Positions 1 to 64,000 of a stretch of DNA of 64,000 nt are shown one piece after another. The stretch is from the IMG/VR virus record IMGVR_UViG_3300027741_000001, one strand, 5' to 3'. Every line of letters begins with the position of its first letter. Within the stretch, counting starts at the first letter, position 1. The notes beneath the pieces were generated by a model that worked only from the letters and a program-made list of their open reading frames with translations, was not told the DNA's origin and searched no databases. The position numbers and the translations under genes are program-made. Source of the DNA: a virus.

Positions 1-3000
1 AATACTCCTAACTTACCAAGCTCTATCGAGCCGTTTGCATCTCCACCAAATAAAGCAACGCGAACAGCACCAGTTTGCACTTCAAATTGCCCATTTACCG
101 TCAGTCCTGTGCTAGTTGCAGTTCCCGTAAATGCAGGATCAGTAAACATAGTTGCTTTAGATTCATTAGTTACGTTACCGAGTCCGACATCAGTTTTGGT
201 GACAGTATCCCAAGCAGGAGCAGCCGAGTTAGTACCATCACCAGTTTGACGTAGGAATTTCTTAGTACTAGTAGTATTTCCAAGTAATTTAGTAGCTGCT
301 CCAGATGCTCCGCCGTAAATAATGTCGCCCAAAGCGGTCATTAGTGTAGAAGAAATATATGCGTTAGTTGCTGTAAACGCCGCACTTCCTAATGTTCCAC
401 CACCACCAATGTTAAGACCGCTATTGCTGTCATTAGTAGCACTTATTGCAATTGTGTTATTTACGCTAAGAGTCTTACTATTAGCAATTGTCAAAACACC
501 TGTGCTAGTTGTAATTGTTAGGCCATTGTAAGTTTTACCTGTAAGAGCTGATGCAATTTTTCCATCAGCAATTGCAGTGGCATTCCAAGTTCCTGTGCCA
601 ATTGACCCAACTGTAGTGATACTAGTAGAACCTCCCCATGTAGAGAGGGCAGTATTCTCTACGTTGCCAAGGCCAACCACAGATTTAGGAATGCTTGTAG
701 TAGTCCCTAAAGTTCCATCAGCAGCATTAGTTACATATCCCGCTACAGTCAATTTTTTGATAAGTACGTCAGACGAAGTGCTTCCAATATTGACAGTTCC
801 ACCTAAATTATTTAGGCTTAGTGTACTAGGAGTATTAAATGTAAAAGCACCAATTTCATTAGAATCTATACGTAAGTTAGATGTTCCGCTAGTAGCTTCA
901 CCAATCTGGAAAGCATGAGCAGTTGAGGTAGTTGTAACATCTGTAGTAGATGTAAGACGAATAGTGTCTCCAGTAAATCCTCCAGAAGATGTGTAGATAT
1001 TTCCAGAAGATGTGTAGATATTTCCATTAAGAGTTCTAATATTTCCAGTGGATGTATAAATTGCACCACCAGCACTAACATGCCCGGCAGTATCAACATT
1101 TGCAAAAGATGTAGTGCCAGGAATAGAAACTGTAGAAGTTGAAGAGCCGATGGTGACATCCCCGCCAAGTGAGTTTACACCTATGGCAGATTTATTACTA
1201 CCAGTACCACTATAAACTTGAATACTATTACGGTCCATTTGTAGGTTTACATCGCCATTAGCCCCCAATTGAAACCCTTGAGTACCAGTGCCGACACCAC
1301 TGGTAGCGGTAGCTCTTAGTCTTGCATATGTTCCAGTTCCAGCATAGCTAACTCCACCATCATAGACAGCGGCACCATTTACTTTCAAATCACCTACAAC
1401 TGTAATAGTAGATGCACTATTTCCAATTGTTACGTCTCCACCAAAAGTATTTACATTTAGTGTTCCACTTGCGACGGGGCCAGATAACGCTTGAATTCCA
1501 TTGTTATCCATACGAACGTTAGAACTATTGGTCATTCCAATTTGAAGTGGGTGGGTATTTGAATCTAAAGTGTATTGAGTAGTGGATGCAAGGTAAAGTC
1601 TCAAGGTATCAGGCATCTCTATACCGGATGCAGCATTTATAGTTATGGTTTTATTATTAGTTGTTTCGGTAATAACCATTGGTAGGTTATTAAATTTAAA
1701 ACCCTCAATATTAAAAACAACACGTTCTAAAGTTGTAATTTGGTCCGAGAATTCAGACCATACAAATTTAGTGCTAGCTATTCGAATGGTTGAAGGACTA
1801 ACCGAGTCAGCAGCCTCATCAAAAATACCCGAAATTACTGCTCCATACTGCGGAGTTATCTCACCATCTGTAGCATCAATATTTGATGCATTGGCAGATA
1901 GTTCAAACCCAGAAGCTCTATCGCCAGTAGTGAGTTTTAAAGTAGAACTTACATTCCTATAAGTATCTGTAATATATTTATATTGGTACTGCCCACTAGA
2001 TAGAGTAGTTGTATCGCGATCAGCATCCGGGAAAGGCACATAAGTTTCTGTAGAGTCATACATCCCAAGCGATGGACGAGTTAGCATAGTTTTGCTAAAA
2101 GTATTATTTCTAAACCCAATGTTGTCAAAATAATCTAAGTGAGCAGACTGACTTGTTAGATTTATATCTAACCAAGTTTTAGTACCTTCGATTGACGCCT
2201 GAGCAGGATCATAACTGATAAGATCATCAGTGCTACCATACCAACGATTAGTGGGTAGGTATGTGCCATAGAAAAAGTTAGATGCAGTAGACAGATAAGC
2301 ATTATCAGCAATGTAACCAATTGAAACAGAATCAGTAAGTTTTGTAGCAGAAACTACACCATTACCGTCATGCTTTAATAGCCAACCCGGAATATCAAGA
2401 TAGATATCGGCACTAGTTGCAAAGTTAGTAGGGTCTGCTGCTTCGTAAGCAGCTTTTATGCTTTCACCATCAATAATGATTAAATCTGTTTTATACATAG
2501 CTGGAATATCTACTCCAGTCTGTTCATTGTCTAGATATGCCAGCATATAAGTATTAGCATTACTTAGAAGGTATTTATTTATTCCAGCATCCCACTGAGC
2601 TTTTGTTGCAGTAGACAAAACATTAGATATAGCAGTAGTAGACCCATTACCGTATCTAAGTCTTATAGCAGATAAATCTAGTGCAGCTTCATATACTTTA
2701 TATACGGAATTAGACCTAGCTTGATGAGAAGTTAGAGTTAAAACTTGATCCGCTGGAGTAGAAGTTCCATTAGCAGTTATATAAAAATAGTTAGTAGACG
2801 GTGCAGGGCTAGTTAAAACAGTAAAAGTATATCCGGACGTGCCGTCTGCTATTGTATGAGGAGAGTGTGTAGTAGTGCTGTATGTTGCATCAACATCTAG
2901 AAATACTGTATCTCCAGCAGAAAATCCGTGTGATGTACTATTTACTTTTAAGTAATACCCCCCGGTGGTATAACTTTCTATCGAAGTTATAGTTTTTGCC

Positions 3001-4052
3001 ACTGGAACATAATAAGGGAATAGGCTTATACCAAAATATAGACTTCTACCAATATCAAAAATTCCGTAGTCGTCACCCGCGGCATAGTCAATTGTTGCAG
3101 TCAAATATGTAGATAATCCACTGCTAGACCAAGTAAGTTTTCCACCATAAACACTATCACTTTGATAAGGAGTTGCTATATCTAAGGTAGCTAAAGTTAA
3201 CCCAGTGCCAGCAGACCAAGAAGTTGTAGCGGTTTGTAGTACATCGTCAACATCTTTATACTCAAAGCTTGGATTTTCAATTATATTTATATCTTCTGCT
3301 GAAACATAAGTAACACCTTGATTAGAAAAATATCCATAATCAAATTCAGACCTTGAGTAATCTCGAAGATAAAGACCGGCAATATCTTTTATAGCAAGAA
3401 TAGAATAGCCAGAGATTTGATCAACCGTTACGTCAGATCCGGCACTATAATATTTATAAGTTGTATCACTTACGTCTACAATTATTGAAGAGTTGGTGTT
3501 AAAACTAGAATCTTCAACAACCCTAACTTTAATGTAATCCCCTACAGAATAATTGTGCGCCGCAACAGTTATTGTTGCAATTTCAGAATCTCTAGATGCA
3601 GACAGTACGCTAATTTGTTCATCTATATAAGATTTAAAAAGACCGACGTAAGTACCGGAGGTAACTCCGTCGTCTGTTAACCCTAGATCAGAACTTTCAA
3701 GAAGAGTTCCATAAATTACATAATCTCCAAAAGTTCTTTTGACTAAAGGTTGGCTAATATTCCAATAACCAATAGTGCCAGAGTAAGCATTAATATCCCC
3801 ACGAACGTAGACGTTAGCAAACTCAGAGTTTCCGTAACCATCAATTCTCCAACCAGATACTCCTGGAAGATAATTTAAACTGGAAATAGATTTATTATCT
3901 AAAATTACATCTTCACCAATTTCACTAGATCCAATAGCATTTGCGGCAATAGAAGTGACGTAGTTTCTATTATTTAATTTAGTAACATCTTCATTCATAG
4001 CTCTTAAATAATCAGAGAGCTCTTTACTCCTCTGTATGCGTCTATTTGCCAA
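1..4052 (-). CDS. Tail tip / tail fibre (receptor-binding) protein, >1350 aa, 3' end runs off the window
   Basis: Absent from the ORF track because there is no stop in the window. Starts at a TTG at 4052 overlapping the previous stop (MANRRIQRSKELSDYLRAMNEDV...); the same frame reads ...FGGDANGSIELGKLGV at position 3. Contains the tail-tip motif SLNYLPGVSGWRIDGYGNSEFANVYVRGDINAYSGTIGYW, FCCH-like units (AAHNYSVGDYIKV, TSHGFSAGDTVFL) and Thr/Gly-rich fibre repeats. Located after the minor tail gene. Confidence 0.8.
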   Translation of the reverse strand, partial: MANRRIQRSKELSDYLRAMNEDVTKLNNRNYVTSIAANAIGSSEIGEDVILDNKSISSLNYLPGVSGWRIDGYGNSEFANVYVRGDINAYSGTIGYWNISQPLVKRTFGDYVIYGTLLESSDLGLTDDGVTSGTYVGLFKSYIDEQISVLSASRDSEIATITVAAHNYSVGDYIKVRVVEDSSFNTNSSIIVDVSDTTYKYYSAGSDVTVDQISGYSILAIKDIAGLYLRDYSRSEFDYGYFSNQGVTYVSAEDINIIENPSFEYKDVDDVLQTATTSWSAGTGLTLATLDIATPYQSDSVYGGKLTWSSSGLSTYLTATIDYAAGDDYGIFDIGRSLYFGISLFPYYVPVAKTITSIESYTTGGYYLKVNSTSHGFSAGDTVFLDVDATYSTTTHSPHTIADGTSGYTFTVLTSPAPSTNYFYITANGTSTPADQVLTLTSHQARSNSVYKVYEAALDLSAIRLRYGNGSTTAISNVLSTATKAQWDAGINKYLLSNANTYMLAYLDNEQTGVDIPAMYKTDLIIIDGESIKAAYEAADPTNFATSADIYLDIPGWLLKHDGNGVVSATKLTDSVSIGYIADNAYLSTASNFFYGTYLPTNRWYGSTDDLISYDPAQASIEGTKTWLDINLTSQSAHLDYFDNIGFRNNTFSKTMLTRPSLGMYDSTETYVPFPDADRDTTTLSSGQYQYKYITDTYRNVSSTLKLTTGDRASGFELSANASNIDATDGEITPQYGAVISGIFDEAADSVSPSTIRIASTKFVWSEFSDQITTLERVVFNIEGFKFNNLPMVITETTNNKTITINAASGIEMPDTLRLYLASTTQYTLDSNTHPLQIGMTNSSNVRMDNNGIQALSGPVASGTLNVNTFGGDVTIGNSASTITVVGDLKVNGAAVYDGGVSYAGTGTYARLRATATSGVGTGTQGFQLGANGDVNLQMDRNSIQVYSGTGSNKSAIGVNSLGGDVTIGSSTSTVSIPGTTSFANVDTAGHVSAGGAIYTSTGNIRTLNGNIYTSSGNIYTSSGGFTGDTIRLTSTTDVTTTSTAHAFQIGEATSGTSNLRIDSNEIGAFTFNTPSTLSLNNLGGTVNIGSTSSDVLIKKLTVAGYVTNAADGTLGTTTSIPKSVVGLGNVENTALSTWGGSTSITTVGSIGTGTWNATAIADGKIASALTGKTYNGLTITTSTGVLTIANSKTLSVNNTIAISATNDSNSGLNIGGGGTLGSAAFTATNAYISSTLMTALGDIIYGGASGAATKLLGNTTSTKKFLRQTGDGTNSAAPAWDTVTKTDVGLGNVTNESKATMFTDPAFTGTATSTGLTVNGQFEVQTGAVRVALFGGDANGSIELGKLGV
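981..1026. repeat. 21-nt in-frame tandem duplication (GNIYTSS x2) within the fibre gene
   Basis: tccagaagatgtgtagatatt at 981-1001 and 1002-1022, followed by tcca. Confidence 0.9.
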
Positions 4053-7000
4053 CTTTATCCACCTCCCAGTCTGTAACTAGGGTCAAATCAATTTCTTCCG
4101 GAAACGCAGGACTATTTGGAACTGAAACCTTGATATTGTCAATCCTTCTAAGGATAACGTCTTTTCTAGGTTCTAGTACGCTAGCTAATCTACTATTAAT
4201 GAATCCAGACTCGTCGTCAACTATAAGCTGACACCAGTCTCCAGGATTATAAGATCCAATAACTGGAGGCAAAGATCCATTAACTCTAATTATAAAGTCA
4301 CCCTGAGGAGGCCTAGATTGATATAAAAATCTTTTAGCAGTTAGATAGAAATCTGCTTCTGAATCATAGTTACCCCAGTTATCTTTATTAACAGTTATAA
4401 CTAAAGGATTATATTGAGTAGGCCAGTCAATTTTTTCAGCTCTATCTAGGATAGGCCAGCCAGCCTCAAGAAGACCACCATCCGCGGCTCCAGAAAATCG
4501 CGCCATAGAGTTTGGATCTCCGGCACCATTATTACCGGAAACAAACATTCTTGTAGCAGCGTTTTCAGCACTCTCACTCAAGCTAACATTCTCTACGTTT
4601 CCAGGATGCTCAAATGTAATTTTATCAGCACCAAAAGCATAAGGAGGAGCAACTTCACCTATAGGAAGAACGCCGTTTGCTTTTGTAGCTAAATACTCTT
4701 TAAGTGTTACAGGAGTTATAGGTATTAAAACAAATTTACGTTTAAAAGTACTTACACCGCTTGAAGCATCTAAAGTACAATCTATTCGATAATTAAAGCC
4801 ATTTACTGAGTTGCTGTACTGCTCCATATGAGCATCAAGAGTGACCATATCGCTACCACGAACAATGGTGTTTGGGTAGAAATTACCGGTATAAGTAGTG
4901 CCATCAAAATCTAATCCACCAATATTTGCATTGTTGGGAAACTCTCCATAGCTTCTAGAAAATACAACTGGGGTTATAGATACATAAGGAGCATTTATTG
5001 CTGTACCGTTAGGACTCAAAGCTTGCATAGCAATACCGCTTGAAGCTACGTAAGCAGAAGTTTCTGCACTTGAGATATCAAAATAACTATTAGTTCTAGC
5101 AGTTACAGTTGCAGCATTTAAATTATAAACTGCAGGGAGTACACCTTTTATAGTTATTCTATCATTTGTAGAAAAACTATTGGTAGCCATAAATCTTACA
5201 GTTCCGGAAGTTGGAAAAGTAATATTTGTAATAGTTCCAGATGTAGGAATGCTAGAGATAGCGTTAGCTACTGTATAACTAAAAGTATCAGCATCTATTT
5301 TTGTAATTAAAACTGGGGAACTGTCAGTTGGATAATATTTGGAGTATGCTGTACCTGGAAGTACAAGTTTTACTAAATCTTGATTAGAAAAACCATGCCC
5401 TGGAGAGTATAGAGTGATAGTTTTTGTACCAGAAACAGCAGAAATACCGTAAACAGTCTGAGCGGTAATTGATTCAGAATAGTCTAGATAAGCATATGCA
5501 TACAATCTAACGTAAGCAAATGGAGCCCCGGTTGAAGTGCTGGATGCGGTTGCCCCGTCTATATCAACTTTTACTTGACTATTTGATGCAACACTTATTT
5601 TACCTTTGTCATTTAATCTAGCAGCGTTTCCCCCGGTAAATCCAACAACGGTAAGCATTTGTCCTGTAGAAAAAGGTAAGCTAGTTCCATTGTAAGTTAG
5701 TTGAGTCGTAGTTGCAGATCCAGAAGTAAGAGCTTTAGCATCTGAAACCAGCATTGCAGTAGAAACTGCCTTACCATAGTTCGGGCTGCTCAAAGTTTGC
5801 ACCCCTATGGTTGATGCATTAGTTAGACCTTCAACATAAACTTCAAACCATTTAACAGTTGAACCTGGATTGCTAACTTCAGTAATAGTGTAAACATTGC
5901 TCCACGCAAGACTTTTAGCAAAAACATTACCGGCATTAAGTTTTTTAATTTTTGTAACAGTAACTTTAGACCCAACTGTATAGTAATGCTCAGCAACTGT
6001 TGTAAATCTTATAGTTCCAGATTTCTTATTTGAAGTATTTTTTGTAAACTGATATTTAGATATCTGAGCAACTCCTGATGTTGGTGCAGTAGTTACTCCA
6101 GTTCTAAAATTAGTAAGAGTATAAGTAAAACTATTATTATCTACAGATTGAATAGTGGCTCTATACCCATTGTTGTCATAATCTTGAAAAGCCGTAGGAA
6201 ATATTAAATCAATAGAATCTTCAACACTAAATTGATGATTATCTTTTCTAACTGTAACCACATTGTTTTCACAGCTTACGCCAGAAATAGTTACCATGTA
6301 TTTTAAACTTTGTTGATCTAACTGAGCACTAGTTCTTGTAACCGTTCCACTAGTAGTTTTATATTTTTCATCTCCAGCTGCATACTTAGCTGAATTAATT
6401 GCTAAAGCTCTATAGGTAAACGAGTCTCTTGTTGGAGAAATAGTTCCAACCTTGTGAGTACCATCAGCAGCAGTAACTCCAATAGCTACATATACAGAAT
6501 CTCCAACGTTAAATTTAACTGGGACTTGAGTTTTTATTCTTACTGTAGATCTTTTATCAGTTGCATCGGCGGCATACCCAAATACTTTGTAGTCAGTTAC
6601 AGTGTAAACTCCGTCTGGCTCTCCTACAGGTCCATATTCTGGAAGATCGTATCTAAATATATTCTGACCTTTAACTCTACCCGTTACACCAGCGGCTGTT
6701 GCTGTTTTAGCCCTAGTAATATTGTCATCTATGGAGTAAGTAACATAACTTGAACCATCTAAACGTCCTTGTATTGAATCAATTATTTTAAATGAACCAT
6801 TTAAAAAAGTAAGTGAGCCAGTGAATCCGGCTACAGTAAGCATATTGTCATTAACAAAACTATTATTTTTACTAGTGTATAAAGTAGCTACTCCGGCAAG
6901 TGTAGAGTAGTGAGTAATTTTTGTACTAACTACGTTGGTATCAGGATCAGTATTAGAGACAGCACTTACTTTATGGAATCCGTTATAAAGTGGTTGGCTC

Positions 7001-8934
7001 CAACCAGCTCCGTCTACACCAGTAACATACACATACATATCAGTTCTAAGGGGAGTTTCCTCTGAGATACCTAACTCTATTTCAGTTAGTGCACTTGCAT
7101 AATTTATGGTATTTGTGCCAGCTAGCGTAGTAAAAGTCGTTTGCTCTGCTAGATAAGTGGTACCATCTTCTTTTGTAGTAGACACCCCAGTAAGCTCATA
7201 TGAAACAGTTTTTTTAGCGGCATCCACGGATGTGAGAACAACTCCTCCCCCATCTCCATTTGTTAAAGCAGTGTACATATAACTATCATTAACATCTTTT
7301 TTAGTGTCACCGGCAAGGCTAGTGGTTATAGTATCTCCTTTAACAAAAGGAAAAGTTCTACTCTTACTTAAAGATAATTGAAGAGTGACTATGAAAAGAC
7401 TTTTATCAGCATTATAAGATCTCTTAGCCGAAGTCACGCCATATGGTTTAGTAGTTTTTAAAGCCCTAGTAGCTACTTCATATTTATTGGTGTATATATT
7501 AGTAGATGCAATAGCTACCTGAGAAACAACTCCTGGAGATCCTGAAGCAGTGTTCACTCCCGCGTAAGCAGTAGCTGAGTTTGATTTATACCCACCGGCA
7601 ATAACCGATCCATAAGGATTAGCCACTTTAAATGTAGTTCCGTTTGCAAACGTTACAATGCTATTTATTACGTTTAATTTATCCTTATTTGCATTTTTTA
7701 CAGTTACATAATCTCCTTCAGAAAAAGTATTTGCTCCAGTGTATGTGATTAAAGAAGAAGTTGATGTGGCATTTGTAATAGTAACAGATCCACGAGGATT
7801 AGTTATTGCATAAGTAAATGTATTATTGTTAGTTACGCTAAGTATTTTAACATTTGAAAAATTAAAATAGTTGTATCCACCAAAAGTTGGAACACCGGTA
7901 ATAGTCACCCTACTACCCACTTTTAATTTAAATAAGCCATTTGTGTCTACTACGTCAACAACTACAGTTGCAGTAGTTGCACTAGCAGATACTTTAGTTA
8001 TATTGTAGGCAGGAACAGTTACACTAAAAGTATTACTGCTAGGAGTATCAAAAATTAAACGATTACCATCTACGCTCTCGTCTACATTTCGTATATCTAC
8101 GTTTTGACCCGGCACCAAATCATGGTTAGTAGACGTAGTTAGGGTTACAACCCCCCCACTAGAAACTTTATTAGTAATTTCATATGGAATCTTAACTCCT
8201 GGAGTAATAATCTCATTAGCAAATTGAGTGTCAATAAAGTCTTGAGCAGCCTCCTTCATCAACTCTTTTAGATATTCGTAGGTATCAACTCGTACAGAAA
8301 TACTCACGTCTGTATAAGTTCCAGACGGAATATTTGGAATAGTTATGGCAAATTTAGTTGTTGTTGGGGTAGTAGAAGAAGACAGCGGATAGTATCCGTT
8401 GTATTGAATCAAATCAGACCTAGTAAAGCTAACATATACTCGATTTAGATTTCCATAGTCATCTAAAACTTTAATAGGAATTTTTAAGTTTATATTGCTA
8501 GTATTTTGCAAAGAAACTATAGCTGGAAGATCTTTTGTTTGTTTAAATACATTAGCCGTAAATTGATAAGAATATGTTTTCCAGATAATACGATGCTTTA
8601 GATAACTAGTAAACTCTGAAGCAGTGACGTTTAAAGATCTCCCAAAAAGATCATAAGTTCTACCCCAAATAATGCCGCCCCACATACAGACGTCATCACG
8701 AACAACGTAAAGAGCAGACTTTCCCGGAAGTAAGGAGTTATATAAATCAAGATCTTTAGTCTGTTTATTGATAGAAATCTTTCCATCAAAACTTCCTGAA
8801 CCTTTTAAAGTTCTTTCATAGACAACGTCTTCAAAAGGGATCTGAGCAAGAATTTTATTAGACACAATATCAACGGCATAGTAGGTGTACTTAGCTGCTG
8901 TAGCAGACGTACCTATTGGATATGCTTCTGTCAT
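4042..8934 (-). CDS. Minor tail / baseplate hub (Tal-like) protein with many inserted beta-rich (E1-FCCH-like) domains
   Basis: 1630 aa. N-terminus YTYYAVDIVSNKILAQIPFEDVVYERTLKGSGSFDGKI...LYVVRDDVCMWGGIIWGR is typical of actinophage minor tail proteins. About 9 H/N-x-F-x-x-G-D-x-V-x-I units. Second gene after the tape measure. Confidence 0.8.
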   Translation of the reverse strand: MTEAYPIGTSATAAKYTYYAVDIVSNKILAQIPFEDVVYERTLKGSGSFDGKISINKQTKDLDLYNSLLPGKSALYVVRDDVCMWGGIIWGRTYDLFGRSLNVTASEFTSYLKHRIIWKTYSYQFTANVFKQTKDLPAIVSLQNTSNINLKIPIKVLDDYGNLNRVYVSFTRSDLIQYNGYYPLSSSTTPTTTKFAITIPNIPSGTYTDVSISVRVDTYEYLKELMKEAAQDFIDTQFANEIITPGVKIPYEITNKVSSGGVVTLTTSTNHDLVPGQNVDIRNVDESVDGNRLIFDTPSSNTFSVTVPAYNITKVSASATTATVVVDVVDTNGLFKLKVGSRVTITGVPTFGGYNYFNFSNVKILSVTNNNTFTYAITNPRGSVTITNATSTSSLITYTGANTFSEGDYVTVKNANKDKLNVINSIVTFANGTTFKVANPYGSVIAGGYKSNSATAYAGVNTASGSPGVVSQVAIASTNIYTNKYEVATRALKTTKPYGVTSAKRSYNADKSLFIVTLQLSLSKSRTFPFVKGDTITTSLAGDTKKDVNDSYMYTALTNGDGGGVVLTSVDAAKKTVSYELTGVSTTKEDGTTYLAEQTTFTTLAGTNTINYASALTEIELGISEETPLRTDMYVYVTGVDGAGWSQPLYNGFHKVSAVSNTDPDTNVVSTKITHYSTLAGVATLYTSKNNSFVNDNMLTVAGFTGSLTFLNGSFKIIDSIQGRLDGSSYVTYSIDDNITRAKTATAAGVTGRVKGQNIFRYDLPEYGPVGEPDGVYTVTDYKVFGYAADATDKRSTVRIKTQVPVKFNVGDSVYVAIGVTAADGTHKVGTISPTRDSFTYRALAINSAKYAAGDEKYKTTSGTVTRTSAQLDQQSLKYMVTISGVSCENNVVTVRKDNHQFSVEDSIDLIFPTAFQDYDNNGYRATIQSVDNNSFTYTLTNFRTGVTTAPTSGVAQISKYQFTKNTSNKKSGTIRFTTVAEHYYTVGSKVTVTKIKKLNAGNVFAKSLAWSNVYTITEVSNPGSTVKWFEVYVEGLTNASTIGVQTLSSPNYGKAVSTAMLVSDAKALTSGSATTTQLTYNGTSLPFSTGQMLTVVGFTGGNAARLNDKGKISVASNSQVKVDIDGATASSTSTGAPFAYVRLYAYAYLDYSESITAQTVYGISAVSGTKTITLYSPGHGFSNQDLVKLVLPGTAYSKYYPTDSSPVLITKIDADTFSYTVANAISSIPTSGTITNITFPTSGTVRFMATNSFSTNDRITIKGVLPAVYNLNAATVTARTNSYFDISSAETSAYVASSGIAMQALSPNGTAINAPYVSITPVVFSRSYGEFPNNANIGGLDFDGTTYTGNFYPNTIVRGSDMVTLDAHMEQYSNSVNGFNYRIDCTLDASSGVSTFKRKFVLIPITPVTLKEYLATKANGVLPIGEVAPPYAFGADKITFEHPGNVENVSLSESAENAATRMFVSGNNGAGDPNSMARFSGAADGGLLEAGWPILDRAEKIDWPTQYNPLVITVNKDNWGNYDSEADFYLTAKRFLYQSRPPQGDFIIRVNGSLPPVIGSYNPGDWCQLIVDDESGFINSRLASVLEPRKDVILRRIDNIKVSVPNSPAFPEEIDLTLVTDWEVDKVGK

Positions 8935-8966
8935 CTAGACCTCACGTAATTGTCGTTGTATCTATT

Positions 8967-10922
8967 CTAACCGATCCAGCCGGAACGGTATTGGACTACT
9001 ACTTTAGTTGGAGCAGTTGTAGATACTGAAGTGTCACCAGTTTGAACTTGTATTGTATTAGCTCCTGGAACTAGCCTTAACCAATCTATATTTGCATCTA
9101 AAATAGAACGCCCGGCATCAGCTATATCTCGATATTTGACAGTCTGATTGTAAGTATCAATTACAGCAGTATCAGCATTTAATAGATTAGCCGTAGAGCT
9201 AGACACACTGGTAGCCGACAAATCAGCACCGGACGATGCGTATGTAAAAGTATTTGTAGTAACTGAAGTAACAGTTGCTGAATTATAATCAAAAGATCCG
9301 TAACCGCTAATAGAAATGCTGACAGTATCTCCTACAAATAACCCGTGACCAGTTGAGTTTGAGGTAGTTAAAGTTGCCACATTGCTAAATCTAGATACAT
9401 AGCTAATAGGCACAGAATAACCCGCCGCTCTTAACCGTTTAACTAACTTTATAGAAGTTGAATTAGTGAGATTTTTTATATAACTTCCACTAGCCATCGG
9501 GCCAGTTAAAGTTATAACTGTAGGTACAGAAGTGTTACCTAAGTTAGTTATGCTTGCGCTTGAGTAAGCTAATTTTGCAGAACTACCCGTTCCAGAAACG
9601 TAAGCACCGGAATAGCTCCCGGCTACTTCAAACCAAGTACCACTTGGATCTACGTTAGTAACAGCTACTGGAGAAGTGGAAGTTGTATTATATCCTGATG
9701 GACTTACTCCTGAAATAGTCACATAATCTCCTGCTACAAATGTATTTATAGCGGTGTATCTTCTAATTCCAGCTCCCTGGGAGACGTTTGATATAGACTC
9801 AGAAACTTTAAACTGAAAAGGAGTAGCTGAGTAATAGCCATCAGTTGCTTCATAGTTCCACCCATATTTAACTGGATCTCCAGCACGAAGTTGAATGCTG
9901 AAATCTATACGTCCACGAGCATTTTTAACATCCATGGTTGGCTGACCGACCATAAAGACTTTAGAGATCTTTACAGGTCCTTCATCTACAGCTAGAGTTC
10001 CACCTAGATAAACTAAAGGAGAAAGCGCAGATATTAGTTTAGATCTTGCAGCAGCTATATAGTCTGGATGTGGAGGAAGAATAGATCCTTCAAGAGTTAT
10101 AACCCTAGCTTTCCAACGTCCACGAACGTCATATGAACCATCGTCTAAACCACGTGCGATATCTGGAACGTCAGTATCAGGAAGAGTCCACCAACCTTTA
10201 ATATCGGTGCAAACCCAAACAACGTTATTTTCATCAATAGTGTTAAGAACAAGACCGTTAATGTTAATATCTGCGTTTAACTTAAGTCCGCTAATATACG
10301 GAGTAGGCATTTTACGTAGAGCTGCATTGACAATATTATTTTCAAGTGCTTGTTTAGATGCAGCAAGAATTGTAGAATCTTTAGTTTCTACCTGACTTTG
10401 AATGGTGCTCGGAACTTGATCAAAGTTTTCATAAAATTCTTCAATATACGAGTCTTGTTCAAAAAGAATAGCATCTAGGCTAAATTTAGTTATCGTGCTA
10501 GACGTTGTAGGGGTAAACTGAACTTTAGCTTTTACAGCAGTTCCAGGAATAGTTGCAGCAAGAACCGTGGCTCCGATTCTATACCAAACCCCGTCTGCTG
10601 GAACATTTAGAGCTGTAGTTGAAGATAAAACAGAAGAGTTACTTGAGTCATACCAAGTAGTAGTCATAGTAATAGATCCAGCAGTAGATCCAGAAGCTAT
10701 TTTTAAATAAGCAGAAATAGAGTAGTCTTTGGATTCATCTATAGTTACGTAGTCTGTAAGGATTACACCAGTTGACGTCGACGTTACGGAAGATACTTGT
10801 AAGCAAGAAGTTCCAATAAATCCATCAGTAGTGATTCTTGCAATAGATGCGGTGGATAGGGCTGACCAGCCGGTAGAATTTGTTCTAAACGAGGCATTAG
10901 GAATTAAATTTGTACGTGTCAT
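8967..10922 (-). CDS. Distal tail (Dit-like) protein with N-terminal carbohydrate-binding-like module
   Basis: Directly after the tape measure. N-terminal TNLIPNASF...GW CBM-like motif; Dit core VWVCTDIKGWW...ARGLDDGSY...ARVITLEGSI...QLRAGDPVKY; C-terminal WLRLVPGANTI...YRSGW. Confidence 0.8.
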   Translation of the reverse strand: MTRTNLIPNASFRTNSTGWSALSTASIARITTDGFIGTSCLQVSSVTSTSTGVILTDYVTIDESKDYSISAYLKIASGSTAGSITMTTTWYDSSNSSVLSSTTALNVPADGVWYRIGATVLAATIPGTAVKAKVQFTPTTSSTITKFSLDAILFEQDSYIEEFYENFDQVPSTIQSQVETKDSTILAASKQALENNIVNAALRKMPTPYISGLKLNADININGLVLNTIDENNVVWVCTDIKGWWTLPDTDVPDIARGLDDGSYDVRGRWKARVITLEGSILPPHPDYIAAARSKLISALSPLVYLGGTLAVDEGPVKISKVFMVGQPTMDVKNARGRIDFSIQLRAGDPVKYGWNYEATDGYYSATPFQFKVSESISNVSQGAGIRRYTAINTFVAGDYVTISGVSPSGYNTTSTSPVAVTNVDPSGTWFEVAGSYSGAYVSGTGSSAKLAYSSASITNLGNTSVPTVITLTGPMASGSYIKNLTNSTSIKLVKRLRAAGYSVPISYVSRFSNVATLTTSNSTGHGLFVGDTVSISISGYGSFDYNSATVTSVTTNTFTYASSGADLSATSVSSSTANLLNADTAVIDTYNQTVKYRDIADAGRSILDANIDWLRLVPGANTIQVQTGDTSVSTTAPTKVVVQYRSGWIG

Positions 10923-13900
10923 TATTTGGTACTCAGCCCTAGTTTTTTAATTTCAGTCAGTATTAGATTATTTATTTTTCCAGTATCGCCAGCAGCTATT
11001 GCTTTCTTTCCTTCAGTGGAAGCAGCAATTACAGCAAACGCTATTGCTTTATTTGTCTCACCTTTAATAAGATCTCCATAGCCTTCAAATTTGGCAGCAG
11101 CCTTACCCCAATTTGCAGCACTAGTCTTCATCGTATCACTGGCTGTCGTAAAAGTTTTTAATTGCTCTGAATCAGTTTTATTTGCCGCTTCAAGGATAGG
11201 ATTTCCAGTTTTTCCGGTGCTAGTCAATTCTCCAATTTTACCGATATTAACTAGGGTAGTAGTTCCAGCTAATGCATCAAAAGCATTTAGATCTTTTCCA
11301 TTGATTTTAACTTTAATTGACTTTAAAGCACTATTAAATAATTCTGTTGAGAAAAACTTACCGGATACGTTATATCCCTCTTCTTGTTTAAACGCATTAG
11401 GATCTTTTTTTATAGCGTTGTATCTATTTGGATTTTTTGTTTTTAGTTTTTCTAACTCAGACGGACTATAAATATTTCCAGCATACTTATAATAACCCCT
11501 TGATTCATTAGTTATACTGCCTCTTCTTCCAGTAAGAGCATAAGATAAGTCAGAAATAGCATTTGTAACTTGATTCTGTCCTTCTTGAGTCTTAAAACCA
11601 GTGACATTTTTATTAGCATCTAGTTTAAAGAAGTTTTGAGTAGACAAATCTCCAATGGCGTTAGGCAATAGTCCTGAAGTATTTGGAGCTAATTTAAAGT
11701 TTCTAGCCGCTTGAGACTGAGCCGCAGTATACCCATTTGTTCCATATATAGTTTTATAATCATAAATATTTGGATTAGGTTGAACTGACCCTAAAGGTAT
11801 AAATTTATTTGGAGCAACTGCAGTAGGGAGACCACCAGGGGGAGGAGTTACTCCAGGCGTAGTAGGCGTAGATTTGTTAATATTTTTTATATCTGTTAAA
11901 AGTTTATTAAATGATTCATTAGTCAATACACCTTTATCAGTATATCCAAGATCTTTTTTAAGATCTGTAAGATTACTTTTACCAACTAGTCCAGCACCAA
12001 CTAATCCTTGTAGAACACTGTCCTTAGTATCTTTGGTTATGCCGGATAAAGACCCTAAAGCTCCTGCAATGTCAGTAGTACCTAAAGTACTATTTTGCGC
12101 AATACTTCCAACTGTATTTAAAATATTTTCTTGATTTGCATTTCTTAGAGATAGTTGAAAAGCTCTTTTATTAGTTAAAGAAAATGCTGCTAATGCCTCA
12201 TCCATGGCTGCAGTTTGCTTAGTTGCATCTTTACTATACGTTGCTCTAATTTCGTGGGTAGTGGCAGGAATAACCCTACTTGCAGTTGCATCAAACTTTG
12301 AAGCTAAAGCAGATCCTTCTGCTTTAGTTCCTACATATCCAGCAGCTACAGCTTTTTCAGCAAATCCTTGAACTTGATTTAAGCTTTCAACCGACATATT
12401 TGCAACGGCAATTCTAAATTCTTTAATACCTTTTTGACGTTCAGCTTCCGCAGCTATAATTCCGTCAACAATAGTCCCACCGACAGATAATAAACCACCA
12501 ACAACCATACCGCCAGGTCCAAACATGGAAGCAATTCCACCAATAGCCTGAGTAGCCATACCAACGGGACCCATGGTACCAGTACCCATGCCAACTAAAC
12601 CGCTCACTGCCATGGCTCCCATACCTAAGCCACCAGCAACACCTCCACCGCCCATGCCGCTAAACAAACCTTTTATACCGGCTCCAGCAGCTTTAAATCC
12701 AGACTTACCTCCAGTAAGAACTAAATTAGGATTACCTCCTTTAGTACCAGGTTGACCATAGTAAGCAGCTTCATTTGCGTTTACAAATGGAGCTTTATAT
12801 GCACCATTTGCAAGCTCGGTACCCCTAAGTAGCCCTTGATTGGTTATATTTTCTTGTCCAGCAAGTGTAATATTTTCTAACATTTGCGTATTTAATTTAT
12901 CTAATGCAACGGAATCCATGCCCTGAGCTTTTGCAAGTTGTTCAATTCTTAAAGCCAACTCTAATGCTTGATTAGCATCCATCTCCATTAGGTTAGTGCT
13001 TTTTTGGGTGGTTTCATCAAATAGGGTTGCAGTTCTAGAGTTAGAAATCATTTGAAGTTCTAGCTGAGCTAAACGATCTTTAGCAAAACCAGCTTCTCTA
13101 CCCATTGCCAAAAGCTTTTGATTATTAGCTGTTGCAGAAGCTCTTCTAAGTTTTTGCCAGAATGTCTCACCTGCTAGTCCAGCAAGTTTCATTTCTCTAC
13201 CGAATGCTTGATGAGCTTGTTGGGCAGCCCTAGCCTTCATAGTGGTAGTTCCCATTATATTAGCAGCTTTAGCTAAATAACCTAGAAATATTTCAAGAGC
13301 TTTTTTACCTAATATAAAAACTGCACCGAGAGCAAGCATAGGCCCATGTAAAGCTCCAAGGAATCCTAATATTGTTTTTACAATAGGAGAGTTTACAAAG
13401 TTAGCAAATGCATCAAAAATTACTTTAAGAGAGTTGAAGAATGTAACAAGCGTACCTTGATCAGCAAAAGCAGCTAAAATCTTAGCCACGTCAACTAAAA
13501 TACCTGCAATTTGCACACCTACTGCTTGACCGTTTTCAAGTATAGTTTTTACGTAAGGAATTGCTTGTTGTATAGTATCCCAAAATGCTTTTGTATCTTT
13601 ACTTCCAGCTAGATCAACAAAAATACCAAGAAATTTACCAATAGTAGTTAAAGCAGCTACAGCACCTTTAGTAGAATTTTCAAGCCACGAAGCAAATGAT
13701 TTACTTCCAGTAAATTTTTCAAACCCCTGTGTTACCTTATCAATAAAATCAAGTAAAACTCCACCAGCACCACTCTTAGGGCCGCTAGGGAAAGTTGCTT
13801 TAATGATATTTTTTATTCCATCAAATACCGTGCTAAATGCTTTTCCAAGACGTGCAGACACGTCTCCAGCAAGAGCAAACATTCTCTGAAGGCTACCGGT

Positions 13901-15148
13901 AAAACTACCTACTTTAACTTTTTTATCAAGACCTGCAAGGTATTTATCTACCCAATCAGCAAAACGTTTTGTAATAGGTTCAGCAGCATGAAGAAGAGTT
14001 ATTAAAATACCAAATGAAGATTTAGTAGCACTTCCAAAACTATGAATAATTCCAGTAGAACTTTTAAAGAAACCAGCTAGTTGCTGTAGATTTTGAGGAT
14101 TTTTAAATGCACTTGCAAAAGTCTTAGTTGCATCTCCCATTGCAGATGCAACCTGCTTTAATCCAGTTTTAAATATAGGAAAGCCATACTTCATAATAGT
14201 ATTTATTGACTCTGTAAGTTTAGGTATAAAACCTGCAGCAACTTCTTTTTTAAGTGTTTGCATTTGCGGTCTAAGGGCAACTACAAACTTTACAAATTCT
14301 AGTTGTACATCAGACAAAGCTGCTAAAGGTTGATACGCACTTGTAGCAGTAATACCCTTTTTAACGGCTCGGAAAGCTTCTTCACTTTTGTGCTTAGTTT
14401 CACGAAGATTTAATTCTGCATTTTTAAAAGCAAGTTCTGTTTGACGACGTAGTCGGTTATCTGGTGGGAGATCTTGAACACGTGCCAATGCTTCACGAGC
14501 AACTTCAAGTTTGAGTGCAGCATCTTCCTGGGATAAAGCGGCTTCTTCAGCAGCAAATTTTAATCCAATATATTCTTGAGTGGCAGCTCTAAATGTATCA
14601 TTTAAAGCAGTTTGAGATTGCCAAACTGCACCAATAGCGTTTGACACACCTGACATAGCAACTTTGACGCCAACAAATCCAACTCCTACAGATGCCATAG
14701 CACCACCGAGTGCTACAGCTGCAGGAGCTGCGGCTCCAAGTACTCCTACAACAGATAAAAGACCTCCAGCTAGATCTCCAATGGTTCCGGCTATAGTTCC
14801 AAAAGCTGCTTGCATTTTAAGCCCAGTACGCTGCAGTTTCATAAAACGATCTGCTGCCATTTCAGCAGGACCTTTAATTTTTTGCAGAGAGGTGGCAGCA
14901 ACGTTTATGGCTCGGTTAAGTTGATAAAACTGATTCTCGCCTTTTTTAACTCCACGAAGAACTCCTTGTTCAAAACCTTTTCTAAAGTTTTCAGAAAATT
15001 TTCTAGTTATGTCTTCTTTAAAAAGTTTGTCATAACCACGACCAGTTTGCTCTAGCCTTTTTCTAAATCTCTCAATATCGATTTCAGCTTTTTTAGTATC
15101 AGCTCCTACAACAACATTGGCTTTACCAACTTCATTTATACCAGCCAT
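10922..15148 (-). CDS. Tape measure protein
   Basis: 1408 aa, Ala/Gly/Leu-rich and helical with hydrophobic segments; N-terminal EVGKANVVVGADT; follows the chaperone pair. Confidence 0.9.
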   Translation of the reverse strand: MAGINEVGKANVVVGADTKKAEIDIERFRKRLEQTGRGYDKLFKEDITRKFSENFRKGFEQGVLRGVKKGENQFYQLNRAINVAATSLQKIKGPAEMAADRFMKLQRTGLKMQAAFGTIAGTIGDLAGGLLSVVGVLGAAAPAAVALGGAMASVGVGFVGVKVAMSGVSNAIGAVWQSQTALNDTFRAATQEYIGLKFAAEEAALSQEDAALKLEVAREALARVQDLPPDNRLRRQTELAFKNAELNLRETKHKSEEAFRAVKKGITATSAYQPLAALSDVQLEFVKFVVALRPQMQTLKKEVAAGFIPKLTESINTIMKYGFPIFKTGLKQVASAMGDATKTFASAFKNPQNLQQLAGFFKSSTGIIHSFGSATKSSFGILITLLHAAEPITKRFADWVDKYLAGLDKKVKVGSFTGSLQRMFALAGDVSARLGKAFSTVFDGIKNIIKATFPSGPKSGAGGVLLDFIDKVTQGFEKFTGSKSFASWLENSTKGAVAALTTIGKFLGIFVDLAGSKDTKAFWDTIQQAIPYVKTILENGQAVGVQIAGILVDVAKILAAFADQGTLVTFFNSLKVIFDAFANFVNSPIVKTILGFLGALHGPMLALGAVFILGKKALEIFLGYLAKAANIMGTTTMKARAAQQAHQAFGREMKLAGLAGETFWQKLRRASATANNQKLLAMGREAGFAKDRLAQLELQMISNSRTATLFDETTQKSTNLMEMDANQALELALRIEQLAKAQGMDSVALDKLNTQMLENITLAGQENITNQGLLRGTELANGAYKAPFVNANEAAYYGQPGTKGGNPNLVLTGGKSGFKAAGAGIKGLFSGMGGGGVAGGLGMGAMAVSGLVGMGTGTMGPVGMATQAIGGIASMFGPGGMVVGGLLSVGGTIVDGIIAAEAERQKGIKEFRIAVANMSVESLNQVQGFAEKAVAAGYVGTKAEGSALASKFDATASRVIPATTHEIRATYSKDATKQTAAMDEALAAFSLTNKRAFQLSLRNANQENILNTVGSIAQNSTLGTTDIAGALGSLSGITKDTKDSVLQGLVGAGLVGKSNLTDLKKDLGYTDKGVLTNESFNKLLTDIKNINKSTPTTPGVTPPPGGLPTAVAPNKFIPLGSVQPNPNIYDYKTIYGTNGYTAAQSQAARNFKLAPNTSGLLPNAIGDLSTQNFFKLDANKNVTGFKTQEGQNQVTNAISDLSYALTGRRGSITNESRGYYKYAGNIYSPSELEKLKTKNPNRYNAIKKDPNAFKQEEGYNVSGKFFSTELFNSALKSIKVKINGKDLNAFDALAGTTTLVNIGKIGELTSTGKTGNPILEAANKTDSEQLKTFTTASDTMKTSAANWGKAAAKFEGYGDLIKGETNKAIAFAVIAASTEGKKAIAAGDTGKINNLILTEIKKLGLSTK

Positions 15149-15174
15149 GGGTATGACTCACCTCCTTCTTACAA

Positions 15175-15633
15175 TTAACCCATCGGTTGATCTAGAATGC
15201 CGCCAAAAGGAAGCATTCCATCAAAAACCGGGGTAGGTTCAATATATGGTTTTACTGAGGCCTGTCTTGGATTGAAAGGCTCAATAATCTCTTCGGGCTC
15301 TAGAGGTTCTTCTGGAGCTCCTAATGTACTTATGTCATCGAAATCAGGACTAATTTCATCTTGACTTAGATACTTATACTCAGATCCATACAAAGAATCA
15401 TAAATATTCTTTCTAAAGTTATCCTTGTAAATTGGCTCATATTCGCCAGAGTATCTGAAGTCTTCTTCGAGGAAATAGTGAAGGACGTCAAGCATGTCAC
15501 ATGCTTCCATACTTGCAAGTTGTAGACCGCTCACTAATGCCTTTCCGTTGACGTACGGCCAGAGATCAATCCCCCAACTTAGGAGACTGATGGCCGCTCT
15601 GTAGGGCGGCTTGAATACTCCTCGATGAGCCAC
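15175..15633 (-). CDS. Tail assembly chaperone, downstream (T-like) part, probably reached by -1 frameshift
   Basis: Overlaps the upstream chaperone ORF by 55 nt in the -1 frame; immediately precedes the tape measure. Confidence 0.7.
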   Translation of the reverse strand: MAHRGVFKPPYRAAISLLSWGIDLWPYVNGKALVSGLQLASMEACDMLDVLHYFLEEDFRYSGEYEPIYKDNFRKNIYDSLYGSEYKYLSQDEISPDFDDISTLGAPEEPLEPEEIIEPFNPRQASVKPYIEPTPVFDGMLPFGGILDQPMG

Positions 15634-15917
15634 GAAGTGATCTCGGATAGAGTTTCAACTGAAACAATTTTTTCTGGATCTTCTTGTAGAGCTACAAACT
15701 TTTCGTAGCTATCCTTCAAAAGAACTTTAGCGAAAAATAAAGTAACCGCATCTGCATTTCGAGTAGCATCGTCAGAAGAGCTAGCCGAAATAAGCTCTAG
15801 CATGGTTTTACCTTGAATCTGCTTTACGCATTGAAATTCTTGGCCGTGTAGTTTAAATGAGATTGGTTCAGCATTTGGGTCCTGATCACCAGTACCAAAG
15901 TCTTTAAATCGAGTCAT
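15579..15917 (-). CDS. Tail assembly chaperone (G-like)
   Basis: 112 aa; PISFKLHGQEF...WLIEEYSSRPT ending typical of actinophage chaperones; position before the tape measure. Confidence 0.8.
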   Translation of the reverse strand: MTRFKDFGTGDQDPNAEPISFKLHGQEFQCVKQIQGKTMLELISASSSDDATRNADAVTLFFAKVLLKDSYEKFVALQEDPEKIVSVETLSEITSWLIEEYSSRPTERPSVS

Positions 15918-15962
15918 TTGTTATCCTTAGTTTGTATTGAATACTTGCGTATTTATAGCTAT

Positions 15963-16361
15963 TTAGCTATAGAATAAGTATAAATTATCTGTTAAATACC
16001 TATTTGCCTTGGTACCAGGATGATTGACTTTTTTTCTATAAATAAAGACTGCTCCTTGTCTAAACTTCAAATAAGACTTTCTTTTTGGAGTAGTAGTATG
16101 TTTTCTAGTACCCTCATGGTGCATAAGAGCATAAGGAACAGACGATCCTATATACATGTGTTGACCGTTGGCAGTTCTGCTATGGCCGTAAACTCTTATA
16201 GAGTTTCTAAGCCTCCCAGTTCTAACTCCCACCTGCCTTTTAGCTGCAACTTGAACTTTTTTAGCCCTTCTTGAAAGTTCTCTGCCAACATCTCCCCTAG
16301 GAGAATTTAAAAGATTTTGTATTTTTTCGTGGTATAAAGTAATTTTTATTTTTGCAGCCAT
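15963..16361 (-). CDS. Neck / tail completion protein (HK97 gp10-like)
   Basis: Basic 132 aa with VRTGRLRNSI...YALMHHEGT...VNHPGTKANRYL. Confidence 0.75.
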   Translation of the reverse strand: MAAKIKITLYHEKIQNLLNSPRGDVGRELSRRAKKVQVAAKRQVGVRTGRLRNSIRVYGHSRTANGQHMYIGSSVPYALMHHEGTRKHTTTPKRKSYLKFRQGAVFIYRKKVNHPGTKANRYLTDNLYLFYS

Positions 16362-16864
16362 TATGGAACCGCCAAAGTTAGCTCCATAGTTACAACTTGA
16401 AAGCCACCTTCCATATCGCCAGCTTCAACAGTTGCCATAACTCCTAAACCAAATATGCCATCCCACATGTCAAAAGACTTCATAGAAGACATTAAAACCC
16501 AAGCATCTACGGCTGATAAAGCAGCTCCTTGTTGGATTTTCTCCCCCGTTGGCGGGCGTCCATTCATTCCAACAGTAGGAATCTCACGGGCAATGCTGAT
16601 ATTAACAATAGCTGTGCGTGGAACATTACAACGCTGAGGAGTGCTTACCTGATCTCCTGGAGCTCCTAAGTACATTTGACTAAAAGAAACTACAACCTGA
16701 TCACAGTCAATAGCTGGGGTACCCATTGTCCAATACCTACGCTGAGGCAGAGGAACATTGTATGACTGAAAAACGGTTTCTACTTTTTCAAGTATTCCGT
16801 CCATCATATCCTTGAGGTTTAAAGCATCCTCAGAAAAGTCACCAATATTCCCCGCCACAGACAT
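16361..16864 (-). CDS. Putative tail terminator / head-tail connector
   Basis: 167 aa; position between adaptor and neck genes; ends GGFQVVTMELTLAVP. Confidence 0.5.
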   Translation of the reverse strand: MSVAGNIGDFSEDALNLKDMMDGILEKVETVFQSYNVPLPQRRYWTMGTPAIDCDQVVVSFSQMYLGAPGDQVSTPQRCNVPRTAIVNISIAREIPTVGMNGRPPTGEKIQQGAALSAVDAWVLMSSMKSFDMWDGIFGLGVMATVEAGDMEGGFQVVTMELTLAVP

Positions 16865-16866
16865 AA

Positions 16867-17109
16867 CTACTTAACCTCTGGGGTTTCTTCTGCAACAACT
16901 TCAACTACAGGTTCGACAACAATTTCAGGTTGAACTTCTTCAACCTTAGCTTCTACCTTCTTTGCAACTGGTTTTGCAGTAACTTTCTTTTCTTCTACTA
17001 CTTCTACAACAGAATCTGAATCTGCAACAGTAGTTTTAGAAAGTAAAACACCGTCTTCACTATATACAGACATATCAGCAGCAGTGAAATTAGTTTGAGA
17101 AATATACAT
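16867..17109 (-). CDS. Small acidic low-complexity hypothetical protein
   Basis: 80 aa, E/V/K-rich; RBS gaaggt upstream; tightly packed in the operon. Confidence 0.6.
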   Translation of the reverse strand: MYISQTNFTAADMSVYSEDGVLLSKTTVADSDSVVEVVEEKKVTAKPVAKKVEAKVEEVQPEIVVEPVVEVVAEETPEVK

Positions 17110-17123
17110 AAGTACCTTCTTTC

Positions 17124-18236
17124 TTAGCTATTTAACTTGATCTGGAGGTTTCCAGTTTCAAGCTCAGATACGGTCGTAATACCGGATACGGTCTTAGTTG
17201 CGTACAGAGTCCATGTTCCTGGGTCAACAAACCCCAGCACTGATTTTGCATCGTTATATGTAATTGTAAAAGATACAGAACTATTTGTATTATTTACAAC
17301 TATATTGCTAGCTGCAATATCTAAACTTTTGGTAGACCCACCGCTGCGTATAGTGACTACTGGAGTCCAACCACCACCACTAAAAAACACCGATACATCT
17401 GCTCCAGTTTTTCCAACAGATGTCCAAGTAGCTGGAGTATTCTGAACTACAGCAATATCAAAGTTAGTGTTTGCAGTTAAAACAGCTTCCTTAGGAGTGT
17501 AGCGTCTAGCTCTAGGAGCATCTGGACTGAATACACGAGCACGAGCACGAGCTTTATCTGGGTTTACAGATTTTAAAAATAGGTCAATGACGTACACACC
17601 GGTACGAAGATCGTCAATAAAGTCTTGCGAGTCTAGAAGTGTATAAGAAACACCTTGACGAGAGATAGATGTAATACGCTGTGGAAGCATACAGTCATCG
17701 TCTCCAGCCCAAAGTTTAGCAAACTCCATAGCTAAAGTACGAGCAGCCATTTTACCGGCCATAGGAATTGGTGAGCCATAGGTATAGGTTACTTCAACGT
17801 TACAAGGAGTCCACGGAATACCAGCGGCTGCTTGGATTGTAGAGTGATCTACAAGATAGTAAAGATCTGGGCTAATTATGTCACCATTCATGTTCCTAAT
17901 GGTGTGAATTTTAGTTACAGGACGTCCGCGTAGTTTAATTCTTGATTCGGGAGAAAGACCGTCGGATACAAGCTCTGTATATTCATCAAAATCAGCTACA
18001 GGAATATTGTAGAGCTGACCGCTAATTAAAGTTCCATAATAGTTTCTAGAAGATGGGCCAAGGCGATAAGCTCGTTTAGCACAAACGTAACGCTCAGTTA
18101 CAGTTGTTTCACCAGTAAACTTACGGCCAGACATAGTCCACATTAGGTATGACGCAGTTTGGCAAGCCTCCTGAGCGAACTCAGTGTTTGCATATGATCC
18201 AAGCTCTTCTGGTTGGACCCATAGTGAAGTTCCCAT
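17124..18236 (-). CDS. Head-to-tail adaptor with C-terminal extension
   Basis: ASYLMWTMSGRKF...EVTYTYG...AARTLAMEFAK...CMLPQRITSISRQGVSYTL...TGVYVIDLFLKSVNP, resembling cluster-B-like adaptors. Confidence 0.75.
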   Translation of the reverse strand: MGTSLWVQPEELGSYANTEFAQEACQTASYLMWTMSGRKFTGETTVTERYVCAKRAYRLGPSSRNYYGTLISGQLYNIPVADFDEYTELVSDGLSPESRIKLRGRPVTKIHTIRNMNGDIISPDLYYLVDHSTIQAAAGIPWTPCNVEVTYTYGSPIPMAGKMAARTLAMEFAKLWAGDDDCMLPQRITSISRQGVSYTLLDSQDFIDDLRTGVYVIDLFLKSVNPDKARARARVFSPDAPRARRYTPKEAVLTANTNFDIAVVQNTPATWTSVGKTGADVSVFFSGGGWTPVVTIRSGGSTKSLDIAASNIVVNNTNSSVSFTITYNDAKSVLGFVDPGTWTLYATKTVSGITTVSELETGNLQIKLNS

Positions 18237-18261
18237 AGTATATCTCCTAGATATGAATTAA

Positions 18262-18300
18262 GCGGCGTGCTGGCATGTCTCGCACACCAAGGCACGCCGC
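18262..18300 (-). terminator. Stem-loop after the tail tube gene
   Basis: gcggcgtgc...gcacgccgc 9-bp inverted repeat in the intergenic gap; no strong U-tract. Confidence 0.55.
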
Positions 18301-18319
18301 CTTCATCATTTAGTGGTTA

Positions 18320-20209
18320 TTAAGAGGTTGGGTCCTCGTTTGACTTGATTACGCGGTCGACTGGCTGATCAGCGTTGAACGCTAGGTTACCAGGAACGTT
18401 GTATCCACTTGTGGATGCAGTACCTGCAACAGCTGATGAAGCAGAAGCACCTGAGGTAGTAGAGACGTTGGTAGTAGTGAGTGCAGTACCGGTACTAAGA
18501 CCACGGGTTACCTTAGCACGACCATTAGTCCAGCTACCACCTGAAACAGTACCTGCTGTAACAGTCTCGGTTTGTAGGCTAGTAAGTGTAACGTTACCAG
18601 TTGCTACTCTAAAGTTGTTAGCGTCTATAACGCTTACTGGTACTGCACTAGTAAAGTTAAATCCAGCTGTAGAGAATCCAGCAATAGCCACTGCCTGACC
18701 ATCAACTAAACCATGTGCGGTAGCGGTATATTTTACAATAGCAGGAAGAGTTGTAACAGCACCACTTTGGGAAGTTGCAATAGTTACTGGAACCGCTTTT
18801 TCGTAGACAATTGCAGAACCTGTAGTACCTGTAAGAGCAGTATAAGAACCGTTAAAGATAGCTCTAGTTACTACAGCAGAAGGACTATTTACAGCTACAG
18901 AGGATACTGTAGTAGCAGTAGCCTTAAAGTACTTAATAGTAGTTCCTGTAGTGTTCTGTTCTGCGGCATACGTACCATCAAATGCAGGATCATTAATTGA
19001 AACAATAATCTTGTCTCCTCTAACAATAAGATGAGATGCACTGGTAGTAAGAGTAACAATAGAGTTAGTTATAGTTCCATCTGTGATAGTACCGAGGTCC
19101 TTACCAGTTATAAATGTAAGAGAAGTTGTTCCAGATGAAGCAGTCGCTACCCAGGTACCGTTGTACGCTGTATTGCTAGAACCGCTAATCGTAAACCTAT
19201 CACCATCAACAAGACCGTGGTTTGCAGTAGTAGTAAGAGTTGTAATACCGGTTCCAGTTCCGTATACCACAGCCGTGCTGCTTGACGCAGTGGTAGTAGT
19301 CACGGCAATCGCCTTGTTTGTAACTGAATACGTTAGATCCGTATTTGCAACTGTAATAGAGTCACCAACGCTATAAGTGTGGCTTGCTGTAGTGTTAGCT
19401 GATGCAGATCCAGTGTTTAGAGTGATTGCACCTGCACCTGTAATTGCAAAGTCTTTAATTGTGTAGTTAAGACCATCAAGTGAGTTAACAGCTGCGTACT
19501 CTGGAGTACCAAGTTCTGAAGCACCTTCACCAGTGTAGTTCCAGGTGTAGAAACCGTTTAGACCAACTGGAGCCCAAGTAGCACGTGAGTAAGCATATGG
19601 ACGTTCAGCAGCGGTTGGGAATTCCCAACGACCATCAATACCAGACTGGAAGTTAGTGTTTCCTAGACCGTAACCCTGGAATGTGTTAGCAAGAACACCA
19701 TTTTCAATTACACGGTCACCTGACTGACGTAGCTTAACGAATGGGAATACCCAGTGGAAGTAAGGACGTGTACCAGCACGCTTACCATCCTTGACAGCCC
19801 ATGACCAAGCTTCGATAGCAACACCAAAACCAGCTGGGTCATCGCCAACTGCAGGTGAAGCCCAACCTACTGATAGGTTGGTAGCTGAAGCAAAGGTTCC
19901 TACGTTCTTGCGAAGCAATAGACCACCTGAAAGAAGTGCAGAAAGTTCAGGGTCTGGCTCACAAATTGCAAGTTCCATGGTGATACGCTTCAAAGTGTCT
20001 GGAGACTTAAAAGTCACACAAACAGCTCCGTTAGCACCCTTTTCGGTGATCTCGTCGCCTTCTTCGTATTCTGGGGTAAATGACAGACGCATGAAAGCTG
20101 ACGTAGTGTAGCTATCACCCGGACCTGTTTGTAGCTTGCCAGCGGCGTCCAAGCGAGTGACACGGATCGACACACCTTGGATGCTGGCTGCATATTCTTG
20201 AGTAGCCAT
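18320..20209 (-). CDS. Major tail (tube) protein with C-terminal decorating beta-domains
   Basis: SIQGVSIRVTRLDAAG...LSFTPEYEEGDEITEKGANGAVCV...LAICEPDPEL...YFHWVFPFV tube core; about 4 FCCH-like units in the C-terminal part. Confidence 0.85.
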   Translation of the reverse strand: MATQEYAASIQGVSIRVTRLDAAGKLQTGPGDSYTTSAFMRLSFTPEYEEGDEITEKGANGAVCVTFKSPDTLKRITMELAICEPDPELSALLSGGLLLRKNVGTFASATNLSVGWASPAVGDDPAGFGVAIEAWSWAVKDGKRAGTRPYFHWVFPFVKLRQSGDRVIENGVLANTFQGYGLGNTNFQSGIDGRWEFPTAAERPYAYSRATWAPVGLNGFYTWNYTGEGASELGTPEYAAVNSLDGLNYTIKDFAITGAGAITLNTGSASANTTASHTYSVGDSITVANTDLTYSVTNKAIAVTTTTASSSTAVVYGTGTGITTLTTTANHGLVDGDRFTISGSSNTAYNGTWVATASSGTTSLTFITGKDLGTITDGTITNSIVTLTTSASHLIVRGDKIIVSINDPAFDGTYAAEQNTTGTTIKYFKATATTVSSVAVNSPSAVVTRAIFNGSYTALTGTTGSAIVYEKAVPVTIATSQSGAVTTLPAIVKYTATAHGLVDGQAVAIAGFSTAGFNFTSAVPVSVIDANNFRVATGNVTLTSLQTETVTAGTVSGGSWTNGRAKVTRGLSTGTALTTTNVSTTSGASASSAVAGTASTSGYNVPGNLAFNADQPVDRVIKSNEDPTS

Positions 20210-20225
20210 TAGCTATTCTCCTTAG

Positions 20226-21383
20226 TTAGTTAGTTAGAGTCAAGTCAACCTTGACACCTAGGTGGATGGATGTATCAAAGTAAACCGCAGCAGGGCGGGT
20301 AGCCTTGATTCTCATGTCATTTTGGTTTGAGCTGACAGAAAGGCCTTGACCTAAACTATCATTTACAAGATCAGAGTCGCCGAGATAGACTCGTACTTCA
20401 CCTGACGCGTAAATCCATTTGTAGCGGGTATCCGCTTTCATTTGAGCAGTTGCTCCAGTAGGGTTGCTTGTCGCAATGTCTGCGTTAGTGACAGTATATT
20501 TGATAGTTTTATCCGCAGTGTTAGCTAGGGCTTTCCAAGTTCCATCAAAAGGTGCACCTAGACCAGTGACAATTACAGAATCGTCTTGAGCAATTCCGTG
20601 GCTGTTAGAAGTAGTTAGAGTAACTGTGTTGCTAGCTAGGACTCTGGTTGCTATGTTTACAACTGGTCCGTTACCTGAATAGCCAGAACCGACTACTAGC
20701 GGAGTTCCACCAAAAGTTTGTAGGTGTTGGCGAGAATTTTTATTAGGGTCATAGTAGTCAACCACCATTTGATTATATGAGCTAAGAATAGCGGCAGTGT
20801 CGCGAGTCATGTGAATCCAACCCTGCTCACCGGCAGAAGAGTACTGACCGATTTGGTACTCAAGAACAGATACTCCGTGTTTAACTGAAATTGCACCGCC
20901 AGTTGCAGAAGTGTCTACCACCGAGCCATCTGATGACTTACGTCCTGGAAGAATAGTTACGCTAGAACCTTTTGAGAGGTAAGGATTTACAAGGTCTGTG
21001 CCTGTCCCTTGCAAAGTAACGGATCCGTCCCAAAGCTCAAGTTCACAGGCTTTTTGAGAACAGCCCTCTAGCTGACGTAGAACACGAGCCATACGTTCTT
21101 CACCAAGGAGACCTAGAGTAGATCTATCATCTTGAACTTCAATAAAGAATGGGATATGGTGGCTATATAGAGCTACATTAGGGTTAGAGTCTACTGTAGC
21201 AACTGTATATGATGTGTAGTTAGCGTCTAGTACTCTGACGTAACTAGGAGTGGTGTCCCACCACTGGTCAAATCCTCTAACCCATTTTTCTCCTGAAGTA
21301 GGGTTAGTTGGGGGGAATATAGAAAATAGGCCGAACGCAGAGGGTACAATAGCGGGGGCCCCGAAAGCTCCATCAAAAGCCAT
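20226..21383 (-). CDS. Second capsid protein (putative pentamer-type capsid protein) with one inserted FCCH-like domain
   Basis: Follows the major capsid gene; PSAFGLFS...KWVRGF...ELELWDG...QTFGGTPLVVGSGYSG...WIYASGEV...N.MRIKATR pattern matches the cluster-B-like hexamer/pentamer gene pair. Confidence 0.65.
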   Translation of the reverse strand: MAFDGAFGAPAIVPSAFGLFSIFPPTNPTSGEKWVRGFDQWWDTTPSYVRVLDANYTSYTVATVDSNPNVALYSHHIPFFIEVQDDRSTLGLLGEERMARVLRQLEGCSQKACELELWDGSVTLQGTGTDLVNPYLSKGSSVTILPGRKSSDGSVVDTSATGGAISVKHGVSVLEYQIGQYSSAGEQGWIHMTRDTAAILSSYNQMVVDYYDPNKNSRQHLQTFGGTPLVVGSGYSGNGPVVNIATRVLASNTVTLTTSNSHGIAQDDSVIVTGLGAPFDGTWKALANTADKTIKYTVTNADIATSNPTGATAQMKADTRYKWIYASGEVRVYLGDSDLVNDSLGQGLSVSSNQNDMRIKATRPAAVYFDTSIHLGVKVDLTLTN

Positions 21384-21421
21384 TTATTTTCCTTAAAGTC
21401 TATAAGTTTTTAGTTGGAGTA

Positions 21422-21441
21422 CCCGGGGCCGAAGCCCCGGG
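21422..21441 (-). terminator. GC-rich cUUCGg hairpin between the two capsid genes
   Basis: Minus strand reads cccggggc-TTCG-gccccggg; no U-tract. Confidence 0.7.
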
Positions 21442-21454
21442 CACACCAGGATTT

Positions 21455-23503
21455 TTAGTACTCGATTGTTGCAGCAGTAACGCCACCAAGGACGTCACGT
21501 AGAGCTGCAGCAGCACCGTTGACGTTGATGGTAGAGGTGATCTTGAGAGACTCAATACCAACCTTTGCAACGTTCTCAAATGTTTCTAGGAACATGATGT
21601 AGTCGTTTGTACCGACAAGGGTGCTGTCACGAACGATACCTAGATCTAGAGTACCGCCATCAAGGAAGATAAATGTACCTTCAGCGAATAGGTACCAAAC
21701 TAGAGTGTTTGGGAATCCGGATAGAGCAGCATCCTTAGTCTGAGTTGTGATCAGAGTGGCTCCAGATGTGTCTGAATCCATGTAAGGAACGATTGTTACG
21801 TTGATGTGTGATAAGTAGCCATCAATCTCAGCTTTCGAGATGTCCAAACTGCCATCGCCTGGCATTGCTAGAGTCAAGTCAGCTGCCATTGCATCATAGA
21901 ACCAGACAGGAACAACAGCATTTAACTGAGCATCTGAAGCAATGCGGTGACGCTGACGATAAGCAACAGCTGCACGACGAACCTGAACTAGGAAGTCACG
22001 GCCAAAGCCTAGCAAGCTAGTAGTGGTTACAGAAGTAGACTCTGCTGCAATACCTGCAACAAGGTTCTGCTCAGCTTCACGAGCGTGCTGTACTAGAGCA
22101 AGTTCGTTGTGACGAGCAATCAACTCTGGGTAAGCACGAGACATCAAGTTACCGAACTTCAACTGTAGAGTTTGAGCATATGTAGCTACTGTGTTCTCAT
22201 AAGATGAAGTGATCTGCAAGCTAGTCTTTGTTGAAGTGCTAGGAGTTAGATCGGTAGCAGCAGTCCACTGTCCTACAGCATTGTCGTAGGCTAGTCTAGA
22301 TGTAGCAATTGTAGTGTTGTTGCTAAAACCTAGAGCTAGGCTCGGTGGAGTGATGAAACGGATACCACCACGGTCAGCCTGGAAACGTGGCAAAGAGTCA
22401 CGAACTGGACGCATATTGGTTGAACCGATTGAGTAGATGTCATACTTTACTTCGAATGGAGCAGCGTGACCACCAGAAGCAACAAGGGCTTGTGGGCCCG
22501 CAACAGCTGCAATTTTAAGTGAGTTTTCTTCTGCGTTCGATGTTAGAGTACGTGACTCTGGGAAAGAGGTTGAAAAAGATGCAACGATGTGCTGCTCTCC
22601 ATCTCCTCCGTTAACACGACGAAGAGAGTGTAGTCTCTTCTCCATAGCTACTGCTACCTCGTGCATATCTTTAATTTCGCTGCCGGCTGTGTAGCCAGGA
22701 ATGTCAGCACCAGCGGTAATCGCTACCGGTGCTGGCTCTGAAACCTGAACTACAGGCTGACGGTCAGCTGGGGCCTCGAAAGGCTGTTCTGCTGTGGCGG
22801 TCACTGGGGCCTGCCCTTCCTGCTCTTCTGGAGCAATAGTGTTTGTTTGTGGTTCTTCAGTAGAAAACGCTGTGTATTCTGCTGGGACTTCTGCTGGGAC
22901 GTCTTCGACGACCTCAACTGGAGCCTCTTCTGGTTCTTGTGCTGGGACGTCTTCGACGACCTCAACGGTTGGATTTTCATCGGTTGAAAGTTCAGAACCT
23001 TCTACCGCACTAGCAGACGCATCGACAGATTCGGTGGAGTAAGTAGATTCAGTTGCCTTCTTCTTCTTCTCGTCATCCTCTTCCTCAGGAGTCTCGCCCT
23101 TTTCTTCTTCAGGAGTACCTTCAACAGGTTCTCCCTCTACGGGGGCTTCTTCTGGAGCTGCTGGAACTTCCTCTGCAGGAACTTCCTCAACTGGCATATC
23201 CTCTACAGGCATATCCTCAGCTGGCATTGCACCATCCATATTCTCCTCGTCACTACCCTTAACGCGCATAGCAGCCTCGGCAGCTTGCTGTGCAAGCTCC
23301 TGGGCGGCCATCTCGCGACGCTTTGATTCGCCTCTGCAGGCATCAAGCATATCGGCAAGTGACGTCATAGCGTCAACTGATTCAGCGGTAGGCTCTTGGC
23401 CTTCGACCGTCTCAAATTCACCAATGATCTGATCCTGAAGAGCTGATAGTTGTTCATTATCTAGCTCTGACAGGCGATCTACCTGTGATTTAATGTGGTC
23501 CAC
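21455..23503 (-). CDS. Major capsid (hexamer) protein with N-terminal scaffold-like acidic/coiled-coil region
   Basis: 682 aa. Acidic N-terminal half, then ALVASGGHAAPFEVKYDI...LPRFQADRGGIRF...FGNLMSRAYPE...GTLDLGIVRDSTLVGTNDY.MFLETFE. GTG start with RBS aaggagg. Confidence 0.9.
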   Translation of the reverse strand: MDHIKSQVDRLSELDNEQLSALQDQIIGEFETVEGQEPTAESVDAMTSLADMLDACRGESKRREMAAQELAQQAAEAAMRVKGSDEENMDGAMPAEDMPVEDMPVEEVPAEEVPAAPEEAPVEGEPVEGTPEEEKGETPEEEDDEKKKKATESTYSTESVDASASAVEGSELSTDENPTVEVVEDVPAQEPEEAPVEVVEDVPAEVPAEYTAFSTEEPQTNTIAPEEQEGQAPVTATAEQPFEAPADRQPVVQVSEPAPVAITAGADIPGYTAGSEIKDMHEVAVAMEKRLHSLRRVNGGDGEQHIVASFSTSFPESRTLTSNAEENSLKIAAVAGPQALVASGGHAAPFEVKYDIYSIGSTNMRPVRDSLPRFQADRGGIRFITPPSLALGFSNNTTIATSRLAYDNAVGQWTAATDLTPSTSTKTSLQITSSYENTVATYAQTLQLKFGNLMSRAYPELIARHNELALVQHAREAEQNLVAGIAAESTSVTTTSLLGFGRDFLVQVRRAAVAYRQRHRIASDAQLNAVVPVWFYDAMAADLTLAMPGDGSLDISKAEIDGYLSHINVTIVPYMDSDTSGATLITTQTKDAALSGFPNTLVWYLFAEGTFIFLDGGTLDLGIVRDSTLVGTNDYIMFLETFENVAKVGIESLKITSTINVNGAAAALRDVLGGVTAATIEY
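22892..22966. repeat. 27-nt direct repeat in the capsid scaffold region (VEVVEDVPA x2)
   Basis: tgctgggacgtcttcgacgacctcaac at 22892-22918 and 22940-22966. Confidence 0.85.
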
Positions 23504-23646
23504 TGTTCCTCCTTAATAGGACAGTTGATGATGTCATATTTTGAGCATCATGCTAATCGGTTCAAGGTAAAGGGACTATCACGCATAGAAACGTGAAGGC
23601 ACTCCACCTAGTTATTATTTTACATTAGTTTTTACTTGTTTATTAT

Positions 23647-26600
23647 TTAAGTTAGTAGTCTGAGCATTCTAGCCATGACAGACGAGATATCTGCCTGACT
23701 AAACAAGTCTCCACCACGCATAAATTCTGCAATGTCAGAGGTAGCTTGCTTGCCATCTTTTTCACCTAATTTTTTACCTACTCTATCGACCATATTTGTC
23801 ATAAGGTTTTTTAGGGCAGGAGGTAAGTCGCTAAACCTAAGTTTGGCGTTTTCGTCTCCAAAAGGAAGAGGTAGATTTCCAATAACCTCTCCCAATTCCT
23901 TTGACGCTGCACGAACATTCTCTAAAGAAGGTCCGGTCAGAGATTTACTATCAATTCGATCAAGCAAGTCTAGAAGACCCTGACCAGCTTTAGCTGCTTC
24001 AGAGTAATCTCCAGTCTTATATACTTTTTCTACTTTGCTTACTTCGTTAACTACATTTTGAAGACCGGATGTTCCAAGATCTAGTTTTAGTCGAGCTAGA
24101 ACGTCTTGAAATCGTCCAGTGTAGTCACGCGGCTGATTGATTCCAGGTGTGAACTTAAAACCCTCTTCTTCAGGATTTCCAATAATTTCCTTGCTGCCTT
24201 CAGTTGGCACAGGTACGTTATCTTCACTTACTGGGGCTGGAGCTTCCTCCGGCACAGATCCATCAGCCGCTAATGCTTTTCCCAGGCTCTCCTTAATAGC
24301 AAGTACACGAGACTGTAGCTCGTTAGCACTGGCTAGAAGAGTCTTAGCGGCAATTCGATTACGTAGCTCATCTGCGCTAGCAGTTACTGCGTCTTCTGAT
24401 TGATGCTTCCAGTTTTCTGGAATAAGGTGACGAACGTTTAGCTTTCCAGCCATTTTGGTAATGTGCTTGCGGACATCAGACTTGTGGCTGTCTTTTGCAC
24501 GACCATAAGCGTGGATTGCAGCACGAAGATCTTCTACGTTCTGAATAGGAAACGAGCCATCTTTAAGAGCTTTACCTTCTTTAGCTAATTTTTGACGTTC
24601 ATCACGAGGAATATAAGTTAGTTCACCATCACGTACTCTTGCGGATAGCTCTGCAATTTTTGCTACAAAGTCTTCATTAGAAGTAGATGCTGGTTTATTT
24701 GATTGAATAAAGTTTAGGTTCTGTAGTCTCTCAATGCGAGCACTAAGGTCAGCGGTTGGATCTGCTTTCATTCTAGCTAAAGGCAGAGCACCTGCTGCAA
24801 CTAGAGCCATAATAGCACCTGAAGCAACACGAGCACGAGCGACTGGGAATCCAGGAACGTTTACTTGGCAAACAGCGACAAGTTCTAGAGCACCACGAAT
24901 AGGTCTCCAGTCGCCTGAAGGAGCTGAAGCACGAAGTGCACGAATCTGTTCTGGTTGTGCGCTAGGACGTAATCCACCAGCTACCCAGATGCCGTAAGCA
25001 TCTTCGCCAGCATGAACGTCTGCGATTGCAGACGCGGTATCGTCATAGTGCCTAACTGCTTCAGATGCACTAGCCTCTAAAGAAGCGTGTCCACCAGCAA
25101 GGGTAAGCTGCCCGACCGGGACATCCTTGCCTGAGTCGGTTCTAATTACTCCGGTGTGGAAGTAAGCGTAGCCACTCTTGCTACGCGGTGGTTTAGTTCC
25201 ATATGCCAAACCAATGTGGTCAACGTGCCAAGCTGCAATGTGACCAAAAACTCTACCGTTGTCGTCGACAGTGATAGGGGTGGCCTTATCTAGCTTAGGA
25301 TCGTTAAACCATTCGTTTGGCGGAACGACCGGGATCGCACCAGCAATAATACCGCAAGCAACTAGTGCTTGAGCATTAGCGGTGTCCGGGTCATCCTGAT
25401 AGATGCCATCGGCAATCATGCTGTCCTCCTGAGGGGTATTGGTGTTTTTTTCTATAATAATTTTGCATTCTTGAAATGCTGGCTTAGGTACAATTGTAAC
25501 AGCCATTACACGTGCTTTATTTATAGAAAGTTTGCTCTTTCCTAGATCTTCTTCACCTTCAGCGGCTTCAGACTTGATCTCTTTTGCTTCAAACCGATCT
25601 AGATCAGCCGATACACCTTTTATAAATCCATTTTCAATAAGCCTTTGAGCCTCTTTACCGAACTCACTAGTATCAAAAACACCATAAGCATTTCCAATAC
25701 CCTGAGAGGTACGCTCCATATGGTCAATACGTCCAACTACCACGGATCCCATGTGGCCTTCAGCAGTTTTCATTTGCCATAGTAGCGGGAGAGGCAGTTC
25801 ACGAATAGTCAAAGCACCCTTAACAAAACATCTACCATCGCCAGACTCAAGCTCTTCCGGGATAACTAGAGGAATCTTAAACTTAAGGCCTTCGGTAATA
25901 AGTCCGGAAGCGGCAACAAGTCCAACTCTAAACTTTGCATCAGCCGCTCTAGCCGCAACTTCTGATTTAACAATGATGTTATCTGTTGATTCAATTAATT
26001 CAGTGCTAAAAACACTTCTTCCGCCACGCTTGTGGCTATACATTTGACGATGCTTTTTATCGCCTGTCCACATTCCAGTAGTCTCTTTATGACGTAGAGC
26101 ACAGTAGCCTTTAGCGCGTGGACCTAGGTACTTACCTAAGTGACGTACACAGCGTGTCCAGTCTCCTGCTGTACCCCAACGAATTTTTAACCCACCTTTA
26201 CCGCGGGTCCAATAGTGACGAAGTTCTTCAGCTTTACCTTTATTACGATCCAGTCCACCTGCAGATACTAGAGGGTTAGGTCCCCAAAGAACGGTAAGTA
26301 AAAGATCAACGTCAAAAAGTATTGAAGCAGTTATCGGCTTAGATGACTCATCTACCTGAAGTAAGACGTCATTTAGAGTCGACTTATCTAAAGGAACTAC
26401 AGGAGGAGGAGTTGCTGATTTAAAATCATTTAGAACGCTAGGGTCACGAACCCACTTACCTTCTTTACGAATGTAAGTCATAGGCTTAGGTGATGTAGAG
26501 CTTTCTGGAACTATTGCAACTAAATTTAATACTGCACGTGGGTCATCTTGGGCTACAACAGCTAAGTAAATAGGCTTTACGTCAGATGTCTTTGGAGTCA

Positions 26601-28167
26601 TCTCTACGCCTTTTCCCTTAGGTGCAGCTTCAGTAGCAGCAACTACAGGTTTAGCCCAGGAATCGTCTTCGCTTTCTGATTGAGTTTTCTTAGGCTCATT
26701 TACAGACTTGATCCACTTTTGTAGGAGCGGATGGTCGTAAGACGCTACATCGCTAGTCTCTTCTTGCTCGGCAGCAGAGCTTTGAATGCCGTGAGCAGGG
26801 CCTTCTCCTGCAGCAGAACGCTGTGAGTCGACCCAACCAGTCCAGTCGTAAAGTAGGTTATGTAGATCATTAGAAGTCATTGCAGGGAGGTCACCCTTGA
26901 TGTGAGCCTGAGGCTTATCAATTGGGGAGCGTGGACGTCCAAGAATACCTGAAGTATCTAAAGGATGAGAAAAATCTCCTAAAGGTGGAGTTTTGTATTT
27001 AGTTCTCTCCGCAACGGGAATAGCTCCAGGAGCATTTCCACCCTGAGGAGCAAATTTGCCGCCTCGGTCTCTAGATTGACGTTCGGCATTAGCGGCTCGC
27101 TCGGCGTCAGTATAGCCATCGGATCCAATAGGATCTTCGCCAGCAGCCGTCAGAGATCTGTCAATTGTAACTAAATCAAGTTCTTGATAGGCTTCCGATG
27201 CAAGCATTGCTTCATCGGCATCGATATCTGATACAGATACGCATTTGTAAGGATTCTGTTGAAGTCTGGCTGATATAATAATTGCAGAATCTGGGTCAAT
27301 AGAAATGTGAGTTTTACTTGTTTCGTCATAATCAGCGTCAAGTTCTGCATCGTAATCCCAGATAAGTCCATTTACATTTCCAAGATCATCCCACTGGCCA
27401 TCATCCCAAACATAGACATCTCCGTTAGAGTCAATTTTGTATAGACGATCAATTCCCGAGCCATCCATTCGAACTCTGGCAATAAAATCTGGAGCTGTAG
27501 ATGGATCTAGATAAACTGATTTAGTAAAATCTTCTAGGTCTGCATCATAGTCACGTTCTGGTAGATATGAAGTATATTCAGACTCGGTATAACCATCAGC
27601 AGTTAAAGCTTTATTCTCACGTTCAACGATAGCTCGTGCCCAGCTCCAAGCGGTGTCTCCGCCCCACAAGGCCCACGCGATTCGTCCGTTGCTTGGGAAG
27701 TTATCTTCGCCCGGTCTCCAACCTTTGCCTTTTTTATCCACTTCGTGACGAGGAAAATATTTAGCAATGTGGCGAACTTTATGTAGACCAATTTGGCCAC
27801 CTTTAGCAAGAATACGAGCACTGTTTAGACCTACAGGAGTCCCGCCACGGTGGTGCTCTTTATGCCATTCAAGAGCTTTTTTAGCTTCAGCCTGAGCACC
27901 TTTAGGGATAGTATAAAGTCTGTTAGCGGAAGCCAAGATCTTCATATCTAGATCAGAGAAAGCTCCGCTTACTAGCTCTAAAACATTTGAAGAAAACTCT
28001 TCTGTAGATGACTGCCAGTCTTTAGAAGATGAAATGCTATCTGAGGAGCCAGTTTGGACTACGAGATTGACATCTGTATCAATTACAACACCGCGGTTCT
28101 CGTAGGTAAATAGAGCCAATGACCCGTCCCTACCAGAGAATGTGGGGGTGTTTTCCGATTCAAACAT
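23647..28167 (-). CDS. Multidomain prohead (capsid maturation) protease
   Basis: 1506 aa. Protease core ESGDGRCF...LPLPLLWQ...EGH...VVVGRID...GVSADLD...VTIVPKPAF; second head domain GRVFGHIAAW...PPRS...HYDDT...GEDAYGIWVAG...SGDWR...VNVPGFP. Also GGTPVG...FPRH...GRIAWALWGGD, LRHYWT...KIRWG...RCV...GYCA and DGSFPI...AIHAYGRA modules. Directly upstream of the capsid gene. Confidence 0.8.
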   Translation of the reverse strand: MFESENTPTFSGRDGSLALFTYENRGVVIDTDVNLVVQTGSSDSISSSKDWQSSTEEFSSNVLELVSGAFSDLDMKILASANRLYTIPKGAQAEAKKALEWHKEHHRGGTPVGLNSARILAKGGQIGLHKVRHIAKYFPRHEVDKKGKGWRPGEDNFPSNGRIAWALWGGDTAWSWARAIVERENKALTADGYTESEYTSYLPERDYDADLEDFTKSVYLDPSTAPDFIARVRMDGSGIDRLYKIDSNGDVYVWDDGQWDDLGNVNGLIWDYDAELDADYDETSKTHISIDPDSAIIISARLQQNPYKCVSVSDIDADEAMLASEAYQELDLVTIDRSLTAAGEDPIGSDGYTDAERAANAERQSRDRGGKFAPQGGNAPGAIPVAERTKYKTPPLGDFSHPLDTSGILGRPRSPIDKPQAHIKGDLPAMTSNDLHNLLYDWTGWVDSQRSAAGEGPAHGIQSSAAEQEETSDVASYDHPLLQKWIKSVNEPKKTQSESEDDSWAKPVVAATEAAPKGKGVEMTPKTSDVKPIYLAVVAQDDPRAVLNLVAIVPESSTSPKPMTYIRKEGKWVRDPSVLNDFKSATPPPVVPLDKSTLNDVLLQVDESSKPITASILFDVDLLLTVLWGPNPLVSAGGLDRNKGKAEELRHYWTRGKGGLKIRWGTAGDWTRCVRHLGKYLGPRAKGYCALRHKETTGMWTGDKKHRQMYSHKRGGRSVFSTELIESTDNIIVKSEVAARAADAKFRVGLVAASGLITEGLKFKIPLVIPEELESGDGRCFVKGALTIRELPLPLLWQMKTAEGHMGSVVVGRIDHMERTSQGIGNAYGVFDTSEFGKEAQRLIENGFIKGVSADLDRFEAKEIKSEAAEGEEDLGKSKLSINKARVMAVTIVPKPAFQECKIIIEKNTNTPQEDSMIADGIYQDDPDTANAQALVACGIIAGAIPVVPPNEWFNDPKLDKATPITVDDNGRVFGHIAAWHVDHIGLAYGTKPPRSKSGYAYFHTGVIRTDSGKDVPVGQLTLAGGHASLEASASEAVRHYDDTASAIADVHAGEDAYGIWVAGGLRPSAQPEQIRALRASAPSGDWRPIRGALELVAVCQVNVPGFPVARARVASGAIMALVAAGALPLARMKADPTADLSARIERLQNLNFIQSNKPASTSNEDFVAKIAELSARVRDGELTYIPRDERQKLAKEGKALKDGSFPIQNVEDLRAAIHAYGRAKDSHKSDVRKHITKMAGKLNVRHLIPENWKHQSEDAVTASADELRNRIAAKTLLASANELQSRVLAIKESLGKALAADGSVPEEAPAPVSEDNVPVPTEGSKEIIGNPEEEGFKFTPGINQPRDYTGRFQDVLARLKLDLGTSGLQNVVNEVSKVEKVYKTGDYSEAAKAGQGLLDLLDRIDSKSLTGPSLENVRAASKELGEVIGNLPLPFGDENAKLRFSDLPPALKNLMTNMVDRVGKKLGEKDGKQATSDIAEFMRGGDLFSQADISSVMARMLRLLT

Positions 28168-28235
28168 CTAAGTAAAATCCTCCATAATGGATGGTAACGT
28201 CAGCGTAGGCAAATATAACGCTTATACGCAGTACT

Positions 28236-28244
28236 ATTCTATCA
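28236..28244 (-). promoter_or_regulatory. Extended -10 promoter element upstream of the protease gene
   Basis: Minus strand TG-A-TAGAAT, flanked by two AGTACT copies. Confidence 0.5.
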
Positions 28245-28250
28245 GTACTA

Positions 28251-28445
28251 TTATTTAGTGTCTTTTTTTCTGTTCATTTCTTCAATGAACTTTCTGCCGT
28301 AAGCATCCCTAACTCGGTCATCTATCCCAATGTAAGGCTTAAGCTCTTCTAGGGTTGCTGTATTTAAATTAATATAGACAGTCTTAGGTTTATCTTTAGG
28401 ATCAAATGTATCCACAGATATTTGCACAATATTATCAATACTCAT
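28251..28445 (-). CDS. Small hypothetical protein (64 aa)
   Basis: RBS gaaggt and a TATAAT (28470-28475, minus strand) upstream. Confidence 0.65.
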   Translation of the reverse strand: MSIDNIVQISVDTFDPKDKPKTVYINLNTATLEELKPYIGIDDRVRDAYGRKFIEEMNRKKDTK

Positions 28446-28480
28446 TAGTTACCTTCTATTCCAAATATTATTATAATCTA

Positions 28481-28855
28481 TTAATTAACTGAAGAGTCTT
28501 TTTCATCTTCACTATCTTTTGGATCTAGATCCGACCACTTAGGGGCATTATCAGAAAAAGATACTATTTTTGGGTCTAGCCCATAGATAGAAGCTATAGC
28601 AAAAAGAACTGTATAAGCCGAACTTATACTTTTAAGTAAGGCTGGCCCGGAGGGAGGAATAAGAAAAGTTCCGTCTGGCTTAGATCTTATAGAGTCTATA
28701 AACTGCTCTATTTGAGAAATTATGTGATACCCATCATCTGACCCATCCCCTTTAAGGTAGGGAGATCTAGGAATCCAAGTAAGTTCTACTCCTTCTATAA
28801 TAAAATTCCAAATCTCAGACCAATCATCATACGGATATTCTAGTTCTTCATCCAT
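28481..28855 (-). CDS. Acidic hypothetical protein, candidate immunity/partner of the giant protein's C-terminal module
   Basis: 124 aa; starts 2 nt after the stop of the 6018-aa gene. Confidence 0.6.
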   Translation of the reverse strand: MDEELEYPYDDWSEIWNFIIEGVELTWIPRSPYLKGDGSDDGYHIISQIEQFIDSIRSKPDGTFLIPPSGPALLKSISSAYTVLFAIASIYGLDPKIVSFSDNAPKWSDLDPKDSEDEKDSSVN

Positions 28856-28857
28856 TA

Positions 28858-31800
28858 TTACTTATTCTCCCAGTTCAATAGTGACATCAGCAGACCGATT
28901 CCAAAAGCTTTTAGATCCCAGTCGGTGTCATTGGAAGGATCTAGTCCTTCAATTCCAGTGATCAGCTTAGGATCGATTTTAGTTGTCATAGTGGCATTAG
29001 TGTACCAAACGCCAGTTGCTATATCCATGTGAGCATCGCTGAATCTAGTAGTTTTTTTGCCTTTTCCAGTTTTCACGGTTACACCATTTGGAGTAGAGAA
29101 TCTACCGGGATCGGTAAATAGATCTTGCATCGTAGTAGTTATAACTTCAGCACTGTGGTTATTAGGACTAAAAGTAGCAAACTTACTGGTAGAACGAGGG
29201 TATACTTTCACAGTATAAGGATCTGCCACTTTTGCTCCAGAAAAAGATTCTTCCATCCATTTTTCATAAACTTCCATTGAAGGAATAATGTTGCTGCTAT
29301 CAGCTGTTTTTATTCTGTCATAAGAAAAAGCGTGTTCTAAAGCTGCAATGTCATGGTTGATCATCTGGAAGAAATGCCAAACTTCATGTAAGTAGTCATC
29401 AGTCGAGTCTCCACGGAAGAATCCTCCGTCACCCTGCTCTTTTTTCCATCTCAATGAATTTATTAAATTTTTATTTTTCCAGTGTTGTTTAAATTGCGCA
29501 CGTGCATCGGAAATTTGAACTCCAAGTTTTCCACCAGTATGAGCTAGATATTCCATTCCAGCTAGAATAATATCCTTAGGAACAAAACTAAGAGTTTCTT
29601 CTAGATTTTTAATAAGTTTCTTATTTCTATCTATTCTAATATCCTGGAATTTTTCATTACTATTAACATATTTGTAGTCTTTATATTGATTAAAGAACTG
29701 ATGTGCAGGCACCGAGTCAAATTCAACTCCAGCCTTTTCCATCTGAGATTTAATATTTTTACCAATTATAGAATGATATTTATTAGTAAAATCTTCTGCT
29801 TTTGGAGAAGCTCTAAGCCGATCTCTTACTTCCTTTATTTCAGTTGCTTTCTTGGCAAGGTCTGATGTGTCAATTTTACCTGTTCGAATAGCCCATTTGG
29901 TAAGCAGACTTAGGATAGTTTCTCCGCCCTCGTGTGCTCCCGTAACATCTATTAAAGCTCTTACTTCTTCTACATCTTTAGTTAATCTTAAAGTTTTTTT
30001 ATTTCTAACTCTTTGTAGCACAGTTTTACCAGTATCAAAAATAAACTCTGAATATGGGGTAGCATAATCATAAGCAAGTTTATGGGAAAGGTCATCCCCG
30101 TACTCAACTAGAAGCATATTAAAAGTTTCTTCTGCACTAAAAACATTTACATCTTTACCAGATAATTCTTTAGCAGCCTCTTGTTTTAAACTTTGGAATA
30201 TCTCTTCTTTATCTTCATAAGAAAGTCTATTGAAAGCATTTCTCATAAGATCTTGAGACATAGCTCTAAACTTACTGTCTCCCCTAAGTATTTCTCCGTT
30301 TAAGGATTTAGCATCATTCTCTAGCTTTTTTCTATATTCTTCAGCAGTAAATCCTTCAGGAATAAGACCTTCAGCTCTAGCTTGCTCATCTGAGATAGCT
30401 CTAGCATCATCTAGAATCATATGTCCTAGGCCGATTATTTCATTTTTAATAGCGGTAGCCTGATCAGATGGGGCTACTGCATCTTTTTTAGGAGATCCTT
30501 CAATCTGTACTACAGGACCATCAATCGCTATGCTTATGTCATTTTTAATTTTTCCAGGAGTAAACCCGATACCACTAGAAGCAATGTCCTTAGCCGCAGA
30601 TGCAATAATTTGTTCTCTAGAACCTTCCCTGTTTTGGCTAGGTTTATTATTATTTTGAATACCAAGTTTTTCTAGCATACCCTTTAGAAGATCAATAGCA
30701 GCTTTTTCTTTTCTTTCATCAACAGTAGCAATCTGATCATTGATCCAGTCCGCAACTTCTTTATGCCTTCCAATACCATCTTCGGATATTATCATTCCAG
30801 CATATGCTTCCGCTAGATATTCTCCTTCATCAGTAGCTGCATAGTCACTTAGAGGATATTCAGTCATAAATCTACGAAGCGTATCTTTCGTAGCCTGATC
30901 GCTAAAATTAATGATACCTTTTTGTTCAAGAACGTGTGCTATTTCGTGAGCAATTGTAGACTCTAGCTCTGTAGCATCTGCCCTAGGATTTTCAGTTAGT
31001 TTAGGGTTAGGTTTATTATCTTCTTCGTTCAAAATTTGACCATTAACAAACATGTGAGGAAAAGACAACCCAGCTAAGTTTCGGCCACGAGTACCATCAT
31101 CTCTAGTAAATGGCTTGAAAAAATCCTCTATATTAGGATGAGTAACAATAACTTGAAGCTCTTTTACAGGGAACTTAAATTTAACTCTAGATAATACATC
31201 CGAAAGTTTATTTGCAAATTTAGCCACTCCAGCAGCTGTAGCAGCTCTGTATTCGGTATTTACATTTGTTTTACCATTTTTCTTAGTTGGATTAGTTATA
31301 AATCTAACAACTTTAATAGTCACATTATTATCTTTATTTATATAGATATCGTGATGAGGAAGCAACATATGCTCCTCATCATGCCTATTAATTAAAGGAA
31401 TTATATGCTTAGTAAGATAGACCTGAGCATTAATAGATAGATTGTCACTACTAGCTCCATCTCCCTTAACAACACCCATGTACCACGTGTAAATAGCATT
31501 TTTTTCAGCCATCGTTAAGTTATCAGTTTCTACATCTGCTGCTAACCACTCTGGCTTTGCATCAGGAAGAGGTCTAGTTCTCTGATCTCCGGCACCAGAT
31601 AAAAGTGCTGTAATAAATGTTCTGTGTAGCTCGTTTAAGGAAATAGGTTCCTCGACTGGATTAGTTTGACCAGATCCTTCAGGAAGTTCATTTTCTTTAG
31701 CATCTAGTTTTTTCTTTTTTGCAAACTCGGAGATAACCCAGTCAGAGTTTTCTACACTATCATCAACGTTGATAGACGGAATCTCTCTATTTTGTGATGG

Positions 31801-34800
31801 GCCAGTGACATTAGGAGTACTCCTGTTAAATTCAATAAGATTATCAAAAGCGTTTTTATCTTTAGGAAGCTGGTCCACTAAATAGGAGATTACTTTATCT
31901 GCGTTCTCAGCGATAAAAGTTTTTTGATCAAGTACTTTATGAGAATCATCACTAGTAGCAGCCCTTACTAGTCTATTTTTTCCTGCCAGTAGAACTACTT
32001 CAGCTTCTTCAAAGCAACCAAAACCTGTGCCGGGAATAGAAAGTACCTGCTCAACAGGAATAATAGTTCCCATAAACATTCCGGCTCTTTCTTGCAACCT
32101 ACTAGTAGCAAAGTTGAAAGCATCACCGTGAAGCCAGGCCCAAGCTGACATAGGTCTTTGCAATATTTCAGCATCTCCTATGCCATTATACTCAATACCG
32201 GTATCTATTTTAAAAGCTTCTTCGTCTACTCCAGTACCTCTGTAAAGAGTTAAGTATTTTATTCCATAGTTTTTAAATCGATCCTGGGTAAGATCGTACA
32301 TAGTTTTTAAGAAATCTTTAAGAACAGAACTGTGGATTCCATAGTAGTATTCTGCATTTTCTAAAATATCTTTTGTATACTGGGCGTTTTTACTTTGAAC
32401 TTTCCATGGGGCCCACGAACCAGCAGGCATTTTAAATGTCTCAGCAGCAGCAATCTGTAAAGCGTGAGATAGCATATCACTACCATTAGATGTCTCTGCC
32501 CACTGCGCAACAAGTATTGAAGCGGCTTTTTCTTTAAATGCCTCTATGTCTTCCGGATTGTCAAAGAAAATTGGTTTTTTATTTTCATTTGCATAGTAAT
32601 CGTCAAAAAGAGTTTTATAGTCAATAGTTTTTTCATCGTAAGGGTTTCCGTACAGTTCTTCATCGTAAGGATCCATGAAATCTAGTACTTCTCTTAGAGT
32701 TTCTATATGTAATCCTTCATATGGAGAGTGCTCAGAGTCATCAATAAATAATATAATAGAATTTCCATTTAAATTATCCGATTTACTATCTAAAGCTTTT
32801 AGAGCCATCTTTTGACTATCTAGATAACTCAACCTAGATCTGACTACCTGACTGATAGATATGGCATGATCCAATGCTCCCAAAATATCTTTGGGAGAGG
32901 ATAACATATTATTACCTATATTTTTAGCGGCAATCTCTTTTAATTGCTCAGAGGCTCCGCCCATATGTCCAATTGAGCTATCTATATCAAAAGCATCCGG
33001 ATCGTACCACGTAGCAATCTCATTAAGTCCAGTCTCTTCATTCTCAGCCATAAGCTCATTTAAAAGATCAGACTGTATTTTAAGTACGTCTGTAAATCCA
33101 GGTACATCCTTTGGATCCAAATTGATTCTAGGGTATAAAAGATCTTCGTCATTAAATAGGTGGTATGGATTTATAAGTGATCCATCCTTAACATTCTTGA
33201 AGTTTTCTAGACTTCCATCCTTATTTAGAACTACATCTCCGACTCCTCCGGATCTTTCCATTGTAGTTGGATTTTTAAAGTCCACAGTGCTAACGCCAAC
33301 TACAACAGGCACATACTCTCTTCCAGCTATACGTGCAGCTTCAACCCTATGATTTCCTTCTGCAATAAAAGCTCTTCCAGTAAGAGGGTTGTACCAAACT
33401 AGTACCGGCTCTAAGTAGCCAGTTCCGTCTTCGAGGTCATGGGCTATAGAAGATGTACTGCTCTCCATATCTGCAAGATTGCCTTTCATTGTGGCAAGCT
33501 TTTCAGTTCTAACATAACCCAGTGGATTACCGCCATTACCTATTCCATATATTTTTACACCTTTGCCAGTCCATTCAGTAAGGTCTAGGTCTGGGTCATT
33601 CTTGTCTCTATAGGAGTTATTTAGAGGAATTACTTCAAGATATTTATTAAGAATAGTAGGCTCTTCAACATTTTCTCTATTTTGATTAGGTCCATAGTCA
33701 ATTTCATCGCCATCAAGCTTAGGCTCTTCTACAGGAAGACCCTTCTCCTTAAGAAGATCAATCTGTAGTTGCTTAGATTCTAAAGAATCGTGTACGTCTG
33801 GTTTTCCAGCATCCACCGAGTTAGAAAAAGCTTTACCGTACATGGTAAGAGTGCTTGAGTGGTTAACAGGTTTACTGTAGTGCTTACGAGCTACATACAA
33901 CATTGCTGTTGCAAGACCGCGGCGTCTATATTCATCATTGGTAAGTACTAAACCAATTTTAGCAGCAGCATTAGGATCTTTTTTGTCATCATCATCTACT
34001 CTTAATGAAGCTATATGAAGAAATTTTCCACCAAATGTATCTACATTTTCCATACCCTCAGGTGTAAAGTTGGGTGCTAAGAATCTACCTTCAAGATCAT
34101 GTACGGTTACCAGTACACTTTTATCGCTACTGCTGTCAGTGTTTATGTCAGTAAGGATCATATATTTTCTACCGTACTTATCAATAAATTTATCTGTGTA
34201 ACGGACAAACCCAGTAAACTTTTTAGGTTTAGATTTACCTAGAGTAACTTGATCAGCGATGGTTTCCATATTTGTTTTAGAATCTGGGTTAGCTACAGTT
34301 GTGAATTTAGTGTACTCAAATCTCCTAGAAATTTTAGCTGCACGTATTTTTGAGTCATCTCCCGAAGCTATGGCATCTTCTACATTTTTATTTTCCCAGT
34401 CCATGATTTTTTGCTGTTTTGCATTAAATGGAGTGCCGTCGGGCAGCTGAGTGTAATCATAATTATAGATAGTATCTAGATCAAGAGTACGATCATTAGG
34501 ATCAAAAGGCTCAGGCGGATACTGGTTCTCACGGTTTTGAGAAGGTTGATTATTAGATAGAGTAACCTTTGATTCATCATTTCTATGAAGATCAGGGTTA
34601 GGGTCAACTGAAAGAGAGAATGCTCTACCAAAAGAGGTTAACATTTCTGAGTGCTGGACTTCTTTTCCAGAACGCTCTCTTGCTAAGTGAAGAGCTGCAG
34701 TAGCTAGACCTCTTCTTACATATCTATCTGAAGTGTAGACCATGCTAATTTTGTTATTAAAGACATCTAATGAAGACACAGGAGTTCTATCTTCTGAATT

Positions 34801-37800
34801 ATCTTGAAGATCTTGTAGGGAGTTTTTACTCTTATCGTAAAGCTTTACGTTTGACATGCCGAGGCCGTTTACTACCTTGGTAACTACCCAGTACTGTCTG
34901 CCGTACTTGTCAGTAAACTCATCAATATACTGAGTACTCTGCTTGTACTCTGGTGGTAGATCTGCATAAGGTTTACCGGCACCGCTGTAGTTCATTCTAG
35001 AAGTATTGTCATCTAGAAGTCCCACCTGATCTTTAATACTTTCAAGATTAGTGCCAGACTTTAAGTTTGGTTTAGCGGTGTATCCCTGATAGATACGTCT
35101 TCTTTCAGCAATACGCAGTTTTCTTTCAAAATCATCAGGTTCATTGTCAATCGCATCTTTAAGAATATCCATTTGTTGCTGTTGATAAACATTGAATGGG
35201 GTACCATCAGGCATTTGAGTATAATCGTAGTTGTAATACTTCTCTAAATCAATAGTGGGATCTGTAGGATCAAAAGGTTCTTTCTTGGCTTTGTTTCTCT
35301 TGAAAAATCCTTCACGGTTTTGAGATGGTGCATTGTCTTCCTGTAGTTTTATAGACTTCTCGTTATTGTGCAGATCAGGCTTACCAGGGTCAATGCTGTT
35401 AGAGAAAGCAAATCCCATGCTAGAAAGATTATCTGAGTGAATTACTGGAAGTCCTAATCTCTTTTCTAGAACAGCAACCAATGCTGTTGCTATGCCTCTT
35501 CTTTGGTATCTATCGGTAACCATTACACTTTGGATTTCAGACACAGATGGGTCTCTAAATATGTAGGAATCGAGTCCTCCGACATCATTAATTCCAGACA
35601 CAGGTTGATCTTTTCTTACATAATCTTCAGGTAGAGGCATACCTTCAAAGTTTTTTTGGTCGTAGGCTACTACAGTCTGACGTCCAGAGCTTTCGTCTAT
35701 GTTAGTAACTATGTAGTATTTTCTACCATATTTATCGGTAAACTTATCCACATATCTTGTGTAAGTTAGTCCACGAGCTTCATCAAAATACTTTACAGCT
35801 GGCTTATCGCTAAACTCTACCTGTTTAAGAATGCTATCTCTTGTAGTAGAAGAGCCTTTGGTAGGCTTAGCAATTATTTGCTGATATAAAGTTCTTCTAA
35901 AGTTTTTTAAATTCTTTACAGCAAAAGAGTTAGCATCTTCATCATTATTTTTAAGAATGTTTTCTAATCTTTTAGCTATTGCATCCATCTGCTGCTGCTG
36001 ATCACTATTAAAAGGAGTGCCATCAGGCATCTTGGTATAGTCATAGTTGTAATACTCATCTAAATCTGCTTTTTTATCTCTAGGATCAAAAGGCTCTGGA
36101 AGGTACTTAGACTCTTCTTCCTTAGGAGCAGACTCTATTTTTTCAAAGTGCTTGTCAGCAGCTGGCCATAGATTGCGTAGCATTTCTTCAGGCATACCTT
36201 GAGCAGTAGGCTTAGTCATAAAGTCTGAGAGCTGGTCTCTACTAGTGAACATTCTCAAGAAATCGTCAACGTTGGTAGAAAGATCCCAGCTGCTCTGTTT
36301 AATCCAATCTGCATTTTCATCGCTGTTATCGATGTTTATAGGTTTTTCAGCACGTTCTCTATTTTGAGAAGGCTTGCTTTGTTCTTGAATTACTGTCTGT
36401 CCGCTTACTGGATCGTTAGATACAATTTGATTTCTTTCGGCTTCTTCTTTAATTGCCGCTTCTAGATCGCTATTATCTCTATTTCCAGGATATGAGTGAT
36501 ATGAGAACAAAGCTTCTTTTATGTCCCCGCCTAAAACAACAACTTCACGTTCATCCATAGATCCAAACCCAGATCCAGAAAATGATATAACTTTATCGGC
36601 CGGAACTATTGTAGCCATAACTACTGCATTTTTACCTGGCGAGTTCATTGCAAAACTCTCTGCTTTATATCTATTAGTTGACCATGAAGATAGTGGCCTC
36701 TGCTGTACAGTGCCTGAAAATACTCCAGTAGACCCTAAATTATTATAAATTTCATTTAGTTCTGTAGAGTCAGATCCCCTATACACAATAAACCCATCAA
36801 TACCCTGATCCTTCAGCAGATCTTGAGTAGCGTTATACATTGCATGTAAGAACTGTGTATAAATAAGTCTGTGATCTTTAACTTCTTGATCAACCTGATC
36901 TTCATAGTGGTTATTTAAATCTATTAAATCTTTTACTTCATTAGGAACGGTTCCCTGCTCCCTATAGATATCTACATTGTATTGATTCATGCCTCTAACA
37001 AAGCTCCACTCGGATGTGGCTTTAGGGTCCATAGCAAATATATCTTTAGCTACTTTTTGCATAGCATGAGATTTTATGTTTTTATCATTAGAAGACAGTG
37101 CCCATGAGTGAATTAAATTAGAAATCATTATTTTCTTCAGATCATTTACATCTTCCTGATTAAAACTTGAATGTACTCTTAAAAACAATTGATCATTTAT
37201 AAACTTTATAATACTGTTTGAATCTGTATTGCCCATTTTTTCTAGAACAGAATTCATAAGTTCTTTATTTACAGTCAATATAGATATAGTTGACAGACTC
37301 TTAACTTCATTAACATTAGTGACTAAAAGTTCTGTATCTTCTTTTATATCGGATAGATCTGCATTAAAAGCGTTGTATATTGATGAAGATGCAGGGCCTG
37401 AAAGACGAGAAAAAAAGGCCTCTTTTGCTATACCGTTGTAGTTCATGTAATGCACATCCATGCGGCTAGATGCATTAAATAGTGGAGAATATCCACCGCT
37501 CATAGCAGCTTTAAGCAAATCATCAAATCTAGCATCTGGCATATACCTAAGAAGTCTTGCAGCTGCAACTTGCTTAAGCAGGATAGATTGAGAAAACTCA
37601 GACGTTGAGCTAAACAGATCGGATATAGAGTCGCTTGCGCTCAGATCGTCTATTTCGCCATTTCTTACAGCATCTTCTACAGCTGAAATATTTGTCTTTT
37701 GAGTAGCTGTAGTGATATTTCTTTCAGCACCCTCACGGTTTTGGTTAGGGTTAGACTTTTCTTTAGCTGATTGAACGTCACCTAGATCACGGATCTTGTC

Positions 37801-40800
37801 GTCATAAACGTTACGGATTTGCTCTAGGTCATTGCCACTTGTAGCGGAATCTTCGTAAAGTGAGTTTAGCTTCTTAAGCTCATTGTAAAGTTCTTTAGCT
37901 GCAGCTTTGTAGACGTTCTTGTCTGCACCAGGCTGGTTTCTAAAGTTTTCAATTGCATTTTCAAGATTGTTTTTAAAGGCACTTAGATCATTCTCTAGAT
38001 TTCCATTGTAAGAAGCATTTTCTATAGCTTCAGGAGCTACCGAAGTTTTAGGTAAAGCTTTACTTCTATTAGAAATAATATTTCTGATCTCATACTCATT
38101 TTGAGTGTGGAATACATTATCTAAGGAATATGACTCTTTAGAGTCGTTGATGTTTACAATTTCAGGATTTTTATTTCCATCAAGCCTGAGTTGATATCCC
38201 CACTCAATAAAGTCTGTTTTATCCCTAAAAGCTGTAGGATTAGGCTTTTTAAATACTTGTAGCGTTATCTTTTTAAGATTTCCATCACTATCAACAACAA
38301 CTAGATCATCTCCCTTGTTGATTATTTTACCGTCGGCACCCCTGTGTATAGGGTTAACCTCGGCACCATTACCTGAAGAGTAATTATCTATATATTTTTC
38401 AAAATTATCTAAATAATCTGTACTAGACATTATCTTTTTAAAAGCTATTTCTAGATCTACATAACGAATAAAGTCATCTATATCTTCAGGGTTTAAAATC
38501 TTTGCTAGCTGATTAACCTTATCGTTTGCATCTTTTTTAGCAGCATCAGGATCTTCAGTTCTTTTACTTCTGTGGATGAAATCATAGACTTTTTTAATAG
38601 CATTGAACAGTCTGTAACCGTCTTCACGAGAGATCTTGTCTGGAGTCTCTTCCGAGGTAGGCTCTTTTACAACTTCTGGCTTAGGCTCAACCGGTTTAGC
38701 CTTAATAGCTTTTTCAATATCTTTTTTGTCTTTAGGGCTAAAAGCATTGAGCTTAGTAAGCATATTGAAGTTATATGTAGTTTCTTTCCCGTTAGGACCT
38801 CTTACGGTTAGCTGAACAACTCTACCTAGAGTATCTTTCTTAACTACAACTCCAAGAGCATAACCATCTGGACCATAGATAGTCCACCCAACGTCTACTT
38901 TTTCTGCTAGATATTGCTTAGCTGTTTCCTTGGTTATTTGAGTTGGGCCAAGATCTTTAGGAGTTTCTACTGAAGTTACAGGAGTCGCGACAGGTTTTTC
39001 CGGCTTCTCTTCAACGGGCTCTTCTGGCTTTTCTTCAGCAGATTTAGCAGTTTCTGCCTCTGCCTTAGCTTTCTCATCCCACTTTCTCTGTACTTCAGCC
39101 ATCTTAGCTTCTTGAACTGGAGCAGTAGCGTCTTCATCCATTTTTGGATCAGTGCTGGTTGGCTTGAAAGCATCGTAGATCATTTTAGGGACGTCAATCA
39201 TGCCGCCTTTTTCATCTACGTAAAGGAAGTACTTAATAGGCCCCCAGATATTTTCTGATTGACCTTTGACAAAGTCGACGTCTTTAAGATTTTGACTCTT
39301 GCGCCTACCAATAGCAAATCTGCTGTAAAGTTCACGGTAGGTCATTACTTCGCCATTCCAGCGAACTTTTTTGTCTAGGTGGGCTTTAATTTTACCTAAT
39401 TGCATTGGAGATAGAGCATCAAAGTCTAGAACTCCGCCAGCGGTCTCAATAACATTTTTCTTAGGCTCTTCTGTAGGCTCAGCTGCTGGCTCTTCTACAA
39501 CTTCAGGCTCATTTACAACTTCTTCAACGTCAGACTCAGAGATGCCATCTTCTACTTCTATATCCCTAAAGAGGTTGTCAAAGTTGAAGTCTAGAGGATC
39601 GGTTGGTTTGCCGGCACCTTCCTTCATACCCTTATTAGTTAGTACATTGAGCTGCTTCATTGCATCGACAAGTTCAGCTATTCTCTTAGCAATAGCTTTT
39701 TTCTCATTTTCATCTGTTGAAGAACTTCTAGTGTTGTTTAAAATATCCTTATAATCGCTAAGTTTTTCATGCAACATTACAACAGGATACGGGCTAAGCT
39801 CTTGCTTCAAACGCTTAGCTTCGCGTTTCATGTTCTTGCCTCGTTTAGCGGCTAGATACTTTCTGTAAAGCTGGCCAACTTCAGTCCAAGCATCTATATT
39901 AGCCTGACGTTCTTCCTCGGTAAGTTCCTTAGGTTCTTCTTCTACCTTAGTTTCGGCTACAGGTTCAGTAGCAGGCTTAACGTTCTGGTTCTCGTCAGAG
40001 TAGCGAGCTAGGCCGGTTATTCCACCAAACTTAGCCAAAAACTCTTCATCATTAACAAAGACATTATCGTAATACCCGCCCTGTGCACGGTTAGGTTCTT
40101 TAATTTCAAAAACTCTATTTCCGTTTTCATCGGTCTTAACGGATACAACTTGTGCATAGAAGTTAGGACTAGTTTCTTCGCTTTTAGTTCCCTTCCATCT
40201 AGTAGTTGGAGGGAAGTGCCCACCATACATTAGGTAGTCGCCAGATTGAATTTGATCTAAAGATTCTAAAGGAATGTATTCGGATGTGTAAGGGTTGTTA
40301 TTTCCACCATTTTCAGCTATTGCATTAGCCACCATTTTTCTGGCTTCTTCTACAGCTTTTTTCCAAACTTCCGGATCATTAATATCTCCTGGAACCTCGG
40401 CATTTCTATAGTCAATAAGTCTACGTCTAGACATATCTTCTCGCCATTTGTTATTTAATAAGCTTATTCTCCAACCAGCAACTCTTCCCTTTTTGTTGTA
40501 GCTATTAGGCTCGATCGCTTCTTCGTAATAGATCTCTGCTCCATAGCGAAGTCCATCTTTTGCACGAACGTCGGGATAGTCTGCTTCGTGCTGGAATCCT
40601 TCTCCATTTATTACATATTTAGCGTAAGGTTCTCCCGCACCTGCGGGGAACATTTGAACATCATCCGGTAGAGGGAAGTTATGCTCGCCAGTTATTTCTT
40701 TTGATTCGGTTGTAGGAGTGGTTTCTTCTTCAACAGGCTGTTCTTTTTCATCCTCATCATTTAATTTAAAGAATTTAAAACCATACTTATTTTCTAGTTC

Positions 40801-43800
40801 TTTTTCATTATCAAGTCTTCTTTGAAGTTCTTCTTTAGCTAGATTTTCATCTTTATAAGCATCTATCATATCCCCAATGTGCGCTGCACTTCTTTCAGAT
40901 GACCCTAGCATAATTTCATATTCGCCCCAGTTAGTTTGCTTAACAAAGTATTTTCCAACTAGATCTTTAAACTCAGGATCCATATCACCCTCTAGACCAA
41001 CATCTAGAGTTACTTTTTCTATTTTTCCGCGATTAATTAGATATATAGTATCTCCACGCTTTGGCTTATGGCCATCAGCTGTAACACCTTCAGTAGCATC
41101 TCTACGTGCAGGATCTTTCCAAATCTGATATTGCTGAGCTAACCACTGCTTAGCTTTTGCTATAAGTTCAGGATCTTTATAGTACCCATAAAGATCTGCC
41201 CCTCTCCAATAACCGTCTTTGTCTTGGAATTTTACAGAGATGTGATCTCTAGGGTAGTCAGTACTTCCCCAGTATCTAATCTCTCCCCAGAATTCAGCAC
41301 CTTTCTTTGGAACTGCCATATTTCCGCTACCATTGCGAGGCCTAGCCATATTCCAACCAAGAGCAATTTGACCATACTTATCTTTTTCCCAGTCAGCTGC
41401 AACATCTTGTAGATCTACAAAACTGTCATCAATTTTTTCTGGCTCGTTGGCAGGAGTAGGTGCGGCAGCTGGAGCATTTATGTTTCTATATCTCTTAGCA
41501 AGTTCAACGTAAGATTGATTTATAAGATTCTCTAGAGCTGACTTGTCATTCTCATCGCCATCAACTTCAAAAGTTGCAACTACGTTACCCTTTGGATCTA
41601 GAATGGTGGCGGTCCACTTACCATCCTTGTTAGATATGACAGCTCCAAATGGAGGTTTTTTCAGCCGATCTATTTTTTCAGTTTTAGCTGCTTTCCATTT
41701 TCCAGTCTTAGGATCTTTTAGAGCTCTCCAAATGTAGTCATCTCCAACTTTTCTAAAGAAGTGCGGGAATGTGCCTGGAAGTTCACCGTTGTTATATTCT
41801 TCATTTCTTCTTGCAAGAGCTTTTGTAGCGAACTCAAATGCTTTTCTAAAAGTTTCTTCCTCGCTACGTTCTAATTCAAAATCTAATAATTCTGCAGGAC
41901 CGTAACCATCTCCATCGATGGTGCCGTCCCAGTTTCGCCACTGAATTTCTGTGTATTTTTGATCTAGAGATCCATCAGCTTTTCTTGTAAAAGTAATCTT
42001 TATACGAGCCCCTGGAGCGCTAAAGTCTTTGTTGTGCCAAATAACTACTGCTTTTTTACCAGCAGCAAATTTTGAAGGATCTTCGTAAGGTAATGCACCT
42101 TCTTCTCCTTCTTCGCCATCCTCTTCGCGGTTTTGAGAAGGCTTGTCGCGGTTGTCTTGCTCTTCGATCTCAAAGCCCTTTTCAATAAGCTTTTTCTCGT
42201 CGATTTCAGCAGGGAATTCTGGCTTAGGATGTACCATCGGCACATAGCCTTTTTCTGCATAGCCCTTAGGGTCAATCTTTCCCTTGCCGATAGGGTCTTC
42301 TCTTGTTACTTCTGGTTCTGGAGTTTCGGTAGATTCTTTTTTACCAAGGTTAGCGTCAATAATGTCTTGTACAGCTTTAACAACTTCATCCCAGTTTCCT
42401 CTTAGGCTACTTCCTTCACGTTTTTCGACATGCTTGATTTCACCAGGTTTTAGATTTTTATCTAAAAGGTCTAGAAGTTCTTCGTAATCAATACCTTCTT
42501 TTCTTCCATAACCATGCACATCCAGGTATGGAGCTAAGATATCTTTTATAAGACCTCCCACTACATCGGTTTTTTCACCTAGTGGGTCTACAGCTTCAAT
42601 TCTTTCTTTTAAAAGTTCTTTTATGCGATCAAGAGCATCGAGTTGTCTTTTCCTGTAACCTGGATCTAAGAATTCTTTTACTTCATCTAAAACTTGCTTT
42701 AATTTATCTGAATACATGCCTTCATGTACTGCTCCAAGGTTTTCTTTTAGATGCCTAATTAGTCCTTTATAATCTTTAATGTCTAGCTTTATAATTTCTT
42801 GTACAATTTCATACGCCTCTTGAGCGATTTGATCAGCCCTTTGCTTTGGATCCTGATTAGGATCAATTCTTTTGCCAAGGTTTATTGCTATCCTAAGGAC
42901 AGCTTCAATGATTGATTCATAAAGAAGTTTTCTTTCTGGACCGTATATTTCAGTAGTAGATTCAGCTGGGGTCTTGACTCCATTTAAGAAGTCTTTTGCA
43001 TGAGCAATTATGGAATACTGGTCACCGTTTCCAGGCAAAATCTTCTCATTTAAATACTCCGCTAATCTCTGATATTTAGATACAGGTACGCCTAAATTAT
43101 GAATTTCTTCAATAATTTCATCAACTTCAAGTCGTATTTTATCCTCAAGTTCAAGGTCAAAATCCTCCCAGCGGCCACTAGATTTATATAAAGCATTACG
43201 GATCGCGGCCCTCAATAAAATAATAAAAACTTCATCAAATGAATCGTTATTTCTGCGTCTACCTCCACCACCACCGCCGCCATTACCGCCACGTCCACCT
43301 CTACCGCCGCCGTTACCTTCTCCGCCTCTGTTGTTACCATTGCCACTACCCTCTCCACCCTGATTCTCATTTTCAGGTGTAGGTGCAGGAACGTTTGACT
43401 TAGAAGAAGTTAGTACTTTTTTGAAGGTTCCAACTGGAACAACTTCGTGCTTGACTTCACCGTCTTTGCCTACATAAACAACAACTCGGTCACTAGACTT
43501 TTTAACATCAGGAACGCCGATGCCATGCTCAAAAACGTTTACAACGTTAGCTGGGCCATCCGGACTTTCGTAAACCATTCCAGGTTTGAGATCTTCAGCC
43601 TTTACTGCATCTGCGTTAGAAGAATCAAGTTTTCCTGGCAAAGGATAAATAAAGTCTGGACCGTCGCCAGGTACAAAGTTAGCTCCTGCTTTAGTAACAT
43701 AAATTATTCCATTTTTGTGTACAACATACTCATCTAAACCTTTTGGAAATACATCTCCAGGTTTATAATCTTTACCTTCTACCCAGTAGTGCCAGTTCCC

Positions 43801-46800
43801 GTGTCTATCTTGACGTATTACTACAACTTTACCGTGAAGATTTCCATCCTTGTCATATACAATATCTCCAGGTTTGACATCTTCAGGCTTCTTTACATCT
43901 GGAGTTCTAGCTTTTCCGCCTCGTGGAGTAGTAGTTTTTTTACCTTTACCTTTTTCTTCTTTTTTAGGGGGGTTTACTCTTTCAGAGTTTGCAGTCCAAT
44001 GGATCGGTTCTCCGTGGATGTAAGGCTCAATTGCAACTTTCCAGAATTGGCCAATATTAGGTAGAATGCTATCCTCTCTATTGTGAAATGCAATAAGAGC
44101 TGCTGCAAATAATTCAGCCATTCTTTCATCAAATGCATTAGGATTTATTTTTGGATCTAAATCTGCATTTGGGGTAACTGCAAATCTCTTGAATGGTTTA
44201 GCATCTGTACCCCAGAACATCTTTTTAAGGTCTCCCCAAAGAGGAGAGTTAACCAGTTTTCCATGCTTTTCTCTATTCCAGAGGTGACCTAGCTCGTGAA
44301 AGAATACGTGCTGAAGTGCAGGAACAAATCCTCCAGGATTTTGACCGTAATATTCTTCTTGTCCCTGCTCATTTATTCCTTTGAAGAGTCTTCTTTTGTC
44401 AGCTTTATCCAGATTATGCAATTGATCCCAAAGAATCAAGTGCATAGTACCATCAGGTTCGGTGTGAGACTCCCCGGTTAAGCATCCAAGCTCGGGGTGG
44501 TCCTTATCAAAACCAATGACTTCACCCTCAGTAAAAGCTGGATCTCCTTGCTTAGCAATTTTAATTCTTACAGGGAGTTTAAATCCAAGCTTTCTTGCAG
44601 TATCTAGGTATCCTTTAAGTTCATCTAGAAGTTGACCATTTATGTCAGACTGCTTGTCAAATTCAATAGTAAATTCTCCATAGCGAAGTATGACTTTTTC
44701 ACCGATACCCTGTAAATTCTTATAAGTAGCAGCTGCAATAGCATATTCTTTTTCATTTATATCGGTTCTGCCTTCTGGATCTTTAAGACGTGTACCTTTA
44801 CGAGACTCTCTAAGAGCTTTCCAAAATAGTTTTACAAAATCGTCTAAGTTCCCAGCAGACTCGTACATATCTTTATACCAGGAAGGGTATCTCTCCCAAG
44901 AATCGATACGATCGTAGCCAACCGGAATATATTGCTTAGGCTTTTTTGTAAACTTTTTCTTTAAAAAGTACCCTCCAGCTTTAAGTTTAGCTAAAAATTC
45001 CAATTCTTTTTTGTTAGGTACGCCATTGCCCTCACCTAGCTCACCGCCACCGCCTCCACCACCGATTCTAAATTGGTTAGGAGTGTTGTTAGTTCTATCT
45101 TTATTGGTGTTTAGCCGAGCTAGAACCTCTGCAGCTTTACCTCTGGTAGTTGCTTCATTAACAGCTTTTTTAGCTTCGGCAGCAATCTCTTGATTTTCTG
45201 AGCCAGCAAGTTCATTGAGAGCATTTAGTTGGGCTTCAGTAACTGGATTATTTCCAGATATAGAGTTTTTAAACGCAGCCATACGTTCTTGGTAAAGCTT
45301 TTGCATTTCCGGAAAATTCAATAGACGCATATCTTGATTGTCTTCAGCAGCAGCTCTATCGACAATCTTTGAGACTAGGTTGAATGAATCTTCCGCATCT
45401 CCATCAGCTGAGTGCCAGTTAGCAGGTTCAAAACCTAAGAAGTTTGCAACTGGGCCAAGGCTGGAGCTGGCTCTTACTTCGCCAGTCTTGCGATCTGGAG
45501 CCTTAGGACCGTCAGTGCCTTTTTCTGGATCGTACTTAGGCAGAAGTGAGGCAAGATCTTTTGAGTCAACGGTTCCGGCAATGTTTAACTTGATACCTGA
45601 ATCATCAGCCATACGCTGTAAAATCTCTAGATCAAATGGAACGTTCTGTCCACCAAGAATAGCATTAGGACCTATAAACTCTAAGAACTGTTTAAGAGCT
45701 TCTTCAGGACTCATTTGCTCTTGAAGCCATTCTGGAGTTACAGCAGTGGTTACAGGCTTTCCGTTTTCATCTCTAACAATATTGCCATCCCCATCTACAA
45801 CATCTCTCTTTAAGTTATTTGCAGACCATTCGGAAAGTTTGCTTCCAGGATTGATGTAAACGTTAAAACGCTTTATAACTTTTCCATTCTTAACTTGAAC
45901 TGCTCCAAGTTGAATAGGATCATTTTTGATACCCTGGCCGTCATAATCAGAGATACCAGTAGTCTCAAAATCAAAGTATGTTATTACCTGAGATTTTAGA
46001 CGTTCTGCAACTTGCTTCCAGTTCTTTGCACCAGCAAGAATTTTTTGCAAAACTCCAGTGAAAGCACCGGGGGTAGGTAGGCGTGCACCATTAGCGTCCA
46101 TAGTTGCTGATTGTAGATCAATTCCCAAATCAGCAATTGAAGATCCTTCTCTATTTTGAGCAGGCGCAGCTTCAGGAGTAGGCTTAGCTTCATCTTTGCC
46201 GATCCATGCTTGAATAGGGTGGTCAGCGGGGACGTTCATAATTGCACGACGTCCATTTTGGAACTGAATAAATATTTGCTTAGTGCCGTCAGCTAAAGTC
46301 TTAACATTGGTAATTTTTCCATACTGATCAGAACCTTGATCGTAAACAATATTTCCAGCAGCTAGATCTTTACCAGTAAGCGCAGTTGCGGTTTTCTTAG
46401 CAGCTTCTTCCTTGTAGTTTTCTGGATCTGGAAGATCGGCTTCGGCATCTTTAAGATCTTGTGGAGTCGGATCTTCTATCTTAAGAGTGTCTTCATCTTG
46501 AATGCCACCGTCTCCAACTTCATACCCTTCAGTATTTTTCCCTAACTCAATTCCACGCTTTTTTAAATATTCAGGGTCTAGTGTTGCAAGTACTTCTTCA
46601 GCATTATTGTATTTAATGTATAGAACTTTGCCAGCAAAATTAGGATCGCTAGGGTCAACTAAAACTCTTGCAAATTTACCATCTGGAGTTGCACCAATAA
46701 ATTTACCAATAACGCGGGCAGTTCTACCTGCATCATTTCCTCTTTTTTTACCTAAACGAACTTTAGCTTTAATACCGCGACCCATTTCAACCCAGCGACC

Positions 46801-46914
46801 AAATTTGTCACGGAACTGAGTTAGAACCTCGGCACGGCGTTCGGCAGAGGTATACTCACCGTCTCCGTCTCCGAAGCCGTCAGCTACTATAGGTTTTAGG
46901 TAGTCAAAATCCAC
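28858..46914 (-). CDS. Giant (6018 aa) polyvalent head-associated protein: DEDDh exonuclease, 3 HExxH zincins, 2 ADP-ribosyltransferases, 3 GNATs, ParB-like domain
   Basis: DFETTG...GQNVPFD...HSADGD (~45370-45990); HELGH 44284-44298; YRG..SSWS..EREV (~36520-36800); three RRG[IL]ATA GNAT motifs (~35500, ~34710, ~33915); EGNHRVEAA (~33340); YRG..SAWA..EAEV (~31980-32260); HEIAH 30934-30948; HEVWH 29374-29388. Confidence 0.85.
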   Translation of the reverse strand: MDFDYLKPIVADGFGDGDGEYTSAERRAEVLTQFRDKFGRWVEMGRGIKAKVRLGKKRGNDAGRTARVIGKFIGATPDGKFARVLVDPSDPNFAGKVLYIKYNNAEEVLATLDPEYLKKRGIELGKNTEGYEVGDGGIQDEDTLKIEDPTPQDLKDAEADLPDPENYKEEAAKKTATALTGKDLAAGNIVYDQGSDQYGKITNVKTLADGTKQIFIQFQNGRRAIMNVPADHPIQAWIGKDEAKPTPEAAPAQNREGSSIADLGIDLQSATMDANGARLPTPGAFTGVLQKILAGAKNWKQVAERLKSQVITYFDFETTGISDYDGQGIKNDPIQLGAVQVKNGKVIKRFNVYINPGSKLSEWSANNLKRDVVDGDGNIVRDENGKPVTTAVTPEWLQEQMSPEEALKQFLEFIGPNAILGGQNVPFDLEILQRMADDSGIKLNIAGTVDSKDLASLLPKYDPEKGTDGPKAPDRKTGEVRASSSLGPVANFLGFEPANWHSADGDAEDSFNLVSKIVDRAAAEDNQDMRLLNFPEMQKLYQERMAAFKNSISGNNPVTEAQLNALNELAGSENQEIAAEAKKAVNEATTRGKAAEVLARLNTNKDRTNNTPNQFRIGGGGGGGELGEGNGVPNKKELEFLAKLKAGGYFLKKKFTKKPKQYIPVGYDRIDSWERYPSWYKDMYESAGNLDDFVKLFWKALRESRKGTRLKDPEGRTDINEKEYAIAAATYKNLQGIGEKVILRYGEFTIEFDKQSDINGQLLDELKGYLDTARKLGFKLPVRIKIAKQGDPAFTEGEVIGFDKDHPELGCLTGESHTEPDGTMHLILWDQLHNLDKADKRRLFKGINEQGQEEYYGQNPGGFVPALQHVFFHELGHLWNREKHGKLVNSPLWGDLKKMFWGTDAKPFKRFAVTPNADLDPKINPNAFDERMAELFAAALIAFHNREDSILPNIGQFWKVAIEPYIHGEPIHWTANSERVNPPKKEEKGKGKKTTTPRGGKARTPDVKKPEDVKPGDIVYDKDGNLHGKVVVIRQDRHGNWHYWVEGKDYKPGDVFPKGLDEYVVHKNGIIYVTKAGANFVPGDGPDFIYPLPGKLDSSNADAVKAEDLKPGMVYESPDGPANVVNVFEHGIGVPDVKKSSDRVVVYVGKDGEVKHEVVPVGTFKKVLTSSKSNVPAPTPENENQGGEGSGNGNNRGGEGNGGGRGGRGGNGGGGGGGRRRNNDSFDEVFIILLRAAIRNALYKSSGRWEDFDLELEDKIRLEVDEIIEEIHNLGVPVSKYQRLAEYLNEKILPGNGDQYSIIAHAKDFLNGVKTPAESTTEIYGPERKLLYESIIEAVLRIAINLGKRIDPNQDPKQRADQIAQEAYEIVQEIIKLDIKDYKGLIRHLKENLGAVHEGMYSDKLKQVLDEVKEFLDPGYRKRQLDALDRIKELLKERIEAVDPLGEKTDVVGGLIKDILAPYLDVHGYGRKEGIDYEELLDLLDKNLKPGEIKHVEKREGSSLRGNWDEVVKAVQDIIDANLGKKESTETPEPEVTREDPIGKGKIDPKGYAEKGYVPMVHPKPEFPAEIDEKKLIEKGFEIEEQDNRDKPSQNREEDGEEGEEGALPYEDPSKFAAGKKAVVIWHNKDFSAPGARIKITFTRKADGSLDQKYTEIQWRNWDGTIDGDGYGPAELLDFELERSEEETFRKAFEFATKALARRNEEYNNGELPGTFPHFFRKVGDDYIWRALKDPKTGKWKAAKTEKIDRLKKPPFGAVISNKDGKWTATILDPKGNVVATFEVDGDENDKSALENLINQSYVELAKRYRNINAPAAAPTPANEPEKIDDSFVDLQDVAADWEKDKYGQIALGWNMARPRNGSGNMAVPKKGAEFWGEIRYWGSTDYPRDHISVKFQDKDGYWRGADLYGYYKDPELIAKAKQWLAQQYQIWKDPARRDATEGVTADGHKPKRGDTIYLINRGKIEKVTLDVGLEGDMDPEFKDLVGKYFVKQTNWGEYEIMLGSSERSAAHIGDMIDAYKDENLAKEELQRRLDNEKELENKYGFKFFKLNDEDEKEQPVEEETTPTTESKEITGEHNFPLPDDVQMFPAGAGEPYAKYVINGEGFQHEADYPDVRAKDGLRYGAEIYYEEAIEPNSYNKKGRVAGWRISLLNNKWREDMSRRRLIDYRNAEVPGDINDPEVWKKAVEEARKMVANAIAENGGNNNPYTSEYIPLESLDQIQSGDYLMYGGHFPPTTRWKGTKSEETSPNFYAQVVSVKTDENGNRVFEIKEPNRAQGGYYDNVFVNDEEFLAKFGGITGLARYSDENQNVKPATEPVAETKVEEEPKELTEEERQANIDAWTEVGQLYRKYLAAKRGKNMKREAKRLKQELSPYPVVMLHEKLSDYKDILNNTRSSSTDENEKKAIAKRIAELVDAMKQLNVLTNKGMKEGAGKPTDPLDFNFDNLFRDIEVEDGISESDVEEVVNEPEVVEEPAAEPTEEPKKNVIETAGGVLDFDALSPMQLGKIKAHLDKKVRWNGEVMTYRELYSRFAIGRRKSQNLKDVDFVKGQSENIWGPIKYFLYVDEKGGMIDVPKMIYDAFKPTSTDPKMDEDATAPVQEAKMAEVQRKWDEKAKAEAETAKSAEEKPEEPVEEKPEKPVATPVTSVETPKDLGPTQITKETAKQYLAEKVDVGWTIYGPDGYALGVVVKKDTLGRVVQLTVRGPNGKETTYNFNMLTKLNAFSPKDKKDIEKAIKAKPVEPKPEVVKEPTSEETPDKISREDGYRLFNAIKKVYDFIHRSKRTEDPDAAKKDANDKVNQLAKILNPEDIDDFIRYVDLEIAFKKIMSSTDYLDNFEKYIDNYSSGNGAEVNPIHRGADGKIINKGDDLVVVDSDGNLKKITLQVFKKPNPTAFRDKTDFIEWGYQLRLDGNKNPEIVNINDSKESYSLDNVFHTQNEYEIRNIISNRSKALPKTSVAPEAIENASYNGNLENDLSAFKNNLENAIENFRNQPGADKNVYKAAAKELYNELKKLNSLYEDSATSGNDLEQIRNVYDDKIRDLGDVQSAKEKSNPNQNREGAERNITTATQKTNISAVEDAVRNGEIDDLSASDSISDLFSSTSEFSQSILLKQVAAARLLRYMPDARFDDLLKAAMSGGYSPLFNASSRMDVHYMNYNGIAKEAFFSRLSGPASSSIYNAFNADLSDIKEDTELLVTNVNEVKSLSTISILTVNKELMNSVLEKMGNTDSNSIIKFINDQLFLRVHSSFNQEDVNDLKKIMISNLIHSWALSSNDKNIKSHAMQKVAKDIFAMDPKATSEWSFVRGMNQYNVDIYREQGTVPNEVKDLIDLNNHYEDQVDQEVKDHRLIYTQFLHAMYNATQDLLKDQGIDGFIVYRGSDSTELNEIYNNLGSTGVFSGTVQQRPLSSWSTNRYKAESFAMNSPGKNAVVMATIVPADKVISFSGSGFGSMDEREVVVLGGDIKEALFSYHSYPGNRDNSDLEAAIKEEAERNQIVSNDPVSGQTVIQEQSKPSQNRERAEKPINIDNSDENADWIKQSSWDLSTNVDDFLRMFTSRDQLSDFMTKPTAQGMPEEMLRNLWPAADKHFEKIESAPKEEESKYLPEPFDPRDKKADLDEYYNYDYTKMPDGTPFNSDQQQQMDAIAKRLENILKNNDEDANSFAVKNLKNFRRTLYQQIIAKPTKGSSTTRDSILKQVEFSDKPAVKYFDEARGLTYTRYVDKFTDKYGRKYYIVTNIDESSGRQTVVAYDQKNFEGMPLPEDYVRKDQPVSGINDVGGLDSYIFRDPSVSEIQSVMVTDRYQRRGIATALVAVLEKRLGLPVIHSDNLSSMGFAFSNSIDPGKPDLHNNEKSIKLQEDNAPSQNREGFFKRNKAKKEPFDPTDPTIDLEKYYNYDYTQMPDGTPFNVYQQQQMDILKDAIDNEPDDFERKLRIAERRRIYQGYTAKPNLKSGTNLESIKDQVGLLDDNTSRMNYSGAGKPYADLPPEYKQSTQYIDEFTDKYGRQYWVVTKVVNGLGMSNVKLYDKSKNSLQDLQDNSEDRTPVSSLDVFNNKISMVYTSDRYVRRGLATAALHLARERSGKEVQHSEMLTSFGRAFSLSVDPNPDLHRNDESKVTLSNNQPSQNRENQYPPEPFDPNDRTLDLDTIYNYDYTQLPDGTPFNAKQQKIMDWENKNVEDAIASGDDSKIRAAKISRRFEYTKFTTVANPDSKTNMETIADQVTLGKSKPKKFTGFVRYTDKFIDKYGRKYMILTDINTDSSSDKSVLVTVHDLEGRFLAPNFTPEGMENVDTFGGKFLHIASLRVDDDDKKDPNAAAKIGLVLTNDEYRRRGLATAMLYVARKHYSKPVNHSSTLTMYGKAFSNSVDAGKPDVHDSLESKQLQIDLLKEKGLPVEEPKLDGDEIDYGPNQNRENVEEPTILNKYLEVIPLNNSYRDKNDPDLDLTEWTGKGVKIYGIGNGGNPLGYVRTEKLATMKGNLADMESSTSSIAHDLEDGTGYLEPVLVWYNPLTGRAFIAEGNHRVEAARIAGREYVPVVVGVSTVDFKNPTTMERSGGVGDVVLNKDGSLENFKNVKDGSLINPYHLFNDEDLLYPRINLDPKDVPGFTDVLKIQSDLLNELMAENEETGLNEIATWYDPDAFDIDSSIGHMGGASEQLKEIAAKNIGNNMLSSPKDILGALDHAISISQVVRSRLSYLDSQKMALKALDSKSDNLNGNSIILFIDDSEHSPYEGLHIETLREVLDFMDPYDEELYGNPYDEKTIDYKTLFDDYYANENKKPIFFDNPEDIEAFKEKAASILVAQWAETSNGSDMLSHALQIAAAETFKMPAGSWAPWKVQSKNAQYTKDILENAEYYYGIHSSVLKDFLKTMYDLTQDRFKNYGIKYLTLYRGTGVDEEAFKIDTGIEYNGIGDAEILQRPMSAWAWLHGDAFNFATSRLQERAGMFMGTIIPVEQVLSIPGTGFGCFEEAEVVLLAGKNRLVRAATSDDSHKVLDQKTFIAENADKVISYLVDQLPKDKNAFDNLIEFNRSTPNVTGPSQNREIPSINVDDSVENSDWVISEFAKKKKLDAKENELPEGSGQTNPVEEPISLNELHRTFITALLSGAGDQRTRPLPDAKPEWLAADVETDNLTMAEKNAIYTWYMGVVKGDGASSDNLSINAQVYLTKHIIPLINRHDEEHMLLPHHDIYINKDNNVTIKVVRFITNPTKKNGKTNVNTEYRAATAAGVAKFANKLSDVLSRVKFKFPVKELQVIVTHPNIEDFFKPFTRDDGTRGRNLAGLSFPHMFVNGQILNEEDNKPNPKLTENPRADATELESTIAHEIAHVLEQKGIINFSDQATKDTLRRFMTEYPLSDYAATDEGEYLAEAYAGMIISEDGIGRHKEVADWINDQIATVDERKEKAAIDLLKGMLEKLGIQNNNKPSQNREGSREQIIASAAKDIASSGIGFTPGKIKNDISIAIDGPVVQIEGSPKKDAVAPSDQATAIKNEIIGLGHMILDDARAISDEQARAEGLIPEGFTAEEYRKKLENDAKSLNGEILRGDSKFRAMSQDLMRNAFNRLSYEDKEEIFQSLKQEAAKELSGKDVNVFSAEETFNMLLVEYGDDLSHKLAYDYATPYSEFIFDTGKTVLQRVRNKKTLRLTKDVEEVRALIDVTGAHEGGETILSLLTKWAIRTGKIDTSDLAKKATEIKEVRDRLRASPKAEDFTNKYHSIIGKNIKSQMEKAGVEFDSVPAHQFFNQYKDYKYVNSNEKFQDIRIDRNKKLIKNLEETLSFVPKDIILAGMEYLAHTGGKLGVQISDARAQFKQHWKNKNLINSLRWKKEQGDGGFFRGDSTDDYLHEVWHFFQMINHDIAALEHAFSYDRIKTADSSNIIPSMEVYEKWMEESFSGAKVADPYTVKVYPRSTSKFATFSPNNHSAEVITTTMQDLFTDPGRFSTPNGVTVKTGKGKKTTRFSDAHMDIATGVWYTNATMTTKIDPKLITGIEGLDPSNDTDWDLKAFGIGLLMSLLNWENK

Positions 46915-47117
46915 TATTCTCCGCCATCCTTAAGGATGTCTACCCCGATTAAACGTTGCAGCTCCTCATTGGCGGCTTTAGAGCCTTCTAAAGTTAGGTT
47001 TACTAGTTGCTCGATTGAAAGAGATGAGTATGGCACTTTTTTAACAACGTGCTCATCATTTCTATAAGACTCTACGGTAAGCATAGGCTCGGCCTTAGAC
47101 TTTTTATTTTCGTCCAT
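46914..47117 (-). CDS. Small hypothetical protein (67 aa)
   Basis: Stop overlaps the GTG start of the giant gene; RBS agga. Confidence 0.65.
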   Translation of the reverse strand: MDENKKSKAEPMLTVESYRNDEHVVKKVPYSSLSIEQLVNLTLEGSKAANEELQRLIGVDILKDGGE

Positions 47118-47134
47118 TTATATATCCTACGTAG

Positions 47135-47287
47135 TTATTCTGACGGAGTGTTTTTAGGAGTAGGCTCTGCTACATCCTCTTCACCACTATCATATAGGAA
47201 ATCTGGATCGGGGTTTGGGAAAGAGATAGCAGTCCAATACTCTTCATCTTCAGGAGTATAGTGATCAGGGTTTAAATAATTTTCCAT
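47135..47287 (-). CDS. Small acidic hypothetical protein (50 aa, below the ORF-track cutoff)
   Basis: MENYLNPDHYTPEDEEYWTAISFPNPDPDFLYDSGEEDVAEPTPKNTPSE*; RBS GAGGAG upstream. Confidence 0.65.
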   Translation of the reverse strand: MENYLNPDHYTPEDEEYWTAISFPNPDPDFLYDSGEEDVAEPTPKNTPSE

Positions 47288-47324
47288 GTAAATACTCCTC
47301 GAAATAGTTAATAAGTCTGTAAAT

Positions 47325-47333
47325 AGTATACCA
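47325..47333 (-). promoter_or_regulatory. Extended -10 promoter element between the two giant genes
   Basis: Minus strand TG-G-TATACT in the intergenic gap. Confidence 0.5.
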
Positions 47334-47355
47334 AAGTATCTGAATAAAGACTTAA

Positions 47356-50300
47356 TTAACCACCAAGAAGTGCTTTAAGTTGATTAAGAATATTGACTCT
47401 ATCCTCAGGATCAGCTAGACTAATGCTCCAGTTGTTTGCTTTTCTATCCCAGAAGAATGAGAATGGGATCTTCTTATCTTTAGGTACTAGTGAAACACTC
47501 TTGATTAGATCTTTAGCAGCCATAGTATCACCCATCAGGAAGATTCTATTACCTTCGATTCGATAGTTGACACCGCCTCCAAGACCTCCAGAAGATCCAT
47601 CTTCACCAGTTACTGGCTCAATTGGCATGGAGGTAGCTCCAGGCTGATTAGTTGGATCATACTCTTCATCTGGGTTATCTTCATAGTAGCCAGCTAGGAT
47701 GTAGTCAACTGCCTTGCTTGCCATAGAAGCGGCCTCAAACAAAGCGTTTGGCTCTGTTTCCAAGAATCTCTTCCAAGACTGAACATAAGCAGCCACGTTT
47801 TCAATACTGGTGTTGATCCCAAACATAGAAGCTAAAATAGCTGCTCCAATTTCTGCAATAAGTTCTTCACGAGCACGGACATCCTTGTGCTTACCGTAGT
47901 TATCTAGAAGATCTTTACGATCTAGACGCTGAGGGTCTCCAGTACTGTGGACCAGCTCGTGGAACAAAGTATCTAGGTGCTCTTCAGTGCTATTGAACTG
48001 TTCTCTTAGAGGCAAGCTGACTGTGTCCGTCTGAGGTGACCAGAAAGCTGAGTCTCCAGGGGCATATTGGATGTTAGGCCCGCCTGTGTAGGAAGCAAGG
48101 ATGATATCCTCTACCTCGTGCATAGGAGGTGGGTCTTTTCTAGGAAGTGGTGGAATAGTAATACCCTTAACCACATCTTCGTTATAGACAACATCAATGT
48201 CGAGTCTAGTCTTGGTTCTAGAACCATCATCCGGCTTCTGGTCACCAGTCTTTGGGTCAATGATAGTTTTGGTCTCATCTGGCTTTACAGTGTACTTACT
48301 CTTCACAACCTTGGTTATAAGCACGCCATCGTTTTCGTCTACGTAGCCACCAAGCTTAGCAATAGCGTTCTTTGTATACCAGCGAGTACCTTTGTAGCCT
48401 CTGAATTGGCTTAGAACTTCTAGAATAACTAGGTTTCCACCCTTGTAGTTCTTACCAGTAGCGCCTGATGTAGGTAGGTAAGATCCACCGCCAGTCCAAG
48501 GCTTCTTCCAAGGAATAATTCCCTTATCCATAGCCTCGGTAATTTGAGCCATAACCTGATCTACAGCATCTTTATTGCTCTTTATAGGTTTGCTATTTTC
48601 GCGGTTTTGAGAAGGACCGTTGTCTTCTAGGTCTTTCCAACCAAAAATTGCCTCGGAAGCTCCAAAGATTCCAGATTTATTTGCCACTTCAGAGACCTTC
48701 ACGAACTTGTCACCATTTTCGTCAGTGTAAAGTTCTACTCTCTTATTTGGCAAAGCTGATCTGAGTTGAGCCACGTACTCTTCCGGATCTAGTCCATTAG
48801 GAATAGGGTCAAGAACAGGAGTCTCGATCTCGGCTGTCATTCTTTCAGCAGCGTGAACTGCCTCTGTGAGTTCCTTTAGACCGCGTTCTCCGCCAGGATA
48901 TTGAGGATCTCTAGAGATAGGCTCAAGAGACATCTGGTAATCGTACTCAGCTTGAATAGCTTCGTCATAGGCTGCATTAATCTCTTCTTCAGACATTACT
49001 GGCTGCTCAGATGCAGATTTATTAGGAGTTGAATCTGAATCTGATTCAATAGCTTTTGCAACTATATCTAAGCTAGACTCTTTGACGTTTTCTGGATCTG
49101 ACTTAGCATCTATGCTATTATCCCCTTGGAAAATAGTAGTTCCGTTTTTACGAACTTGGATAGCATCATTAGAGATAGTAGCTTCATACTTGCCATCAGG
49201 AGAACTCCAAGTGTGCTTGTAGTCATTTCCTTCAGGTCCACCTAGATATTCGGTATTCCAGTTAGCAGTGTAGTCATACTTACTGTCAGGGTTGGTAGCA
49301 CCTTCACGGTTTTGAGACGGGCCTCCGATAACCTTTTTAGCCTGCTGGCCATTAACATATGATGCACCGCCACCGCCATCAATAGCTTCAAAGAATACGC
49401 TAACTTCATCGGAATCGTGACGACTTATCATCTTGATTCTCTTGTTTCCCTTAGCAGTAACTACAGTGTCACCCTTTTGTAGAGTATTAGGGTCTACTTC
49501 TACAATTTCAGGTCCTGAGCTTTCAGTATTCTGTGAAGTAGGTTGATCAGGGCTCTTATCAGACCTAGCTTCTAGCTGGCGTAGGTAATCCTTACGCTTT
49601 GACTTGAATTCTTCTATCTTACCATCTAGCCAATCCAACATTCCAGGATCTAATTCATCCATAGTTCTAGTTACAGCAACGTACATAAGGTTCAATGCTT
49701 CTGTAGTAAGAGATCTAGGCATATTGCCCTTCTCGATAGCGTCAGCATCTTTTTGTGGGTTAGGCTTGAACCATGTTCCTGAAAGTTTAACTTGTTTAGC
49801 TTCTAGTCCCTTGGCTCGGTGAGCAGTTAGAACTACGCTGTCGACATCTGCACCACTTAGAGCGTCTACAAGAGCGCTTAGTTGCTCAGATCCATTTCCT
49901 TGAACAGGAGTGGTCCAGTCCCAAGTCTTACCTGTATCCCATGTGTATCCCATTGAAGATAGAGTGTCAGAGTTATTCTTAGTTCCATTATTTGGATTCT
50001 TTAGCTCAGGTGTCCAAGGCTTTGCATCACCAGTATTGTAGAGACGGATAGCCCCATTTTCAATCTTGTAGCTAATGAAGTTTCCAAGATCTCCTTCGTC
50101 GCCCCAGTTGCCATCCGAAGGCTTTTTGAATCCTTGAATACCAATGATTCTTGCACCATCTACTGTCCGCTTTAGTTCAGCAAATACTGCCTTGCCATCG
50201 TTATCTCTTTCTTGCTCTTCTAGACGAGCTTGAGTCAGCTCCATAATGCCTAGCAATCTTCCTACTGCTGGATCAGAATCTTCTTGGTGAAGTTCAAGCA

Positions 50301-53300
50301 TTTGCTTCCAGCTGTCGTAGGAGTCTAAGTCCTCATGCGCATTTGATGGGCGATACTTAGGATTAGCACCAAAAAATAGCCACTTAGCTGTAGCCAAGAA
50401 ACTATTCATTTCAGCTTTAAATTCCCTAATAACACCAGCACGTTGACCTCTACCAACCATAGTCATAATTTCTAGTAGAGCATCAGCGTTGGTTGTGGTA
50501 AGAATCATGTCTGCATCTGTCATACTTCCAGGAGTTGCAAGACTTGAAGTCTTATTTGGATTTCCGACTAGACGTTCGTCATCCTCGTCCTTAATCTCCA
50601 AAACCTGGTTAGCAAAATCAGCAACATCCTGTCCGGCACGGAACATCATGGTTAGAGGTAGGGTTACCATTCTTCTAAACATATTTAGGCTGTTGACGGC
50701 TCCACGGAACTGATAGATAGATTGGTGAGGATCTCCAACAACAACAAGCTGTATGCCATTGTTGTGTAGAGTCTCTTGCTCATCCATAAGTCTAAAGAAT
50801 ACTCCGTTAACGTCCTGAGCCTCATCAATCAGAATAATGTCTGGGATTGCACCAAGACCGTGGGCGCTTTCTCCCTTAGAGTTAACTTCTTTTAGATTAG
50901 GGTGGCTAAGAGCAAAGTTCTTCATCATATCGTTGAAAGTTACAGGAATCTGACGAACGCTGTCATCGTGCGGCTCTAGTTTTTCTTTCCATATTTTCTG
51001 AGCTAGCTCTAGGAAGAATGGGGTATAAGCCTCAGGGCCTCCTATTTTTTCTCCAATTGCATCGTCGAAGTGTTTTCTTTCAATCATGTCATCTGCACTA
51101 ATAGTCCAGTTGTTTAGACCCTTAAGTGTAATTTTTACTGCTAAGAACTTAGAAATTCTTTTTCCATTACCTAGCTCTACTTCGTTTGGAATCTTGAAGT
51201 AATCAGCTATATCTAAAAAGCCATTGATCGGTCTATTTTTTGCATCCGACTGCTTCTTCATAGCAATAAACTTCTTAGAAAGTTTGCTATTTACAGGAGC
51301 TTTGAAAGATACAGAGTCCATAGTTCTAATTTCAGTATTTCCAGGGAACTTAAGTCTGTTCTCATCTGCAATAGCTTTGTTGAAAGCCATAGCAAGAATT
51401 CTCTTCTTAGGGAAGTAGTGAAGTATTGCCTTTGCAAGACCGATCAAGGTAGTAGTTTTACCTGTACCGGCTAGAGCCTTGATAACAACTGACCATCCAC
51501 GAATACCAGCTTCAATAGCGTCTTTCTGCTGATCGGTGTACTCTTTATCCAAGAATTCAATATCGTGTCTACCTGTAGCCAGCTCAGCCTTGTTCTTGGT
51601 ATCTTCAGGACGTTCTCTATTTTGAGATGGGGCATCGATAACATCTTGAGCTGCTTGCTCTAGTTTCTTAATAGCAGAGTTGATAGCACGCTTTTCTGCT
51701 GGACTACTAGTAGAGCTTAAAGCATCTTGCAAATTAGTCATAGCATATGAGAGCCGAGACAAAGTACTCTGCTGATTCACGCCTTCGCGAAGTTGACTAG
51801 GGCCACTCTTTTTGTGACGGTCAGGATATTTCTCATCTAGGTAAGCATTTAACTTATCTAGGTCATATCCAGTAGGGACTCGTAAGCCATCAACGTCTAG
51901 GTTGTTAGCAATGGCGTAGTCAAGTTCTAGACCGTCCATTTCCTTAACTAGATCACCGATTTCGTTAGAGTTGACATTTGGAAGCAACTTCCAGATCTCT
52001 TCTCTACGTTCCGCAGATACTATGTCTCTAGGATCCAATAGACGTCTTTCAACGCTCTTCAACTGCTTAGGGCTTGGTTTTCTGATCTTATTTAGTGGAT
52101 CATCAATAACGTTGCTTTCAGTAAGAGGTTGTTCACCATCGTCTGGCTTTGGAGGAAATAAGCTTGAGAAAGTAGGACGATCGTTTGTAGGAGTTCCTTC
52201 TGGAGATGTAGAGTTAAGAGCATTTCTTGCTTCTTGCTCTAGATCCTTAGGATCTGGTTCGTCTCCTCTAGCAGCTCTTTCAACAGCTCTATCAGCTATA
52301 AATTTTAAAGCACGTTCGACAAATGCTTCGTATCCTGGAATATACTTAGCAAGTTTTGCATCATAGTCATTATCTGAAGCATCGAGATCAAAGATATTGT
52401 CTTTAATCAAATCGGTTCCAGACTTAGCTCTCTTAAGCATCTGCCCTAGAAGTTTGACGTTAAGTTCTAGATCATTAGCTGCATTATGTAATGAATTACT
52501 AGGAATACCTTCGTATCTTCCTAAAGCTTCTAGAGCGGTAGAACCATGTATACCAAAGTCTCCTACCTTATATGGACCACCAAGGTTAGTTTTTTTGTTA
52601 AATACATTGTAAATGTGATCAGCTAGTCCAAGCGTGTCAATCATTCCAGCAGGAGAATATTCTGCTAGTCCAGCTTCTTTAAGAGTTCTATTTAGGACTT
52701 CTAAATCGTAATCAGCAACGTTGTGACCAGCTAAAACTGCGTCTGGTCCTAGAAATTCTAAAGCCTTAGCAATAACTTCACTCTTGGTTGGGAGACTTGC
52801 AATCCACTCAGGAGTTACTCGATTGCCTTTGTCATCCTTTATATTTGCCATAGACCATGAACTTAAAGGAGATCCAGGATTCATGTAGCTTATAAACTTA
52901 TCAACGATTTCTCCGTTTACAACTTTATATATAGCAATCTGAATTGGATCGTTTTTAACATGAGGCTGTAAAGGGTCAAAGATACCGGTAGTTTCAAAAT
53001 CAATAAAGTGTAGAACTTTATCTCTCAAAGCTTCAGTTACATCATCCCAGTTCTTTGCTCCAGCCATCCAGTCGCGAACAACGCCCCAGAAAGCCTTAGG
53101 TTTAACTCTTGCAGGAGGTCTAGGCTTATTTGGGTGGTTAGAGTAGTCAATGATTCCAGGAACTGGATCGGTGTCAACTGGGATCTCTGGAGATTCAACA
53201 GGATTTGGCTCAAATACCTCTGCTGATGTGCTGTGGTCTACTTCATCTTCTAGAGATGGGTCGTAATCATTTTCGAATGGACTATTGTGGTATCCATCTC

Positions 53301-56300
53301 TACCCATAACAGAGCCGACTTCAGCTGCAAGTTTTTCAAGAGTCTCTACGGTCTTAGGCTTTTTATTCTTAAGACGTCCGTAGGTGTGAGCATTATCTGA
53401 GTCAGTTAGACCCTTCTTAATAGTCTCTAGACGTTCCATAACCTTAGCAGGTTTGATTACGTACTTTCTACGTAGGTCAAGCATACGCTTAAGATCCCTG
53501 ATGTCGTCGACTGCTCCGTCGATGATTCTTCTACCATCGGCATTTACAAGATCTCTGTGATTAGCAACAAAAGCTGCTAAACGAGTCAGAGCGTAGCGAG
53601 ATCTACGAGCAGCATTCTTACGAGCTTGTCTATTAACATATTGCTTTACTTCTTCTTGATCTTTTTCTTCAGCAAGAATCTCTTTACGAGCTTCATCGGT
53701 TGGCTTGTAGTCTTCCCAGCCTTCAGGGGCATTAGGTCTGCCAATAAGATCCATCAGGTTTAGGTCATTAATAGACGCTCCGCCTTCAATGGCTTTCTTT
53801 ATTAGAATACTGTCGTGAGCATCTTCACGAGCTTTAAGTTCAGAGATGATTTGAGTACTTACCTCGTATACGTTCATCCTAGGAACGGCTTTGACAATTG
53901 CAGCAATTTCTCTGTCGCTTGCTAATCCCTTGTCAAAGATACGTTCGATGCTGGCAAGCATTCTGTCAGATGCACCGTCAAAATCTCTAGCAACTAGCCC
54001 GTACTTGTTCTTAGGCTTGTACTGCTCTTTGAATGGATGCTCCTTGAATGTGTAATACCATTCACGGATCTCGCGAGCATTCATGTCTTTGTAGTTGTCC
54101 ATAAACTCTTGGACTAAATCTTGAGGAATATCTCTATCCTCTAAGAATCTTTCAATACCAACAAGTTGGCCATCGCTAGGGCCCATAGCTTCTTGAGGAA
54201 CGTTGCTGCTAAGGTACTTAGGACTTTCAGTAGGCTGATCTGCTAGCCAGTAGTCAGGCTTACCGTTTACAGTGTTCTCGGCTGCTCTAAGTTTTTCTAA
54301 TTCAGCTATTTCTTCTGGAGTAGGTTCTGGAGCCTGAGGTGGTTTAAAAGGTAGACTATAAGCTTTTTCGTGAAGTTGATCGTACTCTGCCCTGGTTAGG
54401 GTGTTGTCATCGATCTTTTTTCTGATCTCTTCTGCTTCTTGTTTACTCCAGTTTTTGTTATCTAAAGCCCAATTTAGGAATGATTTTTGAAGCCATGAAG
54501 CCATGCCTTTTTCAGGTGAGGTAAGTTCACGGAAGTTCTTTTCAATATACGCTGCAAGATCATTTACTTCTTTTACAGTGTGCTCTTCAGGATTCTTTCT
54601 GATCGCTCTAACTTTATCCCAAAGCTCTGGCTCATCTTGAACGTATCTAGAGTTTAGGATTGCAACTAGACGACGGACCTGACCCTCGTTAGGAATGAAG
54701 TCATCATTAACTCTGTTTTGAGAAGGACCTAAATCTGTATTCTTTGCTTCTTTAGAATTTACATATTTTGTTAAAGCTGAGTGCAGTCTAGATACATAGT
54801 AGGTGTCATCGTTAAACTTGTTTGGCTCATCTTCGGATGCAACATGCATCTCGTAGTATATTTCTGCAACAGCTTTTCGAGTTTTTTCTGCACTTCTACC
54901 GTTAGTAATATCGAAATCTTTAAACTCCGAGTACAAACTGAATCTATGTAGATTATCTGGAAGTTTAAACCAGTCTCTAAGAGCTTGAGTAAGAACCTCA
55001 TTTTCATCTTCACCAGGATAGATAGGGTGTGTCTTTAGAGGACCCATGCGTTTATCTACAATTTGAACGCTTCTTAGGTTATCTCCAGAATCAACAATTC
55101 TGGCAGAAATATCAGATCTTGAACCCTGTCCAGCCCAAAAACCATTGTCATTAAACTTTGGAGTGGTAAAGTCTCCAGGATAAGTGTCCTGTAGGAACTG
55201 TGCAATGATTGCATCAGCTTTCTTGATCATGTCAGAACCTGGGCCGAAGTAATCGTACTGGAAACGTTCTGATGGGTCTAGCTTAGAATACATCTCTCTT
55301 TGGTAGTCCGGAACGTTGGCAATGTTAGGGTTAAACAGCGGGTCTAAAGCTTCTAGATATTTAATAGCATGGACCTGGTCTTCAACCTGCTCCCAGTTAA
55401 AGAATGGAACCTGAGTGTCCATAGTGAAGTCACTATTGCCGTCACGTTCGGTTAGGGTATACACACCGTCAGACATAATTGGTTGGAATGAAACGTCTCC
55501 AGTTCTTTGGTCATACACCAAAGCAACGTCTGATTGACCATATCCGTAAGTTACGCGGAATCTGCGATCTTTAGATAAGTATGTGTTGTCTCCAATTTTG
55601 TTCCAGCCTTCTGGCATGGAACCATCTGGATCATTTTCGTTTTTGCCAGTAGATTCTGGCTTAGGCTCTTCTTCTGGAGTTTCTCGGTTTTGACTAGGAA
55701 CAACTGCTTCTACAGCAGGTTTTTCTTCAGGAGTTAGATCCTGGTTATCTTTATCTCCGAAACGATCATCTTCATCTCCAGCAATCTTCTGTACGCCAGC
55801 CCAGTCTTGTGCAAAACCAATAGGGCTTTTATTTCCCTTAGCACGCTTTGAACCCCAAACAGTAATAACTGGCTTAGTCATGTCTAGGTTTTCAGTACCA
55901 TCGGTGCCTACTATTTCTAGGCTATCGCCATACGCTTCTTTAGCTTTTTCTACAAAACTTTCAGTAACTTTATTAGGCTTATTTACCACAGAAGCGGTGT
56001 AGCCATCAGCTGAATCGTAGACTGCGTCAGAGTGAAGTTCATTACCGGTAAAAGTTGAACTAGTCGGAGTATACGGACTCTTTACCCAGCCTTCTGGCAT
56101 ATCAGCAACAACAAGATCTTTAATATCAACAATGTCGTTATCATTTGGAACCGCTTTTCCAACTGGAAGATCTTTAACTGCTTCGGCAGGTAGAATAGCT
56201 GCAACGGCTTCAAAAGCTGACGCTGGAATTTTGTAAAGTCCATTTTTTAAACCCGGAATATCTGTAATTTCAAAGTCTATGTAGCCACCATTTTCAGAGT

Positions 56301-57054
56301 AACCTGCAACTTTACCTGTAACGCTTCTAACGTCTCCTTTAGGAAAACGTACGTTTACTTTTCCACCGCCACCCATTTCGATCCATCGACCCTTAGAGTC
56401 ACGGAGCTGACGCTTGGCACGAAGTGAACGCCAGAAGCTCGAGTTCTTACCTTTGAAAACATTCATTGCTGAGTGGTAAGCACTCTTTACTTTACTTAAG
56501 AGACCGGCTGTAAGAGGGCTAACAAGTACGTCAATTGGCAGACTTCCAGCTGGAAGAGCTAGTAGACGTGTGTATGCGTGTTGAAATTGTACGTCCATTG
56601 GGTGGGCACCGTAAACAGATGCAACTAGTGAACGAACTTCTTCATCTTCAATACGTGGATCTGCTGAGTACCAAGCACCACGTCGAGTACGAAACGTAAT
56701 TGGATCAAGTGACAACTCAGCTGTAGAACTTGGGTGGTATTCAGGTAGTAGATCGGTGTTACGGTCTTGACCGTTAGGACGTGGGCCTTCTGTAGCCAAA
56801 CTAAGGAAATGCGAAAGCTCACGAAGAACGTTGAAGTAACGTACGTCGGTAGTAAGATTTTCTGCTGCAGAAGCAGTGAGTGATCTCAATGCAACAGTTT
56901 CTAATTGCTGTTCGGTGACTCTACGAATCTCTTCAACTCGAGCATTCTGCTCTAGCGTGAAGTTAAAGATCAGCTCGGATACAGAGATATCCTCTGGCAT
57001 CTCGACTGATAGCTGGTCATCAAACTGCTTAATTAGATTAATTTTCTTACTCAC
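47356..57054 (-). CDS. Giant (3232 aa) polyvalent protein: DEDDh exonuclease, UvrD-like SF1 helicase, ArdC-like antirestriction (ssDNA-binding + zincin) module
   Basis: DFETTG...GHNVADYD...HNAAND (~52440-53020). Helicase motifs ALAGTGKTT, AFNKAIA, IDEAQD, VGDPHQSIYQFRGA, TAHRAKGLE, YVAVTR (~49640-51550). ArdC IPWKKPW...YKGGNL...AFWSP..D.VSLP...F...TLFHELVHSTG..RLDR...REELIAEIGA...AYVQSW (~47690-48570). Confidence 0.88.
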   Translation of the reverse strand: MSKKINLIKQFDDQLSVEMPEDISVSELIFNFTLEQNARVEEIRRVTEQQLETVALRSLTASAAENLTTDVRYFNVLRELSHFLSLATEGPRPNGQDRNTDLLPEYHPSSTAELSLDPITFRTRRGAWYSADPRIEDEEVRSLVASVYGAHPMDVQFQHAYTRLLALPAGSLPIDVLVSPLTAGLLSKVKSAYHSAMNVFKGKNSSFWRSLRAKRQLRDSKGRWIEMGGGGKVNVRFPKGDVRSVTGKVAGYSENGGYIDFEITDIPGLKNGLYKIPASAFEAVAAILPAEAVKDLPVGKAVPNDNDIVDIKDLVVADMPEGWVKSPYTPTSSTFTGNELHSDAVYDSADGYTASVVNKPNKVTESFVEKAKEAYGDSLEIVGTDGTENLDMTKPVITVWGSKRAKGNKSPIGFAQDWAGVQKIAGDEDDRFGDKDNQDLTPEEKPAVEAVVPSQNRETPEEEPKPESTGKNENDPDGSMPEGWNKIGDNTYLSKDRRFRVTYGYGQSDVALVYDQRTGDVSFQPIMSDGVYTLTERDGNSDFTMDTQVPFFNWEQVEDQVHAIKYLEALDPLFNPNIANVPDYQREMYSKLDPSERFQYDYFGPGSDMIKKADAIIAQFLQDTYPGDFTTPKFNDNGFWAGQGSRSDISARIVDSGDNLRSVQIVDKRMGPLKTHPIYPGEDENEVLTQALRDWFKLPDNLHRFSLYSEFKDFDITNGRSAEKTRKAVAEIYYEMHVASEDEPNKFNDDTYYVSRLHSALTKYVNSKEAKNTDLGPSQNRVNDDFIPNEGQVRRLVAILNSRYVQDEPELWDKVRAIRKNPEEHTVKEVNDLAAYIEKNFRELTSPEKGMASWLQKSFLNWALDNKNWSKQEAEEIRKKIDDNTLTRAEYDQLHEKAYSLPFKPPQAPEPTPEEIAELEKLRAAENTVNGKPDYWLADQPTESPKYLSSNVPQEAMGPSDGQLVGIERFLEDRDIPQDLVQEFMDNYKDMNAREIREWYYTFKEHPFKEQYKPKNKYGLVARDFDGASDRMLASIERIFDKGLASDREIAAIVKAVPRMNVYEVSTQIISELKAREDAHDSILIKKAIEGGASINDLNLMDLIGRPNAPEGWEDYKPTDEARKEILAEEKDQEEVKQYVNRQARKNAARRSRYALTRLAAFVANHRDLVNADGRRIIDGAVDDIRDLKRMLDLRRKYVIKPAKVMERLETIKKGLTDSDNAHTYGRLKNKKPKTVETLEKLAAEVGSVMGRDGYHNSPFENDYDPSLEDEVDHSTSAEVFEPNPVESPEIPVDTDPVPGIIDYSNHPNKPRPPARVKPKAFWGVVRDWMAGAKNWDDVTEALRDKVLHFIDFETTGIFDPLQPHVKNDPIQIAIYKVVNGEIVDKFISYMNPGSPLSSWSMANIKDDKGNRVTPEWIASLPTKSEVIAKALEFLGPDAVLAGHNVADYDLEVLNRTLKEAGLAEYSPAGMIDTLGLADHIYNVFNKKTNLGGPYKVGDFGIHGSTALEALGRYEGIPSNSLHNAANDLELNVKLLGQMLKRAKSGTDLIKDNIFDLDASDNDYDAKLAKYIPGYEAFVERALKFIADRAVERAARGDEPDPKDLEQEARNALNSTSPEGTPTNDRPTFSSLFPPKPDDGEQPLTESNVIDDPLNKIRKPSPKQLKSVERRLLDPRDIVSAERREEIWKLLPNVNSNEIGDLVKEMDGLELDYAIANNLDVDGLRVPTGYDLDKLNAYLDEKYPDRHKKSGPSQLREGVNQQSTLSRLSYAMTNLQDALSSTSSPAEKRAINSAIKKLEQAAQDVIDAPSQNRERPEDTKNKAELATGRHDIEFLDKEYTDQQKDAIEAGIRGWSVVIKALAGTGKTTTLIGLAKAILHYFPKKRILAMAFNKAIADENRLKFPGNTEIRTMDSVSFKAPVNSKLSKKFIAMKKQSDAKNRPINGFLDIADYFKIPNEVELGNGKRISKFLAVKITLKGLNNWTISADDMIERKHFDDAIGEKIGGPEAYTPFFLELAQKIWKEKLEPHDDSVRQIPVTFNDMMKNFALSHPNLKEVNSKGESAHGLGAIPDIILIDEAQDVNGVFFRLMDEQETLHNNGIQLVVVGDPHQSIYQFRGAVNSLNMFRRMVTLPLTMMFRAGQDVADFANQVLEIKDEDDERLVGNPNKTSSLATPGSMTDADMILTTTNADALLEIMTMVGRGQRAGVIREFKAEMNSFLATAKWLFFGANPKYRPSNAHEDLDSYDSWKQMLELHQEDSDPAVGRLLGIMELTQARLEEQERDNDGKAVFAELKRTVDGARIIGIQGFKKPSDGNWGDEGDLGNFISYKIENGAIRLYNTGDAKPWTPELKNPNNGTKNNSDTLSSMGYTWDTGKTWDWTTPVQGNGSEQLSALVDALSGADVDSVVLTAHRAKGLEAKQVKLSGTWFKPNPQKDADAIEKGNMPRSLTTEALNLMYVAVTRTMDELDPGMLDWLDGKIEEFKSKRKDYLRQLEARSDKSPDQPTSQNTESSGPEIVEVDPNTLQKGDTVVTAKGNKRIKMISRHDSDEVSVFFEAIDGGGGASYVNGQQAKKVIGGPSQNREGATNPDSKYDYTANWNTEYLGGPEGNDYKHTWSSPDGKYEATISNDAIQVRKNGTTIFQGDNSIDAKSDPENVKESSLDIVAKAIESDSDSTPNKSASEQPVMSEEEINAAYDEAIQAEYDYQMSLEPISRDPQYPGGERGLKELTEAVHAAERMTAEIETPVLDPIPNGLDPEEYVAQLRSALPNKRVELYTDENGDKFVKVSEVANKSGIFGASEAIFGWKDLEDNGPSQNRENSKPIKSNKDAVDQVMAQITEAMDKGIIPWKKPWTGGGSYLPTSGATGKNYKGGNLVILEVLSQFRGYKGTRWYTKNAIAKLGGYVDENDGVLITKVVKSKYTVKPDETKTIIDPKTGDQKPDDGSRTKTRLDIDVVYNEDVVKGITIPPLPRKDPPPMHEVEDIILASYTGGPNIQYAPGDSAFWSPQTDTVSLPLREQFNSTEEHLDTLFHELVHSTGDPQRLDRKDLLDNYGKHKDVRAREELIAEIGAAILASMFGINTSIENVAAYVQSWKRFLETEPNALFEAASMASKAVDYILAGYYEDNPDEEYDPTNQPGATSMPIEPVTGEDGSSGGLGGGVNYRIEGNRIFLMGDTMAAKDLIKSVSLVPKDKKIPFSFFWDRKANNWSISLADPEDRVNILNQLKALLGG

Positions 57055-57071
57055 CGGAAAAATCTTTCTTA

Positions 57072-58229
57072 CTACTTAGTTGGTAAAAGGTCTGCATCTT
57101 TGCTTTTATACAGATCGGTAACTAGCTTTACTGCACGATCGAAAGGAGGCTCAAACTCGTTGATTGCTCTCTTCCAGACAGCGCGTATTGCTGGAACTAC
57201 TTCATACCCTAAACCTGAATATTCAGCTAGAGAGTAAATTGCATCTTCTGGACTGCTGTAGTCCATTTCAGATTTAATAGAGATGGCAAGATCTCTACTG
57301 GCAGCAATAGATGCAGTCAGGCCTTGACTAGTGTCTACTGTGCTGCAAGGGTGGCTAGTAGGTAGCAAATCATTGTCCTGCGTATAACGCGCATTTGATG
57401 GACGCTTATTTTCTACCAGAGATAGGAATGCTTGTACTCTAGCTTCTGCCCAAGTAGATAGTTCGGTGTCTGGCTTACCGCTAGCGGTGAAGGCACGAAC
57501 ACCTCGTCTATATACTGCACGCAAAGTCGCGATTGAGACAAGATCATCTAAATCTTTTCCAGCATTGTGCTCTTTGGTCCAACGTGAAAGTTGTTTTTCA
57601 GTTTCATTTGAAAAGGTAACTTTTTTAGTTAGGTAAGCATTGTCATTCTTTGCAGCGGAAACGTAAACAGGAGTTGCAGGCTGATCTACCACATCTTGCG
57701 ATGCTGTTATAGGTAGGTCAGCCTCAGATTTTCCCAAGTCGCCCTGAGCTGTTGAATCAGCTCCAATGATTGTGCCTAGCTGCCATGCCCACTTGTTGTG
57801 CTGGTCATCGCGTTCAGCTAGGAAGTTTGCAATACCCTGCTCGTTAAGAGCATTGGCAATATCAAAAGCAGCTCTGATTACGCTGATAATGTAAGCATTT
57901 GCTTGGTAAAGAGATGCAGACATGTCAACTGGATCAGCTGAAACTGGAGTTGCTTGAATTCCTGTAAGAGATGCGTAGTCAGTTAGCAAGAATGGTGCAT
58001 CAAATCCTAGTTTGCGAATGTTTTCTGCAAAAGGGTCGATTGCACCGTCTGCATCTTCATAGATTTCTGCAAACTTGTCGTGGAACTGTGGAAAGTTGAT
58101 TCCACGTACGTTCCAGTGGTAGCCGTGTGATAGAAATTTGAAAGTTACTGTATCTGAGAGCAGAACAGCTAGCATCTGAGCAAGATCTTGCTTAGTAGCC
58201 GGGACTTCCTGAGTAATTGATAAATCCAT
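57072..58229 (-). CDS. dps: Dps (ferritin-like, DNA protection) domain fused to a phage head-associated C-terminal domain
   Basis: HGYHWNVRGINFPQFHDKFAEIYE...DPFAENIRKLG...HNKWAWQL Dps signature; C-terminal LRAVYRRGVRAF...WAEARVQAFL...DNDLLPTSHP. Confidence 0.85.
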   Translation of the reverse strand: MDLSITQEVPATKQDLAQMLAVLLSDTVTFKFLSHGYHWNVRGINFPQFHDKFAEIYEDADGAIDPFAENIRKLGFDAPFLLTDYASLTGIQATPVSADPVDMSASLYQANAYIISVIRAAFDIANALNEQGIANFLAERDDQHNKWAWQLGTIIGADSTAQGDLGKSEADLPITASQDVVDQPATPVYVSAAKNDNAYLTKKVTFSNETEKQLSRWTKEHNAGKDLDDLVSIATLRAVYRRGVRAFTASGKPDTELSTWAEARVQAFLSLVENKRPSNARYTQDNDLLPTSHPCSTVDTSQGLTASIAASRDLAISIKSEMDYSSPEDAIYSLAEYSGLGYEVVPAIRAVWKRAINEFEPPFDRAVKLVTDLYKSKDADLLPTK

Positions 58230-58246
58230 TGGATTTTCTCCTTAGT

Positions 58247-60052
58247 TTATTGTTGAGGGGTTGTTGTTGGTTCGGCTAGCTGAATCGGTGGGGCCGCTTC
58301 TGCTGGTTGAGCCGCTTCAGGAGCGGCAGGGGCTGCTTCAGGTGCCCCTGTAGGGGCTTCTGCGCCCGGTTGGACGCCTTGAAGCATTTGAGAGACATCC
58401 TGAGGCATTGGAGCAACGCTGGAGGCCTGTTGAGCCTCTCTAGCCTTTGCCATCATCTCTGGTGCCACTGCCGAAAGCAAAGCTTCCGTCAATTCTGGTG
58501 TAATTACACCCTTTTCGACCAAAAGACGTAGTCCGAGCTCCGTTGGGCCAGGTGCATCTTGGTCGGTGAAGCCGTGTGCACGTCTCCATGTGTCGTAAGA
58601 CACTGCCATCTTGTCAAAACCAGAGTCAGCATCCAATGCACGGTCATTACGGGTCGCTACAGCACTTGGATCGTACCAAATTACTACTCTTTCAACGTCT
58701 GCAGGGTTATAGCCGTTGGCTAGAAGGTAAGGACGTAGGTAAACAACAGTAAAAGCGTCTGCCATAAGCAACATTAGAGGTTCAATGTGTGCTTTGTAAA
58801 GACTTTCGTCAATTTGTACCGCATTTGAGTACTTTACGTTGGCTAGACCGGTAACAATGTCCTTAGGGACGTCGATTCCCTGCAAAATACGCTCCAAAAC
58901 GCGGTCAGAACGCTCTGCAAGGGCTGGATCGAAGCTACGCTCGAACTTGAACTGCTTGATCTTGTCACCAAGGTCTGCTGGGCCACGAATAATTAGTGGA
59001 ACTACCGCGCTGGCTGAATCTTCATCGCGAATCGGGGTTGTCATCGCGTCAATTAGCTGATCCTCGAACTCATCTTGCAATTCTTCGGGGGTTGGATCAG
59101 AATAAAGACCGTCAGCGTCCTCGTAAGGGTAGTTTGGGTCAGGTGTAGAGGCTACAGATAGGCCATCCGGTAGATAGAGCGCACCAGCGTTCAGACGGGA
59201 ACGCGCCGTTGCACGGAATGTGCGGTTTAGAAGTAGCAATTCGGCACATAGATCAAGCATTCCCTTTAAACTGGAATCAGCTTCGTCAGAAAAACGTGGG
59301 TGAGCCCTCCAAATACGTCCAACGAACGCGTTTGGAGCAAGTTTGATAATATTTTTGTTGGTAGAAGACATTGGAGAGTTACCTTGATTGTAATCTCTAC
59401 GTCCAGCAATCAAATAATTGCCTTTTCCGTCAACGCTGAGCTCGTCTACAGATCGGATATCCCAGGACTCTGGAACGTTTGAGCCAACACGGGCAGGAGA
59501 CTGGACCAAATAGCATTCTCCGGTAACTGCAAGATTCAAAGCACAATCACGAAGAAGACCGGCCTGGCCTCCGTATGCTGAGTCTAAACGTGCAAGGGCA
59601 CGTTCTGCAGCGGAAGCTAGGTCTGCTGAAAGATTGTCTGCTAAACGTACAGGAACTGGAGCTTCAGCAGGGTCTTGAATAACAGCTGCATAAAGACGGA
59701 TACGAGAAACAACGCTAGAAACTAGGTTGAAAGCGTATTTGATCTCGCCAATTGCATCATAGTACTCCCAAGCGTCTGACTGCCAGCTAGAAGATGTTGA
59801 AGTTCTGCGACTACGGAAGCGTTCTGCTTCTCCACGGTCATTAAGTGGGACCTGAACTGCAGCTGCAGTAAGTGGACGTATAGAAGAGTATGGAGCTGAC
59901 TGAACAGGGGCATAGTTAGGGTTTAGAAAAACTGAGTTAGACGGGAGACCAGTTGGGTTGGTAGTTGCACGCTGGTTGGCAGAGGTTGCTCGAATGCCTG
60001 GACGTGACTGTTTAGGATTTTTATCATCCTGGTTACGGCTAAAGATGCCCAA
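58247..60052 (-). CDS. Portal protein
   Basis: WQSDAWEYYDAIGEIKYA...SRIRLYAA...GECYLV...RIWRAHPR...ADS...RSRL.AG.L.LP...SASAVVPLII...IWYDPS cluster-B-like portal motifs; TTG start with RBS aggag. Confidence 0.88.
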   Translation of the reverse strand: MGIFSRNQDDKNPKQSRPGIRATSANQRATTNPTGLPSNSVFLNPNYAPVQSAPYSSIRPLTAAAVQVPLNDRGEAERFRSRRTSTSSSWQSDAWEYYDAIGEIKYAFNLVSSVVSRIRLYAAVIQDPAEAPVPVRLADNLSADLASAAERALARLDSAYGGQAGLLRDCALNLAVTGECYLVQSPARVGSNVPESWDIRSVDELSVDGKGNYLIAGRRDYNQGNSPMSSTNKNIIKLAPNAFVGRIWRAHPRFSDEADSSLKGMLDLCAELLLLNRTFRATARSRLNAGALYLPDGLSVASTPDPNYPYEDADGLYSDPTPEELQDEFEDQLIDAMTTPIRDEDSASAVVPLIIRGPADLGDKIKQFKFERSFDPALAERSDRVLERILQGIDVPKDIVTGLANVKYSNAVQIDESLYKAHIEPLMLLMADAFTVVYLRPYLLANGYNPADVERVVIWYDPSAVATRNDRALDADSGFDKMAVSYDTWRRAHGFTDQDAPGPTELGLRLLVEKGVITPELTEALLSAVAPEMMAKAREAQQASSVAPMPQDVSQMLQGVQPGAEAPTGAPEAAPAAPEAAQPAEAAPPIQLAEPTTTPQQ

Positions 60053-60090
60053 AATTTTCTCCTGTCATTAAGAGCGGAACGTTGCTATGG

Positions 60091-60378
60091 TTAAGCACGT
60101 GCGGCCAAGATTCCGACAACTGCAGACAGGGCAAAAGGTAATGCTCCGATTAAAGTTATCGTTGGTACTATTGTATATGAAATTGTGATTAGTGATGCAA
60201 CCCAGACGCTTGTACACCAGTCGCAGGTAAAGAGGTAGCCTAGCCTTGTGGAAGGCGGAAATTTTTTCCAAATCCACTGTCTAGGAGCGTCAAAAATGAC
60301 GTCGGTAGTAACTAGCCGAGTAAATCTAAAAGTGGCAAGGGCAAGAATGATGAACGTTAGGTATGGGTCATTAAGCAA
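60091..60378 (-). CDS. DUF1360-like membrane protein
   Basis: LALATFRFTRLVTTDVIFDAPR...LFTCDWCTSVWVA with hydrophobic helices. Confidence 0.75.
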   Translation of the reverse strand: MLNDPYLTFIILALATFRFTRLVTTDVIFDAPRQWIWKKFPPSTRLGYLFTCDWCTSVWVASLITISYTIVPTITLIGALPFALSAVVGILAARA

Positions 60379-60739
60379 TTGGATCTCGATTCGAGGTTAG
60401 GGTTTTATATGGATTCCAAGAACGTAGACGTGATCCGCAACCGCAGTTAACGTCTTTCTTGTAGGCAAGCATTTTTCCAGATTCGGTGATTACGTATGAG
60501 TCTGTTTCTGGAGTTGCTGCCTTCTCAAAGAACGTATAACGTTCGTTGAAAACTATTTGCGGTCCTTCAGGAGCATCGGCTGCAATGGTGATGTTGGTGT
60601 CGGTAACAATAACTCGGGCAGTTTGAATGTAGTAGGTTCCGAGGTTGTTTGGGTGGGATATGAGTTGGTGAACGTCGGTAAAAACGTTCGGAGCGGCAAG
60701 GGCAACGTGAGCAGGGAAAACGTCGTGAAGTATTTGCAT
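60371..60739 (-). CDS. Hypothetical protein (C-terminal CGCGSRL motif)
   Basis: 122 aa, translationally coupled to both neighbours. Confidence 0.7.
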   Translation of the reverse strand: MQILHDVFPAHVALAAPNVFTDVHQLISHPNNLGTYYIQTARVIVTDTNITIAADAPEGPQIVFNERYTFFEKAATPETDSYVITESGKMLAYKKDVNCGCGSRLRSWNPYKTLTSNRDPIA

Positions 60740-60740
60740 A

Positions 60741-61247
60741 TTACAATCCTAGCTTAGAGATACGTTTTGAAATTGCACGGTGAGTAACTCCGGCTGCACG
60801 AGCAATATCGGCAATAGAGACGTCGATGGAACGTAGATCACGGATGATCTGATTCATAAGGGCGTTTGCGATTGCAGGTTTAGAGCCGCTTGGAGTACGG
60901 GATCGATACTGTTGGGCAACGGGAGCTAGGTTCTTGAGTTGCTCAGCTGTGATCGCAGGAACTCCGGGAGAAACGGGAGTTAGACGTTGGTAGCCGTTTT
61001 TAGGGGTCTTGTGATCGGGATTTGGAATGGGGACGTCGATCTGGTTGAACGTGTCGTTCTGGTCTACCCAAGCCTTGACAGTCGATCGACCTTTTGGAGG
61101 CGTGAAGGCATTCCCAATGGATGAGAGAGTCCATCCAGCGTGATAGAGCTGGTGCACTCTGGAAAGTAGTCGACGTCGGTCCAGTTTATTGAGGAGGTCG
61201 ACTTCGGATTGAGGGAGAGGGAGATCTCTTGCTAAACGTCTAGTCAT
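60741..61247 (-). CDS. Helix-turn-helix DNA-binding protein (two HTH-like segments)
   Basis: GWTLSSIGNAF...RSTVKAWV and VSIADIARAAGVTHRAISKRI. Confidence 0.75.
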   Translation of the reverse strand: MTRRLARDLPLPQSEVDLLNKLDRRRLLSRVHQLYHAGWTLSSIGNAFTPPKGRSTVKAWVDQNDTFNQIDVPIPNPDHKTPKNGYQRLTPVSPGVPAITAEQLKNLAPVAQQYRSRTPSGSKPAIANALMNQIIRDLRSIDVSIADIARAAGVTHRAISKRISKLGL

Positions 61248-61253
61248 GGATCT

Positions 61254-61262
61254 AGTGTATCA
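61254..61262 (-). promoter_or_regulatory. Extended -10 six nt upstream of the HTH ATG (probable leaderless transcript)
   Basis: Minus strand TG-A-TACACT-agatcc-ATG; no Shine-Dalgarno sequence. Confidence 0.55.
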
Positions 61263-61410
61263 TCTTTTCGTCCTAAGTTTACGTACTTTATTTAAAAATG
61301 ATACCTTTACTTTTTTTGACTTTGGCCTGCGATCTGGCAGTAGGTATATTTCGTCTTGTCCAAAATTGTTTCCAGCTTCGAACATCTGTTCGAAAAAAAG
61401 ATCTTTTTTC

Positions 61411-61497
61411 GTTATCAAGTTGTTATCTAAATTAGGGGGTTCTAATTTGCTATCTACCTAAAAACTGATACTCTTTTATTAGTTAGGTAATTGCCTA
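61411..61497 (+). promoter_or_regulatory. Cassette 1 promoter region: GTTATC x2, TTGCTA / TG-A-TACTCT, partial palindrome
   Basis: gttatc at 61411-16 and 61422-27; -35 at 61447-52; -10 at 61469-74; tagttaggtaattgcctaa at 61480-98. Confidence 0.55.
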
Positions 61498-61524
61498 ATG
61501 TCCAAAAAAATGAAAGGCTCCAAA

Positions 61525-61788
61525 ATGTTCTCTACTAAGTCTAAGAACTCAGTTTCACCTATCACCTGCTCAGTTGCTAACTGCCTAGACAACAGGTTCA
61601 TCTCTGGCTTGTGTTTCGCTCACCACTCAGGCAACCTAACCCCTGCCAACTCTCAGTTCAAGTGTGGATTGTCTGCCTGTGAGCGTTCTAAAGTGTCTGC
61701 TGAAGCGTTCTGTGACAGACACTTGGAGCAGGGTGTTCCTGCCTGCTTCGATTGCTGTTCTGGCGCTGTGCCTTGTGCCTGTGATTAG
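61525..61788 (+). CDS. Small Cys/His-rich (putative Zn-binding) protein, 87 aa
   Basis: CxxxxC...CxxH repeated twice plus CxxCC...CxC. The ATG at 61525 follows the shared RBS tgaaaggctccaaa, so it is preferred over the track start at 61498. Confidence 0.7.
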   Translation: MFSTKSKNSVSPITCSVANCLDNRFISGLCFAHHSGNLTPANSQFKCGLSACERSKVSAEAFCDRHLEQGVPACFDCCSGAVPCACD

Positions 61789-61806
61789 GCAACAAGCCTA
61801 ACCCTG

Positions 61807-61840
61807 ACTAAGCCCCCCTAGCAATAGGGGGGTTTAGTTT
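61807..61840 (+). terminator. Intrinsic terminator, cassette 1
   Basis: ccccccta-GCAA-tagggggg followed by tttagtttt. Confidence 0.8.
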
Positions 61841-61841
61841 T

Positions 61842-62124
61842 GCCCTGTGCCTGTGAGCCTAAGCCTGTCTGCCTGTAAGCCTGTCCCTGTCCCTGTGAGC
61901 CTGTGAGCCTGTGAGCCTGTGAGCCTGTGCCTGTGCCTGTCCCTGTCCCTGTGAGCCTGTGAGCCTGTGAGCCTGTGAGCCTGTGAGCCTGTGAGCCTGT
62001 GAGCCTGTGAGCCTGTGCCTATCCGCATAAGCCCTAACCGCATAAGCCCTAGCCCTGTCTAGCCTGTGAGCCTGAGCCCTAGCCCTGTCTAAGCCTAAGC
62101 CTGAGCCTGAGCCTGAGCCTGTCT
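61842..62124. repeat. GCCTGTGA-based microsatellite array (8-mer with 6-mer variants)
   Basis: Runs of gcctgtga (e.g. ~61950-62016) interspersed with ccctgt, gcctga, gcctaa; two ccgcataagccct copies at 62023-62050. Confidence 0.9.
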
Positions 62125-62161
62125 AATTCGGCATTAGGTTCGGCAGTTTTGATCAAAAAGC

Positions 62162-62244
62162 TTTACCAAAAAGTTATCAAATAAACTTGACATACTAACC
62201 GCATAAGACTAAGTTAGTAAGTAGTTAGGTAAGTTGCCTAACTA
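62162..62244 (+). promoter_or_regulatory. Cassette 2 sigma70-type promoter and palindrome
   Basis: TTGACA 62187-92, N17, TAAGTT 62210-15; gttatc 62173-78; tagttagg-N7-cctaacta 62222-44. Confidence 0.75.
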
Positions 62245-62268
62245 TCCAAAAATGAAAGGCTCCAAAAA

Positions 62269-62433
62269 ATGAAGGCTCTACTAATTGTTGCTCTAACCCT
62301 AGTTCTCTCCATTGTAGTTGTAGCAATGCTACCTCTTGCCCCTGTTGCTCACCAAATTTTAGTTGCTATGCTAGGCGGTAATGCTCTTATGGCTCTAGGG
62401 TTTGCCTTGCTAGTAAATAGCGAAAATAGATAA
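62269..62433 (+). CDS. Small two-helix membrane protein, 54 aa (below the ORF-track cutoff)
   Basis: MKALLIVALTLVLSIVVVAMLPLAPVAHQILVAMLGGNALMALGFALLVNSENR*; same RBS tgaaaggctccaaa as cassette 1; flanked by promoter and terminator. Confidence 0.75.
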   Translation: MKALLIVALTLVLSIVVVAMLPLAPVAHQILVAMLGGNALMALGFALLVNSENR

Positions 62434-62444
62434 CTAAATAAAGA

Positions 62445-62477
62445 TAGCCCCCCTAGCAATAGGGGGGTTATTTTTTT
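62445..62477 (+). terminator. Intrinsic terminator, cassette 2 (20-nt core identical to cassette 1)
   Basis: ccccccta-GCAA-tagggggg followed by ttattttttt. Confidence 0.85.
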
Positions 62478-62570
62478 GCCTTGCCTAGCCTTGCCTTGCC
62501 TTGCCTTGCCTTGCTTTGCCTTGCCCCCTGTCCTAGCCTTGCCTAAGCCCTACCCCCTGCCTTGCCTTAG
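62476..62570. repeat. GCCTT pentamer microsatellite
   Basis: ttgccttgcctagccttgccttgccttgccttgcc... Confidence 0.85.
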
Positions 62571-62593
62571 TTGCTAAAACTAGAATTTAGGTT

Positions 62594-62676
62594 GTTATCT
62601 AAATGTTATGAAACACACTTGACAGGCTCACCGCATTAGATTAGTCTGGACTTAGTTAGGTAAAGTGCCTAACTAA
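62594..62676 (+). promoter_or_regulatory. Cassette 3 sigma70-type promoter and palindrome
   Basis: gttatc 62594-99 and gttatg 62605-10; TTGACA 62619-24, N17, TAGTCT 62642-47; ttagttagg-N7-cctaactaa 62652-76. Confidence 0.75.
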
Positions 62677-62697
62677 ATAAATGATAAGGACTAAAAA

Positions 62698-62919
62698 ATG
62701 AGCAGAGAAGTTAGAACCTCAGTTGTAGTAGTAAGAAGATTACTAGCAGGGATAGTTATCACCCCTGCCATAGCAGGTGCCTATGTCTTAGGCTATGGGT
62801 TGCTAGTAGCCTATGGAGCAGGACAGTCATCAACTATGAATGAAATAATTAGCAACGGCTTGCTATTCGGTGGAATGTTTAGCCTAGTGTTTGCCTTAGC
62901 TCCAATACTAGACAAGTAA
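62698..62919 (+). CDS. Small two-helix membrane protein, 73 aa
   Basis: Two hydrophobic segments; RBS taagga; has its own promoter and terminator. Confidence 0.75.
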   Translation: MSREVRTSVVVVRRLLAGIVITPAIAGAYVLGYGLLVAYGAGQSSTMNEIISNGLLFGGMFSLVFALAPILDK

Positions 62920-62927
62920 GCGTTAGG

Positions 62928-62961
62928 TTAGTCCCCTTGCTCTAATAGGCAGGGGGACTAA
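62928..62961 (+). terminator. Stem-loop after cassette 3
   Basis: ttagtccccttgc...gcagggggactaa. Confidence 0.65.
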
Positions 62962-63007
62962 TCTCTCCCCCAAAAGTCTAAGGTTTTACTTTCATTTATC
63001 CTTAGAC

Positions 63008-63045
63008 ACTAAGCCCCTTAGCCTTACTAGGCTAGGGGGTTTAGT
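63008..63045. terminator. Stem-loop directly after the terminase stop (convergent junction)
   Basis: actaagccccttagcct-tact-aggctagggggtttagt. Confidence 0.65.
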
Positions 63046-64000
63046 TTATCTAAGCCTAAAGATTGATCGGCTACTCTTGCTGCCTACATCTATCTTTCGG
63101 CTGCCCATAGACTTAGCAGTTATCTTGCCCCCTGTAAAGCCTGAAGGTGGCTTGATAAGTAGAGCAGTCATAGCATGAACAAGAGCATCAACTCTGTCAG
63201 GGGACTTGCCCTCACCTGGAATCCAAGAATACATTTGACTCTCTAAGTCTGCCAAGAATCCAACATGGTGAACTCTGCCTTGCTCATAGGCAAGGGTAAC
63301 TGGCTCAGCTCTAAGAGCCTTACCGTATTTGCTATGAACCTCAAGGACTACAATGTTAGGGTCAATAGTGTGAATAGCATTCTTCACTAAGGCTCCACCT
63401 TGATTCACCTCAGCGACAACAGGGCAGCCCCACTTGCGAGCCATCTCAACGACCTTCTGTGCCCAAACTGTAGGTGAGCCTAATACGCTTGCATCCTCAA
63501 GTACCCAAGCTTGACGCTTATAAAGATCTCTTTCAGAACTAGAAGCGCATACAACGATACCGCATTCATCTCTAGGGTTTTCAGCAACGCTAGGGTCAAC
63601 TCCAATGATTCTTAGAGGAGTACCTAAAGGCATACCAGCTTGTCTACCTAAGTCGATAAGCTCTGATGTCCACAATGCTCCCTCAACGTCATCAAGCATC
63701 TCTCCATAGATTTCTTGCTGAGCTAAACGAGTACCCGCATAGACTCCTGTAATAGCATCAAGATAAGCACCGGATAGGTTACCTGAGTTGTCAAGAGTAG
63801 ATCCTTTAGTGATCACTACACGACCGGTCTTGCTCTCTTCAATTAGTTTATAGAGTAGAGGTACACGCTTAGGTGTAGTAGTTACTATGATCTTAGGCTG
63901 AGCTCCTAGACGAGTACCAACACGAAGGTTATCAAAAGCAGTCATACCTGCTGCATCAGGAGTCTGTCTCCAGGCAGCGATCTCATCACCCCAGGCATGA
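63046..64000 (-). CDS. terL: Terminase large subunit (C-terminal part; 5' end outside the window)
   Basis: Frame is open to the window edge: HAWGDEIAAW (Walker B), VTTTPK, then nuclease motifs IIGVDPS...DECGIVV, VAEVNQGG, GKALRAEP, SPDRVDALVHA. Confidence 0.93.
   Translation of the reverse strand, partial: HAWGDEIAAWRQTPDAAGMTAFDNLRVGTRLGAQPKIIVTTTPKRVPLLYKLIEESKTGRVVITKGSTLDNSGNLSGAYLDAITGVYAGTRLAQQEIYGEMLDDVEGALWTSELIDLGRQAGMPLGTPLRIIGVDPSVAENPRDECGIVVCASSSERDLYKRQAWVLEDASVLGSPTVWAQKVVEMARKWGCPVVAEVNQGGALVKNAIHTIDPNIVVLEVHSKYGKALRAEPVTLAYEQGRVHHVGFLADLESQMYSWIPGEGKSPDRVDALVHAMTALLIKPPSGFTGGKITAKSMGSRKIDVGSKSSRSIFRLR

Follow-up and report, generated by a model that had tools for sequence, protein, structure and literature searches.

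A module-separator peptide in two giant actinophage proteins is rewritten in concert among related phages

An uncultured lake actinophage encodes two giant proteins of 6018 and 3232 amino acids (A and B, respectively) in its head-gene cluster, and the modules of both are punctuated by the hexapeptide P[SNA]QNRE. Comparison of the window (the 64,000-nucleotide stretch of IMG/VR record IMGVR_UViG_3300027741_000001 that was analysed) with related phages gave the new result presented here, namely that relatives have a different separator peptide at the same alignment columns. As judged from these alignments, the motif behaves as a read signal that is rewritten in concert across related phages. The best reading, to which we assign a probability of roughly 0.55, is that the separators are cut and that the giants would thereby be released as about 20 effectors.

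Two giant polyvalent proteins in the head-gene block

The giant genes lie in the order portal, ferritin-like protein, B, A, MuF/protease and capsid. The main elements of this block are:

58247..60052, minus strand: portal protein (phrog_776, E 1e-100)
47356..57054, minus strand: giant protein B, a 3232-aa ORF; polyvalent protein with 4 strict separators
28858..46914, minus strand: giant protein A, a 6018-aa ORF; polyprotein with 9 strict separators and no fewer than 11 modules
23647..28167, minus strand: 1506-aa MuF-like/prohead protease/scaffold-like protein, with PHROG head-maturation-protease and portal-type matches
21455..23503, minus strand: major capsid protein, motif-free, with an acidic N-terminal extension of about 280 aa

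The head-maturation-protease match of the 1506-aa protein has an E-value of 8e-56, and its Pfam S78 match (E 0.0097) falls below the cut-off. Pfam places RNase_T, UvrD helicase, ArdC-N and MPTase-PolyVal domains in B (homologues P0010-P0018), whereas the matches in A (homologues P0002-P0009) are RNase_T, GNAT and M78-like, each confined to one inter-motif segment. The hallmark polyvalent domains, MPTase-PolyVal (PF18818, E 4e-28) and ArdC-N (PF08401, E 5e-16), were thus found by Pfam in B but not in A. Both chains nevertheless combine several unrelated catalytic or nucleic-acid-binding domains, are phage-encoded and adjoin head and MuF genes, and their N-termini have a conserved domain of about 190 aa in common, which is also present in Microbacterium phage Zooman gp70. 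By the definition of Iyer et al. 2017, A and B count as polyvalent proteins, and their description as modular polyproteins within a head-gene block is supported. Pfam, applied to the protein of the window itself, did not confirm the ART and ParB labels that an earlier, sequence-only reading had attached to individual modules; ParBc is recorded only for the homologues P0007 and P0009.

The separator is confined to the two giants

Across the 9250 residues of A and B, P[SNA]QNRE occurs 13 times (ten times as exact PSQNRE), against 0.0007 occurrences expected from composition, and it appeared in none of 1000 shuffles. All 13 strict copies are in frame on the minus strand, nine in A and four in B. 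A six-frame scan of the 113.7-kb genome detected no copy outside these two ORFs; P[SNA]Q.R. and PSQ, the looser patterns, are likewise confined to A and B genome-wide, and the capsid, protease and portal proteins contain nothing resembling the motif. In G003 and G005, two complete relatives, all PSQNRE-coding 18-mers fall inside the two giant genes, with a reversed-pattern control of zero. The sequence-only reading had listed 17 hexapeptides, counting nine strict copies plus PNQFRI in A and four PSQNRE plus three weaker forms in B, and had seen none in other ORFs; every one of them was recovered in frame on the minus strand, and the counts and the exclusivity held. The strict copies, weak copies and one relic are:

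46147..46164, minus strand: PAQNRE, A residue 251; the same column is PSPKEE or PSPKQE in class II relatives
42124..42141, minus strand: PSQNRE, A residue 1592; in cross-class alignment
37732..37749, minus strand: PNQNRE, A residue 3056; in cross-class alignment
36355..36372, minus strand: PSQNRE, A residue 3515; within a pLDDT<50 stretch of the model; in cross-class alignment
35311..35328, minus strand: PSQNRE, A residue 3863; opens a pLDDT<50 stretch, with the last helix of a GNAT-like domain just before
34528..34545, minus strand: PSQNRE, A residue 4124; in cross-class alignment and AF2 model
33673..33690, minus strand: PNQNRE, A residue 4409; in cross-class alignment and AF2 model
31783..31800, minus strand: PSQNRE, A residue 5039; in cross-class alignment
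30625..30642, minus strand: PSQNRE, A residue 5425; precedes the C-terminal zincin-like module
55681..55698, minus strand: PSQNRE, B residue 453; in cross-class alignment
51613..51630, minus strand: PSQNRE, B residue 1809; UvrD domain starts 25 aa later
49303..49320, minus strand: PSQNRE, B residue 2579; in cross-class alignment
48598..48615, minus strand: PSQNRE, B residue 2814; ArdC-N starts 8 aa later
45064..45081, minus strand: weak copy PNQFRI, A residue 612; full motif here in class II relatives
54709..54726, minus strand: weak copy PSQNRV, B residue 777; in cross-class alignment
51784..51801, minus strand: weak copy PSQLRE, B residue 1752; in cross-class alignment
49522..49539, minus strand: weak copy TSQNTE, B residue 2506; in cross-class alignment
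36115..36132, minus strand: relic separator SAPKEE, A residue 3595; the other class's spelling, kept and not rewritten to QNRE

Separators lie in linkers at module boundaries

None of the copies lies within a Pfam match. In an AF2 model of A residues 3480-4450, all four sites lie in stretches of pLDDT<50, two of which start directly behind the last helix of a domain. Hydrophobic residues are depleted in the flanks of the sites, to a level that only 2 of 5000 random site sets equalled. The placement of the copies in linkers, with the helicase between two copies and ArdC beginning directly behind the last one, had been proposed beforehand and agrees with these data. Furthermore, homology blocks between lineages start and stop at separators, and the C-terminus of B is a stop codon in G000, G003 and G001 where G002 has a separator followed by one extra module. 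This equivalence of a stop codon and a separator suggests that each module acts as a protein of its own. A location of the motif in linkers between modules is supported.

Related phages spell the separator differently at the same columns

At the same alignment columns, relatives carry GPSPKEE, GPSPK[QEK]E, GPS[PQ]KEE or GPS[QP]S[KR]K. In two other lineages the separators are GFxQx[PA]G (24 copies) and [RG][FLM]SSG (15+3 copies). Within one genome, both giants always use the same peptide. G001 has 19 exact PSPKEE and G002 has 19 PSPK.E, spread over both giants and found nowhere else. At least 12 homologous columns with conserved flanks read P[SN]QNRE in class I and PSPK[EQK]E in G001 and G002 (for example, DLEDNG-PSQNRE-NSKPIKS versus DLEDTG-PSPKEE-SPKKPIKS); here flanks are 74-90% identical, and the same three of the six motif residues are changed identically at 12 or more positions. 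The final residue is Glu in classes I and II; class IV finishes on Lys-Lys, and neither class III (GFxQxPG) nor class V (FSSG) contains a Glu; the Pro-Ser core is kept in classes I, II and IV and missing from III and V. One hybrid, P0008, has a class II chain with eight class II sites, a single PSQNRE and a class-I-type module. The separators are conserved, lineage-specific junction sites of the kind found in viral polyproteins with a cognate protease.

The relic SAPKEE sits in a low-pLDDT stretch of the AF2 model, its column is GPSPKEE in the relative G002, and it lies 7 aa upstream of an EPFDP signature, which in the next two modules comes after a live separator. As this decayed site has kept the old spelling, only live sites have been rewritten.

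In all lineages, each motif position shows synonymous codon variation, in agreement with the spread of Ser and Arg codons reported earlier for this genome. The accompanying observation that Gln is always CAA stood for the 13 strict copies here (CAA makes up 58% of Gln codons in the giant genes, p ~0.0008), but CAA is not required, since the motif Gln codons of G003 are 7 CAA and 4 CAG. Peptide-level selection on the motif is supported by the aligned sequences, and the single spelling shared within each genome, together with the synonymous variation, argues for selection by a co-evolving reader.

Candidate readers

The giants contain an MPTase-PolyVal domain and three further HExxH modules:

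44284..44298, minus strand: HELGH, A residue 873; uncharacterised zincin-like module, candidate reader
29374..29388, minus strand: HEVWH, A residue 5843; C-terminal zincin-like module, candidate reader
30934..30948, minus strand: HEIAH, A residue 5323; M78/IrrE-like module (weak Pfam PF06114, E 0.0017)
47725..48075, minus strand: MPTase-PolyVal zincin domain, B residues 2994-3110 (Pfam E 4e-28)

The HELGH module, which has no Pfam or PDB match, is present in classes I, II, II' and IV and shows 83-96% identity within class I versus 36-51% to the others. For the HEVWH module, identity is 87% inside class I and falls to 34% with class II and 43% with class IV, with two exceptions to the agreement of type and class, P0053 (class II motif, class-I-type zincin) and P0008. 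The M78/IrrE-like module is nearly absent from the class II genome G001, and MPTase-PolyVal is 87% identical across classes and shows no class-specific split. The prohead protease domain is 88% identical to that of class II and 86% to that of another class I genome, its only class-specific changes (L796M, E873D and N1152R) are all conservative, and classes I, II and III do not differ in the presumed capsid maturation region. A joint change of protease and site specificity, as for an HK97-type S78 protease, was not found; nor, with the motif in no other ORF, was the sharing with capsid and other head proteins that marks the T4 gp21/phiKZ gp175 type. None of the candidate proteases compared across classes tracks the motif classes cleanly. 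The two candidate zincin modules of A (HELGH and HEVWH), which diverge sharply between classes but with exceptions, are favoured as the reader over MPTase and the prohead protease.

A model for separator function and its alternatives

Combining these observations, we propose that A and B are cargo polyproteins of the polyvalent kind, whose 9250 residues comprise about 20 modules, enzymes or effectors. The two genes lie between those for the portal and the MuF/protease protein, which suggests loading into the procapsid, and it is from this position that we infer packaging into virions. P[SNA]QNRE would act as a module separator, a short linear motif in a disordered linker directly behind the last helix of the upstream module, and would be read by a phage-lineage-specific protein. 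The likeliest reader would be an endopeptidase that splits the chains into separate proteins, either in the capsid or after injection, so that effectors might be released on ejection. Reader and sites would co-evolve, and each lineage would in this way have rewritten all of its approximately 20 sites in both giants. Besides the exclusivity, linker position, concerted rewriting and peptide-level selection of the motif, the presence of MPTase and three HExxH modules in the giants and the bounding of homology blocks by separators support this model. It is weakened in that no candidate protease tracks the classes cleanly, that many MPTase-bearing relatives lack the motif entirely, that no cultured phage carries it, and that P0053 and P0008 break the agreement between C-terminal zincin type and motif class. 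A more specific version, which we hold tentatively and at somewhat below even odds, is that tailed phages of freshwater Actinobacteria follow a true polyprotein strategy with a private code and a dedicated peptidase, possibly an in-chain zincin, enzyme and about 20 sites having been rewritten jointly. The route might have led from PSPKEE via PSQKEE to PSQNRE, or else to PSQSKK, and rewriting may stop competitors or host factors from reading the sites.

Cutting might instead fall to the 1506-aa protein, whose S78-like prohead protease would act inside the procapsid much as T4 gp21 and phiKZ gp175 do on internal head proteins. This is unlikely, even though the giants sit between the portal and protease genes, classes I and II end in Glu, a polyprotein of the distant phage L061, punctuated 15 times, starts with an S78 domain, and SPN3US and phiKZ offer a precedent (PMC10052503): the capsid, protease and portal proteins are free of motif-like strings, the capsid maturation region is the same, and the protease domain nearly so, in classes that spell the site differently, and neither Lys-Lys (class IV) nor the class III peptide supplies a Glu. 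The proposal of processing and packaging made from the sequence alone fares well as regards modular polyproteins, a linker motif and peptide-level selection, but the comparison it drew with gp21 and gp175, which cut after Glu, is a poor fit to a motif-free capsid, a class-independent protease and a class ending in Lys-Lys.

The motif could also work uncut, as a docking peptide through which the linkers bind the capsid interior, a scaffold or a MuF domain and so pack or order a megadalton chain. The disordered setting, island of conservation and cross-lineage co-variation are general features of short linear motifs, and the N-terminal domain shared by both giants could be a primary anchor. We regard docking as quite improbable, given that the obvious partners (capsid N-terminal domain, MuF/protease protein and portal) are constant across motif classes and that a stop codon replaces a separator in one lineage; to our knowledge, twenty identical docking sites exactly at module ends have no precedent. 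The chances are slim, too, that the motif has no reader and is just a preferred linker or recombination junction carried along when modules are shuffled. Homology blocks ending at the motif, variable module order among lineages, the hybrid P0008 and the uniform CAA of this genome would fit such a junction, but it does not explain why the same change recurs between well-conserved flanks or why the dead SAPKEE was left unrewritten. An identity of 18 nt, and an imperfect one, is moreover short for homologous exchange, and the free synonymous variation, which speaks against homogenisation at the DNA level, also weakens the micro-homology alternative raised earlier. Very unlikely, finally, is an uncut site at which the Ser of the invariant Pro-Ser core is phosphorylated or glycosylated. 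That core is the sole part kept across classes I, II and IV, but classes III and V do without it, no kinase or glycosyltransferase was detected in the block, and placement at every module boundary would go unexplained.

Significance and relation to known systems

Polyvalent proteins are widespread, and a strict, rewritable separator gives a concrete handle on their deployment. The separators predict the exact ends of about 20 mature effectors, offer natural pairs of site variants for a protease hunt and could also help to delimit modules in giant phage genes without database matches.

Processing of polyvalent proteins by zincin-like peptidases was predicted by Iyer et al. 2017 (PMC5512222), who describe no conserved junction peptide, do not use the word "linker" and name no site where they discuss cleavage. 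A and B resemble the proteins of that study in their many unrelated enzymatic and DNA-binding domains per chain, in ArdC-N and MPTase-PolyVal and in their location beside head-morphogenesis genes, and differ from them in the strict separator at the joints, which relatives rewrite in concert. The rewriting points to a private cutting or recognition code.

The prohead proteases T4 gp21 (L/I-x-E), phiKZ gp175 and SPN3US gp245 process internal head and ejection proteins (PMC10052503). Shared with these systems are a short motif common to head-cargo proteins, its Glu end in classes I and II, and genes in the head module. There, however, cleavage at the shared motif extends to the capsid, portal and protease proteins and mostly removes N-terminal propeptides, whereas here the motif is missing from those three proteins, stands between modules and changes while protease and capsid site stay constant; unlike the T4 gp21 type, the protease is also S78-like.

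From the polyproteins of RNA viruses (picornavirus 3C, potyvirus NIa), the present system differs in belonging to a tailed dsDNA phage, in carrying accessory effectors and not replication proteins, and in having no protease homology. It resembles them in having many predicted mature proteins per chain, conserved lineage-specific junction sites and embedded peptidase modules and, if confirmed, would represent protease-site co-evolution of the RNA-virus-polyprotein type in a dsDNA phage.

Genome setting of the giant genes

The 113.7-kb record from which the window comes belongs to an uncultured siphovirus, whose structural proteins resemble those of actinobacterial phages (the Microbacterium phages Pumpernickel and Zooman, and Gordonia phages) and of the lake metagenome genome DSL-LC01. 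The gene order on the minus strand is portal, ferritin-like/DUF5824, giant protein B (3232 amino acids, 47356-57054), giant protein A (6018 amino acids, 28858-46914), a 1506-amino-acid MuF-like/prohead-protease protein, major capsid protein and tail genes. The features of the head module that are discussed here are:

58247-60052, minus strand: portal
57072-58229, minus strand: fusion of a ferritin/Dps-like domain with DUF5824, encoded between portal and B
21455-23503, minus strand: major capsid protein
20226-21383, minus strand: 385-amino-acid gene after the capsid gene

The ferritin/Dps-like gene is kept in all relatives examined. The N-terminus of the major capsid protein is extended by an acidic segment of about 280 amino acids, rich in Pro and Glu and probably a fused scaffold, the last 40 residues of which are invariant across lineages.

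Pfam domains of B comprise RNase_T, UvrD, ArdC-N and MPTase-PolyVal, and those of A comprise RNase_T, GNAT domains and an M78-like module. Because of this domain content, both giants are polyvalent proteins in the sense of Iyer et al. 2017, who defined the category (PMC5512222). A conserved domain of about 190 amino acids is common to both near the N-terminus (A residues 19-203, 46300-46860; B residues 202-358, 55980-56450); it also heads the giant proteins of distant relatives, including gp70 of Microbacterium phage Zooman, and may serve in capsid targeting or anchoring. Three successive GNAT-like modules of A (residues 3601-4414, 33673-36132, minus strand) share the opening signature EPFDP ... 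YNYDYT ... PDGTP, which starts a few residues past the separator in each. The G+C content of the giant genes is 0.36-0.43 versus 0.43-0.47 in the flanking core head genes, relative to which their AT skew is strongly negative (28001-56000 compared with 16001-28000 and 56001-64000), a contrast that points to another history or another codon regime for these genes.

A hexapeptide confined to the linkers of both giants

The recurrence of P[SNA]QNRE in A and B, reported by the sequence-only reading, is confirmed: every hexapeptide that it listed was found in frame at its position. The strict motif occurs 13 times in the 9250 residues of A and B, where 0.0007 copies are expected, and not once in 1000 shuffles. 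Its proposed exclusivity held in a whole-genome scan, in which no further frame or ORF contained it; in this genome, the looser patterns P[SNA]Q.R. and PSQ are also restricted to A and B. The same applies to two complete relatives (135 and 137.5 kb), in which all PSQNRE-coding 18-mers lie inside the two giant genes and a reversed-pattern control gave 0 matches. The motif is absent from the tape measure protein of this genome and of G004, a 53%-identical lineage.

In each lineage, all positions of the motif show synonymous codon variation. The amino acids are therefore what is kept, which bears out the earlier proposal of selection on the peptide and weighs against its alternative of a DNA-level, micro-homology role. 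The Gln codon of the strict copies in the window is CAA in 13 of 13, compared with 58% CAA among Gln codons of the giant genes (p ~0.0008). As relatives use CAG at this position in 4 of 11 copies, the bias is local.

Placement at domain boundaries, likewise anticipated, was borne out. No copy falls inside a Pfam match, and ArdC-N and UvrD lie 8 and 25 residues, respectively, downstream of a copy. An AlphaFold2 model of A 3480-4450 (mean pLDDT 60, with a shallow alignment underneath) contains three GNAT-like domains. Each of the four motif copies of this region is in a stretch with pLDDT <50, and two of them begin immediately past the final helix of the domain upstream. The hydrophobic fraction at the motif flanks is 0.215 versus 0.292 overall; of 5000 random site sets, just 2 reached a value as low.

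Separator spelling changes between lineages

Relatives were sampled as 29 IMG/VR loci retrieved with the 1506-amino-acid protein, with additional DNA for four contigs. Three close relatives (L001, L002, L007) keep P[SN]QNRE, the class I spelling, at matching places. It is missing from relatives whose protease is 81-86% identical, which have other spellings instead. Among class II genomes, G001 carries 19 exact copies of GPSPKEE (6 in B and 13 in A) and G002 19 copies of GPSPK[QEK]E; locus L005 has GPS[PQ]KEE. In four-way alignments, class I and class II spellings share columns at at least 12 sites with conserved flanks, as in DLEDNG-PSQNRE-NSKPIKS versus DLEDTG-PSPKEE-SPKKPIKS, or DEIDYG-PNQNRE versus DEIDYG-PSPKEE. 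Class II genomes have full copies in the columns of the window's weak copies PNQFRI, PSQNRV and PSQLRE.

Further spellings occur at greater distance. The single 4801-amino-acid giant of G004 contains 24 copies of GFxQx[PA]G (class III). A search of a large protein collection yielded GPS[QP]S[KR]K (class IV) in one genome, where both giants have it (P0016 and its neighbor), and in P0054. The distant phage L061 has a 3988-amino-acid giant (L061:2673-14639) with an S78 prohead protease domain at its start and ArdC-N and MPTase at its end; [RG][FLM]SSG (class V) occurs 15 times in this protein and 3 times in the next giant (2176 amino acids, L061:16213-22743). Still more distant relatives have Pro/Glu-rich linkers only, and no recurrent motif was found in the giants of DSL-LC01, a metagenome-assembled genome, and of Microbacterium phage Zooman. 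In a 1269-amino-acid protein encoded upstream of the protease gene in L016 (L016:6124-9930), a KRNADAKAYGQG-like unit recurs 10-13 times; it resembles a tandem repeat more than a separator.

Evidence for a proposed reader of the separators

At joints whose flanks are 74-90% identical, the same three residues are changed at every joint between classes. Such a concerted change must come from selection by a shared partner or from homogenization of the DNA, and the latter is disfavored by the codon spread at the motif. One site of A escaped the change:

36115-36132, minus strand: relic separator SAPKEE (A residue 3595), aligned with a live GPSPKEE of G002

The relic retains the class II spelling within class I genomes and lies 7 residues upstream of EPFDP, the same signature that follows the live separators of the next two modules. 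The rewriting was thus confined to sites that work. Of the two spellings, PKEE probably came first, and L005, in which PSQKEE and PSPKEE stand together, looks like an intermediate state. The edges of homology blocks between lineages coincide with separators, and the stop codon of B in three genomes corresponds to a separator plus one extra module at that place in G002. Natural gene splits at motif positions were sought in distant relatives, where homology was too low to trace them.

Candidate readers

The sequence-only reading had compared the motif with sites cut by a T4-like prohead protease. Such a mechanism is disfavored and, in our estimate, unlikely: the capsid, protease and portal proteins contain no motif-like string, and the capsid maturation region and the protease domain are near-constant across classes. 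The presumed maturation region is identical in classes I, II and III; the protease domain is 88% identical to that of class II and 86% to that of another class I genome; and of 17 class-specific positions in the 1506-amino-acid protein only 3 fall in the protease domain, all of them conservative. The MPTase zincin of B fares no better as a reader, since it is present in many relatives that lack the motif and, around HELxHSTG, varies as much within classes as between them, with no class split. A model of B 2560-3232, made to look for docking of the motif in this zincin, had a mean pLDDT of 48, too low to judge by. The product of the 385-amino-acid gene was rejected because its two alleles are not linked to motif class; the distribution over lineages of these deeply diverged alleles (~80% and ~42% identical) is independent of the remaining head module.

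Two uncharacterized HExxH modules of A differ sharply between classes, whereas neighboring modules do not. For the module at residue 873, identity falls from 83-96% within class I to 36-51% in comparisons with other classes; for the C-terminal zincin module, it is 87% within class I, 34% to class II and 43% to class IV. The class split of the latter is broken by P0053, which has class II sites yet a C-terminal module of class I type, and by P0008 (a 3404-amino-acid giant, L054:4127-14341), which combines eight class II separators with one PSQNRE, located before a class I-type C-terminal module. The genes downstream of P0008 are also class I-like; natural recombination or chimeric assembly may have produced it. 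Pfam gave no match for either HExxH module; the one at residue 873 has no PDB match, and the C-terminal one has no PDB match to a peptidase, its weak non-peptidase matches lying outside the zincin core (Enkurin, E 4e-4). An Atlas search with both gave weak leads only, to anthrax-lethal-factor-like and M90 families.

Probable separators of cargo polyproteins

The interpretation of the motif as a separator of cargo polyproteins is well supported. Judged from sequence, putative cleavage at the separators would be their most economical function, to which we assign a probability of about 0.55. The literature examined on polyvalent proteins, in which a junction code is not described, predicts their processing by peptidases (PMC5512222).

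Follow-up and report, generated by a model that had tools for sequence, protein, structure and literature searches.

Why should a phage set aside about a fifth of its genome for two proteins encoded among its head genes, and how are such proteins built? The question is raised by a 113.7-kb IMG/VR record of an uncultured phage of Actinobacteria, which carries two minus-strand open reading frames (ORFs) of 3232 and 6018 aa (9250 aa in total; proteins B and A, respectively) within the 64,000-nucleotide stretch analysed here (the window).

Two giant genes in the head operon

A first-pass annotation had placed two ORFs totalling 9250 aa between the portal/Dps genes and the protease gene, and the coordinates and flanking-gene matches agree. 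On the coding strand, the giants are preceded by the TerL C-terminus, the portal protein, and a ferritin/Dps and DUF5824 protein, and are followed by a 1506-aa protein with an S78-like head-protease core, the major head protein, and tail genes:

58247..60052, minus strand: portal protein (phrog_776 1e-100; 72% identical to the Actinomycetia phage DSL-LC01 portal)
57072..58229, minus strand: Dps/ferritin and DUF5824 protein (PF00210 1e-14, PF19141 3e-7)
47356..57054, minus strand: giant protein B, 3232 aa, 8 modules (B1-B8), nine full-length orthologues
28858..46914, minus strand: giant protein A, 6018 aa, 10 modules (A1-A10), orthologues found
23647..28167, minus strand: 1506-aa protein with an S78-like head-maturation protease core at about aa 771-1180 (phrog_18402 8e-56; PF04586 weak)
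21455..23503, minus strand: major head protein (phrog_777 4e-73)

Full-length orthologues on other metagenome contigs, with 57-95% identity for B and 52-84% for A, indicate that both ORFs are real genes. A promoter and terminator scan of the intergenic gaps gave nothing above chance and no convincing terminators. From the position of the genes and by analogy, we infer that the giants may be packaged in the capsid and injected.

Both giants open with a conserved N-terminal domain, and their first modules, A1 and B1, are paralogous. At least 610 protein clusters carry this domain, most of them clusters of giant proteins (up to 7004 aa), and it always lies near the N-terminus (about aa 10-165 or 180-345). 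It is present in nearly all relatives encoded downstream of the portal gene and also occurs in giant proteins of Microbacterium phage Pumpernickel and DSL-LC01. The domain has no Pfam or PDB sequence match, to MuF or to any other domain. Given its occurrence in so many clusters, it offers a handle for finding such cargo proteins in actinophage metagenomes.

A hexapeptide at the module joints

The first-pass annotation used a recurring hexapeptide, P-S-Q-N-R-E, merely for splitting the proteins; it proved to be their most informative feature. These sites are real: the pattern P-[S/N]-Q-N-R-E has 13 exact DNA-pattern matches, against 0.03 expected, and all of them fall within the two giant genes. 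Three further, degenerate copies lie at other joints, giving 16 joints in all, and the motif is placed at module joints only:

55681..55698, minus strand: site B1/B2, exact
54709..54726, minus strand: site B2/B3, degenerate (final V)
51784..51801, minus strand: site B3/B4, degenerate (Q-L-R-E)
51613..51630, minus strand: site B4/B5, exact
49522..49539, minus strand: site B5/B6, degenerate (T-S-Q-N-T-E)
49303..49320, minus strand: site B6/B7, exact
48598..48615, minus strand: site B7/B8, exact
46147..46164, minus strand: site A1/A2, exact pattern (P-A-Q-N-R-E)
42124..42141, minus strand: site A2/A3, DNA-pattern match
37732..37749, minus strand: site A3/A4, DNA-pattern match, cassette-swap breakpoint
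36355..36372, minus strand: site A4/A5, DNA-pattern match, cassette-swap breakpoint
35311..35328, minus strand: site A5/A6, DNA-pattern match
34528..34545, minus strand: site A6/A7, DNA-pattern match
33673..33690, minus strand: site A7/A8, DNA-pattern match
31783..31800, minus strand: site A8/A9, DNA-pattern match
30625..30642, minus strand: site A9/A10, DNA-pattern match

No copy, even a loose one, was found in the other ORFs of the window or in the remainder of the 113.7-kb record, and the capsid, portal, Dps, and protease proteins all lack the motif. The copies use different Ser, Arg, Asn, Glu, and Pro codons. Selection therefore bears on the peptide rather than the DNA, and because of this codon variety we reject the idea that the motif arose primarily as a repeat or recombination signal in the DNA. 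Every paralogous unit, that is, the two exonucleases, the two ART-like modules, the three GNAT modules, and the two N-terminal modules, is bounded by the hexapeptide. Candidate cutting sites of polyvalent proteins can here be read from sequence at 16 joints in two proteins. These joints fix the exact boundaries of about 18 modules, about half of which have no known relative, so that each can be expressed and screened singly.

Module content of the two giants

Protein B consists of the following units:

55681..57054, minus strand: B1, N-terminal handle module (core domain 55975-56472) ending at the first motif site, paralogue of A1
54709..55680, minus strand: B2, 324 aa, no Pfam, PHROG, or Atlas match
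51784..54708, minus strand: B3, helical N-terminal part and DEDDh exonuclease at about 52450-53007 (RNase_T 3e-14; phrog_192; PolC exonuclease 2p1j)
51613..51783, minus strand: B4, mini-module of 57 aa bounded by two motif sites
49522..51612, minus strand: B5, UvrD/SF1 helicase (PF00580 5e-18; phrog_1967 3e-64)
49303..49521, minus strand: B6, mini-module of 73 aa bounded by motif sites
48598..49302, minus strand: B7, 235 aa, no Pfam or PHROG match
47359..48597, minus strand: B8, full ArdC with the ArdC-N ssDNA-binding domain and the HExxH MPTase (PF08401 3e-17, PF18818 4e-29; phrog_7245 3.5e-58)

In PDB sequence searches, B5 matched FBH1 (F-box DNA helicase 1, 9xzj_F) at 2.9e-24 and GajB, UvrD, and PcrA with E-values of 6e-8 to 1e-4. 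Both Pfam assignments of B8 are above their cut-offs, with 63.3 bits for PF08401 (ArdC-N) and 101.7 bits for PF18818 (MPTase-PolyVal), and the module matches ArdC 6i89_A at 1e-31 across chain residues 4-283 with an intact HExxH.

Protein A is longer and contains more paralogous units:

46147..46914, minus strand: A1, N-terminal handle module, paralogue of B1
42124..46146, minus strand: A2, DEDDh exonuclease (RNase_T 5e-11; phrog_192) followed by an HExxH module at A residues ~616-1000, by linkers rich in Gly and Arg, and by a helical stretch
37732..42123, minus strand: A3, 1464 aa, no Pfam, PHROG, or Atlas match
36355..37731, minus strand: A4, ART-like module 1 with a helical N-terminal part and an R-S-E core (paralogue of A8, 31% identity, 3e-25)
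35311..36354, minus strand: A5, GNAT 1 with an N-terminal acidic leader peptide (PF00583 22.2 bits vs. cut-off 20.7)
34528..35310, minus strand: A6, GNAT 2 (40% identity to A5, 9e-52)
33673..34527, minus strand: A7, GNAT 3 (37-38% identity to A5 and A6; weak GNAT Pfam matches)
31783..33672, minus strand: A8, N-terminal ParB/Srx-like motif region and ART-like module 2 (phrog_1033; AF2 model)
30625..31782, minus strand: A9, HExxH module, weakly M78-like (PF06114 E 0.0017, under cut-off; lethal factor fragment E 0.05)
28861..30624, minus strand: A10, conserved C-terminal module (invariant H-E-x-x-H...E-H in the alignment)

The enzymes claimed in the first-pass annotation are largely borne out: an RNase_T exonuclease in both proteins, the UvrD helicase, ArdC-N with MPTase-PolyVal, and GNAT. 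The two exonucleases are paralogues with 36% identity, the copy in A having an intact DEDDh. In the GNAT modules, R-R-G-x-A-T-A of the acetyl-CoA motif A is invariant (14/14), and in their list of weak PDB matches every acetyltransferase match lands on this motif. The ART assignment drew no Pfam or PDB sequence match for A4 and A8, but it gains from invariant motifs and, less firmly, from a modelled fold. All 14 sequences, drawn from both paralogues, carry Y-R-G, R-P-x-S-x-W, and E-x-E, with Trp as the third residue of the Ser motif. When an AF2 model of A8 residues 193-617 was compared with known structures, ADP-ribosyltransferases took all of the first 15 ranks except rank 9, which went to anthrax lethal factor; the Z-scores are only 4.3-5.2 (rmsd 4.4-5.4 Å over 151-190 residues; best Foldseek E-value 0.015). 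The invariant motifs support A4 and A8 as R-S-E ART-like modules, and the A8 model suggests a putative ART fold. The ParB-like motif and the three HExxH modules of A are assigned tentatively. The ParB-like motif has a weak phrog_1033 match (E 4e-4, 55 residues) in a part of A8 with no Pfam match and a model pLDDT below 50. A fold search with the AF2 model of A10 returned generic helical hairpins only and did not confirm a zincin fold, and no useful match came from PDB sequence-profile searches with A4, A8, A9, and A10.

This inventory also qualifies the proposed division of labour, in which B would act on nucleic acid and A on protein: it is right only in part, because A carries its own intact exonuclease and the ParB-like motif. 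The broader reading as polyvalent multi-enzyme proteins fits, with ArdC-N, MPTase-PolyVal, exonuclease, SF1 helicase, GNAT, and ART-like modules in the slot between portal and protease. About half of the giant-protein length has no match at all. Long stretches had been described as lacking recognisable motifs and perhaps hiding new folds; Pfam, PHROGs, PDB sequence searches, and the ESM Atlas indeed yielded no assignment for A3, B2, the N-terminal part of B3, B7, and A10 (the Atlas gave no usable match for B2 and the N-terminal part of B3), and new folds in these stretches are possible. By BLAST, no internal repeats were seen within A2, A3, and B1-B3.

Motif switching and cassette exchange in relatives

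Cassette swaps between relatives break exactly at the motif. Compared with the relative P0015, identity drops from 0.98 to 0.27 precisely at the A3/A4 joint and climbs from 0.40 to 0.80-1.0 at A4/A5. In sister lineages, orthologous joints carry another, likewise uniform peptide, G-P-S-P-K-E-E in P0006-8, P0010-11, and P0018-20 (the PKEE lineage, as opposed to the QNRE lineage) and G-P-S-Q-S-K-K in P0009. The flanks of these switched joints are 70-90% identical, and the motif itself mostly retains 0-3 of six residues (5/6 at one site). A2 contains a decayed site, P-N-Q-F-R-I, at A residue ~611, where the PKEE lineage has a true one. Such sister lineages, 70-90% identical around a wholly different motif, represent natural switch experiments. 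With them, and with joints readable from sequence, mass spectrometry or a reporter could test the processing hypothesis directly.

In the corresponding gene slot, more distant relatives contain G-F-A-Q-x-P-G in up to 12 copies, one of them right before a C-terminal ArdC module, and other joint motifs (I-D-K-M-A-P, N-I-A-P-D-A-E-G, L-x-E-D-L-G-T, P-I-Y-H-S-S, and Q-E-M-A-T). Shuffled controls gave no motif with at least five copies. By a strict count, which leaves out GNAT-domain and Ala/Pro-rich repeats, a clear repeated joint motif is present in only 7 of 113 giant relatives of at least 1500 aa. The motif finder also flagged repeats that are not joint motifs, namely a K-R-N-A-D-A-K tandem array (L026), Ala/Pro-rich linkers, and GNAT motif-A repeats in P0055, P0067, and L060.

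Proposed processing and alternative explanations

Taken at the level of sequence, A and B are probably phage-type polyvalent cargo polyproteins whose hexapeptide most likely serves as the recognition site of a phage-encoded protease. The N-terminal handle would probably bring each giant into the assembling head; behind it follows a chain of self-contained modules joined by the hexapeptide. The protease would cut the precursor of about 1 MDa into roughly 18 pieces, either in the prohead or after delivery, and as infection begins these may target host proteins as well as nucleic acid, whether the host's own or incoming. The excess of motif copies over expectation, their codon variety, their coincidence with module and swap boundaries, their replacement in relatives, the position in the head operon, the shared N-terminal domain, and the precedents from other phages speak for this cargo-polyprotein reading, and the absence of the motif from the other head proteins and the small share of giant relatives with a clear joint motif speak against it.

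As the reader of the site, the S78-like head protease, the obvious choice, is a poor candidate because its core hardly changes when the motif does: QNRE and PKEE lineages differ at three fixed positions in it, none of which marks a motif class in the wider family, and the 1506-aa protein shows only 17 fixed differences. Charge compensation in this protease (N1152R accompanying the Arg-to-Glu change in the site) was considered and rejected; this residue belongs to a variable linker, and elsewhere among the lineages it does not follow the motif. The lack of co-variation would suit a dedicated protease distinct from the S78-like one, perhaps cutting only after injection, and we regard this as a possible but tentative explanation. 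Its best internal candidates are the HExxH modules of A (residues ~616-1000, or A10) or the ArdC MPTase. The A2 HExxH module (30-50% identical, next to an exonuclease at 70-90%) and A10 (33-34%, vs. 72-81% for A5-A8) diverge exactly between the motif lineages, and zincin-mediated processing of polyvalent proteins has been proposed by Iyer et al. (PMC5512222). However, the MPTase is 87-91% identical between motif lineages, the PKEE lineage lacks A9, and the zincin fold of A10 found no confirmation in the fold search. In addition, the natural chimera P0020 combines nine P-K-E-E sites and one Q-N-R-E site with a QNRE-type A10, so a strict co-evolution of one protease with one code is not absolute, and two G-F-A-Q-punctuated giants contain no HExxH, so any protease there must act in trans. 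A bolder, possible but tentative extension is that phages of this group run a second proteolytic system apart from head maturation, in which a fast-evolving protease and its site code would dice megadalton cargo into effectors, and the site would be the standard junction for cassette exchange between phages. If true, the effector repertoire and the cutting code would co-evolve, much as in RNA-virus polyproteins.

The hexapeptide might instead be an uncleaved linker or a docking tag for scaffold, inner capsid surface, or DNA, leaving the giants to work intact, as do P1 DarB and the N4 virion RNA polymerase. Some polyvalent proteins are indeed transferred at full length (PMC5512222), but in a passive linker there would be no need for six invariant residues, or for 16 joints to share one sequence that sister lineages replace in step, and a docking tag would be expected on other head proteins, none of which carries the motif; we consider this explanation unlikely. 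It is very unlikely that the giants are late-expressed cytoplasmic polyproteins for replication, recombination, or anti-defence that stay out of the virion and are merely located in the head operon. Exonuclease, helicase, and ParB-like domains do occur in replication modules, yet the genes lie on the same strand between portal and head protease with no convincing terminators, their N-terminal domain is common to proteins encoded just after the portal throughout this phage group, and ArdC and ART/GNAT effectors would be of use only at entry.

Comparison with known systems

Polyvalent proteins have been predicted to be packaged in capsids and processed by proteases, with no cutting sites defined, and were reported to comprise 2-15 domains per protein (PMC5512222; Iyer, Burroughs, Anand, de Souza, and Aravind 2017). 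The giants share with them the many effector domains per polypeptide, including ArdC-N and MPTase-PolyVal together with helicase, nuclease, GNAT, and ART-like modules, and the portal-terminase context, the genes here being flanked by TerL, portal, head protease, and major capsid protein. They differ in the explicit, strictly conserved, and lineage-specific hexapeptide at the joints and in their extent, with 9250 aa and about 18 modules across two proteins. A literature search on protease cleavage sites of polyvalent proteins in virions found no paper. We regard the punctuated giants as a variant of the known polyvalent-protein class.

B8 aligns with nearly the whole chain of ArdC from plasmid R388 (6i89; E 1e-31, HExxH intact), but it lies behind a motif site at the C-terminal end of a 3232-aa phage protein and is not a free-standing protein of a conjugative plasmid. 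In phages of the T4/phiKZ type, where T4 Alt is itself an ART, a single 3-residue motif also serves capsid, scaffold, and protease and has stayed stable even between distantly related phages. In SPN3US, head proteases cut ejection proteins at short motifs (PMC5694885, PMC10052503). In the systems of T4 (gp21 acting on Alt and the IPs) and of the phiKZ and SPN3US prohead proteases, cargo from genes in the head cluster is cleaved at a short, recurrent motif and delivered into the cell, as is proposed for the giants; in contrast, our motif is six residues long, occurs in the two giants only, and differs between lineages with head protease cores ~90% identical. The 2811-aa polyvalent protein gp47 of phi24B has been detected in virions (bioRxiv 10.64898/2026.04.10.717836). 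Like P1 DarB, it is a very large multi-domain protein carried in the capsid, and both are likened to the giants by description and not by sequence. We know of no punctuation motif reported for either. By analogy only, and with no homology, the giants also recall the polyproteins of positive-strand RNA viruses, whose units are split at a virus-specific protease consensus that differs among virus groups, whereas here a DNA phage would separate accessory effectors instead of replication or structural proteins.

Genomic context of the giant head-operon genes

The window covers bases 14-64013 of a 113,694-base IMG/VR virus record with an estimated completeness of 81%, and every large ORF of the window is encoded on the minus strand. 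The coding order starts with the C-terminal part of TerL, the portal, and a ferritin/Dps protein fused to DUF5824, continues with the giant ORFs B and A, each followed by two small ORFs, and ends with a 1506-aa S78-like protease protein, the major head protein, an adaptor and the major tail protein:

Portal, minus strand (phrog_776, 1e-100)
47356-57054, minus strand, ORF B, 3232 aa
47135-47287, minus strand, small ORF in the B-A gap, 50 aa
46914-47117, minus strand, small ORF in the B-A gap, 67 aa
28858-46914, minus strand, ORF A, 6018 aa
28481-28855, minus strand, small ORF in the A-protease gap, 124 aa
28251-28445, minus strand, small ORF in the A-protease gap, 64 aa
1506-aa protein with S78-like head-protease core, minus strand (phrog_18402, 8e-56)
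Major head protein, minus strand (phrog_777)

Two giant ORFs of 3232 and 6018 aa between portal/Dps and protease, as reported in the first-pass annotation, are thus present in that slot. Together, their genes comprise 27,756 bases, corresponding to 24% of the record and ~20% of the contigs of close relatives (roughly 135 kb). Full-length orthologues on other contigs share 57-95% (B) and 52-84% (A) identity. Portal identity is 72% with DSL-LC01, a metagenome-assembled phage with Actinomycetia as predicted host (PMC10611076), and 59-63% with four Microbacterium phages of 186-195 kb (Pumpernickel, Big4, Zooman, and A3Wally); in these relatives, the same slot contains ORFs of 3289 aa and 2235 aa.

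Neither of the ORFs in the A-protease gap matches a PHROG, and small ORFs likewise separate the giant ORF from the protease gene in DSL-LC01. The C-terminal DUF5824 half of the Dps fusion (57072-58229, minus strand) is a gene of its own in DSL-LC01 (L001 23253-24296, 45% identity) and resembles B1, the first module of B, weakly over 35 residues. The G+C content is 36-40% in the giant genes (28000-46000) vs. 45-48% in the protease, capsid, and tail genes next to them (18000-28000), in keeping with a mosaic of exchanged cargo cassettes.

A repeated hexapeptide delimits the modules

Scanning the window with a degenerate DNA pattern for P-x-Q-N-R-E yields 13 matches vs. 0.03 expected from shuffles; none occurs in the reversed control, and the whole record likewise contains 13 in total. 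All matches are in frame within A or B, and three further joints carry one-residue variants, while even loose versions are absent from all other window ORFs. The Pro, Ser, Asn, Arg, and Glu codons differ between copies, and therefore the peptide is what selection preserves. The hexapeptide flanks every paralogous unit of A and B, and both proteins were divided at it into modules A1-A10 and B1-B8. A decayed joint, P-N-Q-F-R-I (45070-45090, minus strand; A residues about 609-616), directly precedes the HExxH module of A2; it is kept in all orthologues of the window's own (QNRE) lineage, and the sister PKEE lineage has a regular site there.

The sites are retained in the close lineage (P0003-5, P0013-17, L011, L012, L017, L040, L049). 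In sister phages, the same alignment columns read G-P-S-[P/Q]-K-[E/Q]-E, both in B orthologues (P0006-8, P0010-11) and in a further set of A and B orthologues (P0018-20, L013, L015, L016, L042), and G-P-S-Q-S-K-K in P0009. In a comparison of the window with P0019, most of the 60-residue flanks share 70-90% identity, and the motif matches at 0-3 of six positions at most joints. The motif is invariant within one genome and replaced wholesale from genome to genome, as a shared trans-acting reader would predict. Intermediate forms also occur (Q-Q-R-E in P0004; mixed P-K-E-E and Q-K-E-E in L015 and P0010). Module replacement ends at the motif: identity between the window and P0015 drops from 0.98 to 0.27 at A3/A4 and rises from 0.40 to 0.80-1.0 at A4/A5.

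Distant relatives, gathered via the protease (29 loci) or the portal (80 of at least 596 loci), encode giants with other joint peptides in the same slot: G-F-A-Q-x-P-G (up to 12 copies; L029, L038, L061-63, L099), with one copy immediately ahead of a terminal ArdC-N + MPTase, I-D-K-M-A-P (L024, L055), N-I-A-P-D-A-E-G (L036), and L-x-E-D-L-G-T (L119). These peptides are absent from the adjacent protease, capsid, and tail ORFs. In L026, K-R-N-A-D-A-K-A-Y-G (ORF 6124-9930, aa 778-1180; 10 copies spaced about 20-50 aa, in a protein encoded upstream of the protease gene) resembles a repeat array and was rejected as a joint code.

Domain content of the modules

Secure assignments are the DEDDh exonucleases in B3 (RNase_T, 3e-14) and A2 (RNase_T, 5e-11), which share 36% identity, the UvrD-type helicase B5 (PF00580, 5e-18; phrog_1967, 3e-64; F-box DNA helicase 1, 2.9e-24; GajB, UvrD, and PcrA, 6e-8 to 1e-4), the complete ArdC in B8 (6i89, 1e-31, nearly full length), and the GNAT module A5, which exceeds the Pfam cut-off. 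Two further modules, A6 and A7, are paralogous to A5 (37-40% identity), and all 14 GNAT modules compared share an invariant acetyl-CoA motif.

A4 and A8 are also paralogous (31% identity, 3e-25), with an invariant Arg, Ser-x-Trp, and Glu-x-Glu. Pfam and PDB sequence searches detected no ADP-ribosyltransferase (ART) here. The AlphaFold model of A8, built from a shallow alignment (pLDDT 60-94 across residues 193-617), has top structural matches that are nearly all R-S-E ADP-ribosyltransferases (Listeria ART toxin, HopU1, iota-like toxin, C2-I, ART2.2, VIP2, Certhrax, C3, ExoS) at modest Z scores of 4.3-5.2, supporting a predicted ART-like nature of both modules. Just beyond the joint after each of them lies an acidic peptide, I-N-[I/V]-D-x-S-x-E-N-x-D-W, a possible ART-associated inhibitor or pro-peptide:

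36301-36339, minus strand, acidic peptide
about 31735-31773, minus strand, acidic peptide

In the PKEE lineage (L013 ORF 3-9512 aa 1129-1166; L015; L016), a second joint motif closes this peptide and sets it apart as a separate piece of about 30 aa.

A weak ParB-like motif (phrog_1033, 4e-4) lies in the N-terminal region of A8. HExxH modules in A2, A9, and A10 are weak assignments, with A9 M78-like but under the cut-off. No known domain was recognised in A1, A3 (1464 aa), most of A2, A10, B1, B2, the N-terminal half of B3, B4, B6, and B7. The proposed division of labour, with B acting on nucleic acids and A mostly on proteins, is only partly right: the exonuclease, helicase, and ArdC were found in B, but A also has a nuclease and a ParB-like region.

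A common N-terminal domain with variable putative cargo

A1 and B1 share an N-terminal domain (26% identity, 8e-8), the handle, without Pfam or PDB sequence matches. Nearly every related locus encodes it at a distance of 1-6 kb downstream of the portal, and it is also N-terminal in Pumpernickel gp82, the DSL-LC01 giant, and a second DSL-LC01 post-portal protein. A 27-copy profile retrieved 610 cluster representatives at E <=1e-3 (414 at E <=1e-10). In the best 150 of the 610, the handle occupies residues about 10-165 or 180-345 of proteins of 153-7004 aa, and 113 are longer than 1500 aa. The cargo behind it varies: by BLAST against 149 of these proteins, the exonuclease recurs in 27, the helicase in 26, and ArdC in seven, and A3, A9, and A10 in none. 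Joint motifs with at least five spaced copies, excluding GNAT-domain and Ala/Pro-rich repeats, occur in seven of the 113 long proteins and in none of the shuffled controls. We infer that the handle is a head-incorporation domain, which fits this pattern.

Candidate readers of the joint code and comparison with known systems

By analogy with T4, phiKZ, and SPN3US (PMC5694885, PMC10052503), the S78-like head protease within the 1506-aa protein is the default candidate for reading the code. However, the motif is absent from all other head proteins, and L013, a genome with P-K-E-E joints, encodes a counterpart with 86% identity to the window's 1506-aa protein. Comparing four QNRE with three PKEE genomes reveals just 17 fixed differences in this protein, and of the three in the S78-like core, two lie in variable linkers and the third (Leu/Met) varies irrespective of motif class. 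An internal zincin, i.e. an HExxH module of A, may read the code instead, as proposed in general terms by Iyer et al. (PMC5512222). Between the lineages, the A2 HExxH module is 30-50% and A10 33-34% identical, while the modules beside them remain 70-90% identical, and this sharp divergence points to such a zincin. Against A10 as reader, P0020 joins nine P-K-E-E sites to a QNRE-type A10 behind a single Q-N-R-E site, and HExxH is wholly absent from two G-F-A-Q giants, which argues against an internal zincin there. P0020 (3404 aa, 66-kb contig) is a natural chimera, in which this Q-N-R-E joint is the final one and A8 and A9 are deleted.

In the open-access literature, we found no paper defining joint or cleavage motifs in polyvalent proteins. 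Phage polyvalent proteins with ArdC, MPTase, helicase, nuclease, GNAT, and ART domains are themselves a known class (PMC5512222, PMC7824862), and a large polyvalent protein has been detected in virions (bioRxiv 10.64898/2026.04.10.717836).
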